From Candidatus Bathyarchaeota archaeon (GTDB lineage Archaea > Thermoproteota > Bathyarchaeia > Hecatellales > Hecatellaceae): a DNA stretch of 64,000 nucleotides. Numbering within the stretch: the stretch's first letter is position 1; the number at the start of each line of letters is the position of its first letter. The position numbers and the translations under genes are program-made. Below are positions 1-64,000 of the stretch, piece by piece. The notes beneath the pieces were generated by a model. The model was given only the letters and a program-made list of their open reading frames with translations. It had not been told where the DNA came from and searched no databases. The stretch covers positions 1 to 64,000 of the forward strand of contig JBQPWD010000004.1 of the NCBI GenBank assembly GCA_052246995.1. The letters are read 5' to 3'.

Positions 1-1254
1 TAAAGCACAGTCTCCAGTGTTAGTTACAACATATGTGAATGTTACAGTGCTTCCAACCTCAGCCTTAGCTGGACCTGACTTTGTCAAGCTAATACCAGGA
101 TGTAGTACTTGAACTGTGGCTGTTGCTGTAGCTGTTACCGTGGCACCATCCGATGTTGTTCCAGTTGCTGTTGCCGTGTTTGTTATTGAAGATTCTGATG
201 TTGTTAATGTTACGGTTTTTGTGAATGTTGCAGAGTTTCCTGCAGCCAAACTGTATCCTGTAACAATTGTACCTGCAACGTCGTCAACCAAGTTCACTGT
301 TAAAGCACAGTCTCCAGTGTTAGTTACAACATACGTGTAGGTGACACTACCACCATTTGTAACCTTTGGTACACTTGGAGTTTTTGTAAGTTCAAGACCT
401 GGACGCATAAGAACATTTGCACCCATTATTTGATTGTCCTGGCTGCCCAATGATGCACCGTCAAGCTCAAACAGCTTGAAGTGGTAGGGTCCACCGCTGA
501 TTTGGCTTGAACCCAAACCTATACCCCAAGCAATAGGATTCTTAGTTGGATCTCCGGACATGGCTAGATGTCCAGCCATTTCTATTAAAATCTGGTCTGA
601 CTCAGATGTCCATGTTAAAGTGTAATGGATAAATGAGTCGCCCGTGTCACCACCATTTGGAACATCATGATATATTTGGGTGAATGAGGCTGAAGTGATA
701 GGTTTGTTTCCACATATCCTGATATATCGGTCTCCGTAAGCTGCCTCATACGCGTTAATTCTATCTTGGGTTGAACCATCCTTGCTCATGAATGGATCAT
801 CTGGGACTTCAACATAATATTCGTATGCTCCTGAAGTGGGAGCCTCATGTAGATATTCACATATTTCAGCAAGAGTTTTTGGTGGACCAATGTCTTCTCC
901 CCATGGAGTATATGTCAATGGCGGATCGTTTCCCTGATTCCAACCTACAAGAAAGTCGTATGCATGTATTCCACCCTTTGTAGCTTCATGAGATAGGGTT
1001 AAAGTATGCACATTACCTGATGTAGACGGTATTTCTGTGAAAACAATCCTCTGAGGCACGGACATACCCTCATAATACCTTGAATTACTCTTCTGCAAAA
1101 TCGAAGTAATCCATTTGTCATCAAGATTTGCATACTGCTTAAAATCAGTTTTTAGCGCAGCATTTGCAGTCATTATTGAAATTGAAAATGCTGAGAATGC
1201 GATTGAAAACACCAACAATAAACCAACCAGCATTTGTATATTTTTAGCTTTCAT
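1..1254 (-). CDS. Secreted/cell-surface protein with ~100-aa Ig-like repeats (DUF11/DUF7507-like); 3' end runs off the window
   Basis: Not in the ORF track because it has no stop in the window. Manual translation from ATG 1254: MKAKNIQMLVGLLLVFSIAFSAFSISIMTANA (signal peptide), then an open frame to base 1. Contains two 'LTK...VTY/FTYVVTNTGDCAL' repeats 300 nt apart (1-33 identical to 301-333). SD-like GAAAGGAG at 1270-1263. Confidence 0.85.
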   Translation of the reverse strand, partial: MKAKNIQMLVGLLLVFSIAFSAFSISIMTANAALKTDFKQYANLDDKWITSILQKSNSRYYEGMSVPQRIVFTEIPSTSGNVHTLTLSHEATKGGIHAYDFLVGWNQGNDPPLTYTPWGEDIGPPKTLAEICEYLHEAPTSGAYEYYVEVPDDPFMSKDGSTQDRINAYEAAYGDRYIRICGNKPITSASFTQIYHDVPNGGDTGDSFIHYTLTWTSESDQILIEMAGHLAMSGDPTKNPIAWGIGLGSSQISGGPYHFKLFELDGASLGSQDNQIMGANVLMRPGLELTKTPSVPKVTNGGSVTYTYVVTNTGDCALTVNLVDDVAGTIVTGYSLAAGNSATFTKTVTLTTSESSITNTATATGTTSDGATVTATATATVQVLHPGISLTKSGPAKAEVGSTVTFTYVVTNTGDCAL

Positions 1255-1279
1255 TTTCTTTTCTCCTTTCAATTTTATT

Positions 1280-1424
1280 AGGGAAGAAAAAGCAGAAAAC
1301 CCGAGAAGAATTTCTACCCTTCTTCCTAAGGGAAGAAAAAGCAGAAAACCCGAGAAGAATTTCTACCCTTCTTCCTAAGGGAAGAAAAAGCAGAAAACCC
1401 GAGAAGAATTTCTACCCTTCTTCC
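1280..1424. repeat. Three tandem copies of a 49-bp unit, each an imperfect inverted repeat
   Basis: AGGGAAGAAAAAGCAGAAAACCCGAGAAGAATTTCTACCCTTCTTCC(TA) starts at 1280, 1329 and 1378; no spacers between copies. Confidence 0.97.
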
Positions 1425-1447
1425 GCATATATGAGGTACATACGTCC

Positions 1448-1453
1448 ATTTAA
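1448..1453 (-). promoter_or_regulatory. Putative TATA box for the surface-protein transcript
   Basis: TTAAAT on the minus strand ~25 nt upstream of the repeat array edge; flanked by AGGTACATA direct repeats at 1434-1442 and 1474-1482. Confidence 0.35.
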
Positions 1454-1639
1454 GCATTATGTAACGCTATGACAGGTACATAAAAAAATTTATATATCAA
1501 ATATATAAAACCTTTTACAACATGTTCACAAAACAAGAATTCCCAGCCAGGATAATACATTTTATGTTTTCACGTTACACTAGACACTAGGGATAAATAG
1601 AATTACGCCGCATAGAAAAATCTCAATCCAGGTAAGCCT

Positions 1640-2926
1640 TTAACCTTTCTTGTATTTTAATAAAGCTGCAACACCTCCAAAAGACCTTAAAAGCATTTCA
1701 CCCTCCTCATGAGAAGAAGAAATAAACTCAACCTCTACTCCTGCCTTCTCAGCCATTTCTATAAAAATATCCAGCAAACTTTTTTCTTCAACAACTTGAA
1801 GTGTTAAATTACCGCAACCTGGACATGGATTTTTTGATAAATTTAACTTAAAACTTTGAAGCTCAGAAAAACTCATAACCTTATTTTCAACATGGTTGCA
1901 GGTTGAACATACAACCTTAACATTTAAAAGGTCTAACTCCTCAGAAACCAGCAAAGTTTTTACTAACCCATCTTCAACAGCCTTTTTAACCTCATCAACA
2001 CCATAAGTTACGGAGCCACTATCCTTACCAACCTCATAAAGAAACTGTTGAACAAGCTTTTTCTCCTCAACATACCTAACATTTTTTAAAATTTCAGGCG
2101 TCTTTGAAACAACCTCTCTCACACCATACTCATCAGTATACGAAGTGTCAACAACAGCTAAAATTTTACTTTTTAACGTATAATGAAGATAATCCTTTTC
2201 AAGAAACTCGTTTTTTGTTGGACCTGGCCCTGCAACAATTACACCTTTAAGGTCAGAAATCTCCAGAAAAATCTGGTTTGCATATTTTGCAACCCTTTTA
2301 TAGTATTCATTAACCTCTACCTCCCTTAAACGTTCAAACCTTCTTGCAGACTGACCTCCAGCCCTATGTTTACCTGAAATACCTGAAGTTATCGATTTAA
2401 CAACATCTAAACGCCTACCTTTAAGCGTTGCAAAGGTTGCTTCACTACCATCCATAACAAGTATACCATATGTTTCCTTTTCCTTTAAAAGCTCAAGCAA
2501 AGGTTCAACATGAAAACGTGAATCACACCTGTAAAGGTAGATATCCAACGGTTCAGGTGGAACAATAACATATGTTTCAATCTTCTCAGAACCAGGTGGA
2601 CCTTGAGGAATAGCTCCACTAAAAATCACCAAACCTGTTGAAGGAATCTGGTTAAAAAGCTTTAAACGTTGAATAACTCTTTCTATAGCATCTTGAACAT
2701 TATGTCTAGTTGTTTTAGACTTAATGTTTGAAGCAGTTTCATACTCTTGACGTAAAACGTTAAGCACATCACTTACCTGTCTCCCCGGAGGAATGTACAA
2801 GCTTACAAGCTCAGTATGTCTTCCCTCTTTCGAGGCAAGCTCCTCCAGTAACTTTTTCATCTTAAAACGTCTAACAGAAGCCTGTTCAACCGTTAACTCC
2901 TGACTCAGGTTTAGGTTTACCTCCAC
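1640..2926 (-). CDS. prf1: Peptide chain release factor aRF1
   Basis: TASNIKS, YxCDxxF and GGQS motifs; C-terminal CxxC...CxxC insertion. Confidence 0.97.
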   Translation of the reverse strand: MEVNLNLSQELTVEQASVRRFKMKKLLEELASKEGRHTELVSLYIPPGRQVSDVLNVLRQEYETASNIKSKTTRHNVQDAIERVIQRLKLFNQIPSTGLVIFSGAIPQGPPGSEKIETYVIVPPEPLDIYLYRCDSRFHVEPLLELLKEKETYGILVMDGSEATFATLKGRRLDVVKSITSGISGKHRAGGQSARRFERLREVEVNEYYKRVAKYANQIFLEISDLKGVIVAGPGPTKNEFLEKDYLHYTLKSKILAVVDTSYTDEYGVREVVSKTPEILKNVRYVEEKKLVQQFLYEVGKDSGSVTYGVDEVKKAVEDGLVKTLLVSEELDLLNVKVVCSTCNHVENKVMSFSELQSFKLNLSKNPCPGCGNLTLQVVEEKSLLDIFIEMAEKAGVEVEFISSSHEEGEMLLRSFGGVAALLKYKKG

Positions 2927-3093
2927 ACAACCAAACTTCTCTCTTTATTTGATGTTTTTAAGCTTTAAAAAGCTTTTACCAACCTAAATGTCAGTTTAAA
3001 TCTAACTTAACACTAAAAGCTACAAACCAAGACTATTTAACTAAAAGCTTAACCTAAATAATATTAACGTTAAAAAGGGTGGCGTAAAAGGTT

Positions 3094-3771
3094 TTGAAGG
3101 TTGTTTTAAAACTTGGAAAATTTCTTTTCCCACTCTACCCCAACCTAAAACTACTCAAAGAGTACGTAACAATCATTGAAAACCTAGCCGAAAAAGGAGG
3201 TAAAACAGTTATCATCACCGGAGGAGGTGAACTGGCAAAACAATATATTAAGGCCGCCAGAGAAGGAGAACTTAACGAATCCATCTGCGACCTTATAGGA
3301 ATTAAAATTTCAAGAGTTAACGCCTACCTTTTCGCTTCAATGTTTAAAGATTACGCCTGCCAACATATACCTGAAAACCTGGAGGAATTAATGTCTGCTG
3401 TACAATCATGGAGAATAGTTGTTTTAGGCGGTTTAACACCAGGCCACTCAACCACAACTGTTGGAGCCTTAGCCGCTGAAGCCATCCATGCTGACTGTTA
3501 CATTATAGCTAGCGATGTTGAAGGTATTTACAACAAAGACCCAACAACATTTAAAGATGCAAAACTACTTAAAACTGTAACAACAAAAAACGCCTTCAAA
3601 ATAGCTGTAAAAGGAAACCTATGGGCAGGAGAATATAAAATTGACCCATTAGCCATAAAAATCATTGAAAGATCTAAGATTCCAACCTACTTTATAGATG
3701 GAAGAAAAACGGAAAACTTTTTAAAGATTTTAAATGGAGAAAAAACTGGAACATACATCAAACCCGTCTAA
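3094..3771 (+). CDS. pyrH: UMP kinase (archaeal type)
   Basis: VVLKLG, ITGGG, GGLTPGHST and DVEGIYNKDP amino-acid-kinase family motifs. Confidence 0.9.
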   Translation: MKVVLKLGKFLFPLYPNLKLLKEYVTIIENLAEKGGKTVIITGGGELAKQYIKAAREGELNESICDLIGIKISRVNAYLFASMFKDYACQHIPENLEELMSAVQSWRIVVLGGLTPGHSTTTVGALAAEAIHADCYIIASDVEGIYNKDPTTFKDAKLLKTVTTKNAFKIAVKGNLWAGEYKIDPLAIKIIERSKIPTYFIDGRKTENFLKILNGEKTGTYIKPV

Positions 3772-3789
3772 ACAGGTGAGGCGTAAAAC

Positions 3790-4062
3790 ATGAGGTTAGA
3801 AAGGATTTTTGGCAGTAAAATGCAAACAAGACTTGTAGAATATCTTTTACAAAACCATACCAAAGTTTTTAACCAAGCAGGATTATCCCGTTTTCTTAGA
3901 TGTTCTCCCTCAACCATTGCAAGAATTATTGAACCCCTAGTCCAAGAAGGCATAATACTTTACGAGCAAATTTCAGGACAAATGAAGATTCTAGCTTTAA
4001 ACCTTGAATCTGAAAAGGTTAAAGTTCTCATAGACTTTTATGAAAAAATTAAAAAGTTGTAG
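3790..4062 (+). CDS. Small winged helix-turn-helix protein
   Basis: IFGSK...LSRFLRCSPSTIARIIEPLVQEGII HTH pattern; SD GGTGAGG upstream. Confidence 0.7.
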   Translation: MRLERIFGSKMQTRLVEYLLQNHTKVFNQAGLSRFLRCSPSTIARIIEPLVQEGIILYEQISGQMKILALNLESEKVKVLIDFYEKIKKL

Positions 4063-4248
4063 AAAACGGTTAGTAAAACTTCAAAATAAATAAAACATAT
4101 CACCATTTAAACGCAAAACTACAAACTGTTTGAGAGAGTAATCCATCACTTTAACTCCTAAAAACCTGTTGACCACAACATTCCACAGCTATTTAAAAAC
4201 TAAAAAAGTTGTTTAAGATGAGAGTTAAAAGTTTAAGAAAACCTTCAT

Positions 4249-6186
4249 CTAGATTTTGCAGGCTACTTCCCATCCTTCATGAACTGCCTCCAAAATTCTT
4301 CTAGCTTCCACACAATCCCCAACTTTATGGATGGTTAAACCTTTATCTTTAAGCTTATTGTAAAGTTCCTGGTCTGCAACCATACCAACAGCTAAAATAA
4401 CGTTATCCGCCTTAATGTTTTCACGTTTACCTTCTCTTTCAACAACAGCTCCTTCATCAACAATTTCTACAAGTTTTGTGTTTGTCATTATTTTAATGTT
4501 CGGATTTTCTCTAAGTCTTTTAACAATAACCCATCTGGATGTAGGCCCAACATCTGACGCTATCCTGCTAAGCATTTCAACAAGTACAACTTTTTTACCT
4601 TTTTCAGCTAAAAATTCTGAAGTTTCACATCCAACCATTCCTCCTCCAGCAACAACAACACTACCCCCAACACTTACACGCTCCATTAAAACATCAACAG
4701 CTATAACAACGTGTTTTTTATCTATCCCTGGAATTTTTGGAACTAACGGTTTAGAGCCTGTTGCAACTATAACCTCATCAAAACCCCCCTTAACAACATC
4801 TCCAACATCAACATACTTACCAGTTTTAACCTCAACACCAAGCATACTCAGCTGATTAACCAGATAATCAACAAATTTAAGAATTTCATCCTTGTAGGGA
4901 GCTTTAGATGCAGCATGCAAATTTCCTCCAAGCTTATCAGACTGCTCCCACAAGGTAACCTTATGCCCTCTTAAAGCTGCAACTCTTGCAGCCTCCATCC
5001 CAGCAGGACCACCACCAACAACCAAAATCTTTTTAGTTTTTTCAGCAGGTTTTACCATTTTTTCCCATTCTCTTCCAACCTCAGCATTAACTGCACATTT
5101 AACCCCCCTATGTTCACCAAGAAACATTCCCATTATAATTTCATCAAAACACCTACAACAAGCAATACAAACCCTAACCTCGTTAAACCTACCCTCAACA
5201 GATTTTTTAACTATGTAGGGGTCTGCCAAATGTGCCCTAGATAACGCTATAAGGTCAGCTTTACCCTCACCAATAATTTGATTCGCAATTCTTACATCGT
5301 TAATTCTTCCAACAGCAACAACAGGAATCTTAATAACTTTCTTCATTTCTTCAGCCAACGATACAAAAAACCCATGTTTAACATCCATTGTTAACATGGG
5401 TACAGGCGACTCATGCCACCCAGCCCAAACATGAAACATATGCACCCCTGCTTCTTCAACCTTCCTAGCAAAAATCTTAGATTCCTCCATTGTAAGACCA
5501 CCTGGAAAATAATCGGAAACACTGTGTTTATAAGATATTGGAAAGTTTACACCTGTTTTCTTCTTAATATTTCTAATAACCTCCAAGGCGAACGTTGACC
5601 TACCATTAATGTCTCCACCATACTTATCCGTTCTCTTATTTGTTATAGGCGAGATAAACTGGCTTAAAAGGTATCCGGTAGAACCCATAAGTTCAACAGC
5701 ATCAAAACCAGCTTCCATAGCTCTTCTAGCAGCATCACCAAACTTTTCAACAATATCTTCAACCTCCTCGCTTGTTAACTCTCTAGGTGTTTCACCAGTA
5801 TACCTTGAAGGTATGGGTGAGGGTGCAACAGGTTGTGTGCCTATAATCCTAGATAAAGCATATCTTCCAGCATGATTTAACTGGATAGCAGCATAGGCTC
5901 CATTTTTCTTTATAGCCTTTGCAAGCTTACTTAACCCATCAATATACTTATCATCATCTATTCTTAACGTATACGGACCAAAACCTCCAACAGGATCTAT
6001 GGATGTTGCTTCAACAATAACCATTGCCGGGCCACCTTTAGCCCTTTCAGCATAATACTCAATCATTTTCTGGGTTGGATGACCATTCTCATCTGCAAAC
6101 CCAGTACCCATAGGCCCCATTAAAATCCTGTTTTTTAATGTTAAAGGACCAATATCTATTGGCTGAAAAACATTTTTAAGACTCAA
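4249..6186 (-). CDS. NADH:flavin oxidoreductase, old yellow enzyme / 2,4-dienoyl-CoA reductase (FadH)-like
   Basis: LKNRI, QLNHAGR, GYLLSQF.SP..NKRTDKYGG, Fe-S motif CIACCRC...C, GGGPAGMEAA FAD-binding motif. Confidence 0.9.
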   Translation of the reverse strand: MSLKNVFQPIDIGPLTLKNRILMGPMGTGFADENGHPTQKMIEYYAERAKGGPAMVIVEATSIDPVGGFGPYTLRIDDDKYIDGLSKLAKAIKKNGAYAAIQLNHAGRYALSRIIGTQPVAPSPIPSRYTGETPRELTSEEVEDIVEKFGDAARRAMEAGFDAVELMGSTGYLLSQFISPITNKRTDKYGGDINGRSTFALEVIRNIKKKTGVNFPISYKHSVSDYFPGGLTMEESKIFARKVEEAGVHMFHVWAGWHESPVPMLTMDVKHGFFVSLAEEMKKVIKIPVVAVGRINDVRIANQIIGEGKADLIALSRAHLADPYIVKKSVEGRFNEVRVCIACCRCFDEIIMGMFLGEHRGVKCAVNAEVGREWEKMVKPAEKTKKILVVGGGPAGMEAARVAALRGHKVTLWEQSDKLGGNLHAASKAPYKDEILKFVDYLVNQLSMLGVEVKTGKYVDVGDVVKGGFDEVIVATGSKPLVPKIPGIDKKHVVIAVDVLMERVSVGGSVVVAGGGMVGCETSEFLAEKGKKVVLVEMLSRIASDVGPTSRWVIVKRLRENPNIKIMTNTKLVEIVDEGAVVEREGKRENIKADNVILAVGMVADQELYNKLKDKGLTIHKVGDCVEARRILEAVHEGWEVACKI

Positions 6187-6263
6187 ACTTTTTCCACCTA
6201 CATTAAGTTGATTGTTAAAATATTTATTTAGCCTTTATGTACTATTTAATTTTAAGCAAAAAA

Positions 6264-6797
6264 TTAACTTCCACCTACAAGCCTACCCAGATTTTTTAGA
6301 CATTCTTCAACCTCTGTCCTCTCAAAATCAATAAACGGGATATCCAGCCTTTTTTTCTTAAACTCATCCAAAAGCTCCTCAATAAGTATACCTTTACCCT
6401 CAACCTCAACATCCTTCCCATCCTTTTTTATCCAAACTTTTTCCACACCACAACTAGGACTTCCTCTTTTACCTATTAAGCATAAAACTTTAAAACCGCT
6501 TCTAACATACCCCTCAGCAAGACTTACAACATTTTTAGCAATAACCCTACAATGTTTACGATATTCTAATGTATCCATGTCGGTTTTAGTTTGAGACTTT
6601 CTTATAAAACCAAATATAGGCTGTTCGGGGCATGGAAGCTGAACAATACTAACCTTTTTTTCCATAAGAAAACTTAAAACCTCATTTATCATCGCAGGCC
6701 AGATTGTTGGAGTTTTTGGACCTACAGCAACAGCATTAGAATTAAGTATACAATGAACAACAAAAACAACTTTCATACTTCTACCATCATTAATCAT
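6264..6797 (-). CDS. DUF523 / TudS-related (CD3072-like) Fe-S protein
   Basis: HCILN, QLPCPEQ, GSPSCG and GILIEEL motifs; real start probably at the second Met. Confidence 0.75.
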   Translation of the reverse strand: MINDGRSMKVVFVVHCILNSNAVAVGPKTPTIWPAMINEVLSFLMEKKVSIVQLPCPEQPIFGFIRKSQTKTDMDTLEYRKHCRVIAKNVVSLAEGYVRSGFKVLCLIGKRGSPSCGVEKVWIKKDGKDVEVEGKGILIEELLDEFKKKRLDIPFIDFERTEVEECLKNLGRLVGGS

Positions 6798-7461
6798 GAG
6801 ATGTCCTCTTATCCAGCCTTAAACTAGTAAAAGAGTTTTTACCTTTTTCCTTTATGATTTCAAGAGAATCTAAAAATTTTAAGGTTAACTTTAAAATTTT
6901 TAAATCTCCTCCAACCTCTAAATACTTCTCAGAAAAGTTATGTAAAATCTTTACATAGTTTACTGTTGACTCTAACGGTTTGTAAAAACTAAGAAACAAA
7001 AGTGAAACGACCAAGTCCCAAGCCATAAAGGACTTGTTAAAGCTTCTTATCGCCTGTTCTCCATCAACCACATAAACTTCATTACAGTTTTTAATAAAGT
7101 TTGAAGGTTTACTATCCCCTAAACACCATCCCTCCTTATGGATGGCTGCAAGCGTTTCAGCTAAATTTTCTGTGGCTTTAAGGATATCCATCTCTGAAAG
7201 TTTTTCACCTTCAACAAATTCCCTTTCCATTATTTTTCCTTCCCAATCAACAAGGTAAACTCTTGGAACCCTAAAATTATTATGAGGTGAAGTAAAAAAC
7301 TCATATTCTCTTTTAAGCCTCTCCTCAGCTAAAAGTGTAAACGGATAAAACGGTTTAAACGGTAACGAAATAAGCCACTTTACACTGGGTAAATCTAAAA
7401 ACCTTTTAACAACAACTTTCACGTGTCCTTTATCAACAATTTTTGCTTGCTCCAAAACCAA
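6790..7461 (-). CDS. Atypical protein-kinase-like fold protein (Bud32/Kdo/RIO-like)
   Basis: VVVKRF, MEREFVEG hinge, catalytic loop H...LGDSKPSN, VVDGEQ; no obvious Gly-rich loop, possibly N-truncated. Confidence 0.65.
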   Translation of the reverse strand: MVLEQAKIVDKGHVKVVVKRFLDLPSVKWLISLPFKPFYPFTLLAEERLKREYEFFTSPHNNFRVPRVYLVDWEGKIMEREFVEGEKLSEMDILKATENLAETLAAIHKEGWCLGDSKPSNFIKNCNEVYVVDGEQAIRSFNKSFMAWDLVVSLLFLSFYKPLESTVNYVKILHNFSEKYLEVGGDLKILKLTLKFLDSLEIIKEKGKNSFTSLRLDKRTSHD

Positions 7462-7687
7462 ATTTGAAGTCTACCTACAAAATTGTAAGCATCTGAACAA
7501 TATAAGGATAAACTATTAAAATAAGAAGAAAACTGCCAGAAAAAATTTTCCCAATAAGGATAATAGATAGGAAAAATGTAACAACTACCCAAAACCAAAA
7601 ACTTCCATTTTTTAAGCAAAAACTTAAAATTTAAGAAGTTCTAATAAAAGAATTCACTTTAAATCTTGTTAACACTATTTTTTCCAC

Positions 7688-8011
7688 TTGGTGTTGCTTA
7701 TGGTTGTTATTGTAGAGTTTTCACTAATTCCTATAGGAGTTGGTGAAAGTTTAAGCAAAACTTTAGCTTACGCATTGAAAGAGTTAGAAAAAATGAACAT
7801 TAAATTTCAGATTACCCCTATGTGTACAATTTTTGAAGCTGAAAGCATAGATGAAGCCTTTAACATAGTTAAAGCATGCCATGAAGCGTTTATCAAACAA
7901 GGAGTAAAACGAGTTTTAACAAGTGTAAAAGTTGATGACAGAAGGGATGTTGAAAGAAGAAACATGATGGAAAAAGTTAAGTCTATAGAGGACAAGTTAA
8001 AGAAAATGTAG
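7688..8011 (+). CDS. MTH1187/YkoF family thiamine-binding protein
   Basis: EFSLIPIG.GESLS...TPMCTIFEA...RVLTSVKVDDRRD. Confidence 0.88.
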   Translation: MVLLMVVIVEFSLIPIGVGESLSKTLAYALKELEKMNIKFQITPMCTIFEAESIDEAFNIVKACHEAFIKQGVKRVLTSVKVDDRRDVERRNMMEKVKSIEDKLKKM

Positions 8012-8027
8012 TGGTGTTGTAAGTTTA

Positions 8028-8798
8028 ATGAAAAATTGTGGAATAATCATTGTTGGAAACGAAATTCTTCAAGGATATGTTCAAGATACAAACTCAAGAT
8101 GGATCGCCAGAAAACTTACAGATTTAGGATATAATGTTAAAATCATGCTTGTTGTTGGAGATGTTATTGAAGATATCGGTGAAGCTTTAACTTTAACTTT
8201 TAAACTTAATCTCGACTTTGTATTTGTTTGCGGAGGTTTAGGACCAACTCCAGATGATAAAACCGTTGAAGCTGTAGCAAAACACTTTAACATTAAACTT
8301 ACACAGAATAAGAATGTTTTGGATGAAATTTCAAGAAAAATTTCCTTTTTAAAAGGAAAAGGTATAGTAGACATCAACCAGTCAAAATGGATAACCAAAA
8401 TGACATATATACCTGAGGGAAGCATACCTCTAAAAAATAGCCTTGGACTTGCACCAGGTATTCTCCTACAATTTAAAGGAAAAAACATATTCATGCTTCC
8501 AGGCGTCCCAGTTGAAATGAAAACTATTTTTGCTGAAGAAGTTGAACCCAGAATTGGAGTTGGGGAAAGAAGGGTTGTAAAAGAAATAGTATTAAAAAGT
8601 GAGGAGTCAAAATTTTCTGACATTGTGGAGAAGCTTGAAAACAAATATAGAAAGATTTGTATAGGAATGTATCCTCACTACGGTAAAATGGAGCTTATTA
8701 TAAGGATTGTAGGAAATGAAGTTGAAGTTTTATCTGCAATAGAAGAAATAAAGAAAGAGTCAGAAAAACTTGGTGTAGAAATTTTAAAGTTAACTTAA
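8028..8798 (+). CDS. CinA N-terminal / molybdopterin-binding domain protein
   Basis: GNEILQG.VQDTNS, GGLGPTPDDKT, LPGVP.EMK. Confidence 0.88.
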   Translation: MKNCGIIIVGNEILQGYVQDTNSRWIARKLTDLGYNVKIMLVVGDVIEDIGEALTLTFKLNLDFVFVCGGLGPTPDDKTVEAVAKHFNIKLTQNKNVLDEISRKISFLKGKGIVDINQSKWITKMTYIPEGSIPLKNSLGLAPGILLQFKGKNIFMLPGVPVEMKTIFAEEVEPRIGVGERRVVKEIVLKSEESKFSDIVEKLENKYRKICIGMYPHYGKMELIIRIVGNEVEVLSAIEEIKKESEKLGVEILKLT

Positions 8799-8801
8799 AA
8801 G

Positions 8802-9473
8802 CTAACTTTCAATCAACGTTTCAAGACGTTTTCTAACTTTACCAGCCTCTTCAGGTGTAACAGGTTTACCAGCTTTCACAATTTCTTGAACACTTTCGTT
8901 TAAAACATCATCTACCGTTTTACCTCTAACCGTTAAAGTTTTATGCTCAACAACTACTGGTTGAGGTTTCAGAAAAACACCCTTAACAAGTATACCATCA
9001 TCTATCTTACTAACTAAAATAAGCCCTATGTCTGCATCGTTACTTAAAACTCTATAGACATCATCTCCAAGACTTGTAGTCGAAATTTTTTTAAAAACGT
9101 AAACTTCAGGTTTTTTAACCTCCCCAGCTGAAAAAGCTAAAATTTTGGGTACTTCTAGCTTAACAATTTTTTCAATTTCTTCATCTGGAAATCTTCTACA
9201 AACTTCAAGCTTTAAGGTGTTATAGTTCCAAATAACTTCTCCATTCTTAACGTCATACTCAACCTTAACTCTAACTACATCTCCCCTTTCAGCTTTTAGT
9301 TTTTCAACAAGTAAAATGTAAAGTATTCTATTAAGTTCAGCAATAGCTTTAGCAACATTTTGAGCTGGAATACTACCGTCCTTTACCTGAGTTCTTAACT
9401 GAGCAAAAAGAGTTTTTCTAACTTTACCAGCATAACCTCCAACAATAACAAACCCTGTATTAAGAGCAACCAA
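8802..9473 (-). CDS. DUF2258 (ThermoDBP-related) nucleic-acid-binding protein with C-terminal extension
   Basis: LNTGFVIVGGYAGKVRKTLFAQL...AELNRILY..LV...GDVVRV.VEY matches the DUF2258 pattern. Confidence 0.75.
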   Translation of the reverse strand: MVALNTGFVIVGGYAGKVRKTLFAQLRTQVKDGSIPAQNVAKAIAELNRILYILLVEKLKAERGDVVRVKVEYDVKNGEVIWNYNTLKLEVCRRFPDEEIEKIVKLEVPKILAFSAGEVKKPEVYVFKKISTTSLGDDVYRVLSNDADIGLILVSKIDDGILVKGVFLKPQPVVVEHKTLTVRGKTVDDVLNESVQEIVKAGKPVTPEEAGKVRKRLETLIES

Positions 9474-9740
9474 ATCTTCATCACCATATTAAAACTATGG
9501 TTGACTAAGTATATATTGTAATATTTTTGTTTAATTTTACTTATTATTTTGCACAACGCTAAGCAACACAACTTCATTACGTTAACGATAAAAAGATTTC
9601 AGTAGCTAAACAGTAGAAAAGAGAAAGATATAAATTAAGAGTCTACACTACATAGACCAAGTTTTAACAAAGTTACCATGTTTAGGTTAAGTTATCAAGC
9701 AAAGATAAGAGTTTACCGTTAGAAAAAGGTGTAAAGTAAA

Positions 9741-11153
9741 ATGAAGAGTACACACTCATTAGATATATTTTTTTACCCAAAAAGTGTAGCTATAGTGGGA
9801 GCTACAAGAAACCCAGCTAAGCCAGCATACTATGTAACAGAAAACCTTGTTAAACTAGGCTTTACGGGAAAAATTTACCCTATAAATCCTAACGCTAGTG
9901 AAATTTTAGGGTTAAAATGCTATCCAAGCTTAAAAGATGTGTCGGATGAGGTAGACCTTGTTATTTCATTGGTTCCAGCGTCAGCAATATTAAAAGTAGT
10001 AGAGGAGTGTTCTGAAAAAGGAGTTAAGGGGATTGTTGTTATTGCAGGAGGTTTTTCTGAAGGAGGAAAAGTTGGAAGAGAGTTAGAAAAGAAAATTAGT
10101 GAAATCTTAAGAAAAACCGGTATGAGACTTCTTGGTCCAAACACGTTAAGCCCCATTAACCCTACAAATAAACTTATAGTTAGCTTTAGGGGTGTAAAAG
10201 AACTTAAAAAAGGTTCTTTAGCTTTTTGTTTTCAATCTGGAATGTATGAACCTAAACTTGGATGGATCTTTGACGGTATTCATCTTGGTGTAAGTAAGAT
10301 TATTGATGTTGGTAATAAGCCGGATATAAATGAGGTTGATGTTTTAGAATATCTAGGCAAGGACGATGAAACAAACGTAATAGCACTTCACATCGAGAAT
10401 ATTAAAGGAAACAGTAAAAGGTTTGTTGAGCTTCTAAAAGAAACTACAAGAAAAAAACCGGTTATAGTTATTAAAGGTGGACGTACAAACATGGGAGCAA
10501 AGGCATCCTTAACACACACAGGATCATTGTCAGAAGGCAACTACACAATTTTTAAAGCTGTATTAAAGCAGACTGGAGCTATCCACGCGCAAACCTTAGA
10601 GGAGTTCTTTGATTTTGCTAAAATTTTCGAGTTTCTTAAACCTCCAAAAGGTAATAGAATTGGAATTATAACTTTAAGTGGGGGTGAAGGAGTTATTGCT
10701 GTAGATTGCTGCGAAGAGAATGGTTTTAAGCTAGCTGAAATTAAAAGTGAAACAATTGAACAGCTAAGAAAAGTTTATCCCCCATGGAACATTCCTTCAA
10801 ACCCATTTGATATGGGTCCATGTATAGAGTTTCATGGAAATGCTAAAGTCTGTAAAGTAGTACTGGGCAGCATATCTAAAGATGAAAATGTTGATTGTAT
10901 GGCCATCCAGCTTCCAGCATTTATTCCTCCACCAGAACTTGAAGAAGTTGTTAAATCATTTTTAAAGCTAAAAGAGCTGGATAAACCTGTTGTTGTTTGG
11001 AGAGCCACAATGGGTAAACAGGAGGATAGAATAGTTGAAGAGTTGGAAAGAAACTATATACCAGTTTACCCGTCTGTTGAAAGAGCTATTAAGGCTTTAG
11101 GAAAACTGTACGAGTATAAGGTTTTTCTCGAAAAACTGAAAGAAAAAACTTAA
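9741..11153 (+). CDS. Acyl-CoA synthetase (NDP-forming) alpha subunit
   Basis: F.PKSVAIVGA, GGFSEGG, LLGPN, QSG, phospho-His motif HTGSL, NPFD. Confidence 0.85.
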   Translation: MKSTHSLDIFFYPKSVAIVGATRNPAKPAYYVTENLVKLGFTGKIYPINPNASEILGLKCYPSLKDVSDEVDLVISLVPASAILKVVEECSEKGVKGIVVIAGGFSEGGKVGRELEKKISEILRKTGMRLLGPNTLSPINPTNKLIVSFRGVKELKKGSLAFCFQSGMYEPKLGWIFDGIHLGVSKIIDVGNKPDINEVDVLEYLGKDDETNVIALHIENIKGNSKRFVELLKETTRKKPVIVIKGGRTNMGAKASLTHTGSLSEGNYTIFKAVLKQTGAIHAQTLEEFFDFAKIFEFLKPPKGNRIGIITLSGGEGVIAVDCCEENGFKLAEIKSETIEQLRKVYPPWNIPSNPFDMGPCIEFHGNAKVCKVVLGSISKDENVDCMAIQLPAFIPPPELEEVVKSFLKLKELDKPVVVWRATMGKQEDRIVEELERNYIPVYPSVERAIKALGKLYEYKVFLEKLKEKT

Positions 11154-11207
11154 AATCACATATTACCTTTGTTGTAACTATAATCAGTAAGTATCTGGGT
11201 TGATGAT

Positions 11208-11552
11208 ATGGTAAAGTTTAAGGTTATTATTTCAAACAAAAATGGTAAAAGTGAAACAATTGAGGTTGAAGGGGTAAAAGCTTATCCATTAATAGGTAAG
11301 AGTATTGGTGATACTGTAGACGGAACAATACTTGGTTTAAAATTTAAAAAACTGTTAATAACTGGCGGGACAGATAAGGATGGTTTCCCTATGAAGCCTG
11401 ATGTACATGGTGGAGTTAAGGCTAAACTTCTTCTAAGCGAGAGTGTTGGTTTCCATCCTAGATTTGAAGGGGAAAGGAGGAAAAAAACTGTTAGAGGAAG
11501 AATCATAACTGATGATATTGTGCAGGTAAACATGAAAGTCTTAGAGGAGTAA
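11208..11552 (+). CDS. rps6e: 30S ribosomal protein S6e
   Basis: ITGGTDKDGFPM.PDVHG...GERRKKTVRG. Confidence 0.97.
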   Translation: MVKFKVIISNKNGKSETIEVEGVKAYPLIGKSIGDTVDGTILGLKFKKLLITGGTDKDGFPMKPDVHGGVKAKLLLSESVGFHPRFEGERRKKTVRGRIITDDIVQVNMKVLEE

Positions 11553-11558
11553 AGTATT

Positions 11559-11864
11559 ATGGTCAAGGTTAATGATATCAATGTTATAAACGATTACAAG
11601 AATGTTTTAATGGGTAGACGAGAAATAACCTTTGAAGTCTTCCATGAAAGATTGTCAACTCCAGAAAGAGAGAAGATTAAGGAGAAGATAGCAACAAAAT
11701 TCGGGGTTAAACCTGAACAGGTTTACATTTTAAGCATGAAAACAAAAACAAATTCATGGATAACTGTGGGCACAGCGCACATATATGAAGAAAGTGCAAA
11801 AGTAATTCTACCAAAACATATCATAAACAAAAATAAGCCAAAGACTTCACAGGAGAAAAAGTGA
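11559..11864 (+). CDS. rps24e: 30S ribosomal protein S24e
   Basis: N.LMGRREI.F...H...STP.R...G.AHIYE. Confidence 0.88.
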   Translation: MVKVNDINVINDYKNVLMGRREITFEVFHERLSTPEREKIKEKIATKFGVKPEQVYILSMKTKTNSWITVGTAHIYEESAKVILPKHIINKNKPKTSQEKK

Positions 11865-11874
11865 AATTTAAGAG

Positions 11875-12072
11875 TTAACGTCTTCTCTTTTCAACATAGT
11901 ACTCTGTATAGCCACAACCACCACAAGCCCATCTTTCAGGGTTTAGATGATGAGCCATTATTTTTTCTCTACATCTAGGACATTTCTTGTTCTTTAGATT
12001 AATTTCACCAGTCTCATAATTATAGGTATATAACTTCCATACACCTTCCTTCTTGCTTTTTCCACTACTCAA
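11875..12072 (-). CDS. rps27ae: 30S ribosomal protein S27ae
   Basis: KNKKCPRC...MAHH...[11 protein letters not shown] zinc ribbon. Confidence 0.93.
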
Positions 12073-12583
12073 AGTTTACACCCATCCTCCTAAATACATT
12101 TTTCACAAAATCTTTCCTTTCCTTGTTAACGCTAACAACCACAACACCCTCATCAGGCTGACCATAGATAACAACAGAATTTTCTTCAGCATAAAATATT
12201 GCTGGAAGAGTTAAAAGATCCTCCTCACCATCAACCTTCAAGGCTGTCGAACCTTCGAGATTTAACATTTCTCTAATGGTATTTAAAGAGTTTTCCGTTA
12301 ACACACCTGGAGGGTTTTTTACAGTAATAAACCTGTCAGCCTTAATTTTAGGTTTCTTTATTTCCGCCCTTTTTGTTTTTTCATCATAAATGTAAAGCTT
12401 AGCAGCAATGTTTAAAACTGCCAAAGTTGAGGAAACCTTATCACCAACAGCAATGACGGTTTTAGGCTTATGAACCCTAAACCACTCCCTAAGCTTAACA
12501 TTAACCTCGTCCTCAGACCCTCTTAAAAGCTCTCCCAAAGGTTTTTTAAGTTCAACTCTTAAGTCTTCTGGAAGAAGCCACAT
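12065..12583 (-). CDS. GTP-dependent dephospho-CoA kinase (DUF359)
   Basis: [35 protein letters not shown]. Confidence 0.92.
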
Positions 12584-12636
12584 AAAGCATTATACACCTC
12601 GGTAAATGGTTAATGTAAATTTTTATAATTTTTAGG

Positions 12637-14163
12637 TTAGATGGCACTTACATACGCTATCGTGTTTATTGCAGCTTCAGCCGCCTTTGATGCAAAATAT
12701 ATGAATGGATGAGGCCAAACACCTATTAAGATACAAAGAAGCATAAGTATAACCATAGGTAAAAGCATTGAAAGCGGAGCCTCTCTAACATTTTCAAATT
12801 CTTTTCTTGGAGCTTGCCACACAAGAATGTAGAGAAGACGTAGATAGTAGGAGAAACCTATTATTATGTTTGCAAGCATTATAGCTGCAAATATAGTTAA
12901 TCCTGCATTTATTGCTGCCAGAAGTATTGCAAGTTCACTAATAAATCCGTTAAGTGGAGGGATACCAGATATTGCTAATGCTCCAACAGTAAGAATTACA
13001 GCTGTAGCATGCATTCTATGCCCAATACCTGTAAGCTCTGTAAGATTTCTTGTTCCAGCAGCATGGATAATAGCTCCAGCTGTAAGAAAGAGAAGAGCCT
13101 TCATTATTGCATGGTTTAAAACGTGAAGTAAACCTGAAGTTAAACCATAAAGTCCGTAGATTCCACCAACAAATCCAACAGAGATAGCTAAAAGTATGTA
13201 GCCTATTTGAGCTATACTGCTGAAAGCTAAAAGCCTTTTAATATCGGTTTGAAGCAAAGCCATAACATTTCCAACAGTCATTGTTAAAGCTGCAAAGATA
13301 GCTAAAATTGTGACTATAATATTCCAGTCTAACGGTGCTGGATGAAGAATGGTAAAAAATACCCTAACCATGGCAAAAATACCTGTCTTGATTACAACAC
13401 CAGAAAGCATTGCGCTTATCGGAGTTGGTGCAGCCGGGTGTGCATCTGGAAGCCATGTATGTAAAGGTACAACTGAAGCTTTTATTCCAAATCCCGTTAG
13501 AAGAAGTCCAAAAACTAGGTAAGTCCAAGCCTTAACAGAACCAGCAGCTTCAGCTTGAGCAAAAACTTTAGCAATGGATGAAAGATTCACCGAACCAGTC
13601 ATACCATAGATAAGAGCCATAGAAAGCAGGATAAGTGCGCTTCCAGCTGAACTCATAATCAAGTATTTAAACCCAGCTTCAACAGGCTCCCAAAGCCCCT
13701 TTCTAAATGCAACAAGAACATAGGAGGTTAAACACATAAGCTCCCAGAAAAGGAAAAGTGTAAAGAAGTCGCCTGAAAATGTTACTCCAACCATGCCTGC
13801 AACCATAGCTAATAATAAGCTGTAATACAGAGAATGACCTGTATCATGCTCCAGGTACCTTATGGAGAATATTGAAGCCATTAAACCAATAAAAATAAAA
13901 ATTGTTGAAATGTAGATGCTAAACATGTCAATCTTTAAACATGAACCTGAAAATGGTGTTAAAGGAGACCAGTAAACTAAAATGTAGTTTTTTGTCAATT
14001 TTAGGTTGTTATAAAGATTGTAGAGCAGATATAATGATGTTAAAAAGCCTACAGACGAAAATACTCCTAAAAACTTGTCAACTCCTCTGCCTTTAGCAAC
14101 AACCCCTACTAAGGGTGAAATTAAAGCAAAAAGTATGAGGCAATCTATAACTGGTGTAAACAT
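12637..14163 (-). CDS. Antiporter-like proton-translocating subunit (MrpD/NuoN/MbhH-like) of the hydrogenase complex
   Basis: Multi-pass membrane protein; FWE, GFKY, GIK..VVPLHTWLPDAHPAAP, DIKRLLAFSSI, HAIMKALLF. Confidence 0.88.
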   Translation of the reverse strand: MFTPVIDCLILFALISPLVGVVAKGRGVDKFLGVFSSVGFLTSLYLLYNLYNNLKLTKNYILVYWSPLTPFSGSCLKIDMFSIYISTIFIFIGLMASIFSIRYLEHDTGHSLYYSLLLAMVAGMVGVTFSGDFFTLFLFWELMCLTSYVLVAFRKGLWEPVEAGFKYLIMSSAGSALILLSMALIYGMTGSVNLSSIAKVFAQAEAAGSVKAWTYLVFGLLLTGFGIKASVVPLHTWLPDAHPAAPTPISAMLSGVVIKTGIFAMVRVFFTILHPAPLDWNIIVTILAIFAALTMTVGNVMALLQTDIKRLLAFSSIAQIGYILLAISVGFVGGIYGLYGLTSGLLHVLNHAIMKALLFLTAGAIIHAAGTRNLTELTGIGHRMHATAVILTVGALAISGIPPLNGFISELAILLAAINAGLTIFAAIMLANIIIGFSYYLRLLYILVWQAPRKEFENVREAPLSMLLPMVILMLLCILIGVWPHPFIYFASKAAEAAINTIAYVSAI

Positions 14164-14166
14164 CTA

Positions 14167-15954
14167 TCACACACCTCCAAGCCAAAATACTAGAACTATA
14201 AACAACAGTAAGCCTCCAATTACACAACTAATGTTGTAGTTCAGTATTCCAGGATGGGTTCGCCTAAACTTTTGAATACCTGCAACAAGCTTATCAACAA
14301 AAACATAGTAGTAGAATCTATCAACATAGTAGCATTCGTAAAGCATTCTTTGAATAATACCTAAAATTCCTTTACCAAACATTAGCGGAGAAGGTTTACC
14401 TTTAACATACACACAATATACTGGAAAGATACCGAGAATCCATGCTAAAACAGATAAGCTAATAATTGTTAAATCAACCTCGCCAAACCCGTCTACACTT
14501 ACACCAAGGAAATGCGCAAAATCATGTTCAAAGAAACCTGTTATAAAACATAAGGCTGCCAATATTAAGAGTGGAATAGTCATAACTTTTGGTTCATGAA
14601 TGTGAAAACGCTTAGCATACTCAGATTTTTCGCCAAAGAATGTTAAAAATACAACTCTAAAAGAGTAGGCAACCGTGATTATTGACGTGAGGTAAAAAAC
14701 TATGGATATCCAAACATTCCCCGTTTCCATCGAAACCTTAAGTATTAACTCTTTAGACCAGAAACCATTAAATGGAAATATACCACTCAAAGCAAGAACA
14801 CCTATAAGACACGTAACAAAGGTTATTGGTGCATCACTCCTAAGACCACCATAATTACGCATATCCCTCATACCCCCAAGTGAATGAATAACAACACCAG
14901 CGCTAAGAAAGAGAAGAGCCTTAAATACTGCATGACTCATTAAATGAAACTGACTTACAAAAACCCCTGCACCAACAGCTAAACCTAATGCAGTCATCAT
15001 GCAACCTAATTGGCTTATAGTTGAATATGCCCATACACGCTTAATGTCAACAGCAACAAGCCCAGCCGTTGCTGAGACAAAAGCAGTTATTGCACCAACC
15101 CAAGTTAAGGTTGTAAGCCAAACTTCGGGTGCAACCATCATGTAAATTATATGAGTTCTAGCCATAAGGTAAACTCCAGCTTTAACCATTGTTGCGGCGT
15201 GGATAAGCGCACTAACCGTTGTTGGACCTTCCATTGCATCTGGAAGCCATGTATGTAAAGGAAGCTGGGCAGATTTTCCTATTGCTCCACCTAAAAGTAA
15301 AAGAGGAATAAAGTTGAAAACTGCTGGAAGCGGTGCTAAAGTTTTAAGTGCTACAGCTAAATCCGAAAAGCTGAAGCTGCCAACATTAAGATAAACCAAA
15401 ACTACTCCAACCAGAAGGAAGGCATCTCCAACCCTTGTAACTATGAAAGCCTTCATACCAGCCTTTCTGGCTTCGGGACGTTCATACCAGAAACCTATTA
15501 AAGCGTAAGAACATAAGCCAACCATCTCCCAGAAAATGTAAAGAAGCAAAAAGTTATCAGCCATCACAAGCCCAACCATTGAACCTATAAAAAGAAGCAT
15601 AAAAAACCAGTATCTAGTCAGACTTTTATCCCCAGCCATGTATCCAAGCGAGAATAGTAAAATTAACGCACCGATCCATGTTACAACGTTACACATAAAA
15701 ACACTAAGGGGGTCGACAAGAACACCCACCTCAATGTTGAAGAGGTTTGGAATAAAAACCCATGTAATTTTAGGGTTAGGATAAGGTGGACCGTGCATTA
15801 CTACAGGAATAAGAGTAGCTGCAATTAAAGCTGTTAAAAAGCCGATAACAACTGCAAAGGCATCTCTAACCTTTGGATGTAAAGACGTCAAAGGAACCAA
15901 AAACGCACATATTAGGGGTAAGCTCCAAACAAGGAAAGATGATTGAGGAAACAT
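14167..15954 (-). CDS. Antiporter-like subunit, NuoL/MrpA-like
   Basis: FWEMVGLCSYALIGFW, KSAQLPLHTWLPDAMEGPTTVSALIHAATMVKAG. Confidence 0.92.
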   Translation of the reverse strand: MFPQSSFLVWSLPLICAFLVPLTSLHPKVRDAFAVVIGFLTALIAATLIPVVMHGPPYPNPKITWVFIPNLFNIEVGVLVDPLSVFMCNVVTWIGALILLFSLGYMAGDKSLTRYWFFMLLFIGSMVGLVMADNFLLLYIFWEMVGLCSYALIGFWYERPEARKAGMKAFIVTRVGDAFLLVGVVLVYLNVGSFSFSDLAVALKTLAPLPAVFNFIPLLLLGGAIGKSAQLPLHTWLPDAMEGPTTVSALIHAATMVKAGVYLMARTHIIYMMVAPEVWLTTLTWVGAITAFVSATAGLVAVDIKRVWAYSTISQLGCMMTALGLAVGAGVFVSQFHLMSHAVFKALLFLSAGVVIHSLGGMRDMRNYGGLRSDAPITFVTCLIGVLALSGIFPFNGFWSKELILKVSMETGNVWISIVFYLTSIITVAYSFRVVFLTFFGEKSEYAKRFHIHEPKVMTIPLLILAALCFITGFFEHDFAHFLGVSVDGFGEVDLTIISLSVLAWILGIFPVYCVYVKGKPSPLMFGKGILGIIQRMLYECYYVDRFYYYVFVDKLVAGIQKFRRTHPGILNYNISCVIGGLLLFIVLVFWLGGV

Positions 15955-16150
15955 TTCGCCACCAACGTTAAGCCTAACTCTTTTGATTTTGTTATCACTA
16001 TAATGCTCCTATTTATAAAATTTTGGGTTAGAGAGTAAAAAAATCCGCTAAAAAATGCAGAAAACGAAGCTTAGAGGAAGGACATACGTCTACAAAAACT
16101 TAAAGACTAAAACCACCTAATAAACTATTAAGTTTAAGATCTTTAGTGGG

Positions 16151-17227
16151 GTGCAAAAATTGGAAAAAAACCCTTACGAAGTACTTGCAGAACGTCTAGG
16201 TTTTCCAGGCTCAGTTTACCTACACCGCATCCTTAAACATTTAATGACTCCAGAACAAGCAAGAATAGCTGTAGAACTTCCTGGAAGCATCGAAGAAATT
16301 TCACAAAAAACAAATATGCCCGCAGACAGGGTTAAAGAAGTGCTTGATAACCTATTCCGTAAGGGCGTTACATTTCCAAAAGATTTTGATAAACGTGACT
16401 ACTTCAGATTTGCTAGAGATATTGTTCAGCTTCATGATGCCACCCTTGCAACAAAGCAACTTGACCCTGAAAAAGATAAAGATTACTTTAAACTTTGGCA
16501 TGAATTTGGAGTTCATGAATCATATAAAAAGCTTGGTGAACTTTTTTCAAGTTTAGGTAAACCCTTCTTTCGCATAATTCCAGCGTACAACGCCATTAAA
16601 GATTTACCTGATGTTTTACCATGTGAAAATATACGTGAACTCTTTAAAGTTCAAGATTCTATCGCTGTTGTTCCATGTTCATGTCGTATGGTTAAAATTG
16701 GAGTTGGAGAAAAATGTAATTATGCAGAAGAGTTAAAACAATGGCATTGCATCCAACTTGGACGTGGAGCAGAATACGCAGTTAAAAGAGGTTCAGGTAT
16801 AAGGCTAAGCTTAGATGAGGCGATCAGAGTTTTAGATAAAGCTGAAAAAGATGGTCTTATCCATACATGGCCTAATACTGCTACAATGAAAGGTGCAGGA
16901 GTTTACACAAACTGTAACTGTTGCGGGGATTGTTGCGAATTTTTCCTGTCTTCAAAAGCAGCAAAAACACCATTAGGTAGCATGGTTGAGAAAAGCAGAT
17001 ACGTAGCTTACACTGACATTGAAAAATGCACTGGCTGCCAGACATGCATAGAACGTTGTTCTTTTGATGCAATAAAACTGGTAAAACCTGAGGAAAGCAA
17101 GAAGTATAAGGCAATAGTTGATGCTGAAAAATGTTTTGGTTGCGGTGTTTGTGTTGTTGGATGTCCTCAACAAGCAATAAAGATGAAGGTTGTACGTCCA
17201 CCTAACCATATACCAGGGATAAGTTAA
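16151..17227 (+). CDS. Cys-rich Fe-S protein with N-terminal HTH-like region and C-terminal 2x[4Fe-4S] ferredoxin domain
   Basis: CSCR, CNCCGDCC, CTGCQTCIERC, CFGCGVCVVGCP. Confidence 0.8.
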   Translation: MQKLEKNPYEVLAERLGFPGSVYLHRILKHLMTPEQARIAVELPGSIEEISQKTNMPADRVKEVLDNLFRKGVTFPKDFDKRDYFRFARDIVQLHDATLATKQLDPEKDKDYFKLWHEFGVHESYKKLGELFSSLGKPFFRIIPAYNAIKDLPDVLPCENIRELFKVQDSIAVVPCSCRMVKIGVGEKCNYAEELKQWHCIQLGRGAEYAVKRGSGIRLSLDEAIRVLDKAEKDGLIHTWPNTATMKGAGVYTNCNCCGDCCEFFLSSKAAKTPLGSMVEKSRYVAYTDIEKCTGCQTCIERCSFDAIKLVKPEESKKYKAIVDAEKCFGCGVCVVGCPQQAIKMKVVRPPNHIPGIS

Positions 17228-17290
17228 AAAAACAAGCCTAAAAAAAATCTACAATTTTTTTCTTTCAAATGTTAAAAGAAAAATTTTTTA

Positions 17291-17602
17291 TTAATATCTT
17301 AACCTTTTAAGTTCACGTACATCAAGAGTTTTATAATGCCTGTATGCTTGAACAGTTATAGCTAAACCTACAGCAGCAACACAACCACCAATACCTATAG
17401 CTAAAATAGCTAAGGATGGAATAACAGGATCAATACCTACAGGTTTACTTATAGCAAAGCTTATAAGTGCAAGGATAGCCCCATTTGTCATTATTTCAAC
17501 ACCAAGAATAAGTTTAATCATATTTTTTTGAGTTGCAAGAGCATAGAGACCTACAGCTACAAGTAAAAAGGCTCCGACCAATCCTACCGTAAAAGCTTCC
17601 AC
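17291..17602 (-). CDS. NuoK/MrpC-like small membrane subunit
   Basis: Three TM helices, KNMIKLILGVEI, YRHYKTLDV. Confidence 0.85.
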   Translation of the reverse strand: MEAFTVGLVGAFLLVAVGLYALATQKNMIKLILGVEIMTNGAILALISFAISKPVGIDPVIPSLAILAIGIGGCVAAVGLAITVQAYRHYKTLDVRELKRLRY

Positions 17603-17859
17603 TACTTCTCACCTTCCAGCCTAAATAAGGCTATACAACCAATACTGGATGAGAAGAAAATAATGCCAAGAATTATAACATCTAAAACTCTTAAACTCCA
17701 AAGAGATGTACTAATAGCTTTGTTGGCTAAAGCATAAACCACAATCATTGCTGGAGGTTGAAGAAATGGAAATACTTTGCTGAAGAACACTGAAAAGAGT
17801 ACTGCTACTAGTACTACGGTTAGAATTCCTCCTGCTAAGGATAACCCGTCCAATTTCAT
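17602..17859 (-). CDS. Small membrane subunit, probably the C-terminal half of a split NuoJ
   Basis: Two TM helices, ISTSLWSLRVLDVII; translationally coupled between NuoJ-N-like and NuoK-like genes. Confidence 0.6.
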   Translation of the reverse strand: MKLDGLSLAGGILTVVLVAVLFSVFFSKVFPFLQPPAMIVVYALANKAISTSLWSLRVLDVIILGIIFFSSSIGCIALFRLEGEK

Positions 17860-18113
17860 CTAGACTTCTTAACCTCCTTTCTGCTTGTTAACATTACAGC
17901 GGCAATAGCAAGGGCAACAACAGCCCCAGCGTAAATTAGGAATTGAAAAACGCCAACGTAAACAACATTAACAGCAAAATAGAAAACCCCTATAAATATA
18001 CACATAAGAGAAAAACAAAGAATAGCATATACTATATCCTCCGCAACAACAGTTAAGATGGCAAAAATAACTGCAAGAAGAATTGGAACAACAACTGTTA
18101 GAAGAAAAGTCAT
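17856..18113 (-). CDS. NuoJ N-terminal / MbhD-like membrane subunit
   Basis: D.VYAIL...YVGVFQFLIYAGAV. Confidence 0.8.
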   Translation of the reverse strand: MTFLLTVVVPILLAVIFAILTVVAEDIVYAILCFSLMCIFIGVFYFAVNVVYVGVFQFLIYAGAVVALAIAAVMLTSRKEVKKSR

Positions 18114-18189
18114 ACCACATTACCATGAAGTTTTCCTACAATACTTTAAATCCAGAGGTAAGCCAGTATAAAACATTTTTGTTTCAAAC

Positions 18190-18540
18190 CTATAGTTTTT
18201 TAACCTTCTCACGCTTAAACTCTACAACTATTGGTTTATAATCTGCAAGCTCATATTCGTTTGTCATTTTTAAAGCATTTTTTGGGCAAGTTGAGACACA
18301 TTGAGAACAAAATAGACATCTTGCAACATGATACTTAAATTCTGCAGTAGAGCCCTTTCCAACCATTTCAAGAGCAAACGCTGGACAAACCGTAACACAT
18401 AAACCACAGCCAACACATTTATCAGCATCCCAGCTAAGTTTACCTCTAAAACCTTCAGGAGGAGGTACCTTTTCAAACGGATACTTTAAAGTTATAGGTT
18501 TCTTAAACAAATGTTTTGCAAGCTCAGGCTCCATAGCCAT
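18190..18540 (-). CDS. NuoI/EchF-like 2x[4Fe-4S] subunit
   Basis: T.KYP...FRG, CVGCGLCVTVCP, CLFCSQCVSTCP. Confidence 0.9.
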   Translation of the reverse strand: MAMEPELAKHLFKKPITLKYPFEKVPPPEGFRGKLSWDADKCVGCGLCVTVCPAFALEMVGKGSTAEFKYHVARCLFCSQCVSTCPKNALKMTNEYELADYKPIVVEFKREKVKKL

Positions 18541-18542
18541 TT

Positions 18543-19541
18543 TTAGATAACACCTCCCACAAGCAATGCTTGGATAAGTATAACTTCAAGAAGGGAAATT
18601 ATAGCAAGATTTTTCCACGAAAAATGAACCATCTGGTCTATTCTTAATCTTGCAAACAATGTTCTAATGTTAGAAAAAATCAGCAAGACTATTGTTGCTT
18701 TAATGATAAACCAAACAAAGTATGAAACCTGAATTGGAAGGTAAGGTATAACCGGTCCATAAGGCCCTCCAAGAAAAAGCGCTGCAAGTAAGGCTGAAGC
18801 TAATGCAAGTTCAACATCTATTGAAAGCCTAATTAAGGCAAGCCTACGCCCACTAAACTCTGTAAGCCACCCTGCAACAATCTCCTGCTCAGCTTCAGGG
18901 ATGTCAAAAGGTATTCTTTCAAGCTCAGCTTGGAAGCATACTATCGACACCGCTAAAGCTGGAAGCAAGGCTATGGCTACAATAATGTTTGAACCTACAT
19001 ACTGAGCTATAATGCTAATATTTAGGCTTCCAGCCGCCATAGCAGCGGAAACTAGACAGATTGCTAAAGGAATCTCGTATCCAAGCAACTGGAATGCAAG
19101 CCTAACCCCTCCAACAGCTCCAAAAACATTTGTTGAACCCCAAGCCCCAAGAAACTTTACTACGGCCACCATTGTCAACAAAAAGATCACTAAAATTAAG
19201 TCTCCGTCAAAAGATGCTAAAGCCACATTTCTTAAAAGCGGAACTGTAGGTATAAAAAAGAAGGCTGCTAAAGATAGAGTTAAAAGGAATATTGGTGTTA
19301 AAGTGAAAAGTAGACGGTCTGACGCAGCTGGAACTATATCCTCCTTAACCATCAGCTTTATAAAGTCTGCTAAGGGTTGCCAGAACCCTTTAGCACCAAC
19401 ATGAAGAGGACCATACCTATTTTGAAGCTTAGCATAAAATTTTCTATCTATCCACTCGTAAGTTAAAGACAACCAAAATATGAAAAAAATTCCTGGAAAT
19501 ACAAGCAGTTCAATTATACCAATTAAATTCGTCCATACCAT
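18543..19541 (-). CDS. NuoH/EchB-like membrane subunit
   Basis: RKFYAKLQNRYGP, QPLADFIKL..KE, ERIPFDIPEAEQEIVAG..TEFSG, RLRIDQ. Confidence 0.92.
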   Translation of the reverse strand: MVWTNLIGIIELLVFPGIFFIFWLSLTYEWIDRKFYAKLQNRYGPLHVGAKGFWQPLADFIKLMVKEDIVPAASDRLLFTLTPIFLLTLSLAAFFFIPTVPLLRNVALASFDGDLILVIFLLTMVAVVKFLGAWGSTNVFGAVGGVRLAFQLLGYEIPLAICLVSAAMAAGSLNISIIAQYVGSNIIVAIALLPALAVSIVCFQAELERIPFDIPEAEQEIVAGWLTEFSGRRLALIRLSIDVELALASALLAALFLGGPYGPVIPYLPIQVSYFVWFIIKATIVLLIFSNIRTLFARLRIDQMVHFSWKNLAIISLLEVILIQALLVGGVI

Positions 19542-20710
19542 TTTAAACTATACCTCCTAAGCTCCTCACTATTCCAAATCCAACTTTTATCTTTTTTCTC
19601 ATCAATAAAAACAAATCTTGCAGTACAACTCATACATGGATCTATCCCCGCAAATATTATTGGTATATCGGCAACATGACAACCAATAAGCATTTTACAT
19701 ACTGATGGAAGGTTAGCAAAGGTCGGTGTTCTAATCCTCACCCTTTCAGGCTTCTCCGTTCCATTGGATTTAAGATAGTAGAAAAGCTCACCCCTAGGCG
19801 CTTCACCACGACTGACTGCTTCATTTGGTGGAATATACCATGGAGTTTTAACTCTTATTGGCCCAGAGGGCATATGGTCTAAAGCATAACGTATAATGTT
19901 TATTGCTTCATATGTTTCCCCAACCCTTACAATAATCTGGGCTAAAACATCTCCAGTAGGATAGGTTATAACGTTAAATGGAATTTCATCATAAGCTTGA
20001 TAAGGATCATCCGCACGAACATCCCTTTTAATACCAGTCATTCTTAAAGTTGGACCTACAGCACATAAAGCTATTGCATCCTGTTGGGAAAGCTTACCAA
20101 CGTCAACGACCCTTTCATGGAGGGTTGGTTCTTTTTCAACAACGTTCTTATAAACATTCATCCTTTTCTCTATAATGTCAAGTCCCTTTCTAATCTTATC
20201 CGCTACTTCAGATGAAATATCCCTTCTAACTCCTCCAACAGTTGACATTGCATAGTTAACACGGTTTCCAGATATAAGCTCTAATAAATCCATTACAACT
20301 TCACGGTCACGCCAAACATAGTAAAATAGGGTATCAAACCCAAGCTCATGAGCAGCAACACCAAGCCAAAGAGTATGACTGTGTAGTCTTTCAAGCTCAG
20401 CAACAATTACACGAATATACTGAGCTCTCGGTGGAGCCTCGATGTCTAAAAGCTGTTCCACTCCTTGAACATAAACAAGTGTATGTATAAATGAGCATAT
20501 ACCGCAGACTCTCTCACAAAGATAAATGTTTTGAATGTAGTTTCTGGATTCTGCTGCTTTTTCAATTCCCCTATGAGTATAAATTCTAGGCCAAACGTTA
20601 ACGATGATGTCTCCATCAACCTTAAACAACAATAGTATCGGTTCTTTTAAAGCTGGATGCTGAGGCCCTATAGGTATTTCAAAAGCAGATTCAACTTCTT
20701 TTTCAGACAT
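19523..20710 (-). CDS. Group 4 [NiFe]-hydrogenase large subunit
   Basis: GPQHPAL, HRGIEK, L1 ERVCGICS, L2 DPCMSCTAR followed by a cleavable C-terminal extension; all four Ni-binding Cys present. Confidence 0.95.
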   Translation of the reverse strand: MSEKEVESAFEIPIGPQHPALKEPILLLFKVDGDIIVNVWPRIYTHRGIEKAAESRNYIQNIYLCERVCGICSFIHTLVYVQGVEQLLDIEAPPRAQYIRVIVAELERLHSHTLWLGVAAHELGFDTLFYYVWRDREVVMDLLELISGNRVNYAMSTVGGVRRDISSEVADKIRKGLDIIEKRMNVYKNVVEKEPTLHERVVDVGKLSQQDAIALCAVGPTLRMTGIKRDVRADDPYQAYDEIPFNVITYPTGDVLAQIIVRVGETYEAINIIRYALDHMPSGPIRVKTPWYIPPNEAVSRGEAPRGELFYYLKSNGTEKPERVRIRTPTFANLPSVCKMLIGCHVADIPIIFAGIDPCMSCTARFVFIDEKKDKSWIWNSEELRRYSLKWYGRI

Positions 20711-20726
20711 AAAGCTTTAACACCTC

Positions 20727-21242
20727 TTAAATACCCTTAACACCCTTTCTTCGTTCTTCCTCCAATCTTTCACGTATCTTCTCTATACTCCAATCTTTTC
20801 TCAGTGGAAACACATCCGCAGGCCATCCATCTGAAAGTATAAAGGTTTCCTTTCGGGGATTACCCTCAAAAATAACTCCAAAAAGTTCGTAAATTTCTCT
20901 TTCATAGAGAACTGCTCCGGGAACAATATCGACTATACTAACCAAGTTTGGATTCTCTCGTGGAACTCTAATTCTTAAGGAAAAGGTATTAATACCATCG
21001 TTTAAGTGGTAGAGAAGCTCAAACTGATTATCCTTTACAAGGTCAACTCCAGTAATAGCAATTAAATGTTTACAGTTCAACTCATTAACCATATAAGAAA
21101 CAGCATCCCTAAGTTTGCCACTCTTTATAAGGATAAAACAGTTTCTTGGAGGTTGAAACTTAACATCTAAAATATTTTCAACATCAAGATAAGACTTTAA
21201 TTTTTCAACACCCTCTTCCAAACCAACCAAGAAAAATATCAC
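20727..21242 (-). CDS. NuoC/EchD-like subunit
   Basis: HL.AITGVD, FELLYH, YEREIYELFGV.FEGNP, PLRKD. Confidence 0.9.
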   Translation of the reverse strand: MIFFLVGLEEGVEKLKSYLDVENILDVKFQPPRNCFILIKSGKLRDAVSYMVNELNCKHLIAITGVDLVKDNQFELLYHLNDGINTFSLRIRVPRENPNLVSIVDIVPGAVLYEREIYELFGVIFEGNPRKETFILSDGWPADVFPLRKDWSIEKIRERLEEERRKGVKGI

Positions 21243-21671
21243 CTAAATTTTAGCTTTTTGAAGTTTCTCTAAAAGCTTAACTACACCATAAATAACTGCT
21301 TCAGGTTTGGGGGGACAACCTGGAACGTAAACATCAACAGGAATAACTTTATCAACCCCTTCATATACATGATAACAGCCTTGAAAAACTCCTCCGCTAG
21401 TTGCACACGTACCAACAGCCATAACAAATTTAGGTTCAGGCATTTGCTCATAAACTCTATAAAGCCGGTCTCTAATCTGTCTCGTAACGGATCCTGTAAC
21501 CACCATGACATCAGCATGTCTAGGACTACCTCTTAAGAGTATGCCAAACCTTTCAACATCATATCTTGGAGTTAAAGCTGCAAGAACCTCAATATCACAA
21601 GCATTACAAGCACCAGTATTAAAGTGAAGAATCCAAGGAGATTTTGTTAAAGCCCACTTTATTAAGCCCAT
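21243..21671 (-). CDS. Hydrogenase small subunit (NuoB/EchC-like)
   Basis: CNACDIE, SPRHAD, VGTCATSGG, DVYVPGCPPKPE. Confidence 0.95.
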   Translation of the reverse strand: MGLIKWALTKSPWILHFNTGACNACDIEVLAALTPRYDVERFGILLRGSPRHADVMVVTGSVTRQIRDRLYRVYEQMPEPKFVMAVGTCATSGGVFQGCYHVYEGVDKVIPVDVYVPGCPPKPEAVIYGVVKLLEKLQKAKI

Positions 21672-22077
21672 CGGTACGTATCTCCTATTTGTAAGAGTAC
21701 TTTTAAATTTTTGGGTTAGTCAGTAAGTTAGAAAAATAAAAGGTAGTGAGCTAAGATGACGTAAACATCATCAATTTTTTGCTGATGTTAATCTTTTGAA
21801 AACCATAGTAAACCAAAACTAACTTTAGAGAAGTTAAAGTTTCTTGCTTACAATACTCAACTAAACCTACGAGACATGTAAAGATGTGATTGAGACAGTA
21901 AAAATGGATGAAAAAATTTCTGGAATGTTAAATACCGTGCTGACAAAATACTAACAAGCATATTTTAACAGATAATTGTTGTAAAGTTTAAATAATATAA
22001 GCGAAAGCATAACCAAATTTCTCAGGGTTCTTTTAGAAATACTGTATCTAAAAAAGAGGATAAAATATATGACACTA

Positions 22078-22104
22078 GTATAACGAGATTAATCTCGTTA
22101 ATAC
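22078..22104. promoter_or_regulatory. Perfect 20-bp palindrome, candidate transcription-factor operator
   Basis: TAACGAGATTAATCTCGTTA (22081-22100) in the ~600-bp gap between the NuoA-like and small-subunit genes. Confidence 0.5.
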
Positions 22105-22278
22105 CCAACTCAACCTTGTTGAAAAGATGGCAACATCTAGAAAAGCAAGTATTAATGAGAGGAAAATAAGAACATAAGGTTAAAGCAACATTTAGGGAGA
22201 GAAGTACAGGTGAAGCAAAAACCAGTAAATTTTATAGCTCTAGTTGTGAGAACATTAAAAGATTTAGTTTTATTTTAG

Positions 22279-22611
22279 TTAGTACCATTTTACTGGTACC
22301 ATTACAACAATAGTTAGGAGGACTATTAGGACAAGGATTAATGGATAAATCCCCGGGTTTGTGAAGGATAAGGCTATTAGAAAGGCAAAAGCGTCAAGGA
22401 TTAAAAAGTATAACCCATAGATAAAGAATCTTTGAACGTTAACTTGAGGTTTAAATGGTGGAAGATCTTCCCCACAAGCATATGGAGAAAGTTTATCAGA
22501 TGTTTTTCTTCCTTTTACTCCAATTAACCCGCCAAGCCAGAATAGAAACAATGAAACAAGAAGTGAAATTATGAAGATAAAAAGCGGCGAGGCGATAATC
22601 CCCTCAAGCAT
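22279..22611 (-). CDS. NuoA-like membrane subunit
   Basis: K.SPYACGE loop, FF.Y.L.FLILD, three TM helices. Confidence 0.85.
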   Translation of the reverse strand: MLEGIIASPLFIFIISLLVSLFLFWLGGLIGVKGRKTSDKLSPYACGEDLPPFKPQVNVQRFFIYGLYFLILDAFAFLIALSFTNPGIYPLILVLIVLLTIVVMVPVKWY

Positions 22612-22692
22612 TTTAACTTTTCCCTCAGGATATTCCTTAATACAATTGTTAAAATAAAAGCTTTACTATGGCTTGGAAATACTTGTAAAAAT

Positions 22693-23229
22693 TTAGTTCA
22701 TCTGTTGAAGAATCTTGATTAAAATTTTTTTAACATTATTCAATGCCTCTTCAACTTTTAAAGTTAGTCCTTCACCAAAATCTAAGTTTTCAGGTTGCAC
22801 AAGAAGTAGCCTAACTTCTGCCCTAGTAAAGCGTTGTATGTACTTTATTGTGAATGTTAGAGGAAGGGTATGTGTTGAAAAGACTATACCACCAATATCC
22901 TCAGGAGGAAACAACTTAATCTCTCCTGGTGGAGAGTTCATCTGAGCGGAGTCAACAACAATCACATGTGACGGTTTTAAACGTACTATGGCGTTAAGAA
23001 AATTTTCTGGAACTGTTTCACAATTTACAAGTTTAACTTTATCTGGAAGCTTGTATTTGCTTATCGCTTTAATTAAAGCTGGACCAAACCCATCATCACG
23101 TCTTAAAGGATTACCGACACCTAAAAATACAAGTTTTTTAACACTTGAAAGCCAACTTTTTAATTGATTTTCCACCTCCAAAAAAGCCATAATCCTCAAT
23201 TTTAATATCATATTTAAAATGAAAAACAT
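22693..23229 (-). CDS. hycI: Hydrogenase maturation endopeptidase HycI
   Basis: GVGNPLRRDDGFG, ETVPEN, VVDSA, STHTLPL; start may lie ~13 codons downstream. Confidence 0.92.
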   Translation of the reverse strand: MFFILNMILKLRIMAFLEVENQLKSWLSSVKKLVFLGVGNPLRRDDGFGPALIKAISKYKLPDKVKLVNCETVPENFLNAIVRLKPSHVIVVDSAQMNSPPGEIKLFPPEDIGGIVFSTHTLPLTFTIKYIQRFTRAEVRLLLVQPENLDFGEGLTLKVEEALNNVKKILIKILQQMN

Positions 23230-23278
23230 TTTTATTTCCGCTGCAAAAGAATAAGTTTACTAGGGATTTAACTATAAT

Positions 23279-24373
23279 TTGGGAGGTTATAACATTTTGA
23301 GTAGCACAGCAACAACTTTAGAAAAACCTAAACCAAAAATATTTGGAACTCTTCTAACGGAAGTTATCAGAAAAAAAATTTGTTGTGGATGCGGAGCATG
23401 CGTAGCAGTATGTCCGGTTAATATAATTTCTATGAAAAGCGTTCCAGAAGAAGATGAACAGCCAACAATGGTAGGAAGATGTATATTATGTGAATTTTGT
23501 TATTATCAATGTCCCTGGGTTCCCCCATACCCTTCCGAGGAAAAAATTTTTGGTAGAAAAAGAGAAGAGGATGGAGAGCTTGGAGCATATATCTCTGTTT
23601 ATACAGCAAGAACAACAAATGAGGAAATAGCTAAAGTTGCAACAGATGGAGGTGTGGTAACAACCATTTTGGCTTACATGTTTCAGCAAGGAATTATTGA
23701 TGCCGCCGTTGTTTCAGGGATAGATGAGAAAAAACCTTGGAAAACAGTTCCAAAAGTTGTTTCAACAATTGATGAATTACTTAAAACTGCAGGTACAAGA
23801 TATACCGTAAGTCCAACAATTTTAGGTTTAGGTTCGGCTGTAGATGAGTATGGTAAGGAGAGAATTGCTCTCGTTGGAACACCATGTCAAATTAAAGCTT
23901 TAAGAAAAATGCAAACAACAGAAAAAGGGGCTTTAAAGTACGGTTCCAAAGTTATTTTGGCTATAGGGTTATTCTGCATGGAAAGTTTTTATTACGATAA
24001 GCTTATTGGAAAATACTTAAAAGACAAGGTTGACCTTTCAAAAATCTCAAAATTTTCCATTAAAGGAGGAAAATTTATGGTTATAACCGTTGATGGAAAA
24101 GAGGCAATTAATGTGCCGCTAAAGGAGATAAGACCATACTCTAGAGAAAGCTGTAATAACTGCACAGATTTTACAGCTGAACTTGCAGACATATCGGTTG
24201 GAAGTATAGGTTCGGCTGATGGTTGGTCAACAGTAGTTGTTAGAAGTGAAATAGGTAGGAAAATCTTTGAAGAGTGTACAGCTGCAGGGTTGATTAGAAG
24301 TGAAGCATTGGAGAAAGTTGCTCCTGGATTTGAATCAATAATAAAAATTTCTAAAAAGAAGAAAAAAAGTTAG
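23279..24373 (+). CDS. Coenzyme F420 hydrogenase/dehydrogenase beta-subunit family protein (FrhB/FpoF-like) with N-terminal ferredoxin domain
   Basis: CCGCGACVAVCP, CILCEFCYYQCP, DGGVVT, AGTRY, VGTPCQ, GLFC, C..CTDF.AELADISVG..GS..GWS. Confidence 0.9.
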   Translation: MGGYNILSSTATTLEKPKPKIFGTLLTEVIRKKICCGCGACVAVCPVNIISMKSVPEEDEQPTMVGRCILCEFCYYQCPWVPPYPSEEKIFGRKREEDGELGAYISVYTARTTNEEIAKVATDGGVVTTILAYMFQQGIIDAAVVSGIDEKKPWKTVPKVVSTIDELLKTAGTRYTVSPTILGLGSAVDEYGKERIALVGTPCQIKALRKMQTTEKGALKYGSKVILAIGLFCMESFYYDKLIGKYLKDKVDLSKISKFSIKGGKFMVITVDGKEAINVPLKEIRPYSRESCNNCTDFTAELADISVGSIGSADGWSTVVVRSEIGRKIFEECTAAGLIRSEALEKVAPGFESIIKISKKKKKS

Positions 24374-24565
24374 CGCCATAATTCTTCATTTTATTCAAGT
24401 TGTTCAAATTTAAAAACGGTTTAAACATTCATAGTACTAAGAAGGTTTACATAACCTAAGTTTAGATTGAAATATTCGTTCTTTCTAAATCTTTTATTAC
24501 CATAACAAACACAACCATTTAATAGTACAAACCTAAGATTTTTCTTCCGCACGGGTGACCTTGCT

Positions 24566-25645
24566 TTGGAGGAGATCCTCATTGACGGAAGCATACTCGA
24601 AGGAGGGGGACAGATTCTTAGAGTTTCTACGGCATTATCAGCTATAATAGGCAAACCATTAAAAATTTTTAATGTCAGAGCCAAACGTAGCCCCCCAGGA
24701 CTTAGAATGCAACATATAACTGCTATAAAGGCTGTTGCATTACTTGTTGATGGTAAGGTTGAAGGTTTAAGTGTTGGTTCAAAAGAAGTCCTTTTTAGAC
24801 CCGGTAGAATTAAGAGTGGAAAGTTCAAGTTTGATGTGGGAACCGCTGGAAGTGTAACTCTTGTGCTTCAAGCGTTAACACCTGTGGCAGCATACGCACC
24901 TGCCGATGTTTTCGTTGAAATTAAGGGAGGGACAAATAATCAATGGGCGCCACCCATAGATTATTTTGAGAACGTTTTCATTCCAGTTTTAAAGCTGATG
25001 GGTTTTGAGGGTTCTATATCACTTTTACGTAGAGGATTTTATCCTAAAGGTGGTGGAATTGTAAGAGCAAGGTTTAATCCCGTAGCATATTTAAAACCTT
25101 TAAACATCGATAAAGCAAGTAATGTTTTACGTGTATGGGGTCTGGCTTACAGTTGTAGATTGCCAAACCATATTCCTGAAAGAATGGTTAAAACAGCAAA
25201 AAAAATCCTAGCTGATAAAGGTTATAGTGATGTAGACGTTAAAATTGACAGCCTACAGAAGGATGATCCACAATGCTCCCTAGATCCAGGGTGTGGAATT
25301 CTACTTGTAGCCGAATTTGAAGGAGGTTTAAGAATCGGTGCTGATAGTTTAGGAGAAATAGGAAAACCAGCTGAAAAGGTTGCTGAAGAGGCTACTTTAA
25401 ACCTTATTCAACAATTAGAGGCTAAAGCTTCAGTAGATTTTCATCTTGCAGACCAGCTTATAGTTTGGGTTAGTCTTGCTAAGGGTACCTCAAAATTTTA
25501 CACTTCTAGGCTTACTCTTCACACCCTAACCTCGATTGAAATTTGTAAGCAAATTTTAGGTTCAAAATTCGTCGTGGAGGGGGAGATTGATAAACCTGCA
25601 AGAATAACATGCGAAGGTGTTGGGTGGGAAAATAGGTTTTTATGA
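24566..25645 (+). CDS. rtcA: RNA 3'-terminal phosphate cyclase
   Basis: IDGS..EGGGQILR, R..PGL..QH, GFYPKGGG, D.HLADQL. Confidence 0.95.
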   Translation: MEEILIDGSILEGGGQILRVSTALSAIIGKPLKIFNVRAKRSPPGLRMQHITAIKAVALLVDGKVEGLSVGSKEVLFRPGRIKSGKFKFDVGTAGSVTLVLQALTPVAAYAPADVFVEIKGGTNNQWAPPIDYFENVFIPVLKLMGFEGSISLLRRGFYPKGGGIVRARFNPVAYLKPLNIDKASNVLRVWGLAYSCRLPNHIPERMVKTAKKILADKGYSDVDVKIDSLQKDDPQCSLDPGCGILLVAEFEGGLRIGADSLGEIGKPAEKVAEEATLNLIQQLEAKASVDFHLADQLIVWVSLAKGTSKFYTSRLTLHTLTSIEICKQILGSKFVVEGEIDKPARITCEGVGWENRFL

Positions 25646-25704
25646 TTTATAAGTTTAATTAAAGTCGATATATTAGTTGGATGTAAAAGCGGGTTGAAAC
25701 GGAT

Positions 25705-26265
25705 TTGAAGGAAGAATTTGTTGGTCTCTACATTGGAAGATTCCAACCAGTCCATAATGGACATATTTATGCTATTAAATATGCTTTAGGTAGAGTTAAA
25801 GAGTTGATTATTGGTGTTGGTAGTGCTCAGTTTAGCCATGAAATTGAAAACCCCTTTACAGCTGGAGAAAGAATTACGATGCTTAAACTTGGATTAGATG
25901 AGGCAAAAGTAGACAGAAGAACATACTTGATCGTTCCAATACCAGATACACAAATACATAGCCTATGGGTTGCCCAAGTTATAGCTTATACACCAAGATT
26001 TAATATCGCATTCACTAACGACCCTTTAAGCACCCAGCTTTTACTTGAAGCTGGATTTAAGGTTGAAAATATACCTTTGCTTGAAAGAGAAAAGTATAGT
26101 GCAACAAGTATAAGGATAAAAATGTTGAATGGTGAAAGTTGGGAGGAACTTGTACCATCAGCAGTTGCGGAATTTATTAAAAAGATAAATGGTGTTGAAA
26201 GAATTAGAAAATTAGCTCAAACAGATGAACCTAGTAAGGCCAAATTTGTTAAAGAAAAACATTAA
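25705..26265 (+). CDS. nadM: Nicotinamide-nucleotide adenylyltransferase
   Basis: GRFQPVHNGH, GSAQ.SH...NPFTAGER, SAT.IR. Confidence 0.93.
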   Translation: MKEEFVGLYIGRFQPVHNGHIYAIKYALGRVKELIIGVGSAQFSHEIENPFTAGERITMLKLGLDEAKVDRRTYLIVPIPDTQIHSLWVAQVIAYTPRFNIAFTNDPLSTQLLLEAGFKVENIPLLEREKYSATSIRIKMLNGESWEELVPSAVAEFIKKINGVERIRKLAQTDEPSKAKFVKEKH

Positions 26266-26303
26266 CCTTTATACCAGGTTTAACTTTTAAAATTTTTGCC
26301 GCA

Positions 26304-26507
26304 TTAGCCATGTTTGCTGAGAACTCTAGGAAACCTGCACGCTAGAAGGTATGCGGCCATCCTTATATTGTATGGCTCAACGTTGTGAGATATTTCAACG
26401 ATTGACGCAGATGGACATATTGACATAATTACAGCCTTCATCTCTGCGACATAAGAATCCCTTAACCCAAAGTCTGTAAGCAAAGTTACTATTGGCTTTT
26501 TAATCAT
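26304..26507 (-). pseudogene. N-terminal fragment of SAM hydroxide adenosyltransferase / chlorinase-fluorinase family (DUF62)
   Basis: TLLTDFG..DSYVAEMKAVI...ISH.V.P.NI..AAY.L, then homology stops after ~57 aa; the remaining ~200 aa are absent. Confidence 0.8.
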
Positions 26508-26591
26508 AGCTACTGCCTTCTAATTTGAAAAGATTTATTTACCAGTGTTTTAGCTACTAACTTTAAAAGTTTAACTTTAGGGTTCAAAGGG

Positions 26592-27767
26592 TTGAAGAGG
26601 AAAGAAGAACTTTTGTTAATGATTCCTGGACCGACAAATGTTCCAGAAAGAATTATGAAAACACTTAAGAAACCTATGACAAACCACCGTGGGCCTGAGT
26701 TTCGCAGTCTTTATCAGGGAATTTTAGAGAAACTAAAATATGCTTTCCAGACAAAAAATGATGTTTACCCATTAACATGTTCAGGTACTGGTGGAGTTGA
26801 AGCTGCTGTTGGAAATGTTATTTCTAGGGGGGATAAAGTTATTGTTCCGATGTTTGGACAGTTTTGTGAAAGAATGGGTGAAACCGTTAGACGTTTTGGT
26901 GGCGAGGTTATTGAGGTTAAGGCGGAATGGGGTTCTGCGTGTAGTGTTGAAGAAATTAAGGCTATTCTTGATGTAGAAAAAAATGTTAAAGCTGTTGCTG
27001 TGGTGTATAATGAAACTTCAACTGGTGTAACATTAAGAAGCCTACCAGATATAGGCAAGATTACAAGGGAAAGGGGTGTGCTATTGATTGTTGACGCGGT
27101 TTCAGTTCTACTTGGAGATTATTTACCTGTTGATGAGTGGAATGTGGACTTATGTGTCGCCGGAAGTCAAAAATGTTTTGCATGTCCACCTGGTTTAGCA
27201 ATGGTTTCTGTAAGTGAAAAAGCTTATGAAGCTGCCGAAAAAAACAAGTTTAGACCATTTAATCACGACTTTTTATTGTGGAGGGAATTTAAAGCTAAAC
27301 TTGAAACACCCTTTACACCGTGTATTCCACTGTACTATGCTTTAGATGAAGCATTAAACATTCTTATTGAAGAAGGGTTAGAAAATAGAATCCGTAGACA
27401 TATAACTTGTGCTGAAGCGTTCTACAAAACGTTTGAAAATTTAAATTTAAAAATCGTTGCTAAAGATGAGCTTAGGTCAAACACTATAATTGTTCCATAT
27501 ATTCCTGAGAACATAAATGTTGATGAATTTAGAAAAATTTTGAAAGAAAGGTTTAGGGTTGTTGTTGCAGGGGGAGTTGGTAAGCTTAAGGGCAAGGTTA
27601 TTAGGATAGGGAGTATGGGGGTTGTTTCAGCTTACGAGGTTTTAGCTACAATTAATGGTATAATTAAAACGTTAAAGATGCTCAACTACAAGCCTGAAAA
27701 ACAATTTAAAAAAACTGTTTTAGAAGCTAAAGAAGTGCTTTCTCAACTAAAAGATTTTAAGTTTTAA
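26592..27767 (+). CDS. Class V PLP aminotransferase (serine-pyruvate / alanine-glyoxylate family)
   Basis: LMIPGPT, HRGPEF, SGTGG.EA, NETSTG, VDAVS, GSQKC..PPG, RIGSMG. Confidence 0.9.
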   Translation: MKRKEELLLMIPGPTNVPERIMKTLKKPMTNHRGPEFRSLYQGILEKLKYAFQTKNDVYPLTCSGTGGVEAAVGNVISRGDKVIVPMFGQFCERMGETVRRFGGEVIEVKAEWGSACSVEEIKAILDVEKNVKAVAVVYNETSTGVTLRSLPDIGKITRERGVLLIVDAVSVLLGDYLPVDEWNVDLCVAGSQKCFACPPGLAMVSVSEKAYEAAEKNKFRPFNHDFLLWREFKAKLETPFTPCIPLYYALDEALNILIEEGLENRIRRHITCAEAFYKTFENLNLKIVAKDELRSNTIIVPYIPENINVDEFRKILKERFRVVVAGGVGKLKGKVIRIGSMGVVSAYEVLATINGIIKTLKMLNYKPEKQFKKTVLEAKEVLSQLKDFKF

Positions 27768-29022
27768 TTTCTCCTTTTATTCCCATCTTTTCTAAGACTA
27801 TATCCAAAATTTTTTCTGCAATTTCTTCTTTTCTTGCCATAGGTAGTTTTACAAAACTTTTATTCTTATCAACAACAAGAACCTCATTTGTTTCATGTCG
27901 AAAGCCCACATTTTTCCTACCAACATCATTTGCCACAATTAGGTCTATATTGGCAGACTTAAGACGTTTATACGCTCGTTCTACAAGTTCCTCATCACTT
28001 AAATTATACTCAGCTTTAAATCCAACAACAAAGGTTTTAGGGCTAACCTTCTTAGCTTCTTTAACAATTTTTAATGTTGGTTTAAGCTTTAAATCAAGCA
28101 TTAATGTATCATCGGTGGAAACTTTCTGGTTATACGACTCTATTGGGGTAAAGTCTGCAACAGCTGCAGCCGAAATAAATAAGTGATAGTTTTCTGATTT
28201 AAGCTGTGATAACACGGTGTCAGCCATTTCATTTGACGTTTCCACATTTACTACTTTAATATTTGTTGGAGGTCTAACTATGCCAGGTCCATAAATAAGT
28301 GTAACTTCAGCACCCCTTCTAGAGGCCTCTGACGCGAGGGCTACACCCATTCTTCCAGAGCTTTTATTGGTTATTATTCTGATAGGGTCTATGTACTCGT
28401 AGGTTGGTCCAGCAGCCACTAAAACTTTTAACCCATCCATATCCTTAACGGCTAACCTTTTAACAACAGCTTCAACTATTACTTCTACATCAGCAATCTT
28501 AGCCTTACCTTCCTCAATCCTAGGCTCTATAAACTCAAAACCAAGTTTTTTAAGTTTTTCAATGTTGTCCTTGTTAATAGGATACTCGTAGAGAACCTTA
28601 TGCATAGCTGGAACAACAAGTATGGGTATTCCAGCACTATAAGCAGCTAAAACTAAGGCGGTTACAGGAGTGTCATTTATCCCTGAAGCAAGTTTTCCTA
28701 TTGTATTTAGTGTTGCGGGAGCAATAAGCACAAGGTCAACTTTACCTGAACTTTCAGTTAAAGATAGAAAGTCAATACTGCCATTCATCTCAACAACAGG
28801 CTTATTACCTGTAGCCCACTCTAAAACATCAGGGTTAAGCATTTTTTGGGCCATTGGAGACATAACAGGAAAAACTTCAGCACCCATTCTCATTAATTCT
28901 CTTGCAACCTTGGGTGCAGTTGTTAATGCAATACTTCCAGTAATGCATAAAGCTACCCTTTTACCGTAAAGCTTAGTGCTCTTTGAACCTAGAATATCTT
29001 TTGATGGATGGCTCTTTTCCAT
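27757..29022 (-). CDS. coaBC: Bifunctional phosphopantothenoylcysteine decarboxylase/synthetase
   Basis: ITGSIA, APAT.NTIGK, PAMH, GPT.E.IDP.R.ITNKSSG.MG, AAAVADF, GFKAE, ANDV. Confidence 0.93.
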   Translation of the reverse strand: MEKSHPSKDILGSKSTKLYGKRVALCITGSIALTTAPKVARELMRMGAEVFPVMSPMAQKMLNPDVLEWATGNKPVVEMNGSIDFLSLTESSGKVDLVLIAPATLNTIGKLASGINDTPVTALVLAAYSAGIPILVVPAMHKVLYEYPINKDNIEKLKKLGFEFIEPRIEEGKAKIADVEVIVEAVVKRLAVKDMDGLKVLVAAGPTYEYIDPIRIITNKSSGRMGVALASEASRRGAEVTLIYGPGIVRPPTNIKVVNVETSNEMADTVLSQLKSENYHLFISAAAVADFTPIESYNQKVSTDDTLMLDLKLKPTLKIVKEAKKVSPKTFVVGFKAEYNLSDEELVERAYKRLKSANIDLIVANDVGRKNVGFRHETNEVLVVDKNKSFVKLPMARKEEIAEKILDIVLEKMGIKGEIKT

Positions 29023-29951
29023 AAACCTCCAACCATACTATTTTTTTCTAACATCTTAATTAAAAATGTTAAAAGCGTATTTAGAGGTGTTGGAACTCCA
29101 GTGGAAATACCTAAACGAGATATTGCCCCATTTATATAATCTATTTCCGTTTTTCTTCCCCTCTTAATGTCTTGAAGCATAGAGTTAAAGTTTTCAGCAG
29201 TATCTTTTGCTGTTTTAAATGTTAATTCCACAGGGTCTTCTTGTAGTCGAATTTTAAGTTTATCTGCAACTTTAACACCTTCTAAAACTGTTTCAGCGAT
29301 AAGTTGCTTTAAATCAGCATACTCTAAAAGTTCACCATTTCTCATACCAGTTAAGGTTCCAAACGGATTTATTCCCGCGTTAACAAGAGTCTTTGTCCAA
29401 ACAACTGAGCCAATATTATCAGAAATCTCTACTTGAAAACCAGAGTCTTTAAGGTTTTTAGCAACACCAGCAACACCATCATGACTTTTTCTAGACAATC
29501 CTCCAAGAAAGGTTTTACCAAAACCTGTTGAAACAACAACACCAGGTTTCTCTAAGAAGGCTCCACAAAACGTTACTCCACGTATAATGTTCGCCTCTCC
29601 AATCATCTTTAAAACCTCATCCTCAACGCCTATACCATTCTGTAAACATAGAACCATGGTTTTTTTCCTGATTAGAGGGCATACCTGCTTGGAAGCTTCA
29701 GAAACATCGTAGGCTTTGACTGTTAAAAGAATGAGATCCCATGCCTCTTTTATTAAGGGTTGTATTGACGTTTCAGCCCTAATACTTTTCACAACTTTTT
29801 CCACCAATCCCTCCATTTTTAATCCATAACTTTTAATAGCTTTAACATGTTCTTCCCTAGCAACAATTGTAACATCGTTCTCACCATTAGATGCGAGTAA
29901 ACCTGCAAAAAGACTTCCTATGGAACCAGCGCCCATAACAAGGATTTTCAT
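28989..29951 (-). CDS. panE: 2-dehydropantoate 2-reductase
   Basis: GAGSIG, TVKAY, LQNGIG, WTK..VN..INP, SMLQD...GR.TEIDYING. Confidence 0.93.
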   Translation of the reverse strand: MKILVMGAGSIGSLFAGLLASNGENDVTIVAREEHVKAIKSYGLKMEGLVEKVVKSIRAETSIQPLIKEAWDLILLTVKAYDVSEASKQVCPLIRKKTMVLCLQNGIGVEDEVLKMIGEANIIRGVTFCGAFLEKPGVVVSTGFGKTFLGGLSRKSHDGVAGVAKNLKDSGFQVEISDNIGSVVWTKTLVNAGINPFGTLTGMRNGELLEYADLKQLIAETVLEGVKVADKLKIRLQEDPVELTFKTAKDTAENFNSMLQDIKRGRKTEIDYINGAISRLGISTGVPTPLNTLLTFLIKMLEKNSMVGGLWKRAIHQKIF

Positions 29952-29977
29952 GGAAAAACTCCAGAACTACAACTTTT

Positions 29978-31282
29978 TTACGTAACTTTTTCCCACTTTT
30001 CAATTCTCAAAACTTGCGAAAGTGTACTACCTACCCTAATTTCAGCTTTAATTCTCTGCTCTTTCTCAAGAACATCTTTAGCCCTGTTTGCGATTTCGAC
30101 GGCAATTTCTTTAGGCACAACAACTATACCCGTATCGTCAGCAATAATCCAATCTCCAGGCCTAACTTTAGCCCCTCCACAGTAAATTTCAACATTTATT
30201 TCTCCAAAACCTTTAGGATCTCCAGCTGTGGGGTTTACATATTTAGCAAATACTGGAAAGTTCATCTTTCTTATTTCGTCGACATCTCTAACAGCACCAT
30301 CAATAACAACACCATTCAATCCTTTAACCACACAACTTAAAGTTGCAAGCTCACCCCACACAGCCTTTTTGCTATCACACGCATCAATAACTAAAATGGA
30401 GCCGGGTTCAGCCACATCTATGGCTTCAACAGGTTTAGCCCAATCTCCAGGAGCTGTTTTAACTGTTACAGCTTTACCTACAGCTTTAACACCAGTAACT
30501 ATTGGGAAAATTCCAAACATCTCACCTTTTCTTTGCATAGCATCAGAAATGTTTGCTGAGGAGACCTCCATAAACACTTTTTGAATATCTTCCTCACCAT
30601 ACTTCTTGTAAAGTTTTGTTGGAATGGGCTTTCTTTGTCTTATAGACTCTTTGATTACTTTTGTAGCTTCTTCAGCATTTTCAGCCTTAATTATGGCTCC
30701 ACCAACAATAACTATGCTTGCTCCAGCTTCAACGGCTAAGGGTGCTGTTTCACTATTTATTCCCCCAGCTACAGCAACAGGAATGTTTACAGCATTAACA
30801 ACACCCCTAAGAACATCCAAGGGTTTAATACCTCTCATTTGTTGGTCTATACCAACGTGAACACAGATATAATCTACACCAATTTTTTCAAGCTCAACAG
30901 CTCTTTTAACGTGATTTTCAACGCCTAAAAGGTCAACCATTATTTTTGCACCATACCTCCGCCCTGCCTCAACAGCCTCCCTAATAGTACTATCATCCGA
31001 AACTCCAAGGATTATTACCACTTCAGCCCCAGCTTTAGCAGCGGTCTCAACTTCAACTGACCCTGTATCCACGGTTTTCATGTCAGCAAGGATGGTATAG
31101 CTTGGAAACCTTCTTTTTAACTCTCTAACAGCATCTAAGCCTTCACTCTTAATCAGTGGTGTTCCAGCCTCTAACCAATCTGCTCCTCCGCGGACAGCTT
31201 CTTCAGCAACTTTTAATGCCCTATGAAGGTCTGTAAAATCTAGCGCTACTTGAAGTTTAGTCTCCTTAAAAAGATTGGACAT
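29978..31282 (-). CDS. 3-hexulose-6-phosphate synthase fused to an RraA/HMG-aldolase-like domain
   Basis: N-terminal ~215 aa: LQVALD, EAGTPL, ADMKTVDTG, VHVGIDQQ, VAGGI. C-terminal: ISDAM, GKAVTV, AVWGEL, IDGAVRD..EI, V.PGD.I.AD..G.VV.P. Confidence 0.92.
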   Translation of the reverse strand: MSNLFKETKLQVALDFTDLHRALKVAEEAVRGGADWLEAGTPLIKSEGLDAVRELKRRFPSYTILADMKTVDTGSVEVETAAKAGAEVVIILGVSDDSTIREAVEAGRRYGAKIMVDLLGVENHVKRAVELEKIGVDYICVHVGIDQQMRGIKPLDVLRGVVNAVNIPVAVAGGINSETAPLAVEAGASIVIVGGAIIKAENAEEATKVIKESIRQRKPIPTKLYKKYGEEDIQKVFMEVSSANISDAMQRKGEMFGIFPIVTGVKAVGKAVTVKTAPGDWAKPVEAIDVAEPGSILVIDACDSKKAVWGELATLSCVVKGLNGVVIDGAVRDVDEIRKMNFPVFAKYVNPTAGDPKGFGEINVEIYCGGAKVRPGDWIIADDTGIVVVPKEIAVEIANRAKDVLEKEQRIKAEIRVGSTLSQVLRIEKWEKVT

Positions 31283-31291
31283 GGATATTTA

Positions 31292-32140
31292 CTAACCCCC
31301 CTTTATTATTTCAGATATTATCCTTTTTTCTAGAATTTCAGCTCTGGCTAGTACACCAGGTTTTAGAAGCCTCCTCTCAGCAAATACCTTTAACCTTTTA
31401 CACATAAAATCGACAATTTTGCATAAATTTTCACAATTGTTGTACGAGGCTACCATATTTTTAAGCTTAAGCTTGTTCTCAAACCTTAAATTTTCAGCAA
31501 TTTTAATCATATTTGGCAATGCTCTAACAACATTGTCAACTATCGTAACCGAAGCCCACAGTGCTGTTCTGGAAAACGGGTTTAAATCTATAGCTATAAC
31601 ATTTTTACCCATTTTTCGTAGACATTCTGTTCTATCACCATCCTCAATAGCTAGAAGAACGGTATCAGCTAAGAAGATACCCCTAGGAGAAACCTTACGT
31701 CTTAAGCTGGATAAACCAGGTATTTCTGATGATGCCTCATACCCGACACCAAAAATAGCCTCTAAACCTCTATCCTTTAAAAGTTTAGCTATTTTTGCCT
31801 CACGCGCTAAAGATCTATAAAAAAGGTTTACTTCAACCTTTGCATTAACACTCTTCGCAAGCCTAACGATCTCATCAACACATAAAGCCGCAGCATTACC
31901 GTTAACCGAGATAACAGGATATTTAGATAAAAGCATCATAGCTACAGCTACTTTTTCAGCTTCAAACGCAAATGGCAGGGTTTTTTCTCCAAGAATGTAG
32001 TCAAAGCATTCTCCTCTACCGTGAGCAATAAGTCCAGCTAACGCCACAAGACCCTTCTCAAATCCCTCTACAAGTTTTTCACGGATTCTTAAGGATTCAG
32101 CTCTTGGATGATTTTCAGGTATATGAAATTTATTGCTCAA
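31292..32140 (-). CDS. pps: 4-phosphopantoate--beta-alanine ligase (phosphopantothenate synthetase)
   Basis: HPRAESL..RE, IAHGRGE.FDY..GE, SVNGN, EVNLFYR, EDGDR, IDLNP.SRT. Confidence 0.95.
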   Translation of the reverse strand: MSNKFHIPENHPRAESLRIREKLVEGFEKGLVALAGLIAHGRGECFDYILGEKTLPFAFEAEKVAVAMMLLSKYPVISVNGNAAALCVDEIVRLAKSVNAKVEVNLFYRSLAREAKIAKLLKDRGLEAIFGVGYEASSEIPGLSSLRRKVSPRGIFLADTVLLAIEDGDRTECLRKMGKNVIAIDLNPFSRTALWASVTIVDNVVRALPNMIKIAENLRFENKLKLKNMVASYNNCENLCKIVDFMCKRLKVFAERRLLKPGVLARAEILEKRIISEIIKGG

Positions 32141-33041
32141 TTATCCTCGCCCCTATCAAATCAACATCTGAAGTGATAATTTCACCACCAACCTTTCTAA
32201 ACAAGTTAACATAGGGAAAAACATCCTCAAGTTTATCCTCCTTTATAAGTGTAAATAGTGCTTCACCAAACATGTTCATTGAAAATCTCTGTCCGTTATA
32301 CCTATCCAAAATATCTAGTACATTTCTTAGCCTTTGAGTGTAAATGTTAACTTCATCAGCAAACATTCTAGAAGCTTTTATGAAAGTTTCAACTGATGGT
32401 TTTGCTAGGAAATGTTTCAAAGCTTTTCTTCCAGCCAGATTTATTCTTAACCTAACTTCACGATTTTTCAAGAAGGTCTTTGTTGGTAAAGCTGAGAAAT
32501 ATAAAGAAACAACCTTAAAGCTTGACCAGTTAAACTTCCTTATGGAGCCTACCCCTGGAGCACCAGCTTTATCTCTAACCTCAAATCCGCCGAAAGTTTC
32601 ACCTATAACAGTCCCAAGACCAGTTTTACATTTGATTTCAGCTAAATGTGCAAGTTGTGCTGCTTCGACTTTAGATAATCCTAAATTTAACGCCTCATTT
32701 AAGGCTAGTGACAATCCTAGAACTCCGGCTCCGCTTGTACCGTAACCAGCTCCTACTGGTAGATCGGTTTTATGTATAACTTTAATGTTGTAAGGTTTTT
32801 CTACAAGTTTTGAAAGCTCATTTATCAGTGTTAGAGACACGTCAGCTTTGGTTGGAGAACTATTTATGCTTATGCTTACAATCCACCTATGACTTTTCTC
32901 CACCTCAACCTCGGTGTACACACCTTTGGTTAGCGAAAAACCTCCGCCAAGAGAACCTTTCCTTAGCAAATTTTTATATTTATCATTTATAATAAAAAAA
33001 CCTGTTATATGAGCTGGTGCGAAGGCTTTAACTTTTTTCAA
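32130..33041 (-). CDS. pok: Pantoate kinase (GHMP family)
   Basis: AF.PAHITGFF, GS.G.G, P.GAGYGTSG, AH.AE....TGLG.V, GAPG.G. Confidence 0.92.
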   Translation of the reverse strand: MKKVKAFAPAHITGFFIINDKYKNLLRKGSLGGGFSLTKGVYTEVEVEKSHRWIVSISINSSPTKADVSLTLINELSKLVEKPYNIKVIHKTDLPVGAGYGTSGAGVLGLSLALNEALNLGLSKVEAAQLAHLAEIKCKTGLGTVIGETFGGFEVRDKAGAPGVGSIRKFNWSSFKVVSLYFSALPTKTFLKNREVRLRINLAGRKALKHFLAKPSVETFIKASRMFADEVNIYTQRLRNVLDILDRYNGQRFSMNMFGEALFTLIKEDKLEDVFPYVNLFRKVGGEIITSDVDLIGARIIEQ

Positions 33042-33256
33042 CTTAATGAAAAGTTAGTTATTAATGTAAAACTTAAAGATATCCTACAAAACCTTTAAAG
33101 AACTTCATATTTTTTCCATCTATTTTTAACGCTAAACCAAATAAAACAAACATAATCGTAGAAGGTACTGCTTTAACTTTCTAAGCACAAATTTTATGTC
33201 CAAAAAACTGAAATATTAATAAATCACTTTTTAAAGGTAAGTTATCTCATAAAGTA

Positions 33257-34030
33257 ATGGCGAGGAATAAGGCGTTGAGCACGGTAGGTAAAGGAGACTT
33301 CATACTTATAGATTATGTTGCAAAGATAAAGGAGACAGATACAGTATTTGACACAAACATCAGCTCTATTGCAAAGGAGTTGAAAATTTTTAAGGAAGAC
33401 GGAATGTACGAACCTATGCTTGTGGTTGTGGGAGAGGGATGGGTTTTAAAGGGACTTGATGAAAAACTTGTTGGAATTAAGGTTGGAGAAAAAACGGTTA
33501 TTGAACTCCCACCTGAGAAAGCTTTTGGCCCAAGGGATTCAAACAAAATTAAACTTGTCCCTTTACGTAAATTTCAGCAGCAAAAAATAAACCCCTATCC
33601 CGGTATGGAGGTTGAAGTTGATGGTAAACTTGCTGTTGTTAGAAGTGTTGGTTCCGGGAGAGTTCAGGTTGATTTCAACCCTCCACTTGCGGGTAAAACT
33701 TTACTTTACGAGGTTGAAGTTAAGAAAGTCTTACAAACACCATTAGAAAAAGTTAAGGCTTTGATTCGTCGCAGAATACCAAAAATAGACCCTGAAAAGT
33801 TTAATGTTAAATTTTTAGAAAAAAATGTAACAATAGAAATGCCTGAAGAAGCTTTAAACATTGATAGGCTTCAGCTTGCGAAAAGAGGTTTGGCTTTTGA
33901 CGTTCAAAAATTTTTTCCTGATGTTGAAGTTGTAACGTTTGTTGACAACTATGTAAGAAAAAGGAGAAATAGTGTGGAAGGGAAACCTAAAGAGGAAGAA
34001 TCAAAACTTGAACAAAAACTTGACCATTAA
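33257..34030 (+). CDS. Long-type FKBP peptidyl-prolyl isomerase (SlyD-like)
   Basis: GDFI.IDY, FDT, VVG.G....GLDE, PPEKAFG.RD, VDFN.PLAGK.L. Confidence 0.92.
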   Translation: MARNKALSTVGKGDFILIDYVAKIKETDTVFDTNISSIAKELKIFKEDGMYEPMLVVVGEGWVLKGLDEKLVGIKVGEKTVIELPPEKAFGPRDSNKIKLVPLRKFQQQKINPYPGMEVEVDGKLAVVRSVGSGRVQVDFNPPLAGKTLLYEVEVKKVLQTPLEKVKALIRRRIPKIDPEKFNVKFLEKNVTIEMPEEALNIDRLQLAKRGLAFDVQKFFPDVEVVTFVDNYVRKRRNSVEGKPKEEESKLEQKLDH

Positions 34031-34472
34031 CAGGACATTTAACAGTTCCGTAAATCTTAATAACCTTGCATTTTAACCCAGCTTGCAGTACTTGAGGGAC
34101 ACAATCGTTAAACATTTCACACTGAATATTACTACACTTCTGAGGACTAAACTCTATGATAGCACCCTCAATTGCAAATTTTTGCTTAATATTTACTTTT
34201 AAGCTTGCAGATTCAACTTCAACAAGACAAACCTCCCCACCAGAAAGTTTACACTCAAAAATTCTGTCTCTTACATCAACAACAGTATAACATTTCCCAG
34301 GTTGAAGATTATGACAAACTTTTAAAAGTGAACAATTTAAACATTCCACAGCCAAACCTTGATAGATAAAGGTGTACCCTTTTTTAGCCTTACCGACGCT
34401 GATAAGCGTTAAATTTCTTCTAACTTTACTGGTAGCCATATAGGTTCTTTGGAAACATTTATTAACTAACAA
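33987..34472 (-). CDS. UPF0179 family Cys-rich protein
   Basis: TLI....AKKG..FIY.G...EC..C....VC.NL..G..Y.V..VR. Confidence 0.8.
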   Translation of the reverse strand: MLVNKCFQRTYMATSKVRRNLTLISVGKAKKGYTFIYQGLAVECLNCSLLKVCHNLQPGKCYTVVDVRDRIFECKLSGGEVCLVEVESASLKVNIKQKFAIEGAIIEFSPQKCSNIQCEMFNDCVPQVLQAGLKCKVIKIYGTVKCPVNGQVFVQVLILPL

Positions 34473-34550
34473 GGTTATTTCTAAACTAGCTAATATGCCT
34501 TAAGCTTTTCACCTTTTACCAGTTAGAAACAATTTTAATGGGGTAAGTTC

Positions 34551-35201
34551 ATGCTCGGTAATAAACATCCATACCATTCACAGCTAGAAAACTTAAAACT
34601 TAAAGGAACAACAACAGTAGGAGTTATATGTGAAGACGGTGTTGTGTTAGCTACCGATACAAGGGTTACAATGGGGTATTTTATAGCTCACAAACATGGA
34701 AAAAAGGTTTACAAGATTGATGACCATTTAGCAATGACTATTGCGGGAGTTGTTGCTGATGCACAAAATGTTGTTGATGTTTTAAAGGCTAATGTAAGGG
34801 TGTTTAAGCTTACAAATGGTAGACCGATAACAGTAAATGCTGCTGCAAGACTTGCAGCGAACATACTCTTTCGTAGCAGATACTTTCCATTAGTGCTTCA
34901 AGCAATTATTGCTGGAGTTGATGATGATGGACCGCACATATTTTCACTAGATCCCTTGGGAAGTTTGACGGAGGAGAAAAAGTTTTTTGCTACAGGCTCA
35001 GGCTCACCTATTGCCTTAGGAATACTTGAAGATGGCTATAGAGATGGGTTAACTATTAAGGATGCTATACCTCTAGTTGTTAGAGCTATTAAATCAGCCA
35101 TGAAAAGAGATGCTGCAAGCGGGGATAGTTTTGATGTTTCGGTGGTAACTAAAGATGGTTATATGGAATTAAGTGAAGAGGAAAAGCAAAAGTATGGTTA
35201 A
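34551..35201 (+). CDS. psmB: Proteasome subunit beta
   Basis: Propeptide then KG|TTTVG, GSGS, RDAASGD. Confidence 0.97.
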   Translation: MLGNKHPYHSQLENLKLKGTTTVGVICEDGVVLATDTRVTMGYFIAHKHGKKVYKIDDHLAMTIAGVVADAQNVVDVLKANVRVFKLTNGRPITVNAAARLAANILFRSRYFPLVLQAIIAGVDDDGPHIFSLDPLGSLTEEKKFFATGSGSPIALGILEDGYRDGLTIKDAIPLVVRAIKSAMKRDAASGDSFDVSVVTKDGYMELSEEEKQKYG

Positions 35202-35305
35202 GTCTATTAATTCAATTCCCTTTACTTACCAGGTTTCCGCCAATTTAAGATTTAACATGTAATAAAAAGCAACTACAACGGTTAGTATTGAGGGATTTTT
35301 AAGAG

Positions 35306-37237
35306 ATGAAAAGAGAAACTGTAGATTCGTCAAGAAAAAGTATAAAAAGTATAATTGATGTTGTACTTCAGTATATTCCAAAAGAAGCTGAAGTTTCACG
35401 AATAGAGTTTGAAGGACCAAGACTTGCAATATACACAAAGAAGCCTGAAATTCTACTTGAACAAAGCTATATAATAACAGACCTTGTAAACAAGATAAGA
35501 AAGAGAGTTATCTTACGTTGCGATCCGTCCATAAGGATGAATGAAGAAGAAGCTAAGAAAGCTATAGAAAAGATTGTAAGCCCTGAGGCTGAAATAACTC
35601 AAATGTTTTTTGACCCGGTAGTTGGCGAAGTTATCATTGAGGCTAGAAAACCTGGACTTGTAATATCCAAAAATGGTTTAACTTTCCAAGAGATTATTAA
35701 AACAACTAAATGGCGACCACGTGTTTTAAGAACTCCGCCAATATCATCCAAAATTATTGCTCATGTGAGATACTACCTTTATAATGAAGCTGAAGAGAGA
35801 AAGAAAATACTTCATGACGTTGGTGAAAGAATTTTTAGACAACCATTGCATAAAGGTAAGGAGCTACTCATTACACCCCTAGGAGGTTTTCAACAGGTTG
35901 GCAGGTCAGCAATGCTCATAAGAACTAGGGAAAGTATGGTTCTTGTTGATTGTGGAATTAACCCAGCATCCACAAACCCTGAGGAAGCTTACCCTAGACT
36001 TGATGTTGAAGAGTTTGATGTAGAAGCTCTTGATGCTGTCGTTATTTCACATGCACATCTAGACCATTGTGGATTACTTCCAATATTATTCAAGTACGGA
36101 TACGATGGTCCTATCTACTGTTCTGAGCCAACTTTACATCTCATGATTTTGCTTCAACTAGATTACTTAGATGTTCTAAAAAGAGAAGGTAAAACATTAC
36201 CTTATGACCAGAAAGATGTGCGGGAGGTTGTAACTCATACTATTCCTGTTAGTTTTGGTGTGGTTACAGACATATCCCCAGATATAAGGTTAACCTTACA
36301 CAACTCAGGACATATTTTAGGTTCATCCGTTGTACATTTACATATAGGTGATGGACTCCATAACATAGTTTATACTGGAGATTTTAAATTCATGAAAACC
36401 ATGCTTCTTGAAGCGTCATCAACAACTTTTCCAAGAGTTGAAACATTAATAATGGAGAGCACATACGGTGGGTCTGAAGATATTATGCCTCCGAGGTTTG
36501 AAGTTGAGCAGAGATTTGCAACCATAGTAAACCAAACAATAAACAATAACGGAAAAGTTTTAATACCAGTTTTAGCTGTTGGAAGAGCTCAGGAGATAAT
36601 GGTTGTCATTAACGAGTATATGGAGCGGGGGATAATCTCCCAAGTTCCGGTTTTTATTGATGGAATGATAAATGAAGTCACAGCAATCCATACAGCCTTT
36701 CCAGAGCATCTTTCAAAAGAGCTGCAAAATAAAATACTGCATGAAGATGTAAATCCATTCCAATCTGAACAGTTTTTTATAATTAAGCACGCAAGTGGAA
36801 GAGAAGAAGTTTTTAGCGAAAAATCATGTATAATCCTTGCAACATCAGGCATGCTTGAAGGTGGTCCTGCTCTTGAATACTTTATGGAGCTTGCCCCTGA
36901 TGAAAAAAACACTATAATGTTTGTGTCCTATCAAATTGAAGGAACTCTTGGAAGGCGTATATTAAACGGTCTTAGAGAAGTCTCGATGGTAGATTCTGAA
37001 GGTAAAATTAGAGTTGTAAAGGTTAAAGCTCGAGTTGAATCTGTTGAAGGTTTTTCAGGACATAGTGACAGAAACCAGCTTTTAAATTATGTTAAAAGGA
37101 TAACTCCTAAACCTCAAAGGGTTATCATCTGCCATGGTGAAAAATCAAAAAGTTTAAGTCTTTCGTTGGCAATTGAAAAAACATTTAAGATTAAGTGTAG
37201 TGTTCCACCAATACTTGAAACAACAAGAGTTTACTAG
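35306..37237 (+). CDS. fttA: aCPSF1 / FttA beta-CASP ribonuclease (KH + MBL + beta-CASP)
   Basis: IEFEGP, KPGLVI, LGGF.QVGRS, SHAHLDH, GHILGS, FSGHSD; canonical psmB-aCPSF1 linkage. Confidence 0.96.
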   Translation: MKRETVDSSRKSIKSIIDVVLQYIPKEAEVSRIEFEGPRLAIYTKKPEILLEQSYIITDLVNKIRKRVILRCDPSIRMNEEEAKKAIEKIVSPEAEITQMFFDPVVGEVIIEARKPGLVISKNGLTFQEIIKTTKWRPRVLRTPPISSKIIAHVRYYLYNEAEERKKILHDVGERIFRQPLHKGKELLITPLGGFQQVGRSAMLIRTRESMVLVDCGINPASTNPEEAYPRLDVEEFDVEALDAVVISHAHLDHCGLLPILFKYGYDGPIYCSEPTLHLMILLQLDYLDVLKREGKTLPYDQKDVREVVTHTIPVSFGVVTDISPDIRLTLHNSGHILGSSVVHLHIGDGLHNIVYTGDFKFMKTMLLEASSTTFPRVETLIMESTYGGSEDIMPPRFEVEQRFATIVNQTINNNGKVLIPVLAVGRAQEIMVVINEYMERGIISQVPVFIDGMINEVTAIHTAFPEHLSKELQNKILHEDVNPFQSEQFFIIKHASGREEVFSEKSCIILATSGMLEGGPALEYFMELAPDEKNTIMFVSYQIEGTLGRRILNGLREVSMVDSEGKIRVVKVKARVESVEGFSGHSDRNQLLNYVKRITPKPQRVIICHGEKSKSLSLSLAIEKTFKIKCSVPPILETTRVY

Positions 37238-37240
37238 CTT

Positions 37241-37540
37241 TTAGGATGGTGATTTTCCCCGCCAAATTTTTATTGATGAGGGTGTCATTACAATTCTCTC
37301 CTCTCCAAGTCTAGCTATATCTCCATCAATAACTTGAGAGAAGGCTTTAAGTTCGTCTATGGCATTTTTAACCTCCTCAATGTTTTTTATCGCTAAAGGA
37401 GTAATCTTTATGATTAAAACATTTCCCATTTTAAGTTCTTCTTTAATCTTTTCAACATCGCTGTAATCTTTCAAAGAAATTGCCTTAATATAGGTTACAG
37501 GTTTTTCGCTTCTAAACCCTCCTCCATCTGCTACACTCAT
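37241..37540 (-). CDS. sepF: Cell division protein SepF (archaeal)
   Basis: D...IK.EL..GN.LI..I.PL...GDIARLGEERIV.TP..IKIWR. Confidence 0.85.
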   Translation of the reverse strand: MSVADGGGFRSEKPVTYIKAISLKDYSDVEKIKEELKMGNVLIIKITPLAIKNIEEVKNAIDELKAFSQVIDGDIARLGEERIVMTPSSIKIWRGKSPS

Positions 37541-37746
37541 TTTTGTTCACTTCTACCTGATAGTTGTTTTTACTGATTTGATACCTTAGTTCATTATTAA
37601 GGTTGAAACTTAAAAAGATTTTTTTCGGTAAACTGCACCTACTTCGCAAGTCCTGGATTATGCTTTACGCTAGAGTAATATACAAGAAGACATTAAAAAT
37701 GATGTTTACCTATAAAAACGTTTAACTTGACTTGTAAACCTTACAT

Positions 37747-38253
37747 TCAGGTTTTAATGTTTTGAATTGTACACCAAACTTTATCTCCAACATAATGAAT
37801 ATTTTTTATAACTTTTCCACTACTCATTCTCATAATTTCTTCCATTGAATATAGGCTTAAACCAACAGCAAACGGTTTATTATACTTCTCATCAACAATT
37901 GCTACAACTGAGTTTGACTGAAAATCTCCAACAATTTTTACAATACCAGGACGCATAACATCAGCTCCACGACATATGTAAGGTATTGCAGCTTGGTCAA
38001 CCACAACTTTTGGAAGTTTAGCAAGTCCGCCCTCAAAAATAAGTGTAGGAAAAAACTTTTCATCCATTTTAAGTATTAACGGAGCGCCATCTATCACATA
38101 AATTTGGAAGTTTTCTGCTTCAACCTTTTCCATAGAGTGTTTTTTGATAATGGATAGCTTATCTACTAAAGCTTGAGATAGACTTTCAGGTAAAGAGTAG
38201 TATAATTTAACGGCATCCTTAGCCTTAATAAAACATCTTTTAATACTCCTCAA
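37747..38253 (-). CDS. PUA-domain RNA-binding protein (DUF1947+PUA)
   Basis: FPTL, VVD..AI..I..GADVMRPGI, GK.IKN.HYVGD. Confidence 0.9.
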   Translation of the reverse strand: MRSIKRCFIKAKDAVKLYYSLPESLSQALVDKLSIIKKHSMEKVEAENFQIYVIDGAPLILKMDEKFFPTLIFEGGLAKLPKVVVDQAAIPYICRGADVMRPGIVKIVGDFQSNSVVAIVDEKYNKPFAVGLSLYSMEEIMRMSSGKVIKNIHYVGDKVWCTIQNIKT

Positions 38254-38363
38254 CTCGTTTACAATATATTATTCATTGACTTTAAAACATTTAGTTTAAA
38301 CTTTAAAGCGATATTTTTAAATTATAGCTGTTTCTCTCTTCTAACAAGAGAAGAAAATTTGGG

Positions 38364-38600
38364 TTGATTCCAATGCCAAACGAGATGGCGATAAAACTTC
38401 TCGAAGAAAGTGTTGGAAAAGTTGTTCTTGTAAAACTTAAGGGTGGAAAAAGCATCAGGGGAGTACTTCAAGGATTTGACCAGCATATGAACCTACTACT
38501 TGGAGATGCTGAAGATATTACTGTCCCTGATAAGGTTGATAAGCTTGGAGTAATAGTAGTGAGAGGAGATAATGTAATTCTCATTTCTCCACCAAAGTAA
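38364..38600 (+). CDS. Sm-like archaeal protein (SmAP/LSm)
   Basis: [30 protein letters not shown]. Confidence 0.95.
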
Positions 38601-38999
38601 GGTGTAAAAGATAATGGTTGAAATGTTTTGCCTATCCAACTTATGGAGGTTCTATCTGTTTGGAAAAAGGTTCAAAACAAGAATGTAAAAATTTTGGCTG
38701 GTTTAAATTTGAGAATTGGATTTAACTAGCAGTGATGCTTTACTTCGTTAACTAAGAAGAGGGTTTAGAGGACATTAAACAGAAGTTCTAGATAAAGAGG
38801 CCGGGCAGGGTTTAACGATGTAGAAGCCATATTTTTCTATTACCTTAGCATTTTCAAATGACATTACTTTAAAAAATGGAGACAAAAATTTTTAAATAAA
38901 ATAAGGAATAAAAGTTTCAGGTAAGGAAGGTAACAAAAAACTATTATATTGTGTTAAAAGGTAGATTAATTGAATTCAGGATTTTGAGGTTGAAGTTTT

Positions 39000-39161
39000 A
39001 TGGCTATATCTATGGGTAAGTTTAACAAACCAACACATGCAAGATGTAGAAGATGTGGTAGGAGGGCATATCATGTATCAAAAAAAAGGTGTGCTGCATG
39101 TGGGTATGGTGAAACAAGTAGGCTTAAAAAAAGCTTAACAAGGTTAAGAGGAAAACCTTAA
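39000..39161 (+). CDS. rpl37e: 50S ribosomal protein L37e
   Basis: Below the ORF-track cutoff. Manual translation [53 protein letters not shown]; CRRCG/CAACG zinc finger; follows SmAP as is typical. Confidence 0.93.
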
Positions 39162-39422
39162 ACCATTAAAAAGCTAAATTTTAGGTACTCCTCCCCTGCT
39201 TGGTTCTACATTTTTCCCCCGTATTTTAATAATTGATTGTTAAGCCTAGTAAAGTTTTCAACAATTTGCATCGTTTCTAAGACATTCAAGATTTCGTAAA
39301 GTTATTTAATTTAAAAGAGGGTTGTGGAGTAGGATTGACGAATTTTACCACGACTACCTGAGTTTACTTGGACATAAAACTTTTAATTTTATAACGAAAA
39401 CTTATTAGGGAGAGAACTAGTT

Positions 39423-40034
39423 TTGCTTGAATATTTGATTTCCATCATAATTCTAGGGTTGGCTGCTGGCTTCTGCCCCATTCAAGTAGCCTTTCTCACA
39501 CCTTTTGCTGTTAAACTATTTGGTGGAGGAAGGGGTTTCAGTATGGTTTTTAAATTTTCCTTAAGCTTTTCAATACCATTAATCCTTATTGGAGTTGCCA
39601 TAAGTAAGTTTGGAAGCCTTTTCGACACGGAACATGTTAAATTAGTGTCTGGAGTTCTTCTACTCTTTCTAAGCCTTTTTATGTTTAGAATCTTAAAGTT
39701 TAAATGGGGAAGGAAGTTAAAACATGGAAATTTTGGTTCAAAGGACTACGTGCTAGGGCTAACATACGGTGTTTTAACAATTGGTAGAGGTGCTCCTTTT
39801 CTTCTTTCAGTCCTCATAATCCTGTCAAACACCAGAAATGTTCTGGCTTCTGCCATCGCCGTGCTTATCTACTCACAGTTGATGGTGTTACCTATTTTAA
39901 TCCTAGTAATGGCGGCTGAGTGGAGGATAAAGGATAAGCTTGTAACGTATGGAAAACTTTTAGACTTTATAGTAGGTGTTATGTTAGTGGTTTTAGCCTT
40001 TTACTTTATAACTTCTGCCTTAAGCTTGGTTTAG
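39423..40034 (+). CDS. CcdA/DsbD-like transmembrane protein
   Basis: About six TM helices, GLAAGFCP near the N-terminus, LG..YG...G..P.L; second Cys absent. Confidence 0.55.
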   Translation: MLEYLISIIILGLAAGFCPIQVAFLTPFAVKLFGGGRGFSMVFKFSLSFSIPLILIGVAISKFGSLFDTEHVKLVSGVLLLFLSLFMFRILKFKWGRKLKHGNFGSKDYVLGLTYGVLTIGRGAPFLLSVLIILSNTRNVLASAIAVLIYSQLMVLPILILVMAAEWRIKDKLVTYGKLLDFIVGVMLVVLAFYFITSALSLV

Positions 40035-40077
40035 CAGACGAAATGTCCTCTTAAAACTGGAGGATGCCTCCGCAAAC

Positions 40078-40608
40078 TTATGTGGGTGAGGCTGTTGCTG
40101 CTGGTACTAGTTTGAAGCCTGAGGTTTTGGAACCTGTAACTTTTGGGTTTATGTCTATTAACAGGTATGAGGTTTGACCTGTATTTACTTGTACTCCACC
40201 CTTTGTTATGGTTATGGTTAGTTTTTCTGGTGGAACAGTAGCCGTGTAGTTTACTCCATCTACCGTTACAATTGCATCTTTTATTTGAAATCTAACTAGA
40301 TTGTATTTTCCTGCTTGTAGATTTGTATTTCCAACAACTTTGCTCATGTTTACCACGCTTAACAGGTTTATCCATCCCTCGTCTGCAACTTTGTACCATC
40401 CAGTTCCATTACCAGCCTCTGCTCTATGCACCATCACCTCACCATAATGAATGTAAATGTTTGATGCATACCCCCATTCTCTAGGCGGATCCGTCATCAT
40501 AGCACATAACGTGCCATACCCATATACATGTTGAATGGTAAGGTAGGCAACAGATCCTGCAATTATTACTAAACCAAGCATAGTAAACAGTATAGCCTTC
40601 ATCTTCAC
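40078..40608 (-). CDS. DUF4382-like membrane-anchored protein
   Basis: N-terminal TM helix, GTL...MTDPP, G.Y..VR..I, L.IDI. Confidence 0.7.
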   Translation of the reverse strand: MKMKAILFTMLGLVIIAGSVAYLTIQHVYGYGTLCAMMTDPPREWGYASNIYIHYGEVMVHRAEAGNGTGWYKVADEGWINLLSVVNMSKVVGNTNLQAGKYNLVRFQIKDAIVTVDGVNYTATVPPEKLTITITKGGVQVNTGQTSYLLIDINPKVTGSKTSGFKLVPAATASPT

Positions 40609-40659
40609 TTTACATCACCTATCAAGAAGTATGTAAAAAAAAAGAGATAAAGAACACTG

Positions 40660-40724
40660 TGAAACACGTGTTTCAAACTAGGCAAAAACACGACTGAAAA
40701 TGAAAATGTGTGTTTCTTTGCCTA
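40660..40724. promoter_or_regulatory. Perfect 16-bp palindrome plus adjacent imperfect inverted repeat in a divergent promoter
   Basis: TGAAACACGTGTTTCA at 40660-40675; TAGGCAAAAACAC...GTGTTTCTTTGCCTA at 40679-40724. Confidence 0.45.
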
Positions 40725-40933
40725 AAATAAGGCATAAAAAATTCAGGACTGGTTTGAAGTTGATTGAAAAGAATTAGCAAATTTTCCAGAGTATACAAGC
40801 TATGTTGACTACTGCAAAAAAGCAAGAGAATTATATGTTAGTTTTTAGCAGTTTTCTATACTTTTGAATTTCTAAAAACTAAAATTTAAATGGGATATTT
40901 TCAGGGTATCAAATTAGATAAGGTGCCAATAAA

Positions 40934-42586
40934 ATGTCTAGAAATATTTATGAAAGAAAACCATGGCTGAAGAACTACAACTCCTTTGTTCCAGAAACTC
41001 TTGAATATCCTAATGTTCCCATATCCTACCTCGTTAAATCTTCTGTTAAGGATTTTCCTGAAAAACCTGCACTATATTATGGGAATAGAAAAGTAACCTA
41101 TAGAGAGTTTGGCGATTATATTGCAAGATTTGCCGCAGCCCTTGATGAAATGGGCGTTAAGAAGGGGGACAGGATTGGCATCCTATGTTTAAATACACCT
41201 CAATATCTCATAACATTCTATGGAGCTCTGGAAATTGGAGCTGTACCAACAGGTGTTAATCCGCTTCTTACACCAAGAGAACTAGAGTATATACTGGTTG
41301 ATGCGGATATCGAAACACTAGTTACGTTAGACCTTTTCCTACCTCGTGTTCAAGAGGTAAAAGAAAAAACTAGTCTTAAACATGTCATAGTTACTAGGCT
41401 TAATGATTTTCCGGGGGATGAATCTTTACCGGAGCCTCAAAAGATAATAGGTACAATATCATTTTTAGACTTACTTAAACATGATTCAAATCCTCCTCAA
41501 GCTAAAATAGATCCAAAAAATGATTTAGCGATTCTTCAATATACTGCCGGAACGACAGGCTTACCTAAAGGGGTAATGTTAACTCATGCAAATATCGTTG
41601 CAAACATAACTCAAATCTTAGCATGGTTAGAGTTTAAGAAGGGAGAGGAAATAGTTTGTTCATCGTTTCCATTCTTTCACCTAGCTGGTTTGGCTTTTAA
41701 CATGGTTGCTGTGGCTGCAACAGCAGCACAAGTACTTATAACTAATCCAAGAGATATTGAAACAACGTTTGACCTCATAGACAAGCATCATCCATCAATT
41801 TTATGTAATGTTCCAACAATCTACATTATGCTTTTAAGACATCCAAGATTCAATAGTTCAGCTATAGGGAAGGTAAGAATGTTTGTGAGTGGAGCAGCTC
41901 CACTTCCCACAGAAATCTTAAGGGAGTACCAGCAAAAGACTAATGGCGTAATGATTGAAGTTTGGGGAATGACCGAAGCTAGCCCAGTGCTTACAGCAAA
42001 CCCTGTTAAGGGACATAAAAAAGCTGGTTCGGTAGGGATACCTCTTCCAGATACTATGGTTAAAGTTGTAGACATGGAAACCGGGGTTAAAGAACTTCCG
42101 ATAGGTGAACAAGGTGAGCTTATAGCACAAGGTCCACAAGTTTTCTATAAAGGCTACTGGAAAAAGCCTAAGGAAACAGCAGAAGCATTAAAGAATGGAT
42201 GGTACTACACTGGAGACGTAGGCTACATGGATGAAGATGGCTACTTCTACATTGTAGATAGAAAAAAGGATATAATCAATGTTTCAGGTTATAAGGTTGC
42301 CTCAAGAGAAGTAGACGACATACTACTCCAGCATCCAGCAGTTAGCATGGCGGCAACTATAGGTATTCCAGACCCTGAACGGCCAGGAAGCGAGGTCGTA
42401 AAAACTTATATTGTGCTAAAAGAGGGATATAAACCGAGCCCTGAACTAGCTGAGGAAATTAAACAATGGTTAAGAAAACTTCTAGCACCTTACAAAATCC
42501 CAAAAATTATTGAATTTAGGAGGGAGTTGCCGCTTAGCGCTACAGGAAAAATTCTTAAGAGGGAATTAAAGAAAGAAACGGTATGA
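40934..42586 (+). CDS. Long-chain fatty-acid--CoA ligase (AMP-forming)
   Basis: QYTAGTTGLPKG, WGMTEASP, TGD.G.MDEDG...IVDRKKD, GKILKR. Confidence 0.92.
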   Translation: MSRNIYERKPWLKNYNSFVPETLEYPNVPISYLVKSSVKDFPEKPALYYGNRKVTYREFGDYIARFAAALDEMGVKKGDRIGILCLNTPQYLITFYGALEIGAVPTGVNPLLTPRELEYILVDADIETLVTLDLFLPRVQEVKEKTSLKHVIVTRLNDFPGDESLPEPQKIIGTISFLDLLKHDSNPPQAKIDPKNDLAILQYTAGTTGLPKGVMLTHANIVANITQILAWLEFKKGEEIVCSSFPFFHLAGLAFNMVAVAATAAQVLITNPRDIETTFDLIDKHHPSILCNVPTIYIMLLRHPRFNSSAIGKVRMFVSGAAPLPTEILREYQQKTNGVMIEVWGMTEASPVLTANPVKGHKKAGSVGIPLPDTMVKVVDMETGVKELPIGEQGELIAQGPQVFYKGYWKKPKETAEALKNGWYYTGDVGYMDEDGYFYIVDRKKDIINVSGYKVASREVDDILLQHPAVSMAATIGIPDPERPGSEVVKTYIVLKEGYKPSPELAEEIKQWLRKLLAPYKIPKIIEFRRELPLSATGKILKRELKKETV

Positions 42587-42668
42587 AACAAGATAGGATT
42601 TATTTTTAAACAAAGGTATAAAAATATAAGAAAAGGGAAGTCATATAAAAGGTAGAGAAACCTGAAAT

Positions 42669-42743
42669 GGGCCGGTAGATCAGCATGGAATGATCGTCCG
42701 CTTGGCATGCGGAAGGTCGCGGGTTCAAGTCCCGCCCGGTCCA
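42669..42743 (+). tRNA. tRNA-Ala(GGC), no intron, CCA not encoded
   Basis: Acceptor GGGCCGG/CCGGTCC with the G3:U70 Ala determinant; anticodon arm TCCGC-TTGGCAT-GCGGA; T-loop TTCAAGT. Confidence 0.97.
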
Positions 42744-42888
42744 TCAAATTCAAAAGAAGCCTCTACAGGTTTTAGTAAGTAGGAAGCTTCTAAACTCTAA
42801 ATACCCTTACCTCCGCGTAGACTGTGGAACGTTTAAGAACTCTTTAGTTCTGAATAGTTCTTAACAATTTAAAAATGCTAAGTTTAAA

Positions 42889-43752
42889 TTAATTTACAAG
42901 TTTTTGTTTATAAAGTTCTTGCAGTAGCCTCTTTGCATACTTTTCATCTGTAAAAGCTTTTAACCTTTTTACTGTTGTATCATATGCATCAATAACTTCT
43001 TCCTCCAAAGTTTTAGCATAATTTGCTTTAGGATCTATTTCATCAAGTTTATGAATCAAAATTTCTCTTTCCTCTTTGGGCATTATTCTTTTATCTGTCA
43101 TTGCGGCTGCTCTTGCATAAATTCCTTCATCCAGCAAGTACTTTAAAGCTTTAAAAGGAAGTTCATAAAATTCACCCATTGCTCCAGTTCTTTGAGTAAA
43201 ACCTTCAGGGGTTGCAGCTTTGAAAGAAACCCTAACATAAAGCTTATTCTTAAACTCTGCAAGCCTTTTCACATAACCTTTATCATTTCCCAAAATTATT
43301 CCATTTGTTTCCAAAATAAAAAGAGAATATTTTGATTCTTTAACAAAGCTAAGCACAGCCAGTAGATGCTCCTTTCCAATAGTTGGCTCACATCCAGATA
43401 AACGGAGCTTGTTAACTTTTGGAATAAGCGTTCTCCAATAATCAGAGTAAACAATCCCTTCTTCAGCAGCCTTAAACAGGTTTTGAGAAACTTGCTTTGG
43501 AGAATAAAATTTACCAAATTTTTCAGGAAAATCCCTTGACCAACCACTCCAGCAGTAAATACACCTCAAACAACAACCAACAGCGTAACCAGTAGCTATA
43601 CCTCTATAAACAGGAATAGAATAAAAATCAGTATATTTTCTTTCTAAGCCATCATTACAATTCCTAGTTACCATTCTCTCAGTTTCCTTTGCTAATTCTA
43701 AAGGATTAAAAGGCTTAAAACCTCTGGTTAAAAATCTTTGATACTCGTTCAT
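42889..43752 (-). CDS. Radical SAM protein
   Basis: GCCLRCIYCW (CxxxCxxC), RLSGCEPT, FILETNG. Confidence 0.9.
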   Translation of the reverse strand: MNEYQRFLTRGFKPFNPLELAKETERMVTRNCNDGLERKYTDFYSIPVYRGIATGYAVGCCLRCIYCWSGWSRDFPEKFGKFYSPKQVSQNLFKAAEEGIVYSDYWRTLIPKVNKLRLSGCEPTIGKEHLLAVLSFVKESKYSLFILETNGIILGNDKGYVKRLAEFKNKLYVRVSFKAATPEGFTQRTGAMGEFYELPFKALKYLLDEGIYARAAAMTDKRIMPKEEREILIHKLDEIDPKANYAKTLEEEVIDAYDTTVKRLKAFTDEKYAKRLLQELYKQKLVN

Positions 43753-43885
43753 TTATTCCACAATTTTAGTTTTGATGAAGGAGGACTAAAGTACTAGCAA
43801 AAATACAACATCGCCTTATTTTGAATAGTTTAATCTGTTACTATAATAACAACTTTTTAAAGATTTATGTGCATTAAACAGCAAT

Positions 43886-43913
43886 AAGTGGAAAATTTAC
43901 CAGTTTTCCACTT
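43886..43913. promoter_or_regulatory. Inverted repeat (10-bp arms, 8-bp spacer) in a divergent promoter
   Basis: AAGTGGAAAA-TTTACCAG-TTTTCCACTT. Confidence 0.4.
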
Positions 43914-44241
43914 TTCCATTTTCCCCGCAGGCTTTAAAATTTTCAACCTAAAGGTTATGTATAAACACCACAGCATACTACTCTGTACCACAAATTTTGC
44001 TTTTCCAGGAAATAGAAACATTAAAGCCCTCTATTTAATGGAAAAATGAGGTAATAATGAATTATTAAGGCGATGTAAAAACACTTTTCTATTTTTGTTT
44101 CTGATTTTCCGTCCGTGAAGTTTATTGTTTTCCCTTCGGAAAAACGTTAAAAAGTAAAGTTTGGATGTTGAATATAATACTTTTAGTTAGGAATTTGCTT
44201 AAAAGTTAGTTACCCTACTGTTATAATGAGAAGAGTTTTGG

Positions 44242-45702
44242 GTGTTAAGTTTGGTTTTAAAAACTTCCCAAGAATATGTTGAAAGTTTAAGAAGACTTAA
44301 ATTGAACGTTTACATGTTTGGTGAGAAAATCATAAATTTTGTTGAACATCCAATAATTAAGCCTTCAATAAATTCTGTGGCTAAAACCTACGAGGTTGCA
44401 GAGAAACCAGAATATGCCTCTATAGCAACAGCGAATTCGCATCTTACAGGTGAAAAAATTAACAGGTTTACACATATCCACCAAAATGTTGAAGATTTGA
44501 TTAAGAAACTTAGATTGCTTAGAGTTTTAGGTCAACTAACAGGTACGTGTTTTCAAAGATGTCCAGGTTGGGATGCTATCAACGCCTTATACAGCGTAAC
44601 CTATGAGATAGATAAAAAACATGGAACAAGATACCATGAAAACCTTAAAGAATATGTTAAATATCTTCAACAGGAAGACCTTGCTGCTTGTGCAGCCATG
44701 ACAGATCCTAAGGGAGATAGAAGTCTTAGACCCTCAACTTTACCGGATAAAGACCTATACCTACATGTTGTGGAAGAACTAAAAGATGGTGTTGTTGTTA
44801 GGGGTGCTAAAGCGCACCAAACTGGTGCACTTAATTCTCACGAAAAAATTGTTATGCCAACTTTAGCTATGAATAATGATGAAAAAGCCTACGCTATATC
44901 CTTTGCAATTCCAAGCGATGCTGATGGGATAATCTACATCTATGGTAGGCAATCATGTGACCTTAGAAAAATGGAGAAAAATGCGGAAATAGACCTTGGG
45001 AATGCTAGTTTTGGAGGCCAAGAAGCGCTAATAGTATTTAATGACGTTTTCATTCCTAGGGAAAGAATCTTCATGTTTGGAGAAAACGAGTTTAGTAGGA
45101 GTCTGGTTGAGAGGTTTGCAGGTTTTCACAGACATAGTTATGGTGGATGTAAGGTTGGATGTGGAGATGTTCTTATAGGTGCAACAGCTCTTATAGCTGA
45201 ATATAACGGTATTGCTGATGCAAGTCATGTAAGAGATAAAATTGCTGAAATGATTCATTTAAATGAAACATTATGGGCTTGTGGCTTAGCAGCCTCAGTT
45301 GAAGGTAAAAAAACTGATTCAGGAGCATACCTAATAGATTTAATGCTTGCAAACGTTTGTAAGCTAAACGTTACAAGAAATCCCTACGAAATAGCTAGAT
45401 TAGCTCAAGACATTGCGGGAGGTTTAATGGTAACTTTACCGTCAGAAAAAGATTTTAAACATCCAGAAATCGGGAAATACTTGAATAAATACTTTAAAGG
45501 TAAGATAGACATTCCAACGGAACACAGAACAAGAATTCTAAGATTAATAGAAAACATGACCCTAGGTTTTGGTGCAGTAGGTTATCTGGTTGAATCTTTA
45601 CATGGTGCAGGCTCACCCCAAACACAAAAAGTGATGATTAGAAGACTTACAGATTTAGAGTATAAGAAAAAAATTGCAAAAGAGATAGCTGGAATTAGGT
45701 AA
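44242..45702 (+). CDS. abfD: 4-hydroxybutyryl-CoA dehydratase / vinylacetyl-CoA isomerase family
   Basis: TGTCFQRC (Fe-S Cys pair), MTDPKGDRS, GAKAHQTG, HRHSYGGC (His/Cys ligands), ES.HGAGSP. Confidence 0.9.
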   Translation: MLSLVLKTSQEYVESLRRLKLNVYMFGEKIINFVEHPIIKPSINSVAKTYEVAEKPEYASIATANSHLTGEKINRFTHIHQNVEDLIKKLRLLRVLGQLTGTCFQRCPGWDAINALYSVTYEIDKKHGTRYHENLKEYVKYLQQEDLAACAAMTDPKGDRSLRPSTLPDKDLYLHVVEELKDGVVVRGAKAHQTGALNSHEKIVMPTLAMNNDEKAYAISFAIPSDADGIIYIYGRQSCDLRKMEKNAEIDLGNASFGGQEALIVFNDVFIPRERIFMFGENEFSRSLVERFAGFHRHSYGGCKVGCGDVLIGATALIAEYNGIADASHVRDKIAEMIHLNETLWACGLAASVEGKKTDSGAYLIDLMLANVCKLNVTRNPYEIARLAQDIAGGLMVTLPSEKDFKHPEIGKYLNKYFKGKIDIPTEHRTRILRLIENMTLGFGAVGYLVESLHGAGSPQTQKVMIRRLTDLEYKKKIAKEIAGIR

Positions 45703-45919
45703 GACCTATCCAACCAGCAATAGAAAAATCATCCTAAAAAAGTAATAAAAAAATCAAACTACCAAAAAGGAAGACTAGCCTTAAACTTCGTAAAACGTCC
45801 AACCTTCATGAAAAATGAGTGATGTTGCCAGTAGGTTTAAGCTTCCATCGAAACCTTTAACCCCTAAACATATCAACAAAATATGATGCTTCATAAAAAG
45901 CCTTAAAAGACGTTAAACT

Positions 45920-47410
45920 TTAACCTACCCTCACCATCTTTATTTCTTGCCAGACCGATTTTACAAGCATTCTTGTATCCACGTCTATTACGGAAAGTAG
46001 AGCAAGGTAGAAGATTCCGCCGAAGGCTGTTAGGCCTAAAATCTGGTATACTCTGACTGGTTCAAACATGTTCTTAACTAAGATGAGGATACCACTCATA
46101 ATTATTGAGGTGAAAACGTATTTGGTGATGTTTTTCCATGGAATTTCTATTTTAGCCATTTTGCAAACCATAAGGTACAATATTAAAAACATTACAAAGC
46201 GTGTTGTTGAGTTTATTATAACCACTGCAAGGGAGGACTGTATCGGCTGGTTTTGCGTGTATGTTGTTAGCACATAGTATGTTAAAGGTATAGTTATGGC
46301 TGAGTGAACGTATGGCAGGGAGAATGCTACAAAAAGCCGGCTTTTCATAAGCTCTCTAAACGGTATTTTTGCCTCTTCGTCTATTCTTTCAAGTCCGTAA
46401 AGTATAAAGCTAAACACTGTGGATATTGTCGTCACAAGGGAATCCACAGCTAAGACCATCAACACTGGCCATGCTAGTTGATAGTCTTCTTTGAGGATTG
46501 AGAGGTAAAGTTCTGGTAGTGTGAGAGCTCCAGCGGTCATGGGTATTGCAAACATTAAGACTGTTTTTATGGATGTTGTTATCTGTTGGCTGCTTTTCTC
46601 CGTTAAAAGTTTTGGGTAGAGGGCAAAGGCCAGAAAAGATGAGTATGTTATTATAGTGGCTATTTGGTATGCAGCACCGTAGTTGCCTCTTGCCGCTTCT
46701 CCACCATAGATAAAAAGTATTATAAAGATGAAGCCGGCTATCTGGTTGCCTAAAACATTGTAGACGTTTACAACAGAACCCTTCAACCACTCTTTTACAT
46801 ACGCCCATTTCACATCTTGTTTAAAGTCTTCTACGAGTAGTTTTAGGTAGTAGAGAACTTGCAAGGCAATAGCAACAGTTATGCTTACTATTGCTCCTTC
46901 TAAGGGTTTTTTAAACCCAATTATGATAACATAACCTAGTAAAACCTTGCATACCTCAGCTATTAGTAGCCCGTAGCCAAGGGTTTGAGGTTTTTTTGCC
47001 CTTAAACATGCTTCAAGAGTGTTAAGTAGATGAAGTTCAACTATTTGGATTGAAACAAGAATGTATAGGTTAACATATTTTTGGACACCTAATGCTGAGG
47101 CTATAAACGGAATTAGGGATATGTAGATTGCCGTTGTGGCTAAGGATATTGCCAGGTTTGCCATCACTCCTGTTTTTACTGCACCTTCTTCCCCTCTCGC
47201 CACAAAACGCATAACCCAGAAGGGAAGAATTCCAGCCATTGTTGTGAAATAGGTTAGTACATCGTTTACGTTAAACAAAACCCCATACTCATTTGGGCTG
47301 GTTGAGCGGGCCACCATGTACTGGAAAGCCAAACCAGTAGCTATGCTGACTATTTTAGCAGCAAAAATAATAAAACCAGAATACTGAACCCTAACCTCGT
47401 TTTTACTCAA
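45920..47410 (-). CDS. Polysaccharide/oligosaccharide flippase-like (MOP superfamily) membrane protein
   Basis: About 14 TM helices, S..EYG...N, G.YGAA, LYPKLL pattern. Confidence 0.7.
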   Translation of the reverse strand: MSKNEVRVQYSGFIIFAAKIVSIATGLAFQYMVARSTSPNEYGVLFNVNDVLTYFTTMAGILPFWVMRFVARGEEGAVKTGVMANLAISLATTAIYISLIPFIASALGVQKYVNLYILVSIQIVELHLLNTLEACLRAKKPQTLGYGLLIAEVCKVLLGYVIIIGFKKPLEGAIVSITVAIALQVLYYLKLLVEDFKQDVKWAYVKEWLKGSVVNVYNVLGNQIAGFIFIILFIYGGEAARGNYGAAYQIATIITYSSFLAFALYPKLLTEKSSQQITTSIKTVLMFAIPMTAGALTLPELYLSILKEDYQLAWPVLMVLAVDSLVTTISTVFSFILYGLERIDEEAKIPFRELMKSRLFVAFSLPYVHSAITIPLTYYVLTTYTQNQPIQSSLAVVIINSTTRFVMFLILYLMVCKMAKIEIPWKNITKYVFTSIIMSGILILVKNMFEPVRVYQILGLTAFGGIFYLALLSVIDVDTRMLVKSVWQEIKMVRVG

Positions 47411-47724
47411 AATTCCACCTTTATACTTGAGCAGCCCCAGTTACAGCGTTTCCAAGATTTTACTTTAATAGTTTTAGGCATTATTATTTATTCATCATCT
47501 TTTTAACATTCTTCAACCTCAAAGTATTTATTTTTTAAAAAACCATCTATTCCTACTCGCCGAGAAACCTTTCTACTTTTCCATGTGAAATTTTGAGAAC
47601 ACGTTTAAACATAGATTTAAGAAGCATGTTAAAGCTAATGTTTTTTAAAATTCATCCTATTTTGGCAATTAATTGACGTCTTAAAATTGTTTGAAGACGA
47701 GTTTAATTAACATTATCAGATACG

Positions 47725-47802
47725 TGGTGCGGCCGCCGGGATTTGAACCCGGGTTAGGGGCTTGGAGGGCCCCTGTCCTAGTCCAGTCTAGACCACGGCC
47801 GC
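47725..47802 (-). tRNA. tRNA-Gly(TCC), CCA encoded, C at position 33
   Basis: Reverse complement GCGGCCG...GGGGC-CCTCCAA-GCCCC...CCGGG-TTCAAAT-CCCGG-CGGCCGC-A-CCA. Confidence 0.93.
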
Positions 47803-48281
47803 GTTTAAAAATTCTATCTTACCATGTTTCTAATTACTTTATAAGCTAGCTTTAAAGTTGTTGAAGATACTTTTAAAAATTTCTGTTTTTGGTTAAGTCT
47901 ATGTGATATGCGAAGATATTCCATAACCATGCCATGAAGATTGTTAATAACAGAGAGCTATCCCAAAAGATGCGTCGTTAGGTAGTGAGTTTTATAAATT
48001 TTTGGATTTTGATTTTCTAAATTCAGAATAAGATTGATATAGGAAACATAGGTGCACATGAATACTATCATCCAAGCAACAAGTGCACACTATGGATGCT
48101 AAAATTCACCAGAACCTTAACCATAAAACCTACCAGGAAATGAAACATACAACCTTTTAGAGTTGTCATTCTCTTTAGTTTTCACGGTTTTAACCTTGAA
48201 ATTTTTAGTATGTCTTCCACAGCTTTCTCGCTTAAAAGGCAGTTTTTAACTGTTTTCTTGTTATGTTTTCCTGTTTTATGT

Positions 48282-49124
48282 TTAAACTGATTTAAAAATG
48301 GATATTAGAATAACAATTAGTGGAGGAATTATTGCTATAGGTAGTCCTGGAAACAGCCCACGTTTTTCAAGCATTTTTAAGGATAGAAATATCCCTAAAA
48401 AAATCATTGTAACACATACCATGAATGTTTCTATTGAAAAGAATATGTAGACATGAGCTATTAGAGAAGAATAAAGAAAAAGGTCGCCTAAACCTATAAG
48501 AAGTTCCCTATACGTGATAGTAAGCTCGGTTAAAACCAGTTTACTCCTGTTATCGGTAAGTGTTACAAGTTTTTTAATTGGTCCGACACCTACGGCAAAG
48601 ATGTCGTAAAATGATAAGGCTAAAAGAATCGTGATGAGACTTAAAGTTGGAATTATAAATCCAAAAAATGTCCCTAAACTTGATGCAAAAACTAGAATGA
48701 GGATGTTTCTAAGTAGACCTCTAATAATAAAAATGCAGTAAAGGGTAAGAAGTGTTGCTACTACACATATTAAAAAGAGAACTGACAAGTTTAAAGGTGG
48801 GTTAAAAAATCCTAGAATCCATAAGAAAGCTGGAAGATAGAAAATGTAGAAGATGAAAACTATGGTAAAGTAGCTTAAAGAGATAAGAACTTTTAAAATT
48901 TTAACACGTCTATGCTTGCTAAGGACGTAAACAACTAGCCCAGCAAAAACCATGATAAGGGTGAAATATAGGGCATCAAAAAGAAAAGAGTGCTCAACAG
49001 GAAATGTTAACATTAAGGGAGGGGTGCCGTAAGTTGTTAAAAGAATTTGGGCAAAAAATATTGAAAGAAAGATTGTTAAAATAAATGGTAAAGAATGGTG
49101 AATTTTAACTTTAAAGCGGCTCAT
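48282..49124 (-). CDS. Presenilin-like intramembrane aspartyl protease (A22)
   Basis: About nine TM helices with YDIFAV..GP, IGLGDL and PGLP (PAL-like) motifs. Confidence 0.85.
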   Translation of the reverse strand: MSRFKVKIHHSLPFILTIFLSIFFAQILLTTYGTPPLMLTFPVEHSFLFDALYFTLIMVFAGLVVYVLSKHRRVKILKVLISLSYFTIVFIFYIFYLPAFLWILGFFNPPLNLSVLFLICVVATLLTLYCIFIIRGLLRNILILVFASSLGTFFGFIIPTLSLITILLALSFYDIFAVGVGPIKKLVTLTDNRSKLVLTELTITYRELLIGLGDLFLYSSLIAHVYIFFSIETFMVCVTMIFLGIFLSLKMLEKRGLFPGLPIAIIPPLIVILISIFKSV

Positions 49125-49678
49125 TTAAGCTCTTCCATCAACCTTAAAAGTTTTAAATCACAGCTACTACAGAAGGTTGGAAGCTTGTTATCAGTATCCT
49201 CTATACTATTAGAAAAATACATTACACATTTAGGATTTTTACAGTGAGGAAGGCCAAAGGTATGTCCTAGCTCATGCACAACCTCTTTTTTAAGCCTATA
49301 AAGAAATAGTGAATCATCTTTAGGTGTACCATAAAACTCTGGTTTAAGCCTAAAAATTGAAACTACAGCAAATTTTCCAGGAAATAAAGCTTCACCAAAA
49401 ACAAAGTTTAATCCTGGAACGTAAAGGTCAACATCAACTATTGATAAAAACTTTTCAGCGTCCATTTTACATGTATGCTCTTTAAGATTTTTAATGATAA
49501 TTGTTGAGTAATATTGTTTCCTAGCAGGATTAAAACTTCCATCCAATATGCTCCTACTAATAGACCCTCCTACACAGCTAAAACTTGGAAAAACATTTTC
49601 AACATGTTTTTCAACAACCCCAGTTAAATCAAGCTTTAAACCTTCAATATAAAGCAAGCTGATTCTGGATGTAGCCAT
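49121..49678 (-). CDS. amzA: Archaemetzincin (peptidase M54)
   Basis: R.QY, DLY..GLNFVFG.A, HELGHTFGL.HC....CVM.FSNS...D.K...FC..C. Confidence 0.93.
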   Translation of the reverse strand: MATSRISLLYIEGLKLDLTGVVEKHVENVFPSFSCVGGSISRSILDGSFNPARKQYYSTIIIKNLKEHTCKMDAEKFLSIVDVDLYVPGLNFVFGEALFPGKFAVVSIFRLKPEFYGTPKDDSLFLYRLKKEVVHELGHTFGLPHCKNPKCVMYFSNSIEDTDNKLPTFCSSCDLKLLRLMEELK

Positions 49679-49888
49679 GATAATAAACCTAAACCTATAT
49701 AGAAGTTACCTAAAATAAATCTTACTACAATGTTAACAACAAAAATAAAGTTAAACCTAGTTGGTTAAAAACAGGTGATTACAACTAAAGTAAAGAAGGA
49801 AAGTAAAAAGAGGTTTAACCAGAACAAACGCATATTTATTCGGTAACACCTAAATTCTATTAATATTCTTTTAGCGGGAAGAAGAAAA

Positions 49889-51709
49889 TTGTGTGGAATC
49901 TTTGGAGGTATACTTAAAACTGGGAATGTTGCACCACTTTTACATAAATCCTTAAAGATGTTGGAGTATAGAGGCTATGATTCAGCTGGAGAAGCAACAA
50001 TTCATAACGGAAAAGTTTACGTAAAAAAAGATGCTGGAAAAATTGACGAAATTCATAAAGCCCTTAATCTTGATGAACTTCCAGGAAGAATAGGAATAGC
50101 CCATACAAGGTGGGCAACACACGGAGCACCATTGAAAATTAATGCTCACCCACATCTAGACTGTAAAGAACAGATTGCTGTTGTTCATAACGGCATAATT
50201 GAGAATTTTGAGGAAATTAAAAGAGAGCTTGAAGCAAAAGGCCATATTTTTATTTCTAAAACAGATACTGAAGTTATTCCACATCTTATAGAGGAAAACA
50301 TTAAAAATGGGTTAAATTTTCCTAAAGCTTTTAGGGAAGCTGTTAAAAGACTTGAAGGTTCGTATGCTATAGCTGCAATTTGCAGTTTTGAACCAGACCT
50401 TCTAATTGTAGCAAGAAAAGAAAGCCCGCTTATAATTGGTTTATCGGAGGATGGATATTTCTGTGCTTCAGACATTCCAGCCTTGCTACCGCTAACAAGA
50501 AGTATTTTAGAGGTTTACGATGGAGAAATGGCTATTTTAAGTTTTAAAAATTTAATTCTTGAAAAGATTGGTGACGGTTCTCTGGTTACAAGAAGAACTA
50601 AAACTATTACATGGACCCTTGAAAACGCCATAAAAGGTGGGTATCCACATTTCATGCTTAAAGAAATTCATGAACAACAGGAATCTTTACGTGAAGCCTT
50701 AAGAGTTCAGCAAAAATATGTAGACCTTTTAACAACATTTCTTGGTAAAGCTAAAGATATTTTTCTTTTAGCTTCAGGTACATCTTATCATGCATGTGTT
50801 GCAGGATCATACATTTTTAGTAAGCTTGCAAAAACTTCAACATGTCCTGTGATAGCCTCAGAATTTATTGAACAATTTGGGGACTGTGTTAACATCGATA
50901 CCACTATTCTTGCTGTAAGCCAATCCGGGGAAACAGCTGATGTCCTTAGAGCCATTGACCATGCAAGATTTAAAGCTGCAACAATTTTAGGATTAACAAA
51001 CGTTATAGGTTCAACTCTTACAAGAATCTCAAGAGCCTATTTATGTCAAAATTCAGGTCCTGAGATTGGTGTAGCTGCAACTAAAACTTTTACAGCTCAA
51101 CTTGCAGTTTTAACAATTTTAGCATTAAACCTTGCAAAGGTTAAAGGTAAAATTTCCCAAGAAGATTTTGACAATATTAAAGGTAAGCTTTATGAGATGC
51201 CTAAACTTGTCGGAAAAATTATTGATGAACAAGAAGAGAATGTTAAAAAGATTGCATCAAAACTTAAAAATAAAAACTTATTTGTTTTTCTTGCTAGGGG
51301 AGTTAATGTTGCAACAGCTTTAGAGGGAAAACTAAAGCTTTTGGAAGTTTCCTACATTCCATGCATTGCTTATCCTGCTGGGGAAAGTAAGCATGGACCT
51401 ATAAGTCTAATAGAACCTGGAATACCTGTTGTATGTATATGTCCTAAAGGTGAAACATACAAACTTATGGTTAATAACATTGTTGAAATGAAAAGTAGAG
51501 GGGCAACGGTTATAGGTGTTGTTGAAGAGGATGATGAAGTTTTAAAAAACCTTGATAGTTACATTGAAATACCTAAAGGTATACCTGAAGTATTAACACC
51601 AATACCATACATAGTTCCACTCCAGCTTTTTGCATACTACATGGCTGTAGAAAAAAACCTAGATCCGGATAAGCCTAGAAATCTAGCAAAATCTGTAACA
51701 GTTGTATAA
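49889..51709 (+). CDS. glmS: Glutamine--fructose-6-phosphate aminotransferase
   Basis: MCGI, LEYRGYDSAG, HTRWATHG, SQSGETAD, KHGP, PRNLAKSVTV. Confidence 0.97.
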   Translation: MCGIFGGILKTGNVAPLLHKSLKMLEYRGYDSAGEATIHNGKVYVKKDAGKIDEIHKALNLDELPGRIGIAHTRWATHGAPLKINAHPHLDCKEQIAVVHNGIIENFEEIKRELEAKGHIFISKTDTEVIPHLIEENIKNGLNFPKAFREAVKRLEGSYAIAAICSFEPDLLIVARKESPLIIGLSEDGYFCASDIPALLPLTRSILEVYDGEMAILSFKNLILEKIGDGSLVTRRTKTITWTLENAIKGGYPHFMLKEIHEQQESLREALRVQQKYVDLLTTFLGKAKDIFLLASGTSYHACVAGSYIFSKLAKTSTCPVIASEFIEQFGDCVNIDTTILAVSQSGETADVLRAIDHARFKAATILGLTNVIGSTLTRISRAYLCQNSGPEIGVAATKTFTAQLAVLTILALNLAKVKGKISQEDFDNIKGKLYEMPKLVGKIIDEQEENVKKIASKLKNKNLFVFLARGVNVATALEGKLKLLEVSYIPCIAYPAGESKHGPISLIEPGIPVVCICPKGETYKLMVNNIVEMKSRGATVIGVVEEDDEVLKNLDSYIEIPKGIPEVLTPIPYIVPLQLFAYYMAVEKNLDPDKPRNLAKSVTVV

Positions 51710-51734
51710 ATAGTTGTAAAATAGACTAAAGCTT

Positions 51735-52433
51735 TTAGGTTTTAGGATTTAAACTTAACATTTCACAAAGTTTCAGGTAAACTTTTTCAGCAGCTTCAGG
51801 ATCGGGTTTCTCAGGATTTTCTGGGTGAGGTTGAGTTTTACCAAAAAGACATAATGCGTCGATATTTTTAAGACTGGCTAACCCAAAAATAAGTCCAGAA
51901 AAACCCATAAATGGACCTTCATAGCCAGTATTTAAACCAAAATTTTTTTTGGCTTCATCCAAAAGTTCTTTTTTTGTTGCTGCACAACAAACTTCAGGAC
52001 CATCCATACCGTAGCCTGCAAGAACAATCATTTTTTTGACGTTAAACTTTTCAAGCATGTCTACAACCTTCCATGCAACCTCATATTGTCCCTGAAAATT
52101 TGCATGATAACCTCTTACAAGTATAATTTCAGGTTTAGCTGTAAAGTAAAAGTTAACCCTTGGAAGTATAATCTTGGAATCTTTAAACTTAACACCTACA
52201 TCACCAAGAAAACCAGGTATAGGAGCATATGAAGGCTTAGTATCATAAAATACTGGAAAACTCTTAGAATAAATTTGTAGGAAAAGTTTTGCTTTAAGCT
52301 TCTTAACCAAGCTGGTTAAAGCAAGTTTTCCAACAGAGCGTAAACCAGGTGAACCTACTATAGCTATTGGGTTGGTTAATGGAGGTGAAAATTTAAGTTT
52401 AATTTCTAGATTATCTTTTTCTTGCACACCCAA
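51735..52433 (-). CDS. PAC2 family proteasome assembly chaperone-like protein
   Basis: G.PG..SVGK.A, GQYE.A, G..GL..G, CLFG.T, PDP.AA. Confidence 0.75.
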   Translation of the reverse strand: MGVQEKDNLEIKLKFSPPLTNPIAIVGSPGLRSVGKLALTSLVKKLKAKLFLQIYSKSFPVFYDTKPSYAPIPGFLGDVGVKFKDSKIILPRVNFYFTAKPEIILVRGYHANFQGQYEVAWKVVDMLEKFNVKKMIVLAGYGMDGPEVCCAATKKELLDEAKKNFGLNTGYEGPFMGFSGLIFGLASLKNIDALCLFGKTQPHPENPEKPDPEAAEKVYLKLCEMLSLNPKT

Positions 52434-52462
52434 TTTTACTAACCTTAACCACGCTTTAAAGG

Positions 52463-53257
52463 CTAAATATAGTAGGTTTGTTTTTTAAGGTCAAACGTTC
52501 TTGAAAGCTCCTCTAACGCTTGACGTTCAATTTCCTCTAATTTTCTGATGAAATCTTCAGTTAGTTTTACCTGTTTTTCTATTTCTGCCAAGTCGATTTT
52601 AACATCTAAAATCTTAGTTAAAGTTTCCAGAATTGTTTGAACAGGTTTTACGTCCACAACCATTCTTCCTGAAGGTGTTAAATAGCTCACCGTTTCAGCA
52701 AATAGGCATATTCCTTCTATCTTTTTAAGCTTAGCCAATCCAAAAATCAAGCCATTTAAACCTCTAACATAACCTTTATCTAAGATTTTAATGTTGTACT
52801 TTTTAAGCTCGTTTAACGTTTCTTTTTCTGTTGCAACAGCGTAAACTTTAGGTTTACCATTGTCAGAGTATCCTTTAACAAGATAAGCTGAAAAAGTAAA
52901 AACTTTTTTAACATTAAGCTCTTCAGCTAAGTTTAAAACTTCATATGCAACCTCATATTGACCCTCTGGTGTTAAAGGCTGGGTGTTTCCAGTAAAAAGT
53001 ACTAAGTCGTTTTTTTGCGTGTTATTTCTCCAAAAATATAGTTCATTTTTCATCAGTTCAACAGTTCCATCGTTTTTAACAAGAACATAGGATGGGAAGT
53101 AGTTTGAGTAAATCTCCCTAAAAAGTTTAGCGTTAAGCTTCTCTATAAGATAGTCAATAACATGCTTGGCTATTAAACTGCTATCCATTGTTCCGCATAA
53201 CAGGCATGGTTGACTTAAACTTAACTCAGAAATTAAATGTCTGACCCTCACACTCAT
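52463..53257 (-). CDS. PAC2 family proteasome assembly chaperone-like protein with C-terminal HbYX-like motif
   Basis: FP.YV.V..DG, G..QP...EGQYE, G.NGL..G.AK...IEGICL..ET, C-terminus ...TYYI. Confidence 0.82.
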   Translation of the reverse strand: MSVRVRHLISELSLSQPCLLCGTMDSSLIAKHVIDYLIEKLNAKLFREIYSNYFPSYVLVKNDGTVELMKNELYFWRNNTQKNDLVLFTGNTQPLTPEGQYEVAYEVLNLAEELNVKKVFTFSAYLVKGYSDNGKPKVYAVATEKETLNELKKYNIKILDKGYVRGLNGLIFGLAKLKKIEGICLFAETVSYLTPSGRMVVDVKPVQTILETLTKILDVKIDLAEIEKQVKLTEDFIRKLEEIERQALEELSRTFDLKKQTYYI

Positions 53258-53314
53258 CTTTTTACTCCCATAATTTTTCTGCCTTACGAATATTTAAGGG
53301 ATTTAAAAGTCTAA

Positions 53315-53785
53315 TTGCATAATATCTTTAAAAATGAAATGGTCACCCCAGCTTTGACAGTATACACCATTGGTCATAGCACAAGAAAAATGAGAGAGTT
53401 TTTTAAAGTTTTGTCCTCTTATCATATCAAATCCGTAATTGATGTAAGAAGATTTCCTACTAGCAGTAAATTTCCGTGGTTTAACAAGGACAATCTTAGC
53501 AAAAGGCTTGGTAATCTAGGTATAAACTATTTTCATCTTCCAGAGCTTGGAGGTTTTAGAAGAGGGGGGTATAAAACGTTTATGAAAACTCCTGAGTTTA
53601 AGGTTGGAATTAAAAAACTTTTAAAAATTTTAGAAGAAAATAAAGGCTCAATAGCCATTATGTGTAGTGAAAAGTTTTTTTGGCGTTGTCATAGAAGGTT
53701 TATTGCTGATTTTTTAACCAATCTTGGATTTGAAGTTAACCATATATTGAACGGTAAAGTTTATAGGCATAAATTAAAGCTTTAA
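53315..53785 (+). CDS. DUF488 family protein
   Basis: YTIGHSTR, DVRRFP.S, LGG.R, MC.E....CHR. Confidence 0.9.
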   Translation: MHNIFKNEMVTPALTVYTIGHSTRKMREFFKVLSSYHIKSVIDVRRFPTSSKFPWFNKDNLSKRLGNLGINYFHLPELGGFRRGGYKTFMKTPEFKVGIKKLLKILEENKGSIAIMCSEKFFWRCHRRFIADFLTNLGFEVNHILNGKVYRHKLKL

Positions 53786-53825
53786 AGCTTTAACCTTCTT
53801 AAGGTGTAGTTTTACGGAGTCACAC

Positions 53826-54608
53826 TTGTCGCTTATTACAACTTTAGAAGTTTTTAAGTTAGCTTTTACATTAGCCATACTTAGTTATGCTTCATGGTCT
53901 GACTGGAAAACTAGGGAAGTTACTAACTACGCTTGGGTTATTTTTGCACCAGTAGGTTTAGCTTTAACATTTTTGGAGATACATCTTAGTGGAAACATTG
54001 TGCTGCTATACTCTCTAGCGATATCGACCATAGTTATATCAGGATTATCCATACCAGCTTTTTATCTTGGATTCTTTGGCGGAGCGGATGTTAAAGCGTT
54101 TTTATGCTTAGCTTTAACTTTTCCATGGCCTCTTAAAACTTTTCAACCATTACTGGCTTTTAACCAAGTTTTTCCTTTTTCCTTCTCAATTTTTACTAAC
54201 AGCTTAATTTTAAGCCTTCTTTTAATTCCAGCAATACTCTTTAAAAATTTTTTATTCAAAATTAGGGGGGGTTCTCTTTTTGATGGTTTCGAGGAAGAAA
54301 AAGTTTACAAAAAGTTTTTTGCTCTATTTTTGGGGTTTAAAGTTAAAAAAGAGATGGTAACAACAAGACCTTACATGTTTACGGTTTTAGAGGAAAAACA
54401 AACAGCTGAGGATGGGAAAACTAGGAGAAAATTAAATCTTTCTATTAAACCTATTTACTGGAAAAATACCAACAACGTTAAAGAGCTACCTGATGATGTA
54501 TGGGTTACCCCAACCATACCAATGATAGTGTTCATAGAAGCAGGGATAATTACCTCGATTTTTTTAGGAGACATTATTTCCTGGATTTTTACAATGATTC
54601 TCCGATAA
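53826..54608 (+). CDS. Prepilin/prearchaellin peptidase (A24, FlaK/PibD-like)
   Basis: ASWSDWKTREV, FGGADVK, C-terminal VWVTP.IP. Confidence 0.88.
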   Translation: MSLITTLEVFKLAFTLAILSYASWSDWKTREVTNYAWVIFAPVGLALTFLEIHLSGNIVLLYSLAISTIVISGLSIPAFYLGFFGGADVKAFLCLALTFPWPLKTFQPLLAFNQVFPFSFSIFTNSLILSLLLIPAILFKNFLFKIRGGSLFDGFEEEKVYKKFFALFLGFKVKKEMVTTRPYMFTVLEEKQTAEDGKTRRKLNLSIKPIYWKNTNNVKELPDDVWVTPTIPMIVFIEAGIITSIFLGDIISWIFTMILR

Positions 54609-54864
54609 ATTTAAGCTGAAGGTTTAGCTTATATTCTTGGATTTATTTAGAGTTGTTTTTGTTTGTTAAACTAATTATAAATTATGCTTTCAGTTTCTCT
54701 TTTACCTACCATTTTAACGTTTAAAACTTTTTACTAATTAAGGAAGCTAAAGATTCCTATTTTAAAAATCTTCATGCCCTTGAAAGCCATGTTTTCAGCT
54801 TCTCATAACAACGGAGAAGTTATGTATTTATTAGTAAAAAGCAAATATTATTGAGGATGGTAAA

Positions 54865-55290
54865 TTGGAGAAGGTTACAAGAATTAGTATAACCATACCT
54901 AAGGAGCTTCTTAAAGAATTCGATGAAACAAGCCGAACGGTCGGGTACAGGAAACGCTCAAGAGCTGTAAGTGAGGCTATTAGAAAATTTATAGCTGAGC
55001 ATAAACTTTTAGAGAAAATAAAATTGGGCGATTGCGCCGGAACTATCACATACACCTACAATCACGAAGTTAGAGGTTTACCGGATAGAATAACAGAAAT
55101 TCAACATAGATACTCGGACATCATTAGCTCAACTTTACATATACATTTAGACGAGAAAAATTGCCTTGAAAATCTTATGGTGAGGGGTAGTGTAGACAAG
55201 GTTAAAAAACTGGTTAAAAGACTAAAATCATCAAGGATAGAAAATTTACAATACATACTTCTACCATTATCCTCAAAAAAGCTAAGTTAA
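54865..55290 (+). CDS. nikR: Nickel-responsive regulator NikR
   Basis: RISITIP..LL.EFD ribbon-helix-helix, RS.A...AIR, Y.H, QH, H.H....CLE metal site. Confidence 0.92.
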   Translation: MEKVTRISITIPKELLKEFDETSRTVGYRKRSRAVSEAIRKFIAEHKLLEKIKLGDCAGTITYTYNHEVRGLPDRITEIQHRYSDIISSTLHIHLDEKNCLENLMVRGSVDKVKKLVKRLKSSRIENLQYILLPLSSKKLS

Positions 55291-55301
55291 AACTGTCTAC
55301 A

Positions 55302-56369
55302 CTACTTTTTGGGTTTTATATAGTCTTTACCTTTAGCCTTTAAAGAGCCAACAACAACCCTAAAATACGATTTACCACTTCTTTTATCTTCAACCTCTTC
55401 TAATACTCCTCTTACGTTAACCCATTCACCTTCAGAAAAAATTCCACAATATAAGCCTTCATACGAAACAATTTCATCAATATCAACCTTAGCTTTAGGA
55501 AATTTACATACTGCTTCTTCAATTTTGTAGGTTGAGGGCATGAATATTGATTCTTCAACATTTAAAATTTTTGCATCAACATCAACCAAATCTTTTTGGT
55601 GAACAATTTTTTCACCATATTTTTCTCTAACTTCACTACCAAGCCTAATTGGATGGATTGAAAACATTTTTTCTTCAAAAATACCCCTATTCCATATACG
55701 TCTATAAAGCTCCTTAGCTTCGTCAACTGTTAGAGGGTAAAGTTTAGCTTTGTCACTACACCAGTCTTGAAGTATTTTTCCTGTAAATTTTGATAAACCT
55801 GAAGAAGAACTCTTGTACAGGTCAAGCACAGCTTCTTTAACTTTTAAGCTATTTTCTAAACCGTAAACTGTTATATCAATATCTGAGAAATCTGGGTTAT
55901 GTATTTTAAGTAAAATAGATCCTGTAACACCGAAAAACTTCTCGGGAACACCGCTAACCTCAGACAATTTTAAAATAAGTTTTAAAGCTTTATTCTCTAA
56001 ATAGTCTAGTTTTTTATTCTGGGCAATAATTTCCGAAATTCTTTCCTCAGGACGTAGATGAAGCTTAATGCTGTTTAAGGGTACACTTGAAAATTTAAAG
56101 CCGCAGGTTTCGTCATAAGTAATATACTTTGGATAGTTTGTTTCAAGGTAGGTTAACGTTTTTTCAATCTGAGGTATAGTGTAAAATGTTAAAATTCTTT
56201 CATAACCACCTTTTAGGTTATCTCTTGGAACATACTTTAAATAGGAAATAACCCTCCTAGGAGGATGGACATATCCCACCACACAAAAAAACAGGTTCTC
56301 AACGGTTTGAACATAATCTCTATCCTTAAACTCGCCCTTAAACCTTAACATTTGAGATAAACCCCTCAA
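55302..56369 (-). CDS. Predicted nucleotidyltransferase (pol-beta superfamily, COG1665-like)
   Basis: F.V.G..HPP..VI.YLKY.P, GVTGS.L......SDID..VYG, C-terminal OB-like region. Confidence 0.75.
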   Translation of the reverse strand: MRGLSQMLRFKGEFKDRDYVQTVENLFFCVVGYVHPPRRVISYLKYVPRDNLKGGYERILTFYTIPQIEKTLTYLETNYPKYITYDETCGFKFSSVPLNSIKLHLRPEERISEIIAQNKKLDYLENKALKLILKLSEVSGVPEKFFGVTGSILLKIHNPDFSDIDITVYGLENSLKVKEAVLDLYKSSSSGLSKFTGKILQDWCSDKAKLYPLTVDEAKELYRRIWNRGIFEEKMFSIHPIRLGSEVREKYGEKIVHQKDLVDVDAKILNVEESIFMPSTYKIEEAVCKFPKAKVDIDEIVSYEGLYCGIFSEGEWVNVRGVLEEVEDKRSGKSYFRVVVGSLKAKGKDYIKPKK

Positions 56370-56375
56370 AAATGC

Positions 56376-57377
56376 TTAATCTTTTGGGTAAAAAAGGTCA
56401 CCACTTTCCCCAATAATAACTCTAAAGTACTCACCTTTAACGGATAAAACCTTTTCAAGTTTGCCTTTAACATAAACCCTCTCAAATTTTTTAGCTTGTT
56501 CACAAAACCTTCCTCTAAAAGATACCACCTCTTTTACCATACCAGGGTCTTTAAGGGTTCTGTTAATCACCGAAACATTTCCTAACTTATATTTTGATGG
56601 TGTAAATATAGCTTCGCTGTCATCAACAACATCAGCTTCAAGCTCAATAGACCCCACATACCTGTAGTATTTTTCACCATATCTTTCATCCCCCTCCCAG
56701 ATGTTTTTAATAAACCTAATAAAGTACTCTCTTTGGTTAAAAAATCCTTGAAAAAGTTTTCTTGATTCAACTTTAACAAATTTCTCAAAAGGTAGAGGGG
56801 AATCCTTAACCCTAAACGTATAAAGCTTCTTAAGCTGGTCTTCTTCATATGGTTTTATTAAACCCTCACTTAAAAGCTTTCTAAGAGCGCTATGCACAGC
56901 TTTACATTCTTCTGTACCATAAACAACTAAATCTATATCTGAATCCTCTTTATGTAAACTAACCATAACCGAGCCTGAAACACCTAAACTCGACGGGGAG
57001 ATAGAAGCAAATTTACAAATAAGTTTTACAAACTTAACAGAATCTTCTTCAAGCTTATCAAGATTAATTTTGGTTAAAAGTAGTTGTAGAAATTTTTGTG
57101 GGTGGTAAAATCTTTTAATTCTGGTTCTTGGCACCTCAGCCAAAATGCTATTAAAAACAGGATCAAACCTTAAATATTCAGGAAATTTTTCTTTTAAAAA
57201 AAGGAGAGAATCGGTTAAAGACAAAAATTTTTTGTAACCTTTTCTTTCACCATTTGGAATGTACTTGGGATAAGCTATAACGTAAGTTGGTGGATGAATG
57301 TTTCCTTTTACAGCAAAAATAATACCTTCTAAACTTTCAAGATAATCACCTTCCATTGGAAGGTGTTCTAAATCCAA
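56376..57377 (-). CDS. Predicted nucleotidyltransferase, tandem paralog of 55302-56369
   Basis: F.VKG..HPP..VIAYPKY.P, GVSGS.......SDIDLVVYG, RGRFCEQA. Confidence 0.75.
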   Translation of the reverse strand: MDLEHLPMEGDYLESLEGIIFAVKGNIHPPTYVIAYPKYIPNGERKGYKKFLSLTDSLLFLKEKFPEYLRFDPVFNSILAEVPRTRIKRFYHPQKFLQLLLTKINLDKLEEDSVKFVKLICKFASISPSSLGVSGSVMVSLHKEDSDIDLVVYGTEECKAVHSALRKLLSEGLIKPYEEDQLKKLYTFRVKDSPLPFEKFVKVESRKLFQGFFNQREYFIRFIKNIWEGDERYGEKYYRYVGSIELEADVVDDSEAIFTPSKYKLGNVSVINRTLKDPGMVKEVVSFRGRFCEQAKKFERVYVKGKLEKVLSVKGEYFRVIIGESGDLFYPKD

Positions 57378-57566
57378 TTTTCCACTCCTTATTCTGTTTT
57401 CACGTTTTTAAACCTACTATCTATTAATTTACTGGAAAATTAAGCATTACGGAAAAAACTTAATTAAAGAAGAGCCACTTTAGCTGCGCTATACCTAGTT
57501 AACTCACAATTTAGGCTTGATAACTAACAAATATTTCCACCGTGCATAGTTAATTTTTGAGGCCTA

Positions 57567-58214
57567 TTGAGTAAAAAAGGAATCGTCGTACTGGCAGGTG
57601 GTAGAGGAGTTAGACTTAAAAGAAAACTTCCAAAGCCGCTTATAAAACTTCATGGAAAAACTCTTATTGAGCATGTTTTAGAAAAAGTTCAAAAAGTTTC
57701 AAAAAACGTAGTTATTGTTATTAGTAAGGAGGAGGATGAAAAAGCTTTTAGAGACATTGTTTCAGACCGTATACCAATACTTGTTGACGTGGTTAAGAAT
57801 GTTGGGCCTCTATCTGGAATGTTAACAGGTATGCAGAAAATTGAGGCAAATTACGTGTTAACTGTTCCATCAGACACTCCATTTATTAACCCTGAAATCT
57901 TAAAATACCTTTTTAAGAAAGCCAAGAGCCCGGTAGACGCTGTTGTCCCAATTTGGCCTAACAATTTTAAGGAGCCTCTTCAAGCGGTATACAAAAGGAA
58001 TTCAACAGTCAAGGTGTTAGAGGAAAATATTAAAGATGGAGAATTCTCAGTTTTAAGCTTAACGAGAAAATTAAAGAATGTCTTATACATTTCCGTCGAG
58101 GAACTTAAGGTTTTTGATCCTAAATTAATCACGTTTTTTAACATAAACACAGATAGAGACTTACTGCTGGCTAGAAAACTCGTTAGACTATACTCATCTA
58201 GGGTGGAAAAATAG
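57567..58214 (+). CDS. mobA: Molybdenum cofactor guanylyltransferase
   Basis: LAGGRG.R, K.L, GPL.G, D.PF, EPL.A.Y, FFNINT..DL. Confidence 0.88.
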   Translation: MSKKGIVVLAGGRGVRLKRKLPKPLIKLHGKTLIEHVLEKVQKVSKNVVIVISKEEDEKAFRDIVSDRIPILVDVVKNVGPLSGMLTGMQKIEANYVLTVPSDTPFINPEILKYLFKKAKSPVDAVVPIWPNNFKEPLQAVYKRNSTVKVLEENIKDGEFSVLSLTRKLKNVLYISVEELKVFDPKLITFFNINTDRDLLLARKLVRLYSSRVEK

Positions 58215-58254
58215 ATAAAACTTTGATAATAAGAAGATAACTGTGGTGGTTTAA

Positions 58255-59103
58255 ATGGGTAAACCATCTAAGCTTTTATACATTAAAGAAAAGCACATAG
58301 TAACTATAATAATTAACAGACCTGAAGTTTTAAACTGTATTGACCCTGAAACAGATGCTCTTCTAGCTGACGCTTGGATTAAATTTAGAGAGGATGAAAA
58401 TGCTTATGTAGCAATAATAACTGGAGCTGGAGAAAAATCGTTTTGTACAGGAGCAGACTTAAAAAGCTGGCCTGAATATCTAAAAAGCCGTAATGTGAAT
58501 TTTTTAAGAAAACGGGCATACTATGGTCCTGGTTTTGGAGGCATAACTAGGGGTATTGAAGTTTTTAAACCTATAATTGCAGCTATTAATGGCATGTGCT
58601 ACGCTGGAGGCTTGGAAATTGCTCTTGCAACAGATATAAGATTGGCTGCAGAACATGCAAAATTTGGTGTTTTAAACAGAAGATGGAATGTGGGGTTAGG
58701 GGATGGTGGAACACAAAGACTTCCAAGAGTTATTGGGTTAGGTAGAGCTCTAGAACTCATTCTTACTGGAAAAGAGATTGACGCTTATGAGGCTTATAGG
58801 ATAGGTCTAGTAAACGAGGTTGTACCCAAGGATAAACTTATGAGTAGAGCTAAAGAAATTGCAAAAACTATATGTAAATATCCTCAAGGCTCTATAAGAA
58901 CAGATAAAGAGGCAGTAATTAGAGGAGTGGGTAAAGATTTAGAAGAAGGTTTGAGAATAGAAAACATGCTTTTCAACACACTACTTTTAACTCACGACTT
59001 TTATGAAGGCCCAAAAGCGTTTGCAGAAAAACGTAAACCAAAGTACACAAATGAGAAAGAAAAAATAGGAGGGTTAATTTCACACCATCTTCATGAAAGA
59101 TGA
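58255..59103 (+). CDS. Enoyl-CoA hydratase/isomerase family protein
   Basis: NRPEVLN, FCTGADL, KPIIAAING...AGG.E.AL..D.R, GGTQRLPR.IG. Confidence 0.92.
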   Translation: MGKPSKLLYIKEKHIVTIIINRPEVLNCIDPETDALLADAWIKFREDENAYVAIITGAGEKSFCTGADLKSWPEYLKSRNVNFLRKRAYYGPGFGGITRGIEVFKPIIAAINGMCYAGGLEIALATDIRLAAEHAKFGVLNRRWNVGLGDGGTQRLPRVIGLGRALELILTGKEIDAYEAYRIGLVNEVVPKDKLMSRAKEIAKTICKYPQGSIRTDKEAVIRGVGKDLEEGLRIENMLFNTLLLTHDFYEGPKAFAEKRKPKYTNEKEKIGGLISHHLHER

Positions 59104-59382
59104 GGTTTAGAAAAACAACACAAAAACTTAACATTACACACAGTTTTCCATACAGGGGACATTCTACAAAGCCCTTTTCTTGTATAGTTGTTGTCGCATT
59201 TTTTTAAAAAGAAAAAAAGTTTTGATAGATTCGCTAGACACATAGCATGTTAACTATTGATCAAACTACTAAAATATGAAAAAAGTTGTCTTCCAATTTT
59301 TAATCTTAGGGTATTGCGGATAATTTGTCTACTTAAGAGTTGGGAAGTATAATATACAAGTTTTTAGCTTTTTAGGTTTATA

Positions 59383-61854
59383 GTGAGGTTAAGGAAGGTT
59401 AAGATGGAGTTTTACGGTTACATCGGAAAGATTGCAAGAATAAACCTTACAACAGGAAGTATTAAAGCTGAAACGTTAAACCCCAAAATAGCTTACAATT
59501 TCCTTGGTGGAAGGGGTTACGCGGCAAAGATTCTTTATGATGAGCTTAAACCGAACATTCCTCCACTAAGTGAGGAAAACAAGCTAATCTTCATGACTGG
59601 TCCACTAACAGGAACAGACTTTCCAGGGTCAGGTAGAATTTCCATAAGCACAAAGTCCCCTTTAACAGGGACAATTTTTGACTCTTCCATGGGAGGGTCT
59701 TTTGGAACATATCTTAAAAGGTCAGGATATGACGGAATCATTCTTGAGGGTGCAGCTAAAAACCCTACATACATTCTCGTTGACAACGAAAAAGTGTTTA
59801 TAGAAGATGCATCTAGCTTACAAGGTGCATCCACCTTCACCACCGAAGAAAAGTTAAGAAGCCAGCATGGAGTTTGCGGAGTTGCTTGTATTGGTCCTGC
59901 TGGTGAAAACCTTGTTTACCTTGCAAATATAATGTCTGAGGGACGTACAGCTGGTAGGGGTGGTTTAGGTGCTGTTATGGGTTCTAAAAACCTTAAAGCT
60001 ATAGTTGTTAAGGGTGAGAAAAAAGTAAAAATTTTTGATGAAAAAGCATACCGTGTTCTTTTAAAAAAGATTAGGTTCATAATCGAGAATGATCCATTCA
60101 CAGGTTTTGATGGAACTCTTTCAAAGTTTGGTACAGCAGGAATTGTTCATAGGATTAGAAGTGCAGGAATTCTGCCTGTGGAAGATTTTTCAGGTAAAAT
60201 GCTAAGCTTTGAGGAGGCTGACAAGTTTTCCGGTGAAAGTATTAGAGAGAAGTTTTATTTTGGTAGAAAGGGATGTTACTTATGTCCCACTGCCTGTGGA
60301 AGAAGAGTTAAAGTTGAGAATATCATCGTTAAAGGTCCAGAGTATGAATCAATAGTTATGCTTGGACCAAACTCTGGGTTTTATGATTATGAAGAAATAA
60401 CTAAGCTTGCTTTAGAGTGTGATAAGCTTGGTTTGGATACTATTTCTACTGGAAATATTCTGGGTTATGCCAGACAGATTGGCATTATTTCAACATTTAA
60501 AGATGCGTTAAAGTTAATTGAGGAGATAGCCTATCATAGGTCGGTATTCGCTAAAGGTTTAAAAAATGCGGCAAAAATTTTCGGTAGAGATGCTGCTGAG
60601 GTTAAAGGGCTAGAAATTCCAGCATACGATCCTAGAGGAGCTTTAGGTATAGCTTTAGCTTATGCAACATCAAACAGAGGAGGATGTCATCTTAGGGCGT
60701 ACACCATTGCACCTGAAATTTTAAGCAATCCTGTTTACGTTGACCCAGCCACCGAGGTAGGTAAAGCGGAAATTGTGAAGAGAATGCAAGATGTTTTTGC
60801 TGTTTATGATAGTAGCATTATATGTAAGTACCATGGCTTATCCTTGTTTACTAGCCTAAAGTTTGAAGTTGAAGATTTGGCAAGAATTTTAACAAGCTTG
60901 ACAGGATTTAGATTTACAAATAACATTCTCCATGAGATTGGAGGAAGAATTTACAATGTAGAGAGACTTTTTAACTCTAGAGAAGGGTTTACTGTTGAGG
61001 ATGATAAACTACCTAGAAGGTTTAACTTAGACCTAAGCAAACTTTTAGTAGAATATTATAATGTAAGAGGATGGATTGAAGGTAAGCCTCAGCTTCCACC
61101 AAGCTTGCGTGAGGTTGAATATTCCGGAAGAGGAGAGTTAGCAATTACTTCTCTTATGAAACTTAAACCTCCACAGATTCAAGTTGCATTAGACATGGAT
61201 GCCGAGTTGGATACCATCGTAAAAGTTGCACAACAATCCTATATTGGTGGTGCAAGAATAATCGAGGCTGGAACGCCTGCAATTAAAAGACATGGAGTTG
61301 AAAAACTTATACCTGCCTTAAGAGAGGTGGCACCTGAAGCTTTAATAGTTGCTGACATGAAGATAGCTGATGCAGGTAAACTAGAGGCTAGAATAGCTTT
61401 AAGGGCAGGAGCAGATATTGTTGCCGTTTTAGGGATTGGTGGAGTTGAGAAGATTAAAGAAGCTTTAGGAGAAGCTATTAGGAATGATTGTGCAATTTTG
61501 ATAGACTTAATAGACTGTGAAGACCCTATTAAAAGGGCTGAAGAGCTTATTAAAGTTTTAAAAGGAAAAGAGGATTGGGTTATCTTCTGTCTTCATCGAG
61601 GAATAAGTGAACAAATGAGAAGTAGAGGAATTTACGATCAGAAAAGCTTAATCTCAGAGTTTAGAAAGAAGATCAATGGTTTTACAATGGCTATAGCCGG
61701 AGGTATAAGGGAGGGGACAGCTGGGGAGATAGCCTCCTGTGGTGTTGAAATTATAATTGTTGGAAGTGCAATTTATAACTCGGTAAATCCTGTAGAAACA
61801 ACAAAACGTTTCCTAGATGAAGTTAGAAAGATGTATAAAAAAGTCAGCTCCTGA
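59383..61854 (+). CDS. Aldehyde:ferredoxin oxidoreductase (W/Mo-pterin AOR family) fused to a C-terminal 3-hexulose-6-phosphate synthase domain
   Basis: Likely start ATG 59404. AOR motifs: GGRG, KSPLTG, GRGGLGAVMGSKNLKA, CYLCPTAC, EYE, D.LGLDTIS, RGGCHL. From ~61165 HPS motifs: QVALD, IEAGTP, VADMKIADAG, H.G, IAGGI, IVGSAI. One uninterrupted frame. Confidence 0.9.
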   Translation: MRLRKVKMEFYGYIGKIARINLTTGSIKAETLNPKIAYNFLGGRGYAAKILYDELKPNIPPLSEENKLIFMTGPLTGTDFPGSGRISISTKSPLTGTIFDSSMGGSFGTYLKRSGYDGIILEGAAKNPTYILVDNEKVFIEDASSLQGASTFTTEEKLRSQHGVCGVACIGPAGENLVYLANIMSEGRTAGRGGLGAVMGSKNLKAIVVKGEKKVKIFDEKAYRVLLKKIRFIIENDPFTGFDGTLSKFGTAGIVHRIRSAGILPVEDFSGKMLSFEEADKFSGESIREKFYFGRKGCYLCPTACGRRVKVENIIVKGPEYESIVMLGPNSGFYDYEEITKLALECDKLGLDTISTGNILGYARQIGIISTFKDALKLIEEIAYHRSVFAKGLKNAAKIFGRDAAEVKGLEIPAYDPRGALGIALAYATSNRGGCHLRAYTIAPEILSNPVYVDPATEVGKAEIVKRMQDVFAVYDSSIICKYHGLSLFTSLKFEVEDLARILTSLTGFRFTNNILHEIGGRIYNVERLFNSREGFTVEDDKLPRRFNLDLSKLLVEYYNVRGWIEGKPQLPPSLREVEYSGRGELAITSLMKLKPPQIQVALDMDAELDTIVKVAQQSYIGGARIIEAGTPAIKRHGVEKLIPALREVAPEALIVADMKIADAGKLEARIALRAGADIVAVLGIGGVEKIKEALGEAIRNDCAILIDLIDCEDPIKRAEELIKVLKGKEDWVIFCLHRGISEQMRSRGIYDQKSLISEFRKKINGFTMAIAGGIREGTAGEIASCGVEIIIVGSAIYNSVNPVETTKRFLDEVRKMYKKVSS

Positions 61855-62449
61855 GGCTGGGATGAAGCCTCTTACAAGAAACTTCTATGCTAGAGATACA
61901 GTTGTTGTTGCAAAGGCTTTACTTGGGAAACTTCTTGTAAGAAGATTGGGTAAAAAAATGCTTATCGGTAAAATTGTTGAGGTTGAAGCTTATAAAGGAT
62001 TTGAAGACCCTGCAAGTCATGCGTACAGGGGTGAAACTTCTCGAAACAAAGTTATGTTTGGAAGAGCAGGACATGCGTACATCTACTTTACATATGGAAA
62101 CCATTATCTTTTGAATGTTAAAACAGAAAGGATTGGAGTGCCAGGAGCAGTCTTGATAAGGGCTTTAGAACCTTTAGTTGGAGTAGAAACTATGCTGAAG
62201 CTTAGAGGTGTAAATGATGTTAGAAATCTTACTAATGGACCTGGTAAACTTACTAAGGCGTTAAACATTACAGCAAAGTTAAATGGTTTGGATTTAACAA
62301 GGGAAAATAAACTTTTTATTTGTAAGCCTAAAAACAATGAAAAATTTGAGGTAGAATGTGGCAGAAGGGTAGGCATAAAGGTTGGTTTAGATAAACTTTG
62401 GAGATTTTATGTTAAAAACAATCCTTATATTTCAAAAAGTAAAACTTAG
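61817..62449 (+). CDS. mpg: DNA-3-methyladenine glycosylase (MPG/AAG family)
   Basis: VAKALLGK, IVE.EAY.G..DPASH, Y.Y..YG, AVLIRA.EP, GPGKL, LWRF; probable start ATG 61862. Confidence 0.92.
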   Translation: MKLERCIKKSAPEAGMKPLTRNFYARDTVVVAKALLGKLLVRRLGKKMLIGKIVEVEAYKGFEDPASHAYRGETSRNKVMFGRAGHAYIYFTYGNHYLLNVKTERIGVPGAVLIRALEPLVGVETMLKLRGVNDVRNLTNGPGKLTKALNITAKLNGLDLTRENKLFICKPKNNEKFEVECGRRVGIKVGLDKLWRFYVKNNPYISKSKT

Positions 62450-62482
62450 GAGTAGTATAACGGTTTTTTAAAGTTTTGGATT

Positions 62483-63211
62483 ATGGTTAAAATAAGTTTA
62501 AAAGAAATTCCTAAAGTTCTTCTGGGCACCTCACCTTTTATTGGTGCAGGTCAGTTTGGTTTAAAAGCCTTAGAGTATTATAAAAACTTTTATCTTAATC
62601 CTTCAAACATTAAAAAAATTGTTAGAAAAAGTTTTGAAGTTGGAGTTAATGGTATTCAGCTTTTACCATTTAAACCAGTTATTGACGCTGTTGATGGGCT
62701 TTTAAAGGAAGGATTAAAGTTTAAAATTGTTAGTACTGTTACATTTGAAAGTTTTAAAAAGAATTTATTAGAAGAGGTTAAAAAGTTAAATCCAGTAGCT
62801 ATTTTACTGCATGCTGAGGTTGCAGATAGATGTAATGAAAACCTTTTTAAGAACTTACTTAGAGAAATTCAATTTAAAGGATATTTAACTGGTTTTGCAA
62901 CTCATCAACCATTAAAAACCTTAAGCTGGATTAAAAATACAAACCTAGAGTACGATATAGTAATGACACCACTAAACATTACTGGAGAATTCATAGATGG
63001 AAAACTTGAAGATTTAATTAAAATTTTAAAAGAGTTAGACAGGTTTGTAATTGCAAAAAAAGTTTTAGCCGCTGGAAAATTAAAACCAAAAGATGCGTTA
63101 GAGTATATTGCTAGGCTTAATTGTGTAAACGCTGTAGCTTTGGGAGTAACATCAGAAAGAGAAATTGAAGAAACTCTGGTATTGGCTAAGAAGATTCTTG
63201 ACAAAATCTAA
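62483..63211 (+). CDS. Uncharacterised TIM-barrel protein, distantly aldo/keto-reductase-like
   Basis: LLG.SPF.G..QF, G.ATH.P, M.P.N..G, IAKK.LAAG.L.P. Confidence 0.55.
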   Translation: MVKISLKEIPKVLLGTSPFIGAGQFGLKALEYYKNFYLNPSNIKKIVRKSFEVGVNGIQLLPFKPVIDAVDGLLKEGLKFKIVSTVTFESFKKNLLEEVKKLNPVAILLHAEVADRCNENLFKNLLREIQFKGYLTGFATHQPLKTLSWIKNTNLEYDIVMTPLNITGEFIDGKLEDLIKILKELDRFVIAKKVLAAGKLKPKDALEYIARLNCVNAVALGVTSEREIEETLVLAKKILDKI

Positions 63212-64000
63212 CCTACAGCTTCTTTTCCAACAACCCCAACAAGAAGATTCCATTCTTCACGAGTTTTTACAAAAACTCCACAATTTCCAATTTTAACGTT
63301 TTTTAAACCAACATCCTTCACAGCTAAATAGGTTTTAACCATCTCCATCAGAGTTGGCGGGCGGATACTTTTTAGCTTATAAGCTGGGAAAAAAGCTAAA
63401 ATGGTAAAAGGTATTTCGGGTTTAACCTCGTAAATAATCCTCGCAATTTTAACTATCTGGTCTATTTCAACCCAACCAGGAATGTATAAAGATAAGACTT
63501 CAAGAATAAATCCTTTATCAACAATCCATTCTGGTGTTTTAAGTATCCATTTATTTGTTGTTCCACAAAGCCTTCTATAAACATTTTCATCGTACGCTTT
63601 TATATCAAGCCAAAACGAATCCAAACCTGAGCTGGCCAGTAAATCAAGATTTTCCAAGGTAAGACCATAACCGTTAGTTTCAAGTAGAACTCAAATATTT
63701 TCTCCGCATATTTTTTTAATTTTTTCTGTTGATTGAGCATAAAAATCAGCCTGACAGACAACATCTCCACCAGTAAAAGCTACAATGTTTCTTGCAGGTC
63801 CATAACCTTGGGGGCTAAGAACAACCTGCTCTGGCTTAAGTTTTCCTGGACAAAGGTCACCTTTAACGCCTTTTGTTACACATAAACCACAATGATGGCA
63901 TAAGTCTGTTGCATGAAACATTGTTGCTCTTTCCCGCGGTTCCCAAACAGTAACAATCTCACTATAATCAGCAACCATTTCACCTATCTCATCAGTTGAA
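63208..64000 (-). pseudogene. Radical SAM (PflA/activating-enzyme-like) gene interrupted by an in-frame TGA; 5' end outside the window
   Basis: ORFs 63691-63978 and 63208-63657 share a frame: ...AFTGGD...GENI*VLLETNGYGLTLENLD...DIKA; frame is open to the window edge. Confidence 0.75.

Follow-up and report, generated by a model that had tools for sequence, protein, structure and literature searches.

An HPS-RraA fusion at the panB position of an archaeal CoA operon is a candidate enzyme for folate-free ketopantoate formation

In the Bathyarchaeon analysed here, a two-domain protein that joins HPS (3-hexulose-6-phosphate synthase) to an RraA-like domain stands at the usual place of panB in an operon for coenzyme A (CoA) synthesis, and is a strong candidate, as yet unproven, for making ketopantoate without folate. 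Judging from sequence and gene context, we consider it somewhat probable that the fusion stands in for the PanB that this genome lacks. If true, many archaea that seem to be without the usual route to the vitamin B5 precursor would have one that needs no folate. Computational checks in archaea (panB absence, complementarity and linkage) favour such a replacement, which a sequence-only reading had proposed, whereas the bacteria, the absence of linkage in most Thermoplasmatota and the confinement of linkage to essentially a single lineage speak against it.

The operon lies in a 64,000-nucleotide stretch of DNA (the window), in whose ORF list it appears as five co-oriented minus-strand ORFs, pok-pps-[HPS-RraA]-panE-coaBC (Table 1). 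The five genes had been described as overlapping or lying at most 26 nt apart. The ORFs and their domain matches confirm it, with an 11-nt overlap of PoK and PPS, gaps of 9 nt between PPS and the fusion and 26 nt between the fusion and PanE, and a PanE/CoaBC overlap that measured 34 nt. A gene order is judged by its conservation among relatives rather than against chance, and that test came out positive. PPS scores 344 with NF010324 (cut-off 227) and 300.9 with NF041123 (cut-off 300), while PoK takes its top NCBIfam names from two models for pantoate kinase, NF041122 at 167.7 bits and NF040725 at 128.3 bits, each short of its equivalog cut-off.

Table 1. Genes of the operon and features of the HPS-RraA fusion, in window coordinates
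Feature	Position	Strand	Description
Pantoate kinase (PoK), operon gene 1	33041-32130	minus	303 aa; GHMP_kinases_N, E 1.4e-9
4-phosphopantoate--beta-alanine ligase (PPS)	32140-31292	minus	282 aa; PF02006, 226.2 bits
HPS-RraA fusion, candidate ketopantoate-forming enzyme	31282-29978	minus	434 aa; NF005442, 659.6 bits (cut-off 593)
3-hexulose-6-phosphate synthase domain, residues 8-214	30641-31261	minus	TIGR03128, 225.4 bits (cut-off 200)
RraA-like/class II aldolase domain core, residues 243-388	30119-30556	minus	PF03737, 162.5 bits
Family-specific motif GDWAKPVEAID, residues 279-289	30416-30448	minus	HMG/CHA aldolase has Asn-71/Phe-74/His-75 there
G310-E311	30350-30355	minus	Align with 3NOJ Gly-101 (pyruvate pocket lining) and Asp-102
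R332-D333	30284-30289	minus	Align with HMG/CHA aldolase Arg-123 (catalytic) and Asp-124 (metal ligand)
E406	30065-30067	minus	Aligns with 3NOJ metal ligand Glu-199; within conserved C-terminal helix
Ketopantoate reductase (PanE)	29951-28989	minus	320 aa; TIGR00745, 267 bits (cut-off 141)
Bifunctional CoaBC (PPCS/PPCDC), final operon gene	29022-27757	minus	421 aa; TIGR00521, 371 bits (cut-off 219.7)

The absence of panB, first remarked for the window, extends to the whole genome (1.53 Mb in 17 contigs; completeness 100%, contamination 0.54%). PF02548 gave no match in it at E≤1, in a search where 11 of 14 control genomes matched, and tblastn with five Bathyarchaeia PanB queries reached a best E of only 0.21. 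Both methanogen controls also lack PanB and carry PPS and an RraA-like gene. A homologue of HpcH/HpaI aldolase was not found in the genome, and the fusion is its sole RraA-like gene. Hexulose-6-phosphate could be supplied by 6-phospho-3-hexuloisomerase (PHI), encoded as a separate gene (194.5 bits, cut-off 160), and 2-ketoisovalerate by a pathway of which IlvD is present. The genome uses methanopterin (Mch, 389 bits); Fae, which passes formaldehyde to methanopterin, was not found in it. The window also contains a second HPS, fused to aldehyde:ferredoxin oxidoreductase (AOR).

Archaea with a pantoate-using pathway have one of two genes, that for PanB or that for the fusion, and hardly ever the pair together. 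Among 201 Bathyarchaeia genomes, the 57 with PPS comprise 14 with the fusion only, 35 with PanB only, one with both and seven with neither. PanE is missing from those seven too, and when PPS and PanE are both required (42 genomes) the counts become 13, 28, one and none. Thermoplasmatota show the same pattern (151 genomes, 141 with PPS: 110 fusion only, 28 PanB only, one both, two neither), which might trace back to only two clades, genomes having been counted without regard to kinship. A PanE-like gene is present in 92 of the 111 fusion-bearing Thermoplasmatota; the remaining 19 gave no match with the query used, which counts against PanB replacement, as do the two genomes with both genes, G116 and G271. 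The PanB of G116 (contamination 8%) is intact and lies in a non-CoA context. No PanB was found in any of the 32 archaea-labelled fusion genomes reached via loci, but among the 17 fusion genomes labelled as bacteria a full PanB was present in 7, and two more gave weak or partial matches. The anticorrelation expected of fusion and panB is therefore strong in Bathyarchaeia and Thermoplasmatota and does not extend to bacteria.

Gene neighbourhoods point the same way in Bathyarchaeia. PanB and PPS matches lie within 2 kb of each other in 31 of the 36 Bathyarchaeia genomes carrying both; 20 of these 31 loci were inspected, and are ordered PoK-PPS-PanE-PanB, PPS-PanE-PanB-PoK or PoK-PPS-PanB-PanE, with no full PanE adjoining PanB in three. 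The pairing of PoK with PPS is retained among relatives. Fusion loci read PoK-PPS-fusion-PanE-CoaBC, so that the fusion occupies the slot held by PanB in PanB-bearing relatives. CoA linkage was seen in 7 of 80 genome loci, these being all the Bathyarchaeia-labelled loci in the set, and in 11 of 80 metagenome loci. It persists through rearrangement, since PanE-fusion is divergent from PoK-PPS-CoaBC in G116 and the arrangement is CoaBC-fusion in G014. PanE is always the neighbour of the fusion in CoA-linked loci, and the 20 fusion-adjacent PanEs form a single clade (SH-aLRT 99). In the fusion gene tree, 20 of 21 CoA-linked rows fall in one 49-row clade and the linked label needs four changes. 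The CoA-linked fusions are thus essentially one gene lineage, implying few independent events, and the linkage may be one old module that was inherited or transferred. Conserved linkage to pok, pps and panE, another expectation of the original proposal, holds for Bathyarchaeia, where it takes in coaBC and the PanB slot, but not for most Thermoplasmatota, where the fusion is unlinked to CoA genes. Exceptions are Thermoplasmatota genome G329 and metagenome locus L199 (Thermoplasmatota clade), in which PanE adjoins the fusion. Across 66 of the 73 genome loci from outside Bathyarchaeia, 14 is the largest number of loci that share a neighbour family, and the recurring families include no CoA gene.

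The fusion matches PF00215 at residues 8-208 and PF03737 at 243-388, and its AlphaFold2 model has a pLDDT of 90.7 and a pTM of 0.71. The HPS domain superimposes on 3ajx (Foldseek TMt 0.90) and 3f4w (TMt 0.92), and its residues D15, E38, D67, K69, H142 and D146 are invariant in 57 fusions. The two-domain architecture is shared with Methanospirillum hungatei HPS-MenG (Mhun_0647; NF005442, 'bifunctional hexulose-6-phosphate synthase/ribonuclease regulator'). A position within a CoA operon is a feature mainly of Bathyarchaeia-type loci. For the M. hungatei orthologue an HPS activity of 0.21 μmol/min/mg has been reported, the role of the MenG-like half being stated as unknown in the accessible part of that paper (PMC5241800). 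That the RraA half has no assigned role, as had been claimed, also agrees with the accessible text of Kono et al. 2017 and with our literature searches, which found none.

For the C-terminal half, the nearest solved relative is HMG/CHA aldolase of Pseudomonas putida F1 (PDB 3NOJ; E 2.5e-26, Foldseek TMt 0.82), a class II pyruvate aldolase of RraA fold, although identity in the Foldseek alignment is only 26%. The RD..E motif said to be retained was located at R332-D333-V-D-E336. The fusion has equivalents of 3NOJ Arg-123, Asp-124, Glu-199 and Gly-101, whose roles are described in the accessible part of PMC5065237, and the corresponding R332, D333, E406 and G310 are invariant in 57/57 fusions. 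Among 66 fusions, identity reaches 97% or more at 100 of the 434 positions, every aldolase catalytic and metal residue included. By alignment, the RraA half retains a class II 2-oxoacid aldolase's metal ligands together with its catalytic Arg. Unlike 3NOJ, the fusion has the invariant GDWAKPVEAID motif (G279, D280, W281, K283 and E286 invariant in 57 fusions), a conserved C-terminal helix and an HPS partner; 3NOJ His-75, Thr-145 and Lys-147 are replaced by Pro, Gly and Pro, and Asn-71 is without counterpart. This dissimilar distal pocket shows that the substrate is a different one, without telling which, and weighs against PanB replacement. Characterised RraA-family aldolases act by enolising pyruvate, and that we know of none that enolises a branched 2-oxoacid counts on the same side.

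In the proposed route, PHI would convert fructose-6-phosphate to hexulose-6-phosphate, which the N-terminal HPS domain would cleave to ribulose-5-phosphate and formaldehyde. The RraA-like domain would act as a metal-dependent class II aldolase, binding 2-ketoisovalerate via Mg2+ (with D333 and E406 as its ligands and E311 close by), stabilising its enolate with R332 and adding formaldehyde at C3 to give ketopantoate, without a folate or methanopterin carrier. PanE, encoded 26 nt downstream, would then form pantoate, which PoK, PPS and CoaBC would take to 4'-phosphopantetheine. Fusion to HPS would raise the local formaldehyde concentration and shield the rest of the cell from the toxic aldehyde; the protein may also take other 2-oxoacids. 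The substrates proposed here contrast with those of 3NOJ, pyruvate with pyruvate or oxaloacetate. With PanB (PF02548) the fusion shares its place in the operon, between pps and panE, and would have in common its product, its pathway position and a Mg2+-dependent enolisation of a 2-oxoacid. The two are however unrelated in sequence and fold (a TIM barrel of the PEP-mutase/ICL superfamily against an alpha-beta-beta-alpha sandwich), and PanB takes its C1 unit from 5,10-methylene-tetrahydrofolate, whereas the fusion would use free formaldehyde out of a sugar phosphate. The net reaction would be that of ketopantoaldolase (EC 4.1.2.12), 2-ketoisovalerate + formaldehyde -> ketopantoate, an old activity entry that is mostly considered to have no physiological role in E. 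coli and is, to our knowledge, without an assigned dedicated gene; a literature search by term and EC number found no relevant paper on it. HPS is likewise joined to a handler of its product or substrate in Fae-HPS and in HPS-PHI (PDB 9LJ9, matched by the HPS half with E 4.5e-70), the partner being a pterin-condensing enzyme in the former, an isomerase in the latter and of aldolase type here. The Fae-HPS fusion of methanogens is described as formaldehyde capture in the part of PMC5241800 available and, with the AOR-fused second HPS, suggests by analogy that HPS fusion partners handle formaldehyde.

Formaldehyde handling might also be the whole function. The fusion could be a general formaldehyde sink of the reverse ribulose-monophosphate pathway, its RraA domain joining HPS-derived formaldehyde to an abundant 2-oxoacid, most simply pyruvate, the substrate of characterised relatives (PMC5065237, accessible part), to give 4-hydroxy-2-oxobutanoate. 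This would pull pentose synthesis forward and detoxify the aldehyde, ketopantoate coming from another enzyme or side activity, or pantoate from uptake. Consistent with such a sink, the fusion is a near-universal, CoA-unlinked core gene of non-PanB Thermoplasmatota (111/151), and in 5/5 complete Thermoplasmatota genomes no other HPS scores above cut-off, making a broader formaldehyde-handling role possible; if it carries pentose synthesis there, formaldehyde output would far exceed the need for pantoate. Its coexistence with PanB in bacteria fits as well. Bacterial fusions are 54-62% identical to that of the window, with the same invariant active-site residues, and have as neighbours FolD, a cyclodeaminase-like gene, PabB/PabC or transketolase (which adjoins the fusion in L095), not pantothenate genes. 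We nevertheless think a general sink rather unlikely, as it leaves unexplained the position-for-position replacement of panB, the panE adjacency kept through rearrangements and the presence of PanB or the fusion in 42/42 Bathyarchaeia with PPS and PanE. Moreover, the AOR-fused HPS could already dispose of formaldehyde, and the homoserine dehydrogenase present in the genome would make a route from 4-hydroxy-2-oxobutanoate to homoserine unneeded.

The folate genes near bacterial fusions bear on a further alternative, to which we give little credence, namely that the RraA domain is a Fae-like formaldehyde activator loading tetrahydrofolate or tetrahydromethanopterin, and that an unrecognised methylene-pterin-dependent enzyme makes ketopantoate. 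FolD is found in the flanks of 12 of the 80 genome loci, all bacteria-labelled; among mapped loci it adjoins the fusion directly, or across one UPF0047 gene, in L056, L062, L069 and L095, and lies ~3 kb upstream in L057, while L062 additionally has the cyclodeaminase-like gene and PabB/PabC. Use of methanopterin by a genome without Fae would also suit a pterin-loading role. The conserved Arg/Asp/Glu set is however of the metal-bound 2-oxoacid enolate type rather than a pterin site, and neither the operon, which offers no candidate extra enzyme, nor the searches for PanB and HpcH/HpaI homologues yielded the second activity. It is highly improbable, finally, that the RraA half is a non-catalytic oligomerisation scaffold or HPS regulator in a protein that serves as HPS for pentose synthesis, its place in the CoA operon irrelevant to pantoate and PanB-less archaea importing pantoate or pantothenate: RraA in E. 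coli is no enzyme but a binding protein (PMC5065237, accessible part), HPS activity is the only one measured for an orthologue in the literature as accessible, and the seven Bathyarchaeia genomes with PoK-PPS but no PanB, PanE or fusion indicate that salvage exists in the class, yet the near-identical positions of the fusions include every aldolase catalytic and metal residue, and salvage-type genomes are without PanE, whereas fusion genomes keep it directly downstream, where it would be useless without a source of ketopantoate.

The five co-oriented genes that the sequence-only reading had joined into a CoA operon, with overlaps or small gaps between them, were recovered as described: open reading frames, Pfam and NCBIfam families and junctions (−11, +9, +26 and −34 nt) all agree on a tightly packed PoK-PPS-fusion-PanE-CoaBC array, encoding pantoate kinase, phosphopantothenate synthetase, the HPS-RraA fusion, ketopantoate reductase and PPCS/PPCDC. 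A run recorded as RNA (X5), belonging to another study than the window's likely source, yielded contigs that match the operon at 99% identity or more; they covered 28 of 30 bins, with single contigs spanning the PPS/fusion and PoK/PPS junctions. These do not establish one transcript, and since the library may contain DNA we gave them no weight; two more RNA runs from X5's study yielded no matching contigs. A class V aminotransferase gene lies convergent with coaBC, overlapping its 3′ end by 11 nt.

Features of the window (positions are those of the window unless another locus or genome is named)
Feature	Position	Strand	Assignment
Class V aminotransferase, 391 aa	26592-27767	+	best names aspartate-glyoxylate and pyridoxamine-pyruvate transaminase, all under cut-offs
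CoA operon, five genes	27757-33041	-	
PoK	in operon	-	best names are two pantoate kinase models, each under its equivalog cut-off
PPS	in operon	-	PF02006; NF010324 344 (cut-off 227)
HPS-RraA fusion, 434 aa	29978-31282	-	NF005442 659.6 (cut-off 593); TIGR03128 225.4 (cut-off 200); PF03737 162.5 bits
PanE	in operon	-	TIGR00745 267 (cut-off 141)
CoaBC	in operon	-	TIGR00521 371 (cut-off 220)
AOR-HPS fusion, 823 aa	59383-61854	+	AFOR_N 270.8 bits, AFOR_C 302.1 bits; C-terminal PF00215 84.4 bits
Methylpurine-DNA glycosylase	61817-62449		
ORF, 242 aa, downstream of the glycosylase gene	62483-63211	+	no Pfam match at E<=0.001
Fusion locus L062, bacteria-labelled	3998-10836		
Fusion locus L095, bacteria-labelled	4340-9046		
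RraA-like match in a 413-aa open frame	G173:C1:1407568-1408044	-	82.9 bits

PanB, the ketopantoate hydroxymethyltransferase, had been noted as missing from the window, and its absence extends to the whole genome (1.53 Mb in 17 contigs, completeness 100%, contamination 0.54%). A PF02548 profile search gave 0 matches at E<=1 in this genome, with 11 of 14 control genomes positive, and tblastn with five PanB proteins from Bathyarchaeia relatives gave a best E of only 0.21; the same queries produced 105 matches in PanB-bearing loci. Members of HpcH/HpaI, another family of TIM-barrel class II aldolases, were likewise not found in the genome, and the fusion is its only RraA-like gene. As the fusion protein does not match PF02548, it would, if it forms ketopantoate, be an analogue of PanB rather than a member of its family. 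Judging from a separate 6-phospho-3-hexuloisomerase (PHI) gene (194.5 bits, cut-off 160) and an encoded dihydroxy-acid dehydratase, the presumed substrates of the fusion are available.

We next compared gene neighbourhoods. Among 80 genome loci with the fusion, all seven labelled Bathyarchaeia or Hecatellales have the order PoK-PPS-fusion-PanE, followed by CoaBC in six; the closest loci show 90% and 78% identity. The other 73 loci, from Thermoplasmata, Methanomassiliicoccales, DHVE2 and at least 17 bacteria-labelled contigs, had no CoA genes in their flanks save a PPS gene in one (L078), 4 kb off and on the opposite strand. The neighbourhood with pok, pps and panE is conserved within Bathyarchaeia and missing from most Thermoplasmatota. 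Clustering of 812 neighbour ORFs from the 80 loci gave no family present in more than 14 of them and no conserved CoA neighbour outside Bathyarchaeia; the most frequent families were M48 peptidase, FolD, KaiC-like ATPases and an ABC ATPase. In a metagenome scan 11 of 80 loci were CoA-linked, some with a PoK that has diverged much further (32-37% identity), others with only fusion-PanE or PanE-fusion. The operon is rearranged in one genome (G116) with the fusion-PanE pair intact, in another (G014) the fusion still adjoins CoaBC, and the operon of a third (G007) only seems split, the assembly being broken there between the ends of two contigs. PanB and PPS matches lie within 2 kb of each other in 31 of the 36 Bathyarchaeia genomes that have both. 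Twenty of these 31 PanB-bearing CoA loci were fetched, three of them without a full PanE beside PanB, and their orders include PoK-PPS-PanE-PanB-x-CoaBC, PPS-PanE-PanB-PoK and PoK-PPS-PanB-PanE, the last being the order of the window's operon with PanB standing where the fusion stands.

The distribution of the two proteins points the same way in archaea. Of 201 evenly sampled Bathyarchaeia genomes, 15 had the fusion (14 RraA matches in 433-473-aa frames, plus G007), 70 had PanB, 57 had PPS and 55 had PanE above cut-off. The 57 genomes with PPS divide into 14 with the fusion only, 35 with PanB only, 1 with both and 7 with neither; for the 42 with both PPS and PanE the corresponding counts are 13, 28, 1 and 0. 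Among 151 Thermoplasmatota genomes (fusion in 106, plus five contig-end fragments; PanB in 31; PPS in 141), the PPS-bearing ones comprise 110 with the fusion alone, 28 with PanB alone, 1 with both and 2 lacking both. PanB was absent from all 32 archaea-labelled fusion genomes to which their loci led (50 of the 73 loci submitted), and two of two methanogen control genomes, the sole data from Halobacteriota/Methanobacteriota, had PPS and an RraA-like gene without PanB. The anticorrelation with PanB stands in Bathyarchaeia and Thermoplasmatota but breaks down in bacteria, where full PanB accompanies the fusion in 7 of 17 bacteria-labelled genomes, with weak matches in two more. Fisher tests on the two archaeal distributions overstate the complementarity, because related genomes are not independent. 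The Thermoplasmatota counts are uncorrected for kinship, so their pattern may rest on very few events, and it coincides with all the other differences between the PanB-bearing group and the remaining genomes. With the exceptions of the bacteria-labelled genomes and of two archaea that have both proteins, G271 and G116 (PanB intact and outside a CoA context; 8% contamination), the fusion shows the genomic behaviour of a PanB replacement, in operon slot and in complementary distribution.

Phylogenetic analysis bears on how often the linkage arose. A FastTree phylogeny of 158 fusions (from 157 of 164 loci and from the window, leaving out HSPs shorter than 400 residues and rows with stop codons) falls into two parts, one of 109 Thermoplasmatota rows with a single linked row (L199), and one of 49 rows that holds 20 of the 21 CoA-linked rows together with a bacterial subclade to which all 12 FolD-linked rows belong. 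Only four changes of linkage label are needed on this tree, and the 20 fusion-adjacent PanEs form one clade (SH-aLRT 99), from which the CoA linkage is best understood as a single old fusion-PanE module rather than many independent inventions. This module has persisted while sequences diverged deeply (down to ∼60% identity) and gene order was rearranged several times, and it was probably passed between the Bathyarchaeia families f1, f2, f22 and f29. Its PanE clade is placed, with weak support, beside a PanB-linked clade of Bathyarchaeia. Across phyla, PanE type did not track fusion or PanB cleanly (four changes on a 74-row tree, from which L234, with an internal stop codon, and L107, L109, L111, L129, L130, L138 and L139, without a full PanE, were excluded).

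On this genomic evidence we consider it somewhat probable that the fusion replaces PanB, joining formaldehyde from its HPS half to 2-ketoisovalerate to give ketopantoate as the sequence-only reading had proposed. No other explanation of the operon is as well supported, and in archaea it withstood the computational checks which that reading had put forward. The main competing explanation, that the fusion is a general formaldehyde-scavenging aldolase and ketopantoate is made otherwise, is rather unlikely; it predicts the bacterial co-occurrence with PanB, the genomes with both proteins, the folate and pentose genes beside some bacterial fusions and the Thermoplasmatota in which the fusion is the only HPS. 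L062 carries an FTCD_C-like cyclodeaminase, FolD, UPF0047, the fusion, a 354-aa ORF without a Pfam match, and PabB-like and PabC-like genes, and L095 carries FolD, the fusion and a split transketolase. In all five complete Thermoplasmatota genomes the fusion is the sole HPS above cut-off, so there it may also carry pentose synthesis, releasing far more formaldehyde than pantoate needs. Also against a simple account, bacterial fusions are 54-62% identical to the window's and share with it all invariant active-site residues. One alternative use of formaldehyde, a route to homoserine via 4-hydroxy-2-oxobutanoate, is superfluous because the window's genome encodes homoserine dehydrogenase. Replacement of PanB can be stated in a form that fits the bacterial and archaeal facts together: the basic activity would be transfer of formaldehyde from hexulose-6-P onto a 2-oxoacid, and in organisms that lack PanB the important product would be ketopantoate.

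A pterin-loading, Fae-like role for the RraA half is improbable. The window's genome encodes Mch (389 bits) and SHMT with only a weak FolD-like match, and no Fae was found in it; from these genes the organism appears to use methanopterin. That the RraA half is non-catalytic is very improbable indeed, given what its active site retains. Its closest solved relative is 3NOJ, the HMG/CHA aldolase of Pseudomonas putida F1 (E 2.5e-26), and its fold is alpha-beta-beta-alpha (TMt 0.82 to 3noj and 0.83-0.88 to 3k4i, on a model of pLDDT 90.7). For 3NOJ, Mazurkewich and Seah (2016, PMC5065237) describe Arg-123 as essential for stabilising the enolate of pyruvate; Asp-124 and Glu-199 bind the metal, and Gly-101 lines the pyruvate pocket. 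The aligned residues R332, D333, E406 and G310 are invariant in 57 of 57 fusions, archaeal and bacterial; R332 and D333 open the RD..E motif already noticed in the sequence, which here runs from R332 to E336. In a set of 66 fusions, 100 of the 434 positions are at least 97% identical. Aldolases of this class form trimers, in which Glu-199 is supplied by the adjacent subunit to complete the metal site.

The rest of the pocket differs. Distal residues His-75, Thr-145 and Lys-147 of the HMG/CHA aldolase are replaced by P284, G354 and P356, Asn-71 sits in an insertion without a counterpart, and the fusion family, unlike the aldolase, has its own invariant motif GDWAKPVEAID. Scores for the aldolase proper are low (TIGR02798 116.8, cut-off 304.5; NF006731 129.8, cut-off 179), and with the altered distal pocket this means that the fusion should not be classed as an HMG/CHA aldolase. 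Models of RraA, the RNase E inhibitor, also fell short (NF006875 77.1, cut-off 136; TIGR02998 51.4, cut-off 241). The conserved catalytic and metal residues combined with the divergent distal pocket indicate that the RraA half is very probably a metal-dependent 2-oxoacid enolising enzyme whose partner substrate is other than that of HMG/CHA aldolase, although the sequence does not identify its 2-oxoacid.

The HPS half, by its sequence, is canonical: it exceeds the equivalog-domain cut-off over residues 10-214 and has the TIM barrel of solved HPS enzymes (Foldseek TMt 0.90, rmsd 2.0, to 3ajx; 0.92 to 3f4w), and NF005442, the model of the HPS/‘ribonuclease regulator’ fusion, spans residues 7-433. 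HPS enzymes interconvert hexulose-6-P with ribulose-5-P plus formaldehyde, the latter corresponding to C1 of the hexulose. PMC5241800 reports this activity for the M. hungatei orthologue, the only fusion with a measured activity, and says outright that what its ‘MenG-like’ half does is unknown. This agrees with the earlier remark that the RraA half has no assigned role, as does our search of the open-access literature (subscription papers and supplements were outside its scope), which returned neither a role for an RraA/MenG-like half nor a proposed archaeal substitute for PanB.

CoA is universal, yet in many Archaea no gene can be recognised for the first committed step towards its pantoate moiety. 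In our samples PanB is lacking from the fusion-only genomes, which are 110 of the 141 Thermoplasmatota and 14 of the 57 Bathyarchaeia that have PPS, and from both methanogen controls. More tentatively than for the operon itself, we suggest that HPS-RraA could be the ketopantoate-forming enzyme of most PanB-less archaea, namely the Thermoplasmatota outside the PanB-bearing group, part of the Bathyarchaeia and probably methanogens, by a carrier-free hydroxymethylation with free formaldehyde as C1 donor. A single polypeptide would free formaldehyde from hexulose phosphate and add it at once to 2-ketoisovalerate; with no folate or methanopterin adduct, free formaldehyde would be a physiological biosynthetic C1 donor and CoA synthesis would be coupled directly to sugar-phosphate metabolism. 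If so, the archaeal CoA pathway would be closed, a widespread protein annotated ‘ribonuclease regulator’ or ‘MenG-like’ would gain a function, and one EC step would have a second, non-homologous solution. It would also be an example from nature of formaldehyde being channelled by an enzyme into C-C bond formation, relevant to engineered formaldehyde assimilation and biocatalytic 2-oxoacid hydroxymethylation.

The window encodes a second HPS-type domain, at the C terminus of a complete aldehyde:ferredoxin oxidoreductase (AOR). Frames of ∼780-905 aa with an HPS match, counted by the HPS half alone, occur in 12 of 40 relatives, and our literature search returned nothing on such a fusion. From its domains, the protein looks like one that oxidises HPS-released formaldehyde to formate while reducing ferredoxin. 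With RraA as one partner and AOR as the other, we infer that each HPS in these organisms is joined to a domain capable of using up formaldehyde, by analogy with Fae-HPS in methanogens as described in PMC5241800. Bulk pentose synthesis could then fall to the AOR-fused HPS, and the RraA-fused copy could be reserved for the CoA operon.

Several genomes depart from these patterns. No PanE-like match (window's PanE as query, E<=1e-10) was found in 19 of 111 fusion-bearing Thermoplasmatota, all with PPS and several of them single contigs of 1.3-1.9 Mb (G252, G264, G285, G293, G299, G311, G312, G351, G353, G356, G361, G366, G371, G376, G386, G390, G394, G398 and G400); the other 92 have a PanE-like gene. 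The ketopantoate reductase of those 19, if any, is of another kind. Seven Bathyarchaeia genomes (G038, G067, G043, G103, G131, G184 and G108; loci L120-L125 and L119) keep PoK-PPS without PanB, fusion or PanE above E 1e-20, with CoaBC nearby in three and PanE absent both nearby and genome-wide, a gene content that suggests pantoate salvage by uptake. PanB occurs without a PPS match in 34 of the 201 Bathyarchaeia genomes. The introduction of PMC6650551 names Bathyarchaeota among lineages without PoK/PPS, in contrast to the PPS found here in 57 of 201; by gene content, Bathyarchaeia are heterogeneous in their route from pantoate to phosphopantothenate. Genus g29 (three genomes, 86-96% complete) has no RraA-like gene, and the RraA-like match of G173, a genome without the HPS fusion, lies in a frame that may be a different RraA fusion.

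Follow-up and report, generated by a model that had tools for sequence, protein, structure and literature searches.

Genes at the locus

The DNA analyzed here (the window) is a stretch of 64,000 nucleotides from the genome of an uncultured archaeon of the Bathyarchaeia (1.53 Mb, 100% complete, 0.54% contamination). Two genes in the window encode proteins in which an HPS-type (3-hexulose-6-phosphate synthase) domain is fused to a second enzyme domain. One lies within an operon of coenzyme A (CoA) genes, and the other lies at higher coordinates on the opposite strand:

32130..33041, minus strand: pantoate kinase-like GHMP kinase (PoK), first gene of the CoA operon (GHMP_kinases_N)
31292..32140, minus strand: phosphopantothenate synthetase (PPS; PF02006 PPS_PS, 226.2 bits)
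29978..31282, minus strand: HPS-RraA-like aldolase fusion (P0001, 434 aa; NF005442), candidate ketopantoate-forming enzyme
30641..31261, minus strand: HPS domain of P0001, residues 8-214 (TIGR03128, 225.4 bits, cut-off 200)
30119..30556, minus strand: RraA-like class II aldolase domain of P0001, residues 243-388 (PF03737, 162.5 bits)
28989..29951, minus strand: ketopantoate (2-dehydropantoate) reductase PanE (TIGR00745, 267 bits, cut-off 141; ApbA and ApbA_C)
27757..29022, minus strand: CoaBC (PPCS/PPCDC), closing the operon (DFP and Flavoprotein domains)
59383..61854, plus strand: fusion of a tungsten-type aldehyde:ferredoxin oxidoreductase (AOR) to HPS (AOR-HPS; P0002, 823 aa), with AFOR_N, AFOR_C and OMPdecase in a single frame
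59425..61092, plus strand: AOR part of P0002 (AFOR_N and AFOR_C), 402.5 bits to the P. furiosus AOR structure 1aor
61171..61812, plus strand: HPS domain of P0002, of a divergent "type 1" lineage (PF00215, 86.6 bits)

The genes of the CoA operon are tightly packed. PoK, for which the top NCBIfam match was the pantoate kinase model NF041122 (167.7 bits, below the cut-off of 500), overlaps PPS by 11 nt; P0001 begins 9 nt 3' of the end of PPS and ends 26 nt before the start of PanE, and PanE and CoaBC overlap by 34 nt. P0001 contains an OMPdecase/HUMPS domain (residues 8-208, E 2.1e-36) followed by the RraA-like domain (E 1.1e-47), which scores above the PF03737 cut-off. The full-length protein passes the model NF005442/PRK07028, "bifunctional HPS/ribonuclease regulator" (659.6 bits against a cut-off of 593, over positions 3-429 of 430), and its HPS part passes the HxlA model, TIGR03128. 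For the RraA-like domain, the nearest solved structure was the HMG/CHA aldolase 3noj (95.7 bits); the RraA structure 3c8o scored lower (65 bits). The domain retains the Arg-Asp pair aligned with 3noj chain positions 123-124, which we take to be the catalytic pair of RraA-like class II aldolases. It scored below the equivalog cut-offs for HMG/CHA aldolases (NF006731, 129.8 bits against 179; TIGR02798, 116.8 bits against 304.5) and has Glu in place of the aligned Asp in the G-D-L of 3noj.

Translation of AOR-HPS probably starts at the ATG at position 59404, since P. furiosus AOR aligns from residue 11 onwards of the frame that opens with GTG. P0002 comprises AFOR_N (residues 15-211), AFOR_C (227-570) and OMPdecase (597-810, E 1.4e-23), and both AOR-family domains scored above their cut-offs (PF02730, 270.8 bits; PF01314, 302.1 bits). 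The sequence does not indicate membership of the formaldehyde ferredoxin oxidoreductase (FOR) subfamily, as the AOR part is closer to the broad-range AOR 1aor than to the FOR 1b25 (283.1 bits). The AOR residues C298, C301, C305, C481, E320/E322, H436 and G350/D352 were invariant in all 67 type-1 and all 11 type-2 fusions compared. From their roles in P. furiosus AOR, the four Cys are presumably 4Fe-4S ligands, the Glu and His residues lie near the metal and D-x-x-G-L-D is the pterin-binding motif. For the HPS domain of P0002, the nearest structures were the HPS structures 9lj9 and 3ajx. This part scored 134.4 bits on TIGR03128 HxlA, below the cut-off of 200; its scores on the UlaD models were lower still, at 52.8 and 65.1 bits. 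The Fae-HPS model, NF009833, matched P0002 through the HPS part only.

These open reading frames and domains bear out the preliminary description, which had reported one HPS domain N-terminal to an aldolase-like domain and another C-terminal to AOR. The motifs VHVGIDQQ and LHRGISEQ, by which it had told the two apart, were also found in the two proteins.

Active-site residues and phylogeny of the HPS domains

Both HPS domains in the window retain D11, E33, D62, K64, D67 and H136 (UlaD numbering), presumably the HPS/KGPDC active-site residues of the OMPDC suprafamily as in UlaD. The same six metal-binding and catalytic residues were retained in 68/68 type-1 AOR-HPS and 28/28 HPS-RraA sequences. 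Moreover, the UlaD positions E112, R139 and T169 hold HPS-type residues (D, I/V and A); each of the two window proteins has D, I and A there. In phylogenetic trees, both domains were placed within the HPS group with E. coli UlaD outside (88 SH-aLRT; 98/89 in a second tree). Therefore, neither domain clusters with KGPDC/UlaD, and no catalytic residue was found to be lost that would suggest an inactive domain, either of which the preliminary description had named as evidence against its proposal. Both window proteins are thus candidate 3-hexulose-6-phosphate synthases, which would interconvert Ru5P plus formaldehyde and hexulose 6-phosphate.

The type-1 HPS domain of AOR-HPS is sister to the HPS domain of Fae-HPS (98/92) and sits on a long stem branch of 1.2-1.4 changes per column. 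The Asp of the H-x-G-x-D-x-Q motif is replaced by Ser or Thr in 68/68 type-1 sequences (Ser in P0002) and is Asp in all other groups examined. AOR fusions also occur with another HPS lineage, type 2, which is less divergent.

Gene inventory of the genome

Three OMPdecase-family genes were identified in the genome, namely HPS-RraA, AOR-HPS and one PyrF-like gene; the genome thus has HPS only in fused form. The only RraA-like domain of the genome is the one fused to HPS. Phosphohexuloisomerase (PHI), whose absence would have argued against the preliminary description, is encoded as a separate gene (194.5 bits, cut-off 160). Searches of this genome yielded no match to PanB (PF02548) or Fae and found no transketolase, transaldolase or 6-phosphogluconate dehydrogenase (6PGD). 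IlvD is encoded, so 2-oxoisovalerate should be available. The genome also encodes Mch, a marker of the H4MPT pathway, and an SHMT-like gene, so C1 carriers should be available as well; the preliminary term "carrier-free" C1 routing was therefore overstated. In this genome, rated 100% complete, no candidate for the ketopantoate step other than HPS-RraA was seen.

Distribution and gene context of the two fusions

Among 80 related loci, HPS-RraA is flanked by PoK, PPS and PanE in seven, all from Bathyarchaeia; at the other 73, no CoA genes were seen next to it. In the relative G020, the corresponding gene order is PoK-PPS-PanE-PanB-decarboxylase-CoaBC. In G014, HPS-RraA lies directly 3' of CoaBC, and in G069, PoK-PPS-CoaBC is adjoined by HPS-RraA together with PanE and a PHI-like gene that scored 154.4 bits against a cut-off of 160. 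Full-length HPS-RraA was found in 11 and PanB in 59 of 161 Bathyarchaeia genomes; like all phyletic counts given here for the fusions, PanB, Fae and PPS, these take in related genomes and are not independent. Only G069 (88% complete, 8% contamination) carries both. G038 has PoK-PPS and neither PanB nor HPS-RraA, and the stand-alone RraA-like genes of G039 and G035 lie outside a CoA context.

In the class of G045 (Thermoplasmatota), PanB was found in none of 121 genomes, HPS-RraA in 99 and PPS in 102. HPS-RraA and PPS, an enzyme that uses pantoate, were both present in 97 of these genomes and both missing in 17; the seven discordant genomes comprised two with only the fusion and five with only PPS. 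Methanosarcina acetivorans, included as a control, has PPS and HPS-RraA and lacks PanB. Among bacteria, a full PanB was present alongside HPS-RraA in three of the four genomes tested (G041, G043 and G044), which counts against a universal replacement rule. At 21 loci from outside the Bathyarchaeia, FolD was near HPS-RraA in six and FTCD_C in one, and HPS-RraA was directly 3' of a UPF0047/YjbQ gene in five; no pantothenate genes were found near HPS-RraA at these FolD- or UPF0047/YjbQ-associated loci. A UPF0047 gene also adjoins a Fae-HPS gene. The HPS-RraA fusion itself is stable across archaea and bacteria.

The AOR-HPS architecture was common to 79 of 102 matches, with source labels of Bathyarchaeia, Hadarchaeota, Hodarchaeota, Thorarchaeota and Promethearchaeota. 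It occurs in 13 of the 161 Bathyarchaeia genomes, spanning five families. None of these 13 carries Fae-HPS, and Fae overall was found in 103 of the 161. In the family of the window's genome, the fusion partner of the second HPS varies by genus, being AOR in some and Fae in others. Conservation of the genes neighboring AOR-HPS stops at the genus level.

Proposed function and alternative explanations

No paper describing the function of HPS-RraA or AOR-HPS was found. What we observed in domain architecture, catalytic-residue conservation, gene inventory, operon position and phyletic distribution leads us to favor, at slightly better than even confidence and entirely from comparative genomics, reverse ribulose-monophosphate (RuMP) synthesis of pentoses, with the formaldehyde being either oxidized by the fused AOR or joined to 2-oxoisovalerate to give ketopantoate. 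Both reaction directions, the 2-oxo acid substrate and any channelling are what we infer from these patterns. The free PHI would convert fructose 6-phosphate to hexulose 6-phosphate, which HPS would cleave to Ru5P and formaldehyde; because both HPS copies are joined to a consumer, the formaldehyde would never be set free by the cell. AOR-HPS would carry the bulk flux, with its HPS domain splitting hexulose 6-phosphate and its tungstopterin AOR domain oxidizing formaldehyde to formate and passing two electrons to ferredoxin, thereby drawing the unfavorable cleavage forward as Fae does in Fae-HPS. In HPS-RraA, this cleavage would instead serve to donate C1 units: the metal-dependent RraA-like domain would attach formaldehyde, as it is formed, to the enolate of 2-oxoisovalerate, the presumed substrate, to form ketopantoate. 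As PanE, PoK, PPS and CoaBC of the same operon would take ketopantoate towards CoA, HPS-RraA would replace the absent PanB, and its product is probably a vitamin B5 precursor. The earlier proposal of an anabolic copy feeding a CoA precursor is thus supported by the operon slot, the co-occurrence with PPS and the PHI-like gene in the G069 CoA cluster, and is weakened by the coexistence with PanB in bacteria. The proposal that the AOR copy serves as a formaldehyde sink is supported by the distribution complementary to that of Fae-HPS.

The coexistence with PanB, in G069 as well as in the bacteria, could also indicate that the RraA-like domain accepts or releases formaldehyde in a general way and is not a ketopantoate synthase, which we consider unlikely. 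Such a domain might condense pyruvate with formaldehyde, giving 4-hydroxy-2-oxobutanoate, or add to or draw from a folate/H4MPT C1 pool, and the CoA-operon placement in Bathyarchaeia would be a lineage-specific arrangement. The FolD and FTCD_C neighbors outside the Bathyarchaeia and the action of the nearest characterized relatives (3noj) on pyruvate fit this reading, and the UPF0047 gene beside both HPS-RraA and Fae-HPS suggests a shared role that is HPS-related and not CoA-specific. However, it has to contend with the slot between PPS and PanE in seven loci, the placement next to CoaBC in G014 and within the CoA cluster of G069, the joint pattern with PPS in a class in which PanB was not found, and the absence of another ketopantoate-step candidate in a genome rated complete. 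It is very improbable that the domain instead serves as a module for regulation or protein binding, as E. coli RraA does, or decarboxylates oxaloacetate with no connection to formaldehyde, the fusion only co-regulating two activities. The family name, the NCBIfam label "ribonuclease regulator" and the match to 3c8o point that way; yet the aldolase relative 3noj outscores RraA, the Arg-Asp pair is retained, the fusion is stable across two domains of life, and the operon and phyletic links to CoA would be left without explanation.

For AOR-HPS, the direction and the substrate are both open to other readings, each of low probability. AOR-family enzymes are able to reduce acids, and P0002 could therefore run in reverse, with reduced ferredoxin and AOR converting formate to formaldehyde and the fused HPS fixing it onto Ru5P, as an entry of formate into sugar phosphates; the fusion would then hold a scarce and toxic intermediate locally. 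Acid reduction by ferredoxin is, however, strongly uphill thermodynamically. As transketolase, transaldolase and 6PGD were not found for Ru5P regeneration, a net assimilatory cycle would be unable to close, and the cell would have no other HPS for making pentoses. AOR-HPS also alternates with Fae-HPS, which is itself taken to be a sink for formaldehyde. In favor of the reverse direction, a route from formate through formaldehyde into RuMP, with no fusion, has been hypothesized for a crenarchaeon (PMC7143981). It is equally improbable that the type-1 domain acts on a different keto-sugar phosphate and no longer handles formaldehyde, another aldehyde being released and then oxidized by the broad-range AOR. 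The sub-threshold HxlA score, the long type-1 stem, the Asp to Ser/Thr change and the greater closeness to AOR than to FOR would fit such a shift; against it stand the retention of all metal, catalytic and HPS-type residues, the position of AOR-HPS as sole candidate for bulk pentose synthesis in the genome, the AOR fusion of the less divergent type 2 and, again, the alternation with Fae-HPS.

Relation to known systems

The bifunctional Fae-HPS (NF009833) of methanogens and other archaea has the activity EC 4.2.1.147 (PMC6946796). AOR-HPS shares with it the order of an N-terminal formaldehyde consumer and a C-terminal HPS of a sister lineage, and the two are mutually exclusive in distribution. 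However, AOR-HPS lacks the Fae domain; in its place is an AOR of the tungstopterin and iron-sulfur type, which would oxidize formaldehyde to formate with ferredoxin, whereas Fae condenses it with H4MPT. P0002 has the AFOR_N and AFOR_C domains, four cluster cysteines and pterin-motif residues of P. furiosus AOR (1aor) and FOR (1b25), to which it adds the HPS domain. The replacement of a missing pentose phosphate pathway by RuMP is described in PMC7143981. The Thermococcales HPS-PHI fusion (NF041755) follows the same reverse RuMP logic, in keeping with the lack of matches to transketolase, transaldolase and 6PGD here, but in our genome PHI is a separate gene and HPS is joined to downstream formaldehyde consumers.

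HPS-RraA resembles PanB (PF02548, EC 2.1.2.11) in its proposed product, ketopantoate, and in holding the operon position of PanB in G020. It has no sequence relationship to PanB, and the claim is that it works like PanB, not that it is a member of that family. Its proposed C1 donor is hexulose 6-phosphate via bound formaldehyde, whereas PanB uses methylene-tetrahydrofolate, and the two coexist in some bacteria. The HMG/CHA aldolase 3noj, an RraA-like class II pyruvate aldolase, is the best solved match to the C-terminal domain, which shares its Arg-Asp pair; the domain differs in being fused to HPS and in its proposed donor and acceptor.

More tentatively, and at somewhat less than even confidence, hexulose 6-phosphate may be a cofactor-free C1 donor in many archaea and some bacteria, with HPS modules on AOR, Fae, an RraA-like aldolase and possibly PPS handling formaldehyde only in enzyme-bound form. 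One module would replace the folate-dependent PanB, and another would recover two low-potential electrons as reduced ferredoxin per pentose. If true, these fusions would account for how pentoses and CoA are made without the usual enzymes, filling long-standing gaps on the source of pantoate for CoA in archaea without PanB and on the fate of the stoichiometric formaldehyde from reverse RuMP pentose synthesis in archaea without Fae. They would also provide a physiological substrate for one clade within the tungsten AORs, a poorly understood family, and supply synthetic C1 metabolism with parts that are compact and cofactor-free.

HPS fusion genes of the window

The preliminary description had reported two open reading frames in which HPS (3-hexulose-6-phosphate synthase) is fused to another domain, and ORF and domain calls found both as described:

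29978-31282, minus strand, HPS-RraA fusion (P0001), 434 aa; OMPdecase/HUMPS domain at residues 8-208, RraA-like domain at 243-388
59383-61854, plus strand, fusion of a tungsten-type aldehyde:ferredoxin oxidoreductase with HPS (AOR-HPS, P0002), 823 aa; AFOR_N, AFOR_C and a C-terminal OMPdecase/HUMPS domain at 597-810

Full-length P0001 scored above the cut-off of NF005442, [quoted passage not shown] (659.6 bits vs. 593), and its N-terminal part above that of TIGR03128, HxlA (225.4 bits vs. 200). For the HPS domain of P0002 the best models were HxlA-type but remained below cut-off (134.4 bits vs. 200), and models of UlaD, the KGPDC of E. coli, reached only 52.8 and 65.1 bits. The AOR part of P0002 is closer to P. 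furiosus AOR (402.5 bits) than to FOR (283.1 bits). As P0002 aligns with the former from residue 11 onwards, its translation more likely starts with the ATG at 59404. The last 38 nt of AOR-HPS are shared with a methylpurine-DNA glycosylase gene (61817-62449), which follows AOR-HPS again in a relative of the same genus (G001), with no obvious functional link. Elsewhere in the window, an AMP-binding acyl-CoA synthetase (40934-42586), a protein of the 4-hydroxyphenylacetate-hydroxylase/4-hydroxybutyryl-CoA-dehydratase family (HpaB_N and HpaB; 44242-45702) and an enoyl-CoA hydratase (58255-59103) may belong to a pathway of the hydroxybutyrate or fatty-acid type.

Both domains had been described as HPS, and phylogeny supported this: in a 117-row quick tree and in a 63-row careful tree, both window domains were placed inside the HPS group and UlaD outside it. 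With E. coli UlaD numbering as the ruler, residues D11, E33, D62, K64, D67 and H136, the catalytic residues, are kept in both window domains, in 68/68 AOR-HPS sequences of type 1 (of the two HPS-domain lineages among these fusions, the one that includes P0002) and in 28/28 HPS-RraA sequences. Where UlaD has E112, R139 and T169, both window domains have D, I and A. In the H-x-G-x-D-x-Q motif, all 68 type-1 sequences (window 61171-61812 and 67 homologues) have Ser or Thr instead of Asp, which is kept in all 13 type-2, 28 HPS-RraA and 2 Fae-HPS sequences, Fae being the formaldehyde-consuming H4MPT enzyme.

Gene inventory of the genome

The loci closest to the window belong to Bathyarchaeia/Hecatellales MAGs, with identities of up to 90%. 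The window's own genome (1.53 Mb in 17 contigs, the window being on contig C4) is rated 100% complete and 0.54% contaminated. Of its three OMPdecase-family genes one is PyrF-like and the other two are the fusions, and it therefore has no free HPS; its single RraA-like domain is the fused one of P0001. Also present are five AOR genes, a free phosphohexuloisomerase (PHI; 194.5 bits, cut-off 160), IlvD, the H4MPT marker Mch, an SHMT-like gene and a class V FBPase. Searches of this genome found no PanB (KPHMT), Fae, transketolase, transaldolase or 6-phosphogluconate dehydrogenase (6PGD). This inventory leaves PHI and HPS as the only recognisable pentose-phosphate route, and C1 carriers are not absent, as Mch and the SHMT-like gene indicate.

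HPS-RraA and coenzyme A synthesis

HPS-RraA stands in a closely packed minus-strand gene order of a pantoate kinase (PoK)-like gene, phosphopantothenate synthetase (PPS), HPS-RraA, ketopantoate reductase (PanE) and CoaBC. Seven of 80 related loci, L003-L009 and all of them from Bathyarchaeia, have it flanked by PoK, PPS and PanE, and six of these have CoaBC too. HPS-RraA directly follows CoaBC in G014, a genome of a different family, and in G069 it forms a unit with PanE and a PHI-like gene, which adjoins PoK-PPS-CoaBC back to back. This PHI-like SIS gene (L113:5724-6308), downstream of HPS-RraA and PanE, scored 154.4 bits with TIGR03127 (cut-off 160), and its position within a CoA cluster is consistent with a hexulose phosphate as the C1 source. 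The order in the relative G020, PoK-PPS-PanE-PanB-decarboxylase-CoaBC-PPAT, indicates that a true PanB occupies the same operon in a genome without HPS-RraA.

All genome counts take in related genomes and are not independent. Among 41 Bathyarchaeia genomes, 12 carry the full HPS-RraA, a further one (G007) has it in two contig-split halves, 5 carry PanB and none carries both; the 15 genomes with PPS are the 13 with the fusion (G007 included), G020 with PanB and G038 with neither. Among 161 genomes at least 85% complete, HPS-RraA is found in 11, PanB in 59 and both in one (G069, with 8% contamination). In a lineage independent of Bathyarchaeia, the class of the DHVE2-group genome G045 (n = 121, including the unpublished genome G255), PanB was found in no genome, HPS-RraA in 99 and PPS in 102, the latter two occurring together in 97 and both missing in 17, with 2 genomes having the fusion only and 5 PPS only. 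Methanosarcina acetivorans, used as a control, carries PPS and an NF005442 homologue and lacks PanB. The nearest relative of the RraA-like part is the HMG/CHA aldolase 3noj; the Arg-Asp pair is kept, but Glu aligns with the Asp of G-D-L. In addition, PPS_PS (PF02006) and an HPS domain (residues 257-466) occur together in a 471-aa protein (P0088) from one 1.8-kb contig, and this HPS domain is placed within the HPS-RraA clade; the protein could represent a further physical connection of CoA synthesis with HPS or result from faulty gene calling.

Other loci argue against a universal replacement of PanB by HPS-RraA. The bacterial MAGs of L030, L042 and L047 carry full PanB together with HPS-RraA; an Elusimicrobia genome with HPS-RraA (L034) has PanB-like matches of 30 bits only. 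When the window's CoA proteins were searched by tblastn against 73 non-Bathyarchaeia loci, no CoA genes were found beside HPS-RraA, save a PPS 4 kb off in L072. Among 21 such loci examined, FolD is near HPS-RraA in six, and HPS-RraA directly follows a UPF0047/YjbQ gene in five, all bacterial (L030:4332-4754, L032:6570-6992, L042:6546-6992, L043:4073-4495 and L047:5868-6290). UPF0047/YjbQ also lies beside Fae-HPS in the Bathyarchaeia relative G002 (L097:6771-7199), and thus adjoins HPS genes of two fusion types; the homologue in the window's genome sits elsewhere (C1:21626-22036). G039 and G035 have stand-alone RraA-like genes, and no CoA genes were found near these. In G038, which has neither PanB nor HPS-RraA, PoK-PPS is directly followed by a gene for a 203-aa protein (L099:6992-7603) without a Pfam or NCBIfam match.

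Distribution and origin of AOR-HPS

A search with the HPS part of P0002, confined to proteins of 452-1441 aa, gave 102 matches, of which 79 combine AOR and HPS domains, 19 are HPS-RraA, one is PPS with HPS and three are SIS with GPI and HPS; source names include Bathyarchaeia, Hadarchaeota, Hodarchaeota, Thorarchaeota, Promethearchaeota and "Thaumarchaeota". In the three proteins of the last kind (P0102-P0104, 675-678 aa), HPS is joined to a cupin-type glucose-6-phosphate isomerase domain (PF06560) and a SIS domain, and judged by these domains one chain would take glucose 6-phosphate to ribulose 5-phosphate (Ru5P) in three successive steps. Two 991-aa AOR-HPS proteins (P0071 and P0072) have about 170 additional residues between or before the domains. 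The C-x2-C-x3-C motif, the fourth Cys, Glu, His and the residues of the pterin motif show no variation among full-length fusions (67/67 of type 1 and 11/11 of type 2).

AOR-HPS-sized frames occur in 13 of 161 Bathyarchaeia genomes, over five families; seven of these are Pfam-confirmed (G000, G005, G008, G021, G026, G027 and G035) and the rest are counted by frame length, and with the Pfam-confirmed AOR-HPS of G074 there are eight confirmed in all. Fae is present in 103 of the 161 genomes, yet in only one of the 13 with AOR-HPS (G026), where the copies are divergent and none adjoins an HPS. In the window's own family, the second HPS is AOR-HPS or Fae-HPS, depending on genus. A lack of H4MPT as the reason for AOR taking the place of Fae was rejected, since Mch occurs in 35 of 41 relatives as well as in the window's genome. 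Many Bathyarchaeia also have a second, more divergent Fae-like gene (frames of ~495-550 aa, ~125-215 bits) that is not next to HPS. No conserved partner gene of AOR-HPS was found in the neighbourhoods of nine relatives, and neighbours were not kept beyond the genus.

In the trees, the HPS domains of AOR-HPS split into two clades. Type 1, which contains the window protein (support 100/99), is sister to Fae-HPS (98/92), and type 2 (95/95) has a weakly supported position (81/33) with HPS-RraA. This topology suggests, and no more than suggests, that fusion took place twice independently, since an AU test, for which the group was defined once the first tree was known, did not reject a single AOR-HPS clade (lnL difference 8.13, p 0.178).

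The search for expression covered assembled contigs only. A 10,465-base contig covering 59971-62500, across the AOR-HPS domain junction, comes from run X1, which bears a metatranscriptomic label but is flagged as probably DNA, and which may be the source sample. The one true RNA run (X8) has a 210-base near-identical contig at 60547-60756 as well as short AOR motifs from other organisms, which is no proof of transcription.

Proposed roles of the two fusions

In earlier reports, Fae-HPS and HPS-PHI fusions and the substitution of the RuMP pathway for the pentose phosphate pathway are mentioned (PMC6946796, PMC11291895, PMC7143981), AOR is suggested as a candidate for formaldehyde oxidation in Brockarchaeota and Asgard archaea, where HPS is a separate protein (PMC8065059, PMC11291895), and KPHMT of archaeal CoA synthesis is taken to be PanB (PMC6650551, PMC7883664). 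A search of open full-text literature found no description of an AOR-HPS fusion or of HPS-RraA function. What is new here is that both fusions occur together in one complete genome without free HPS, Fae, PanB, transketolase and transaldolase.

From the architectures, residues, inventories and distributions observed here, we infer reaction directions, substrates and any channelling as follows. Each pentose made via PHI and HPS would release one formaldehyde, and cleavage by HPS is thermodynamically unfavourable unless formaldehyde is removed. AOR-HPS would be the bulk enzyme, its fused AOR oxidising formaldehyde to formate, reducing ferredoxin and pulling cleavage forward, much as Fae-HPS is thought to do with H4MPT. 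The opposite, a net assimilatory and formate-reducing direction, is argued against by the absence of transketolase, transaldolase and 6PGD, as Ru5P could not be regenerated. HPS-RraA would serve the far smaller demand for CoA: its RraA-like aldolase domain may join the released formaldehyde to 2-oxoisovalerate, available given the presence of IlvD, and the ketopantoate formed would pass to PanE.

Follow-up and report, generated by a model that had tools for sequence, protein, structure and literature searches.

Many archaea run the ribulose monophosphate (RuMP) pathway backwards for pentose phosphates, and one formaldehyde is released per pentose. Methanogens trap this formaldehyde with H4MPT and Fae-Hps, a bifunctional enzyme that was reportedly the subject of Goenrich et al. 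2005. Fae-Hps, which is found in methanogens and Archaeoglobi (NF009833), has a formaldehyde-consuming enzyme at the N terminus and a hexulose-6-phosphate synthase (HPS) barrel at the C terminus, yields methylene-H4MPT, and has a proposed role in the biosynthesis of ribulose 5-phosphate by the reverse RuMP route. The Hps-Phi fusion of the Thermococcales (9LJ9; NF041755), said to be described in Orita et al. 2005 and 2006, likewise belongs to the archaeal reverse RuMP route to pentoses, but the partner of its HPS barrel is the next pathway enzyme, PHI, which is C-terminal, and formaldehyde is left unhandled. A further system, the HPS-RraA-like protein (NF005442), has a canonical HPS barrel followed by an RraA/aldolase-like domain. 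To our knowledge, formaldehyde handling in non-methanogenic, H4MPT-poor archaea has only been guessed at, in papers on metagenome-assembled genomes (MAGs), as "some AOR". In two published proposals an aldehyde:ferredoxin oxidoreductase (AOR), as a separate enzyme, oxidizes RuMP-derived formaldehyde (PMC9723716) or formaldehyde (PMC8065059) to formate. A scheme with separate enzymes has thus been published before, and it is the fusion of both activities in one chain that is apparently undescribed; a literature search found no published description of an AOR-HPS fusion, in agreement with the original prediction, which had not recognized the architecture, and gene tables in MAG papers may list such a gene without comment.

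The window, the whole stretch of 64,000 nucleotides analyzed here (contig JBQPWD010000004.1 of a Candidatus Bathyarchaeota archaeon), contains a single open frame on the + strand, 59383..61854, that comprises 823 aa counted from a GTG and holds AFOR_N, AFOR_C, and OMPdecase domains, which confirms the predicted succession of AOR, linker, and HPS in one frame. The ATG at 59404 (816 aa) is the likelier start than the GTG at 59383 because it is preceded by a purine-rich GGAAGG stretch and because a homologue from the same genus (L036) opens with the same MEFYGY. The features of the locus, in positions of the window, are as follows.

59404..61854, + strand: AOR-HPS fusion gene (816 aa and a stop codon), with an open frame that continues upstream to the GTG at 59383
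59425..60015, + strand: AFOR_N, AOR domain 1 (Pfam PF02730, residues 15-211, 9.2e-81; same range from the genome search)
60061..61092, + strand: AFOR_C, AOR domains 2 and 3, the cofactor-binding part (Pfam PF01314, residues 227-570, 8.2e-90)
60274..60297, + strand: CxxCxxxC motif, translated CYLCPTAC, with C291, C294, and C298 aligned to C288/C291/C295 of 1AOR
60340..60348, + strand: E313-Y314-E315, aligned to Glu311-Tyr312-Glu313 of AOR
60688..60690, + strand: His429, equivalent to His448 of AOR
60823..60825, + strand: Cys474, predicted fourth [4Fe-4S] ligand, in D469-x4-C474 like D489-x4-C494 of AOR
61078..61173, + strand: linker arm EGKPQ...KLKPP, residues 559-590, predicted as an ordered segment wrapped over the AOR domain
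61171..61812, + strand: HPS-type TIM barrel of the OMPdecase family (Pfam PF00215, residues 597-810, 1.4e-23)
61264-61278, + strand: EAGTP, translated from the window
61354-61371, + strand: DMKIAD, translated from the window
61594, + strand: His731 of the HPS barrel, translated from the window
29978..31282, - strand: HPS-RraA-like gene (NF005442, 660 bits against a cut-off of 593), in the same window

The N-terminal part of the fusion protein shares its fold and both Pfam domains with the solved structures of AOR (1AOR) and formaldehyde:ferredoxin oxidoreductase (FOR, 1B25), with scores of 270.8 bits for AFOR_N (gathering cut-off 29.8) and 302.1 bits for AFOR_C (cut-off 27), and it aligns to residues 2-588 of 1AOR. 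The iron-sulfur cysteines and the equivalents of Glu313 and His448 are also common to all three. We take the cysteines of the CxxCxxxC motif to be three of the four [4Fe-4S] ligands; the E313-Y314-E315 segment presumably lies beside the metal site, as does the Glu/His pair formed by E315 and H429 (E313 and H448 in AOR). The correspondence of Cys474 to C494 is read from the D-x4-C spacing at a point where the HMMER alignment has a gap. All four cysteines (C291, C294, C298, and C474) as well as E313, E315, and H429 are invariant in 80 aligned fusion proteins with 45-90% identity to the query, and the pterin and [4Fe-4S] motifs that had been predicted for this half are thus all present. By sequence, the closest solved structure is the Pyrococcus furiosus AOR 1AOR (401 bits); FOR (282 bits), which is also outscored by 9MQX, 9G7J, 8C0Z, and 9Q1T, is not the nearest characterized relative. 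Foldseek gives the same order, with E-values of 1.3e-49 for 1AOR and 1.3e-42 for FOR and TM(target) values of 0.88 and 0.85, respectively. Judged by these sequence scores, the AOR part is nearer to the broad-specificity AOR than to FOR. The fusion protein differs from both enzymes in its C-terminal HPS barrel and in that the fused AORs form clades of their own. The tungstate-binding protein WtpA was not found in a search of the host genome.

The HPS barrel includes D597, EAGTP (621-625), DMKIAD (651-656), D701, H731, AGG (765-767), and GSAI (787-790). The D after strand 1, E-GTP, D-x-K-x-x-D, and H-x-G are presumably the active site of the HPS and KGPDC enzymes of the OMPDC suprafamily, and we take GG and G-x-x-I to be their phosphate grips. 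In the 80 fusion sequences D597, E621-P625, D651/K653/D656, H731, and G733 are invariant, while G766-G767, G787, and I790 show conservation of at least 90% there and full invariance in an alignment of 34 sequences. The active-site residues align with those of the HPS structures 9LJ9 and 3AJX, the closest solved matches to the C-terminal part by sequence (105 and 90 bits, as compared with 49 bits for KGPDC structures); the scores against the KGPDC models NF009832 and NF009831 are 65 and 53 bits (cut-offs 250 and 294). Against TIGR03128 (RuMP_HxlA) it scores 134.4 bits, below the equivalog cut-off of 200, whereas a fused relative of the second subtype, type B (L018), scores 207.5 bits. The HPS domain of the subtype in the window, designated type A, is divergent in sequence and forms a long branch. 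Direct translation recovers the 28-residue linker, EAGTP, DMK..D, and the His that had been quoted, and, from the intact motifs, both halves look catalytically competent.

The sole hint that this gene might come from a chimeric assembly, be two genes joined by a frameshift, or be a decayed fusion with one inactive half is the in-frame ATG at 61156. Two Logan contigs from hot-spring metagenome runs, one of 10,465 b that covers 59971-62100 (X1) and one that covers 60997-61999 (X2), both extend across the junction; the runs are labelled metatranscriptomic and flagged as probably DNA, and the comparison is one of contigs. Together they show two substitutions only, a synonymous one at E550 and S815N, and no insertion or deletion inside the open frame is listed in either of these independent assemblies, so that the linker contains neither a stop nor a frameshift. 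The ATG at 61156 encodes Met585, which is present in three of five type-A rows of the alignment and none of 16 type-B rows, and it is not conserved as a start. More than 130 protein clusters (90% identity) have the same architecture, with the invariance of the catalytic residues of both halves described above. An assembly artefact and an internal start at 61156 were accordingly rejected, and such readings, to which we assign hardly any probability, are already refuted as far as sequence data reach.

The fusion is both conserved and widespread, and the partnership of AOR and HPS is under selection. AFOR and OMPdecase domains occur together in 86 of 87 matches to residues 520-816, and of the 120 best matches to the AOR part alone 110 are fusions. 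A full-length copy is present in at least 45 of the 401 sampled genomes of the phylum, and the architecture is found in Bathyarchaeia, Hadarchaeia, Methanomethylicota, Nezhaarchaeales, and Asgard and DPANN lineages. In the source annotations such a protein is called "orotidine 5'-phosphate decarboxylase", "aldehyde ferredoxin oxidoreductase", or "hypothetical", so that it may be overlooked or counted wrongly when pathways are reconstructed. Four MAG loci of Bathyarchaeia (L031, L032, L035, and L037) have two genes instead of one, with the break precisely where the domains meet: the AOR gene ends in ...RGW[IV] and a stop (TGA, TAG, TGA, and TAG, respectively), and the next codon in the same frame (GTG, TTG, ATG, and GTG) opens a gene of 269-284 aa that comprises the linker and HPS. 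In these split forms the linker thus stays attached to HPS; they are nested within a fused clade (support 98 in the AOR tree), and their two genes are adjacent rather than unlinked. In the AOR tree (179 rows, FastTree), the backbone of which is unresolved, the fused AORs form two clades of 78 rows (support 100) and 72 rows (support 92) that contain no ordinary stand-alone AOR. Type A lacks a segment of ~13 aa ahead of the ...YY..RGW end that is kept in type-B relatives. In the HPS trees type A is on the side of Fae-Hps and stand-alone enzymes, and type B is near HPS genes with a C-terminal extension; an AU test does not reject a grouping of the 30 fused HPS domains in a single clade (lnL difference 17.4, p 0.152).

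The AF2 model of the fusion protein has a pLDDT of 94.2 and a pTM of 0.92, with a pLDDT of about 90 in the linker. When residues 1-558 were docked against residues 559-816, the score was 0.85 (runs of 0.84, 0.86, and 0.85) as compared with 0.00 for the best of three controls; the halves belong to a single chain and their alignment rows pair perfectly, a situation that favors a pass. Of 80 solved complexes 58 reach this mark, as do two of 110 mismatched pairs; both counts apply only roughly here since our own alignment was used. The runs have at least 97% of their contacts in common and a partner pLDDT of at least 88. No solved chain that covers both the AOR and HPS parts was found in sequence and Foldseek searches, and the pass is therefore not a memory of a solved complex. 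The model predicts a fixed arrangement of the two domains in which the linker packs as an ordered arm against the AOR domain (interface residues 559-585). According to the contact lists and DSSP, the barrel residues that meet the AOR domain are 689-695 and 721-724, located where strands have their N-terminal ends, so that the catalytic face of the barrel would point away from that domain. The original prediction had suggested a check of active-site proximity by structure prediction; in the docking model it is the non-catalytic face of HPS that meets the AOR domain, and neither direct intramolecular channelling nor a tunnel is supported.

The host genome, which is 100% complete, encodes a stand-alone PHI (C3:21865-22437; TIGR03127, 194.5 bits against a cut-off of 160) that, in contrast to the PHI of the Thermococcales fusion, is separate and unlinked; PHI also exceeds the cut-off in 40 of the 44 other genomes with a fusion. 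Fae is absent from the host genome in a profile search and from 37 of those 44 genomes. No match to Transketolase_N was found in the host genome, and, counting the host, 30 of 45 fusion genomes lack transketolase. The presence of PHI together with the absence of Fae and transketolase fits a role in the reverse RuMP pathway with removal of formaldehyde. The type-B proteins are informative in this respect. In one sampled family (f21) all 23 genomes have PHI, and 20 have no other match to the OMPdecase family above about 52 bits; one of the weak matches was checked and is pyrF-like. Because these 20 genomes lack another HPS and have PHI throughout, and because the type-B domain passes the HxlA cut-off, the fused HPS must perform the HPS job there. 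In the host of the window the situation is different: the HPS-RraA-like gene, a paralogous HPS of another system with no N-terminal AOR, scores 225.4 bits against TIGR03128, above the cut-off of 200, and, with this canonical gene present, housekeeping HPS activity does not have to come from the fusion. Among four other type-A genomes examined, two (G109 and G280) have a longer HPS gene that is extended at its C terminus, a third (G336) has a cut match of 181 aa that may also be an extended HPS gene, and the fourth (G172, 91% complete) has no other gene of the OMPdecase family.

We propose, with a probability of about 0.6, that the fusion protein is a putative bifunctional enzyme that makes pentose phosphate by the reverse RuMP route and oxidizes the released formaldehyde on the spot to formate while reducing ferredoxin. 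PHI, encoded elsewhere in the genome, would convert fructose 6-phosphate to hexulose 6-phosphate, which the C-terminal HPS barrel would cleave to ribulose 5-phosphate and formaldehyde; the N-terminal AOR module, with its predicted pterin cofactor and [4Fe-4S] cluster, would then oxidize formaldehyde to formate and pass two electrons to ferredoxin. Removal of formaldehyde would both detoxify it and pull an otherwise unfavorable cleavage towards pentose phosphate, with a net conversion of hexose phosphate to pentose phosphate, formate, and 2 reduced ferredoxin. In this scheme the identity of the substrates, the direction of the reactions, the choice of W or Mo as metal, ferredoxin as acceptor, and any channelling are inferred. 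Counting against it are the closeness of the AOR part to broad-specificity AOR, the divergence of the type-A barrel, the canonical HPS in the same genome, the outward-facing catalytic side of the barrel in the docking model, the failure of searches of the host to find Fhs, WtpA, or an FDH-alpha match above the cut-off, and the lack of a conserved ferredoxin, PHI, or FDH gene beside the fusion. Such an enzyme would be a ferredoxin-linked counterpart to the H4MPT-based Fae-Hps of methanogens. It is probably an analogue of Fae-Hps and not a member of that family: the C-terminal part matches positions 171-380 of NF009833 with 138 bits, below the cut-off of 274; the partner of HPS is a ~560-aa AOR-family redox enzyme with predicted pterin and [4Fe-4S] sites; no Fae domain (PF08714) is present in the fusion protein or in its genome; and the products would be formate plus reduced ferredoxin and not methylene-H4MPT. 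The same HPS query recovers Fae-Hps genes at 16 of 80 loci. The conserved and intact architecture, the presence of PHI, and the lack of Fae and transketolase support the original prediction in part. Its independence from H4MPT was an inference, and the host encodes Mch (389 bits) and probably has H4MPT chemistry. Genes resembling those of a group 4 hydrogenase, which the original prediction named as a possible outlet for the reduced ferredoxin, are also present.

A different aldehyde is an unlikely alternative: the divergent barrel would cleave or form another sugar phosphate and release, for example, glycolaldehyde or a different short aldehyde, which a broad-range AOR would oxidize, and the housekeeping HPS activity would belong, with equally low probability, to the HPS-RraA-like gene at 29978..31282. 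The closeness of the AOR part to broad-specificity AORs agrees with this, as do the long branch of the type-A barrel apart from the type-B fused HPS domains, its score below the HxlA cut-off, and the canonical or extended HPS genes in the type-A genomes (the host, two of the four others, and the cut match in the third). However, the barrel retains every residue common to HPS enzymes and still matches HPS ahead of KGPDC (134 against 65 bits for the family models and 105 against 49 bits for structures), the nearly complete type-A genome G172 shows no other gene of the OMPdecase family, and the type-B relatives are canonical HPS domains and the sole HPS in their genomes (20 of 23 in f21, the weak pyrF-like match aside).

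The sequence fixes no direction, and the two reactions might also run in reverse or both ways, with reduced ferredoxin driving the conversion of formate to formaldehyde and HPS condensing the latter with ribulose 5-phosphate in a module for C1 fixation or for converting pentoses to hexoses. AOR-family enzymes are reversible, as in the reduction of acids by AORs, and this property favors such a reading; condensation is the favorable direction of HPS, so that coupling would keep free formaldehyde low, and a cycle is conceivable in the 14 of 23 f21 genomes that have a transketolase N-terminal gene. Against it, Transketolase_N is lacking in the complete host genome and in the majority of fusion genomes given above, where a RuMP cycle would have no means of regenerating ribulose 5-phosphate, and searches of the host detected no Fhs and only sub-cut-off matches to FDH-alpha. 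A reversible, ferredoxin-driven C1 module that loads formate onto ribulose 5-phosphate, with the two subtypes perhaps arising from independent fusions, is thus improbable in our estimation; if true, it would be a natural version of the formate-to-RuMP assimilation step attempted in synthetic biology.

Pentose synthesis coupled to formaldehyde oxidation, the preferred reading, would be a widespread and apparently undescribed route by which formaldehyde is removed where it is made in a hot-spring archaeon, and a conserved AOR-HPS in one chain offers a concrete and testable answer to how formaldehyde is handled. It may be regarded as a ferredoxin-linked analogue of the oxidative pentose phosphate step, in which hexose phosphate would yield pentose phosphate, an oxidized C1 unit, and low-potential electrons. 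The enzyme may also serve in engineering for the conversion of formaldehyde or formate.

In the window the neighbors of the fusion gene are unrelated to it and encode a MobA-like NTP transferase, an enoyl-CoA hydratase, and a methylpurine glycosylase. In a comparison of 20 loci, which took in about 6 kb to either side of the fusion as far as the contigs reached, genes for ferredoxin, PHI, FDH, or a transporter did not recur. The only recurring functional neighbor is a gene of the ThiS/MoaD family, which adjoins the fusion divergently at nine of the 20 loci, in three families, and is consistent with an enzyme that has a pterin cofactor. The other recurrent neighbors, genes for CTP synthase, SAM synthetase, fumarase, NFACT, and GlmS, reflect lineage synteny.

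The AOR-HPS fusion lies in a single open frame at 59383..61854 (+), which encodes 823 residues when counted from its GTG codon. The ATG at 59404, giving 816 residues, is the likelier start. It has a purine-rich GGAAGG stretch just upstream, and the homologue at locus L036 from the same genus has initial residues identical to those read from this ATG. Pfam gives the domain order AFOR_N (9e-81), AFOR_C (8e-90), and OMPdecase (1.4e-23). Among solved structures, the aldehyde:ferredoxin oxidoreductase (AOR) of P. furiosus (1AOR, 401 bits) comes nearest to the N-terminal 560 residues, with the formaldehyde enzyme (FOR, 1B25) at 282 bits; for the C-terminal 220 residues the nearest is hexulose-6-phosphate synthase (HPS; 9LJ9, 105 bits, and 3AJX, 90 bits), with KGPDC far behind at 49 bits. 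The HPS models of NCBIfam also rank top for the C-terminal part, yet they score under their cut-offs (TIGR03128, 134 bits versus 200). The original prediction had placed the AOR and HPS motifs in one 823-residue frame, and all of them are present in the translation, where they align with functional residues of 1AOR and of the HPS structures. No solved chain spans both parts by sequence or fold comparison.

The junction had been flagged for a possible frameshift; Logan contigs from hot-spring metagenome runs span it with no indel listed in the open frame, and they differ from the window by two substitutions, one synonymous and the other S815N. A search with residues 520–816 returned 87 proteins, of which 86 have both AFOR and OMPdecase domains and a length of about 800–835 residues. 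When the AOR part alone was the query, the best 120 matches comprised 110 fusions and 10 AOR-only proteins, three of these being short or labelled partial. By source name, the carriers are Bathyarchaeia/Bathyarchaeota, Hecatellales, Hadarchaeota, Methanomethylicia/Verstraetearchaeota, Nezhaarchaeota, metagenome-assembled genomes (MAGs) labelled "Thaumarchaeota/Nitrososphaerota", and Heimdall-, Thor-, Hod-, Hermod-, and Promethearchaeota. Within the phylum of the window, a full-length match in one frame was found in at least 45 of 401 sampled genomes, its own genome counted. Judged by its coding sequence, the fusion is no artefact but a real and conserved feature.

The fusions comprise two subtypes. 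Type A, found in the window, its genus and family, two other lineages, and Hadarchaeia, is without a segment of ~13 residues close to the C terminus of AOR and has a linker of ~32–35 residues and a divergent HPS barrel that bears a small insertion. Type B is found in Methanomethylicota, Nezhaarchaeales, and part of the Bathyarchaeia-class genomes; the Asgard archaea and a 991-residue form are put in it by the position of their AOR part in the tree. Its 16 aligned rows retain the canonical AOR tail RGWDxxGxP...LGL, which is followed immediately by a canonical HPS that exceeds the NCBI HxlA cut-off (207.5 bits). A FastTree tree of 179 AOR domains, in which the backbone is unresolved and from which six truncated proteins, fragments under the length filter, and the window-genome paralogue L010 (missed by the ORF filter) were left out, contains a type A clade of 78 rows (71 fused and 7 split; support 100) and a type B clade of 72 rows (71 fused and one labelled partial; support 92). 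A separate clade holds 18 of 20 stand-alone AORs from the same phylum together with one window-genome paralogue and one further AOR-only protein, and the remaining two stand-alone AORs lie at the unresolved base with two more paralogues of the window genome; none of the stand-alone AORs or these paralogues falls inside either fused clade of this tree. The HPS trees place types A and B apart. A single clade of fused HPS domains was not rejected by an AU test (p 0.152) on 60 of 102 rows, three ambiguous short-contig rows having been dropped and the C-terminal-extension and Fae-Hps rows thinned; the fusion may thus have arisen once or twice. At L051, a contig of a "Nitrososphaerota"-labelled MAG, a 264-residue HPS frame with just 14 in-frame codons upstream groups tightly with the fused HPS domains of the Methanomethylicota type; it may be a type B split form or a broken assembly.

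The seven AOR-only proteins nested among the type A fusions have 562–571 residues. In four Bathyarchaeia MAG loci (L031, L032, L035, and L037), the AOR gene terminates at ...RGW[IV] and its stop is followed immediately by a start in the same frame (TGA-GTG, TAG-TTG, TGA-ATG, and TAG-GTG, respectively); the second gene encodes 269–284 residues that comprise the linker and the HPS barrel. According to the original prediction, relatives that always carry two unlinked genes would count against it, and the opposite is seen: the halves abut, and the linker stays with the HPS half. The split forms lie within the fused clade (support 98) and so probably arose by secondary fission; the position of the stop directly before a same-frame start suggests coupling by termination-reinitiation. 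Occasional read-through giving a fused product is conceivable.

An AlphaFold2 model built on an 80-sequence alignment has a pLDDT of 94.2 and a pTM of 0.92, with the linker at ~90 and values below 50 solely at residues 734–743, the loop following His731. Predicted docking of residues 1–558 with residues 559–816 scored 0.85 (runs 0.84, 0.86, and 0.85; best of three controls 0.00). Of solved complexes, 58 of 80 reach this mark, as do 2 of 110 mismatched pairs (rough counts, own alignment used); a pass is favored here because the halves belong to one chain with perfectly paired alignment rows. At least 97% of contacts are shared among the runs, with a partner pLDDT of at least 88. No similar solved complex was found for the docked halves by sequence or fold comparison. 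The predicted interface is formed chiefly by linker residues 559–585 on AOR residues 27–32, 211–229, 494–531, and 552–558, with a contribution from barrel residues 689–695 and 721–724. Because the latter precede strands 697–701 and 726–731 (DSSP of the model), the barrel face turned to AOR would be the non-catalytic one. The model thus points to a rigid two-module enzyme; an intramolecular tunnel between the modules finds no support in it, and any channelling would need an oligomer.

The genome of the window (1.53 Mb, 100% complete) encodes a stand-alone PHI, the partner of HPS, as well as Mch, five AOR genes, and a pyrF; neither formaldehyde-activating enzyme (Fae) nor a Transketolase_N domain was found in it. 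In the 44 other fusion-bearing genomes, PHI scores over the cut-off in 40 and Fae is present in 7, all from one family; transketolase is absent from 30 of 45, the window genome included. The sampled family f21 has 23 fusion-bearing genomes, all with PHI. Their OMPdecase matches are the fusion and one weak match in 18, the fusion alone in two, and an extra stand-alone match in three; one weak match that was checked is pyrF-like and one extra match is a true HPS. The fused barrel is the sole candidate HPS in 20 of these 23 genomes. The window genome also has three Complex1_49kDa-type genes (group 4 [NiFe] hydrogenase large subunit or Nuo-like):

Window 19619..20344 (-), Complex1_49kDa-type gene
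C4:149706-150443, Complex1_49kDa-type gene elsewhere in the same genome (G000)
C6:94064-94786, Complex1_49kDa-type gene elsewhere in the same genome (G000)

A second HPS gene is present in the window:

Window 29978..31282 (-), HPS-RraA-like gene, 434 residues; NF005442 660 bits (cut-off 593), TIGR03128 225 bits

Its product is a canonical HPS joined to a C-terminal RraA/aldolase-like domain, a form common to many fusion-bearing genomes. An HPS frame with a long C-terminal extension occurs in 46 of 80 related loci, RraA-like and PHI extensions being pooled, and the HPS-RraA-like form explains some or all of these. The flanking genes in 27757..33041 (-) are CoaBC-like, ketopantoate-reductase-like, and two of archaeal type, and from their translations they look like coenzyme A/pantothenate genes.

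The enzymatic function of the fusion is inferred. The equilibrium of HPS lies toward condensation, and aldehyde oxidation by AOR with ferredoxin is strongly exergonic. In methanogens, Fae-Hps has an analogous formaldehyde-trapping role, and AOR-HPS would be an analogue of it assembled from two well-known families. With transketolase absent from the window genome, a role in cyclic assimilation is less likely here. The divergence of the type A barrel and the presence of a second HPS in the genome keep alive the alternative that the aldehyde and the sugar phosphate handled by the type A pair are different ones. We prefer pentose synthesis by the reverse ribulose monophosphate (RuMP) pathway, with formaldehyde converted to formate and reduced ferredoxin, and give it a probability of about 0.6.

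A full-text search of PMC articles, from which ~1.7 million articles, subscription journals, and supplements were excluded, found no mention of an AOR-HPS fusion. In the passages seen of PMC11291895, PMC6946796, and PMC7143981, the fusions named, where any, are Hps-Phi and Fae-Hps, and those of PMC10547907 concern hps and phi only; among these four, separate AORs are treated in PMC11291895 alone. Passages of PMC8065059 and PMC9723716 propose that separate AORs turn formaldehyde into formate, with the RuMP pathway as the formaldehyde source in the latter, so the metabolic idea is already published. As far as the search extends, what is new here is the fused enzyme and not the metabolic idea itself.

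A divergent gene of the ThiS/MoaD family (~81–130 residues) lies directly upstream of the fusion in 9 of 20 loci; these nine represent three families and are drawn from L015–L019, L021, L023, L024, L028, and L029. The gene is absent at the fusion locus of the window. The upstream neighbors there are a MobA-like NTP transferase (57567..58214 (+)) and an enoyl-CoA hydratase (58255..59103 (+)), an arrangement kept in the same genus only. Farther upstream, 55302..57377 (-) holds a tandem pair of paralogous open frames of 333–355 residues with same-genus conservation, one with a weak nucleotidyltransferase-domain match and the other without a Pfam family.
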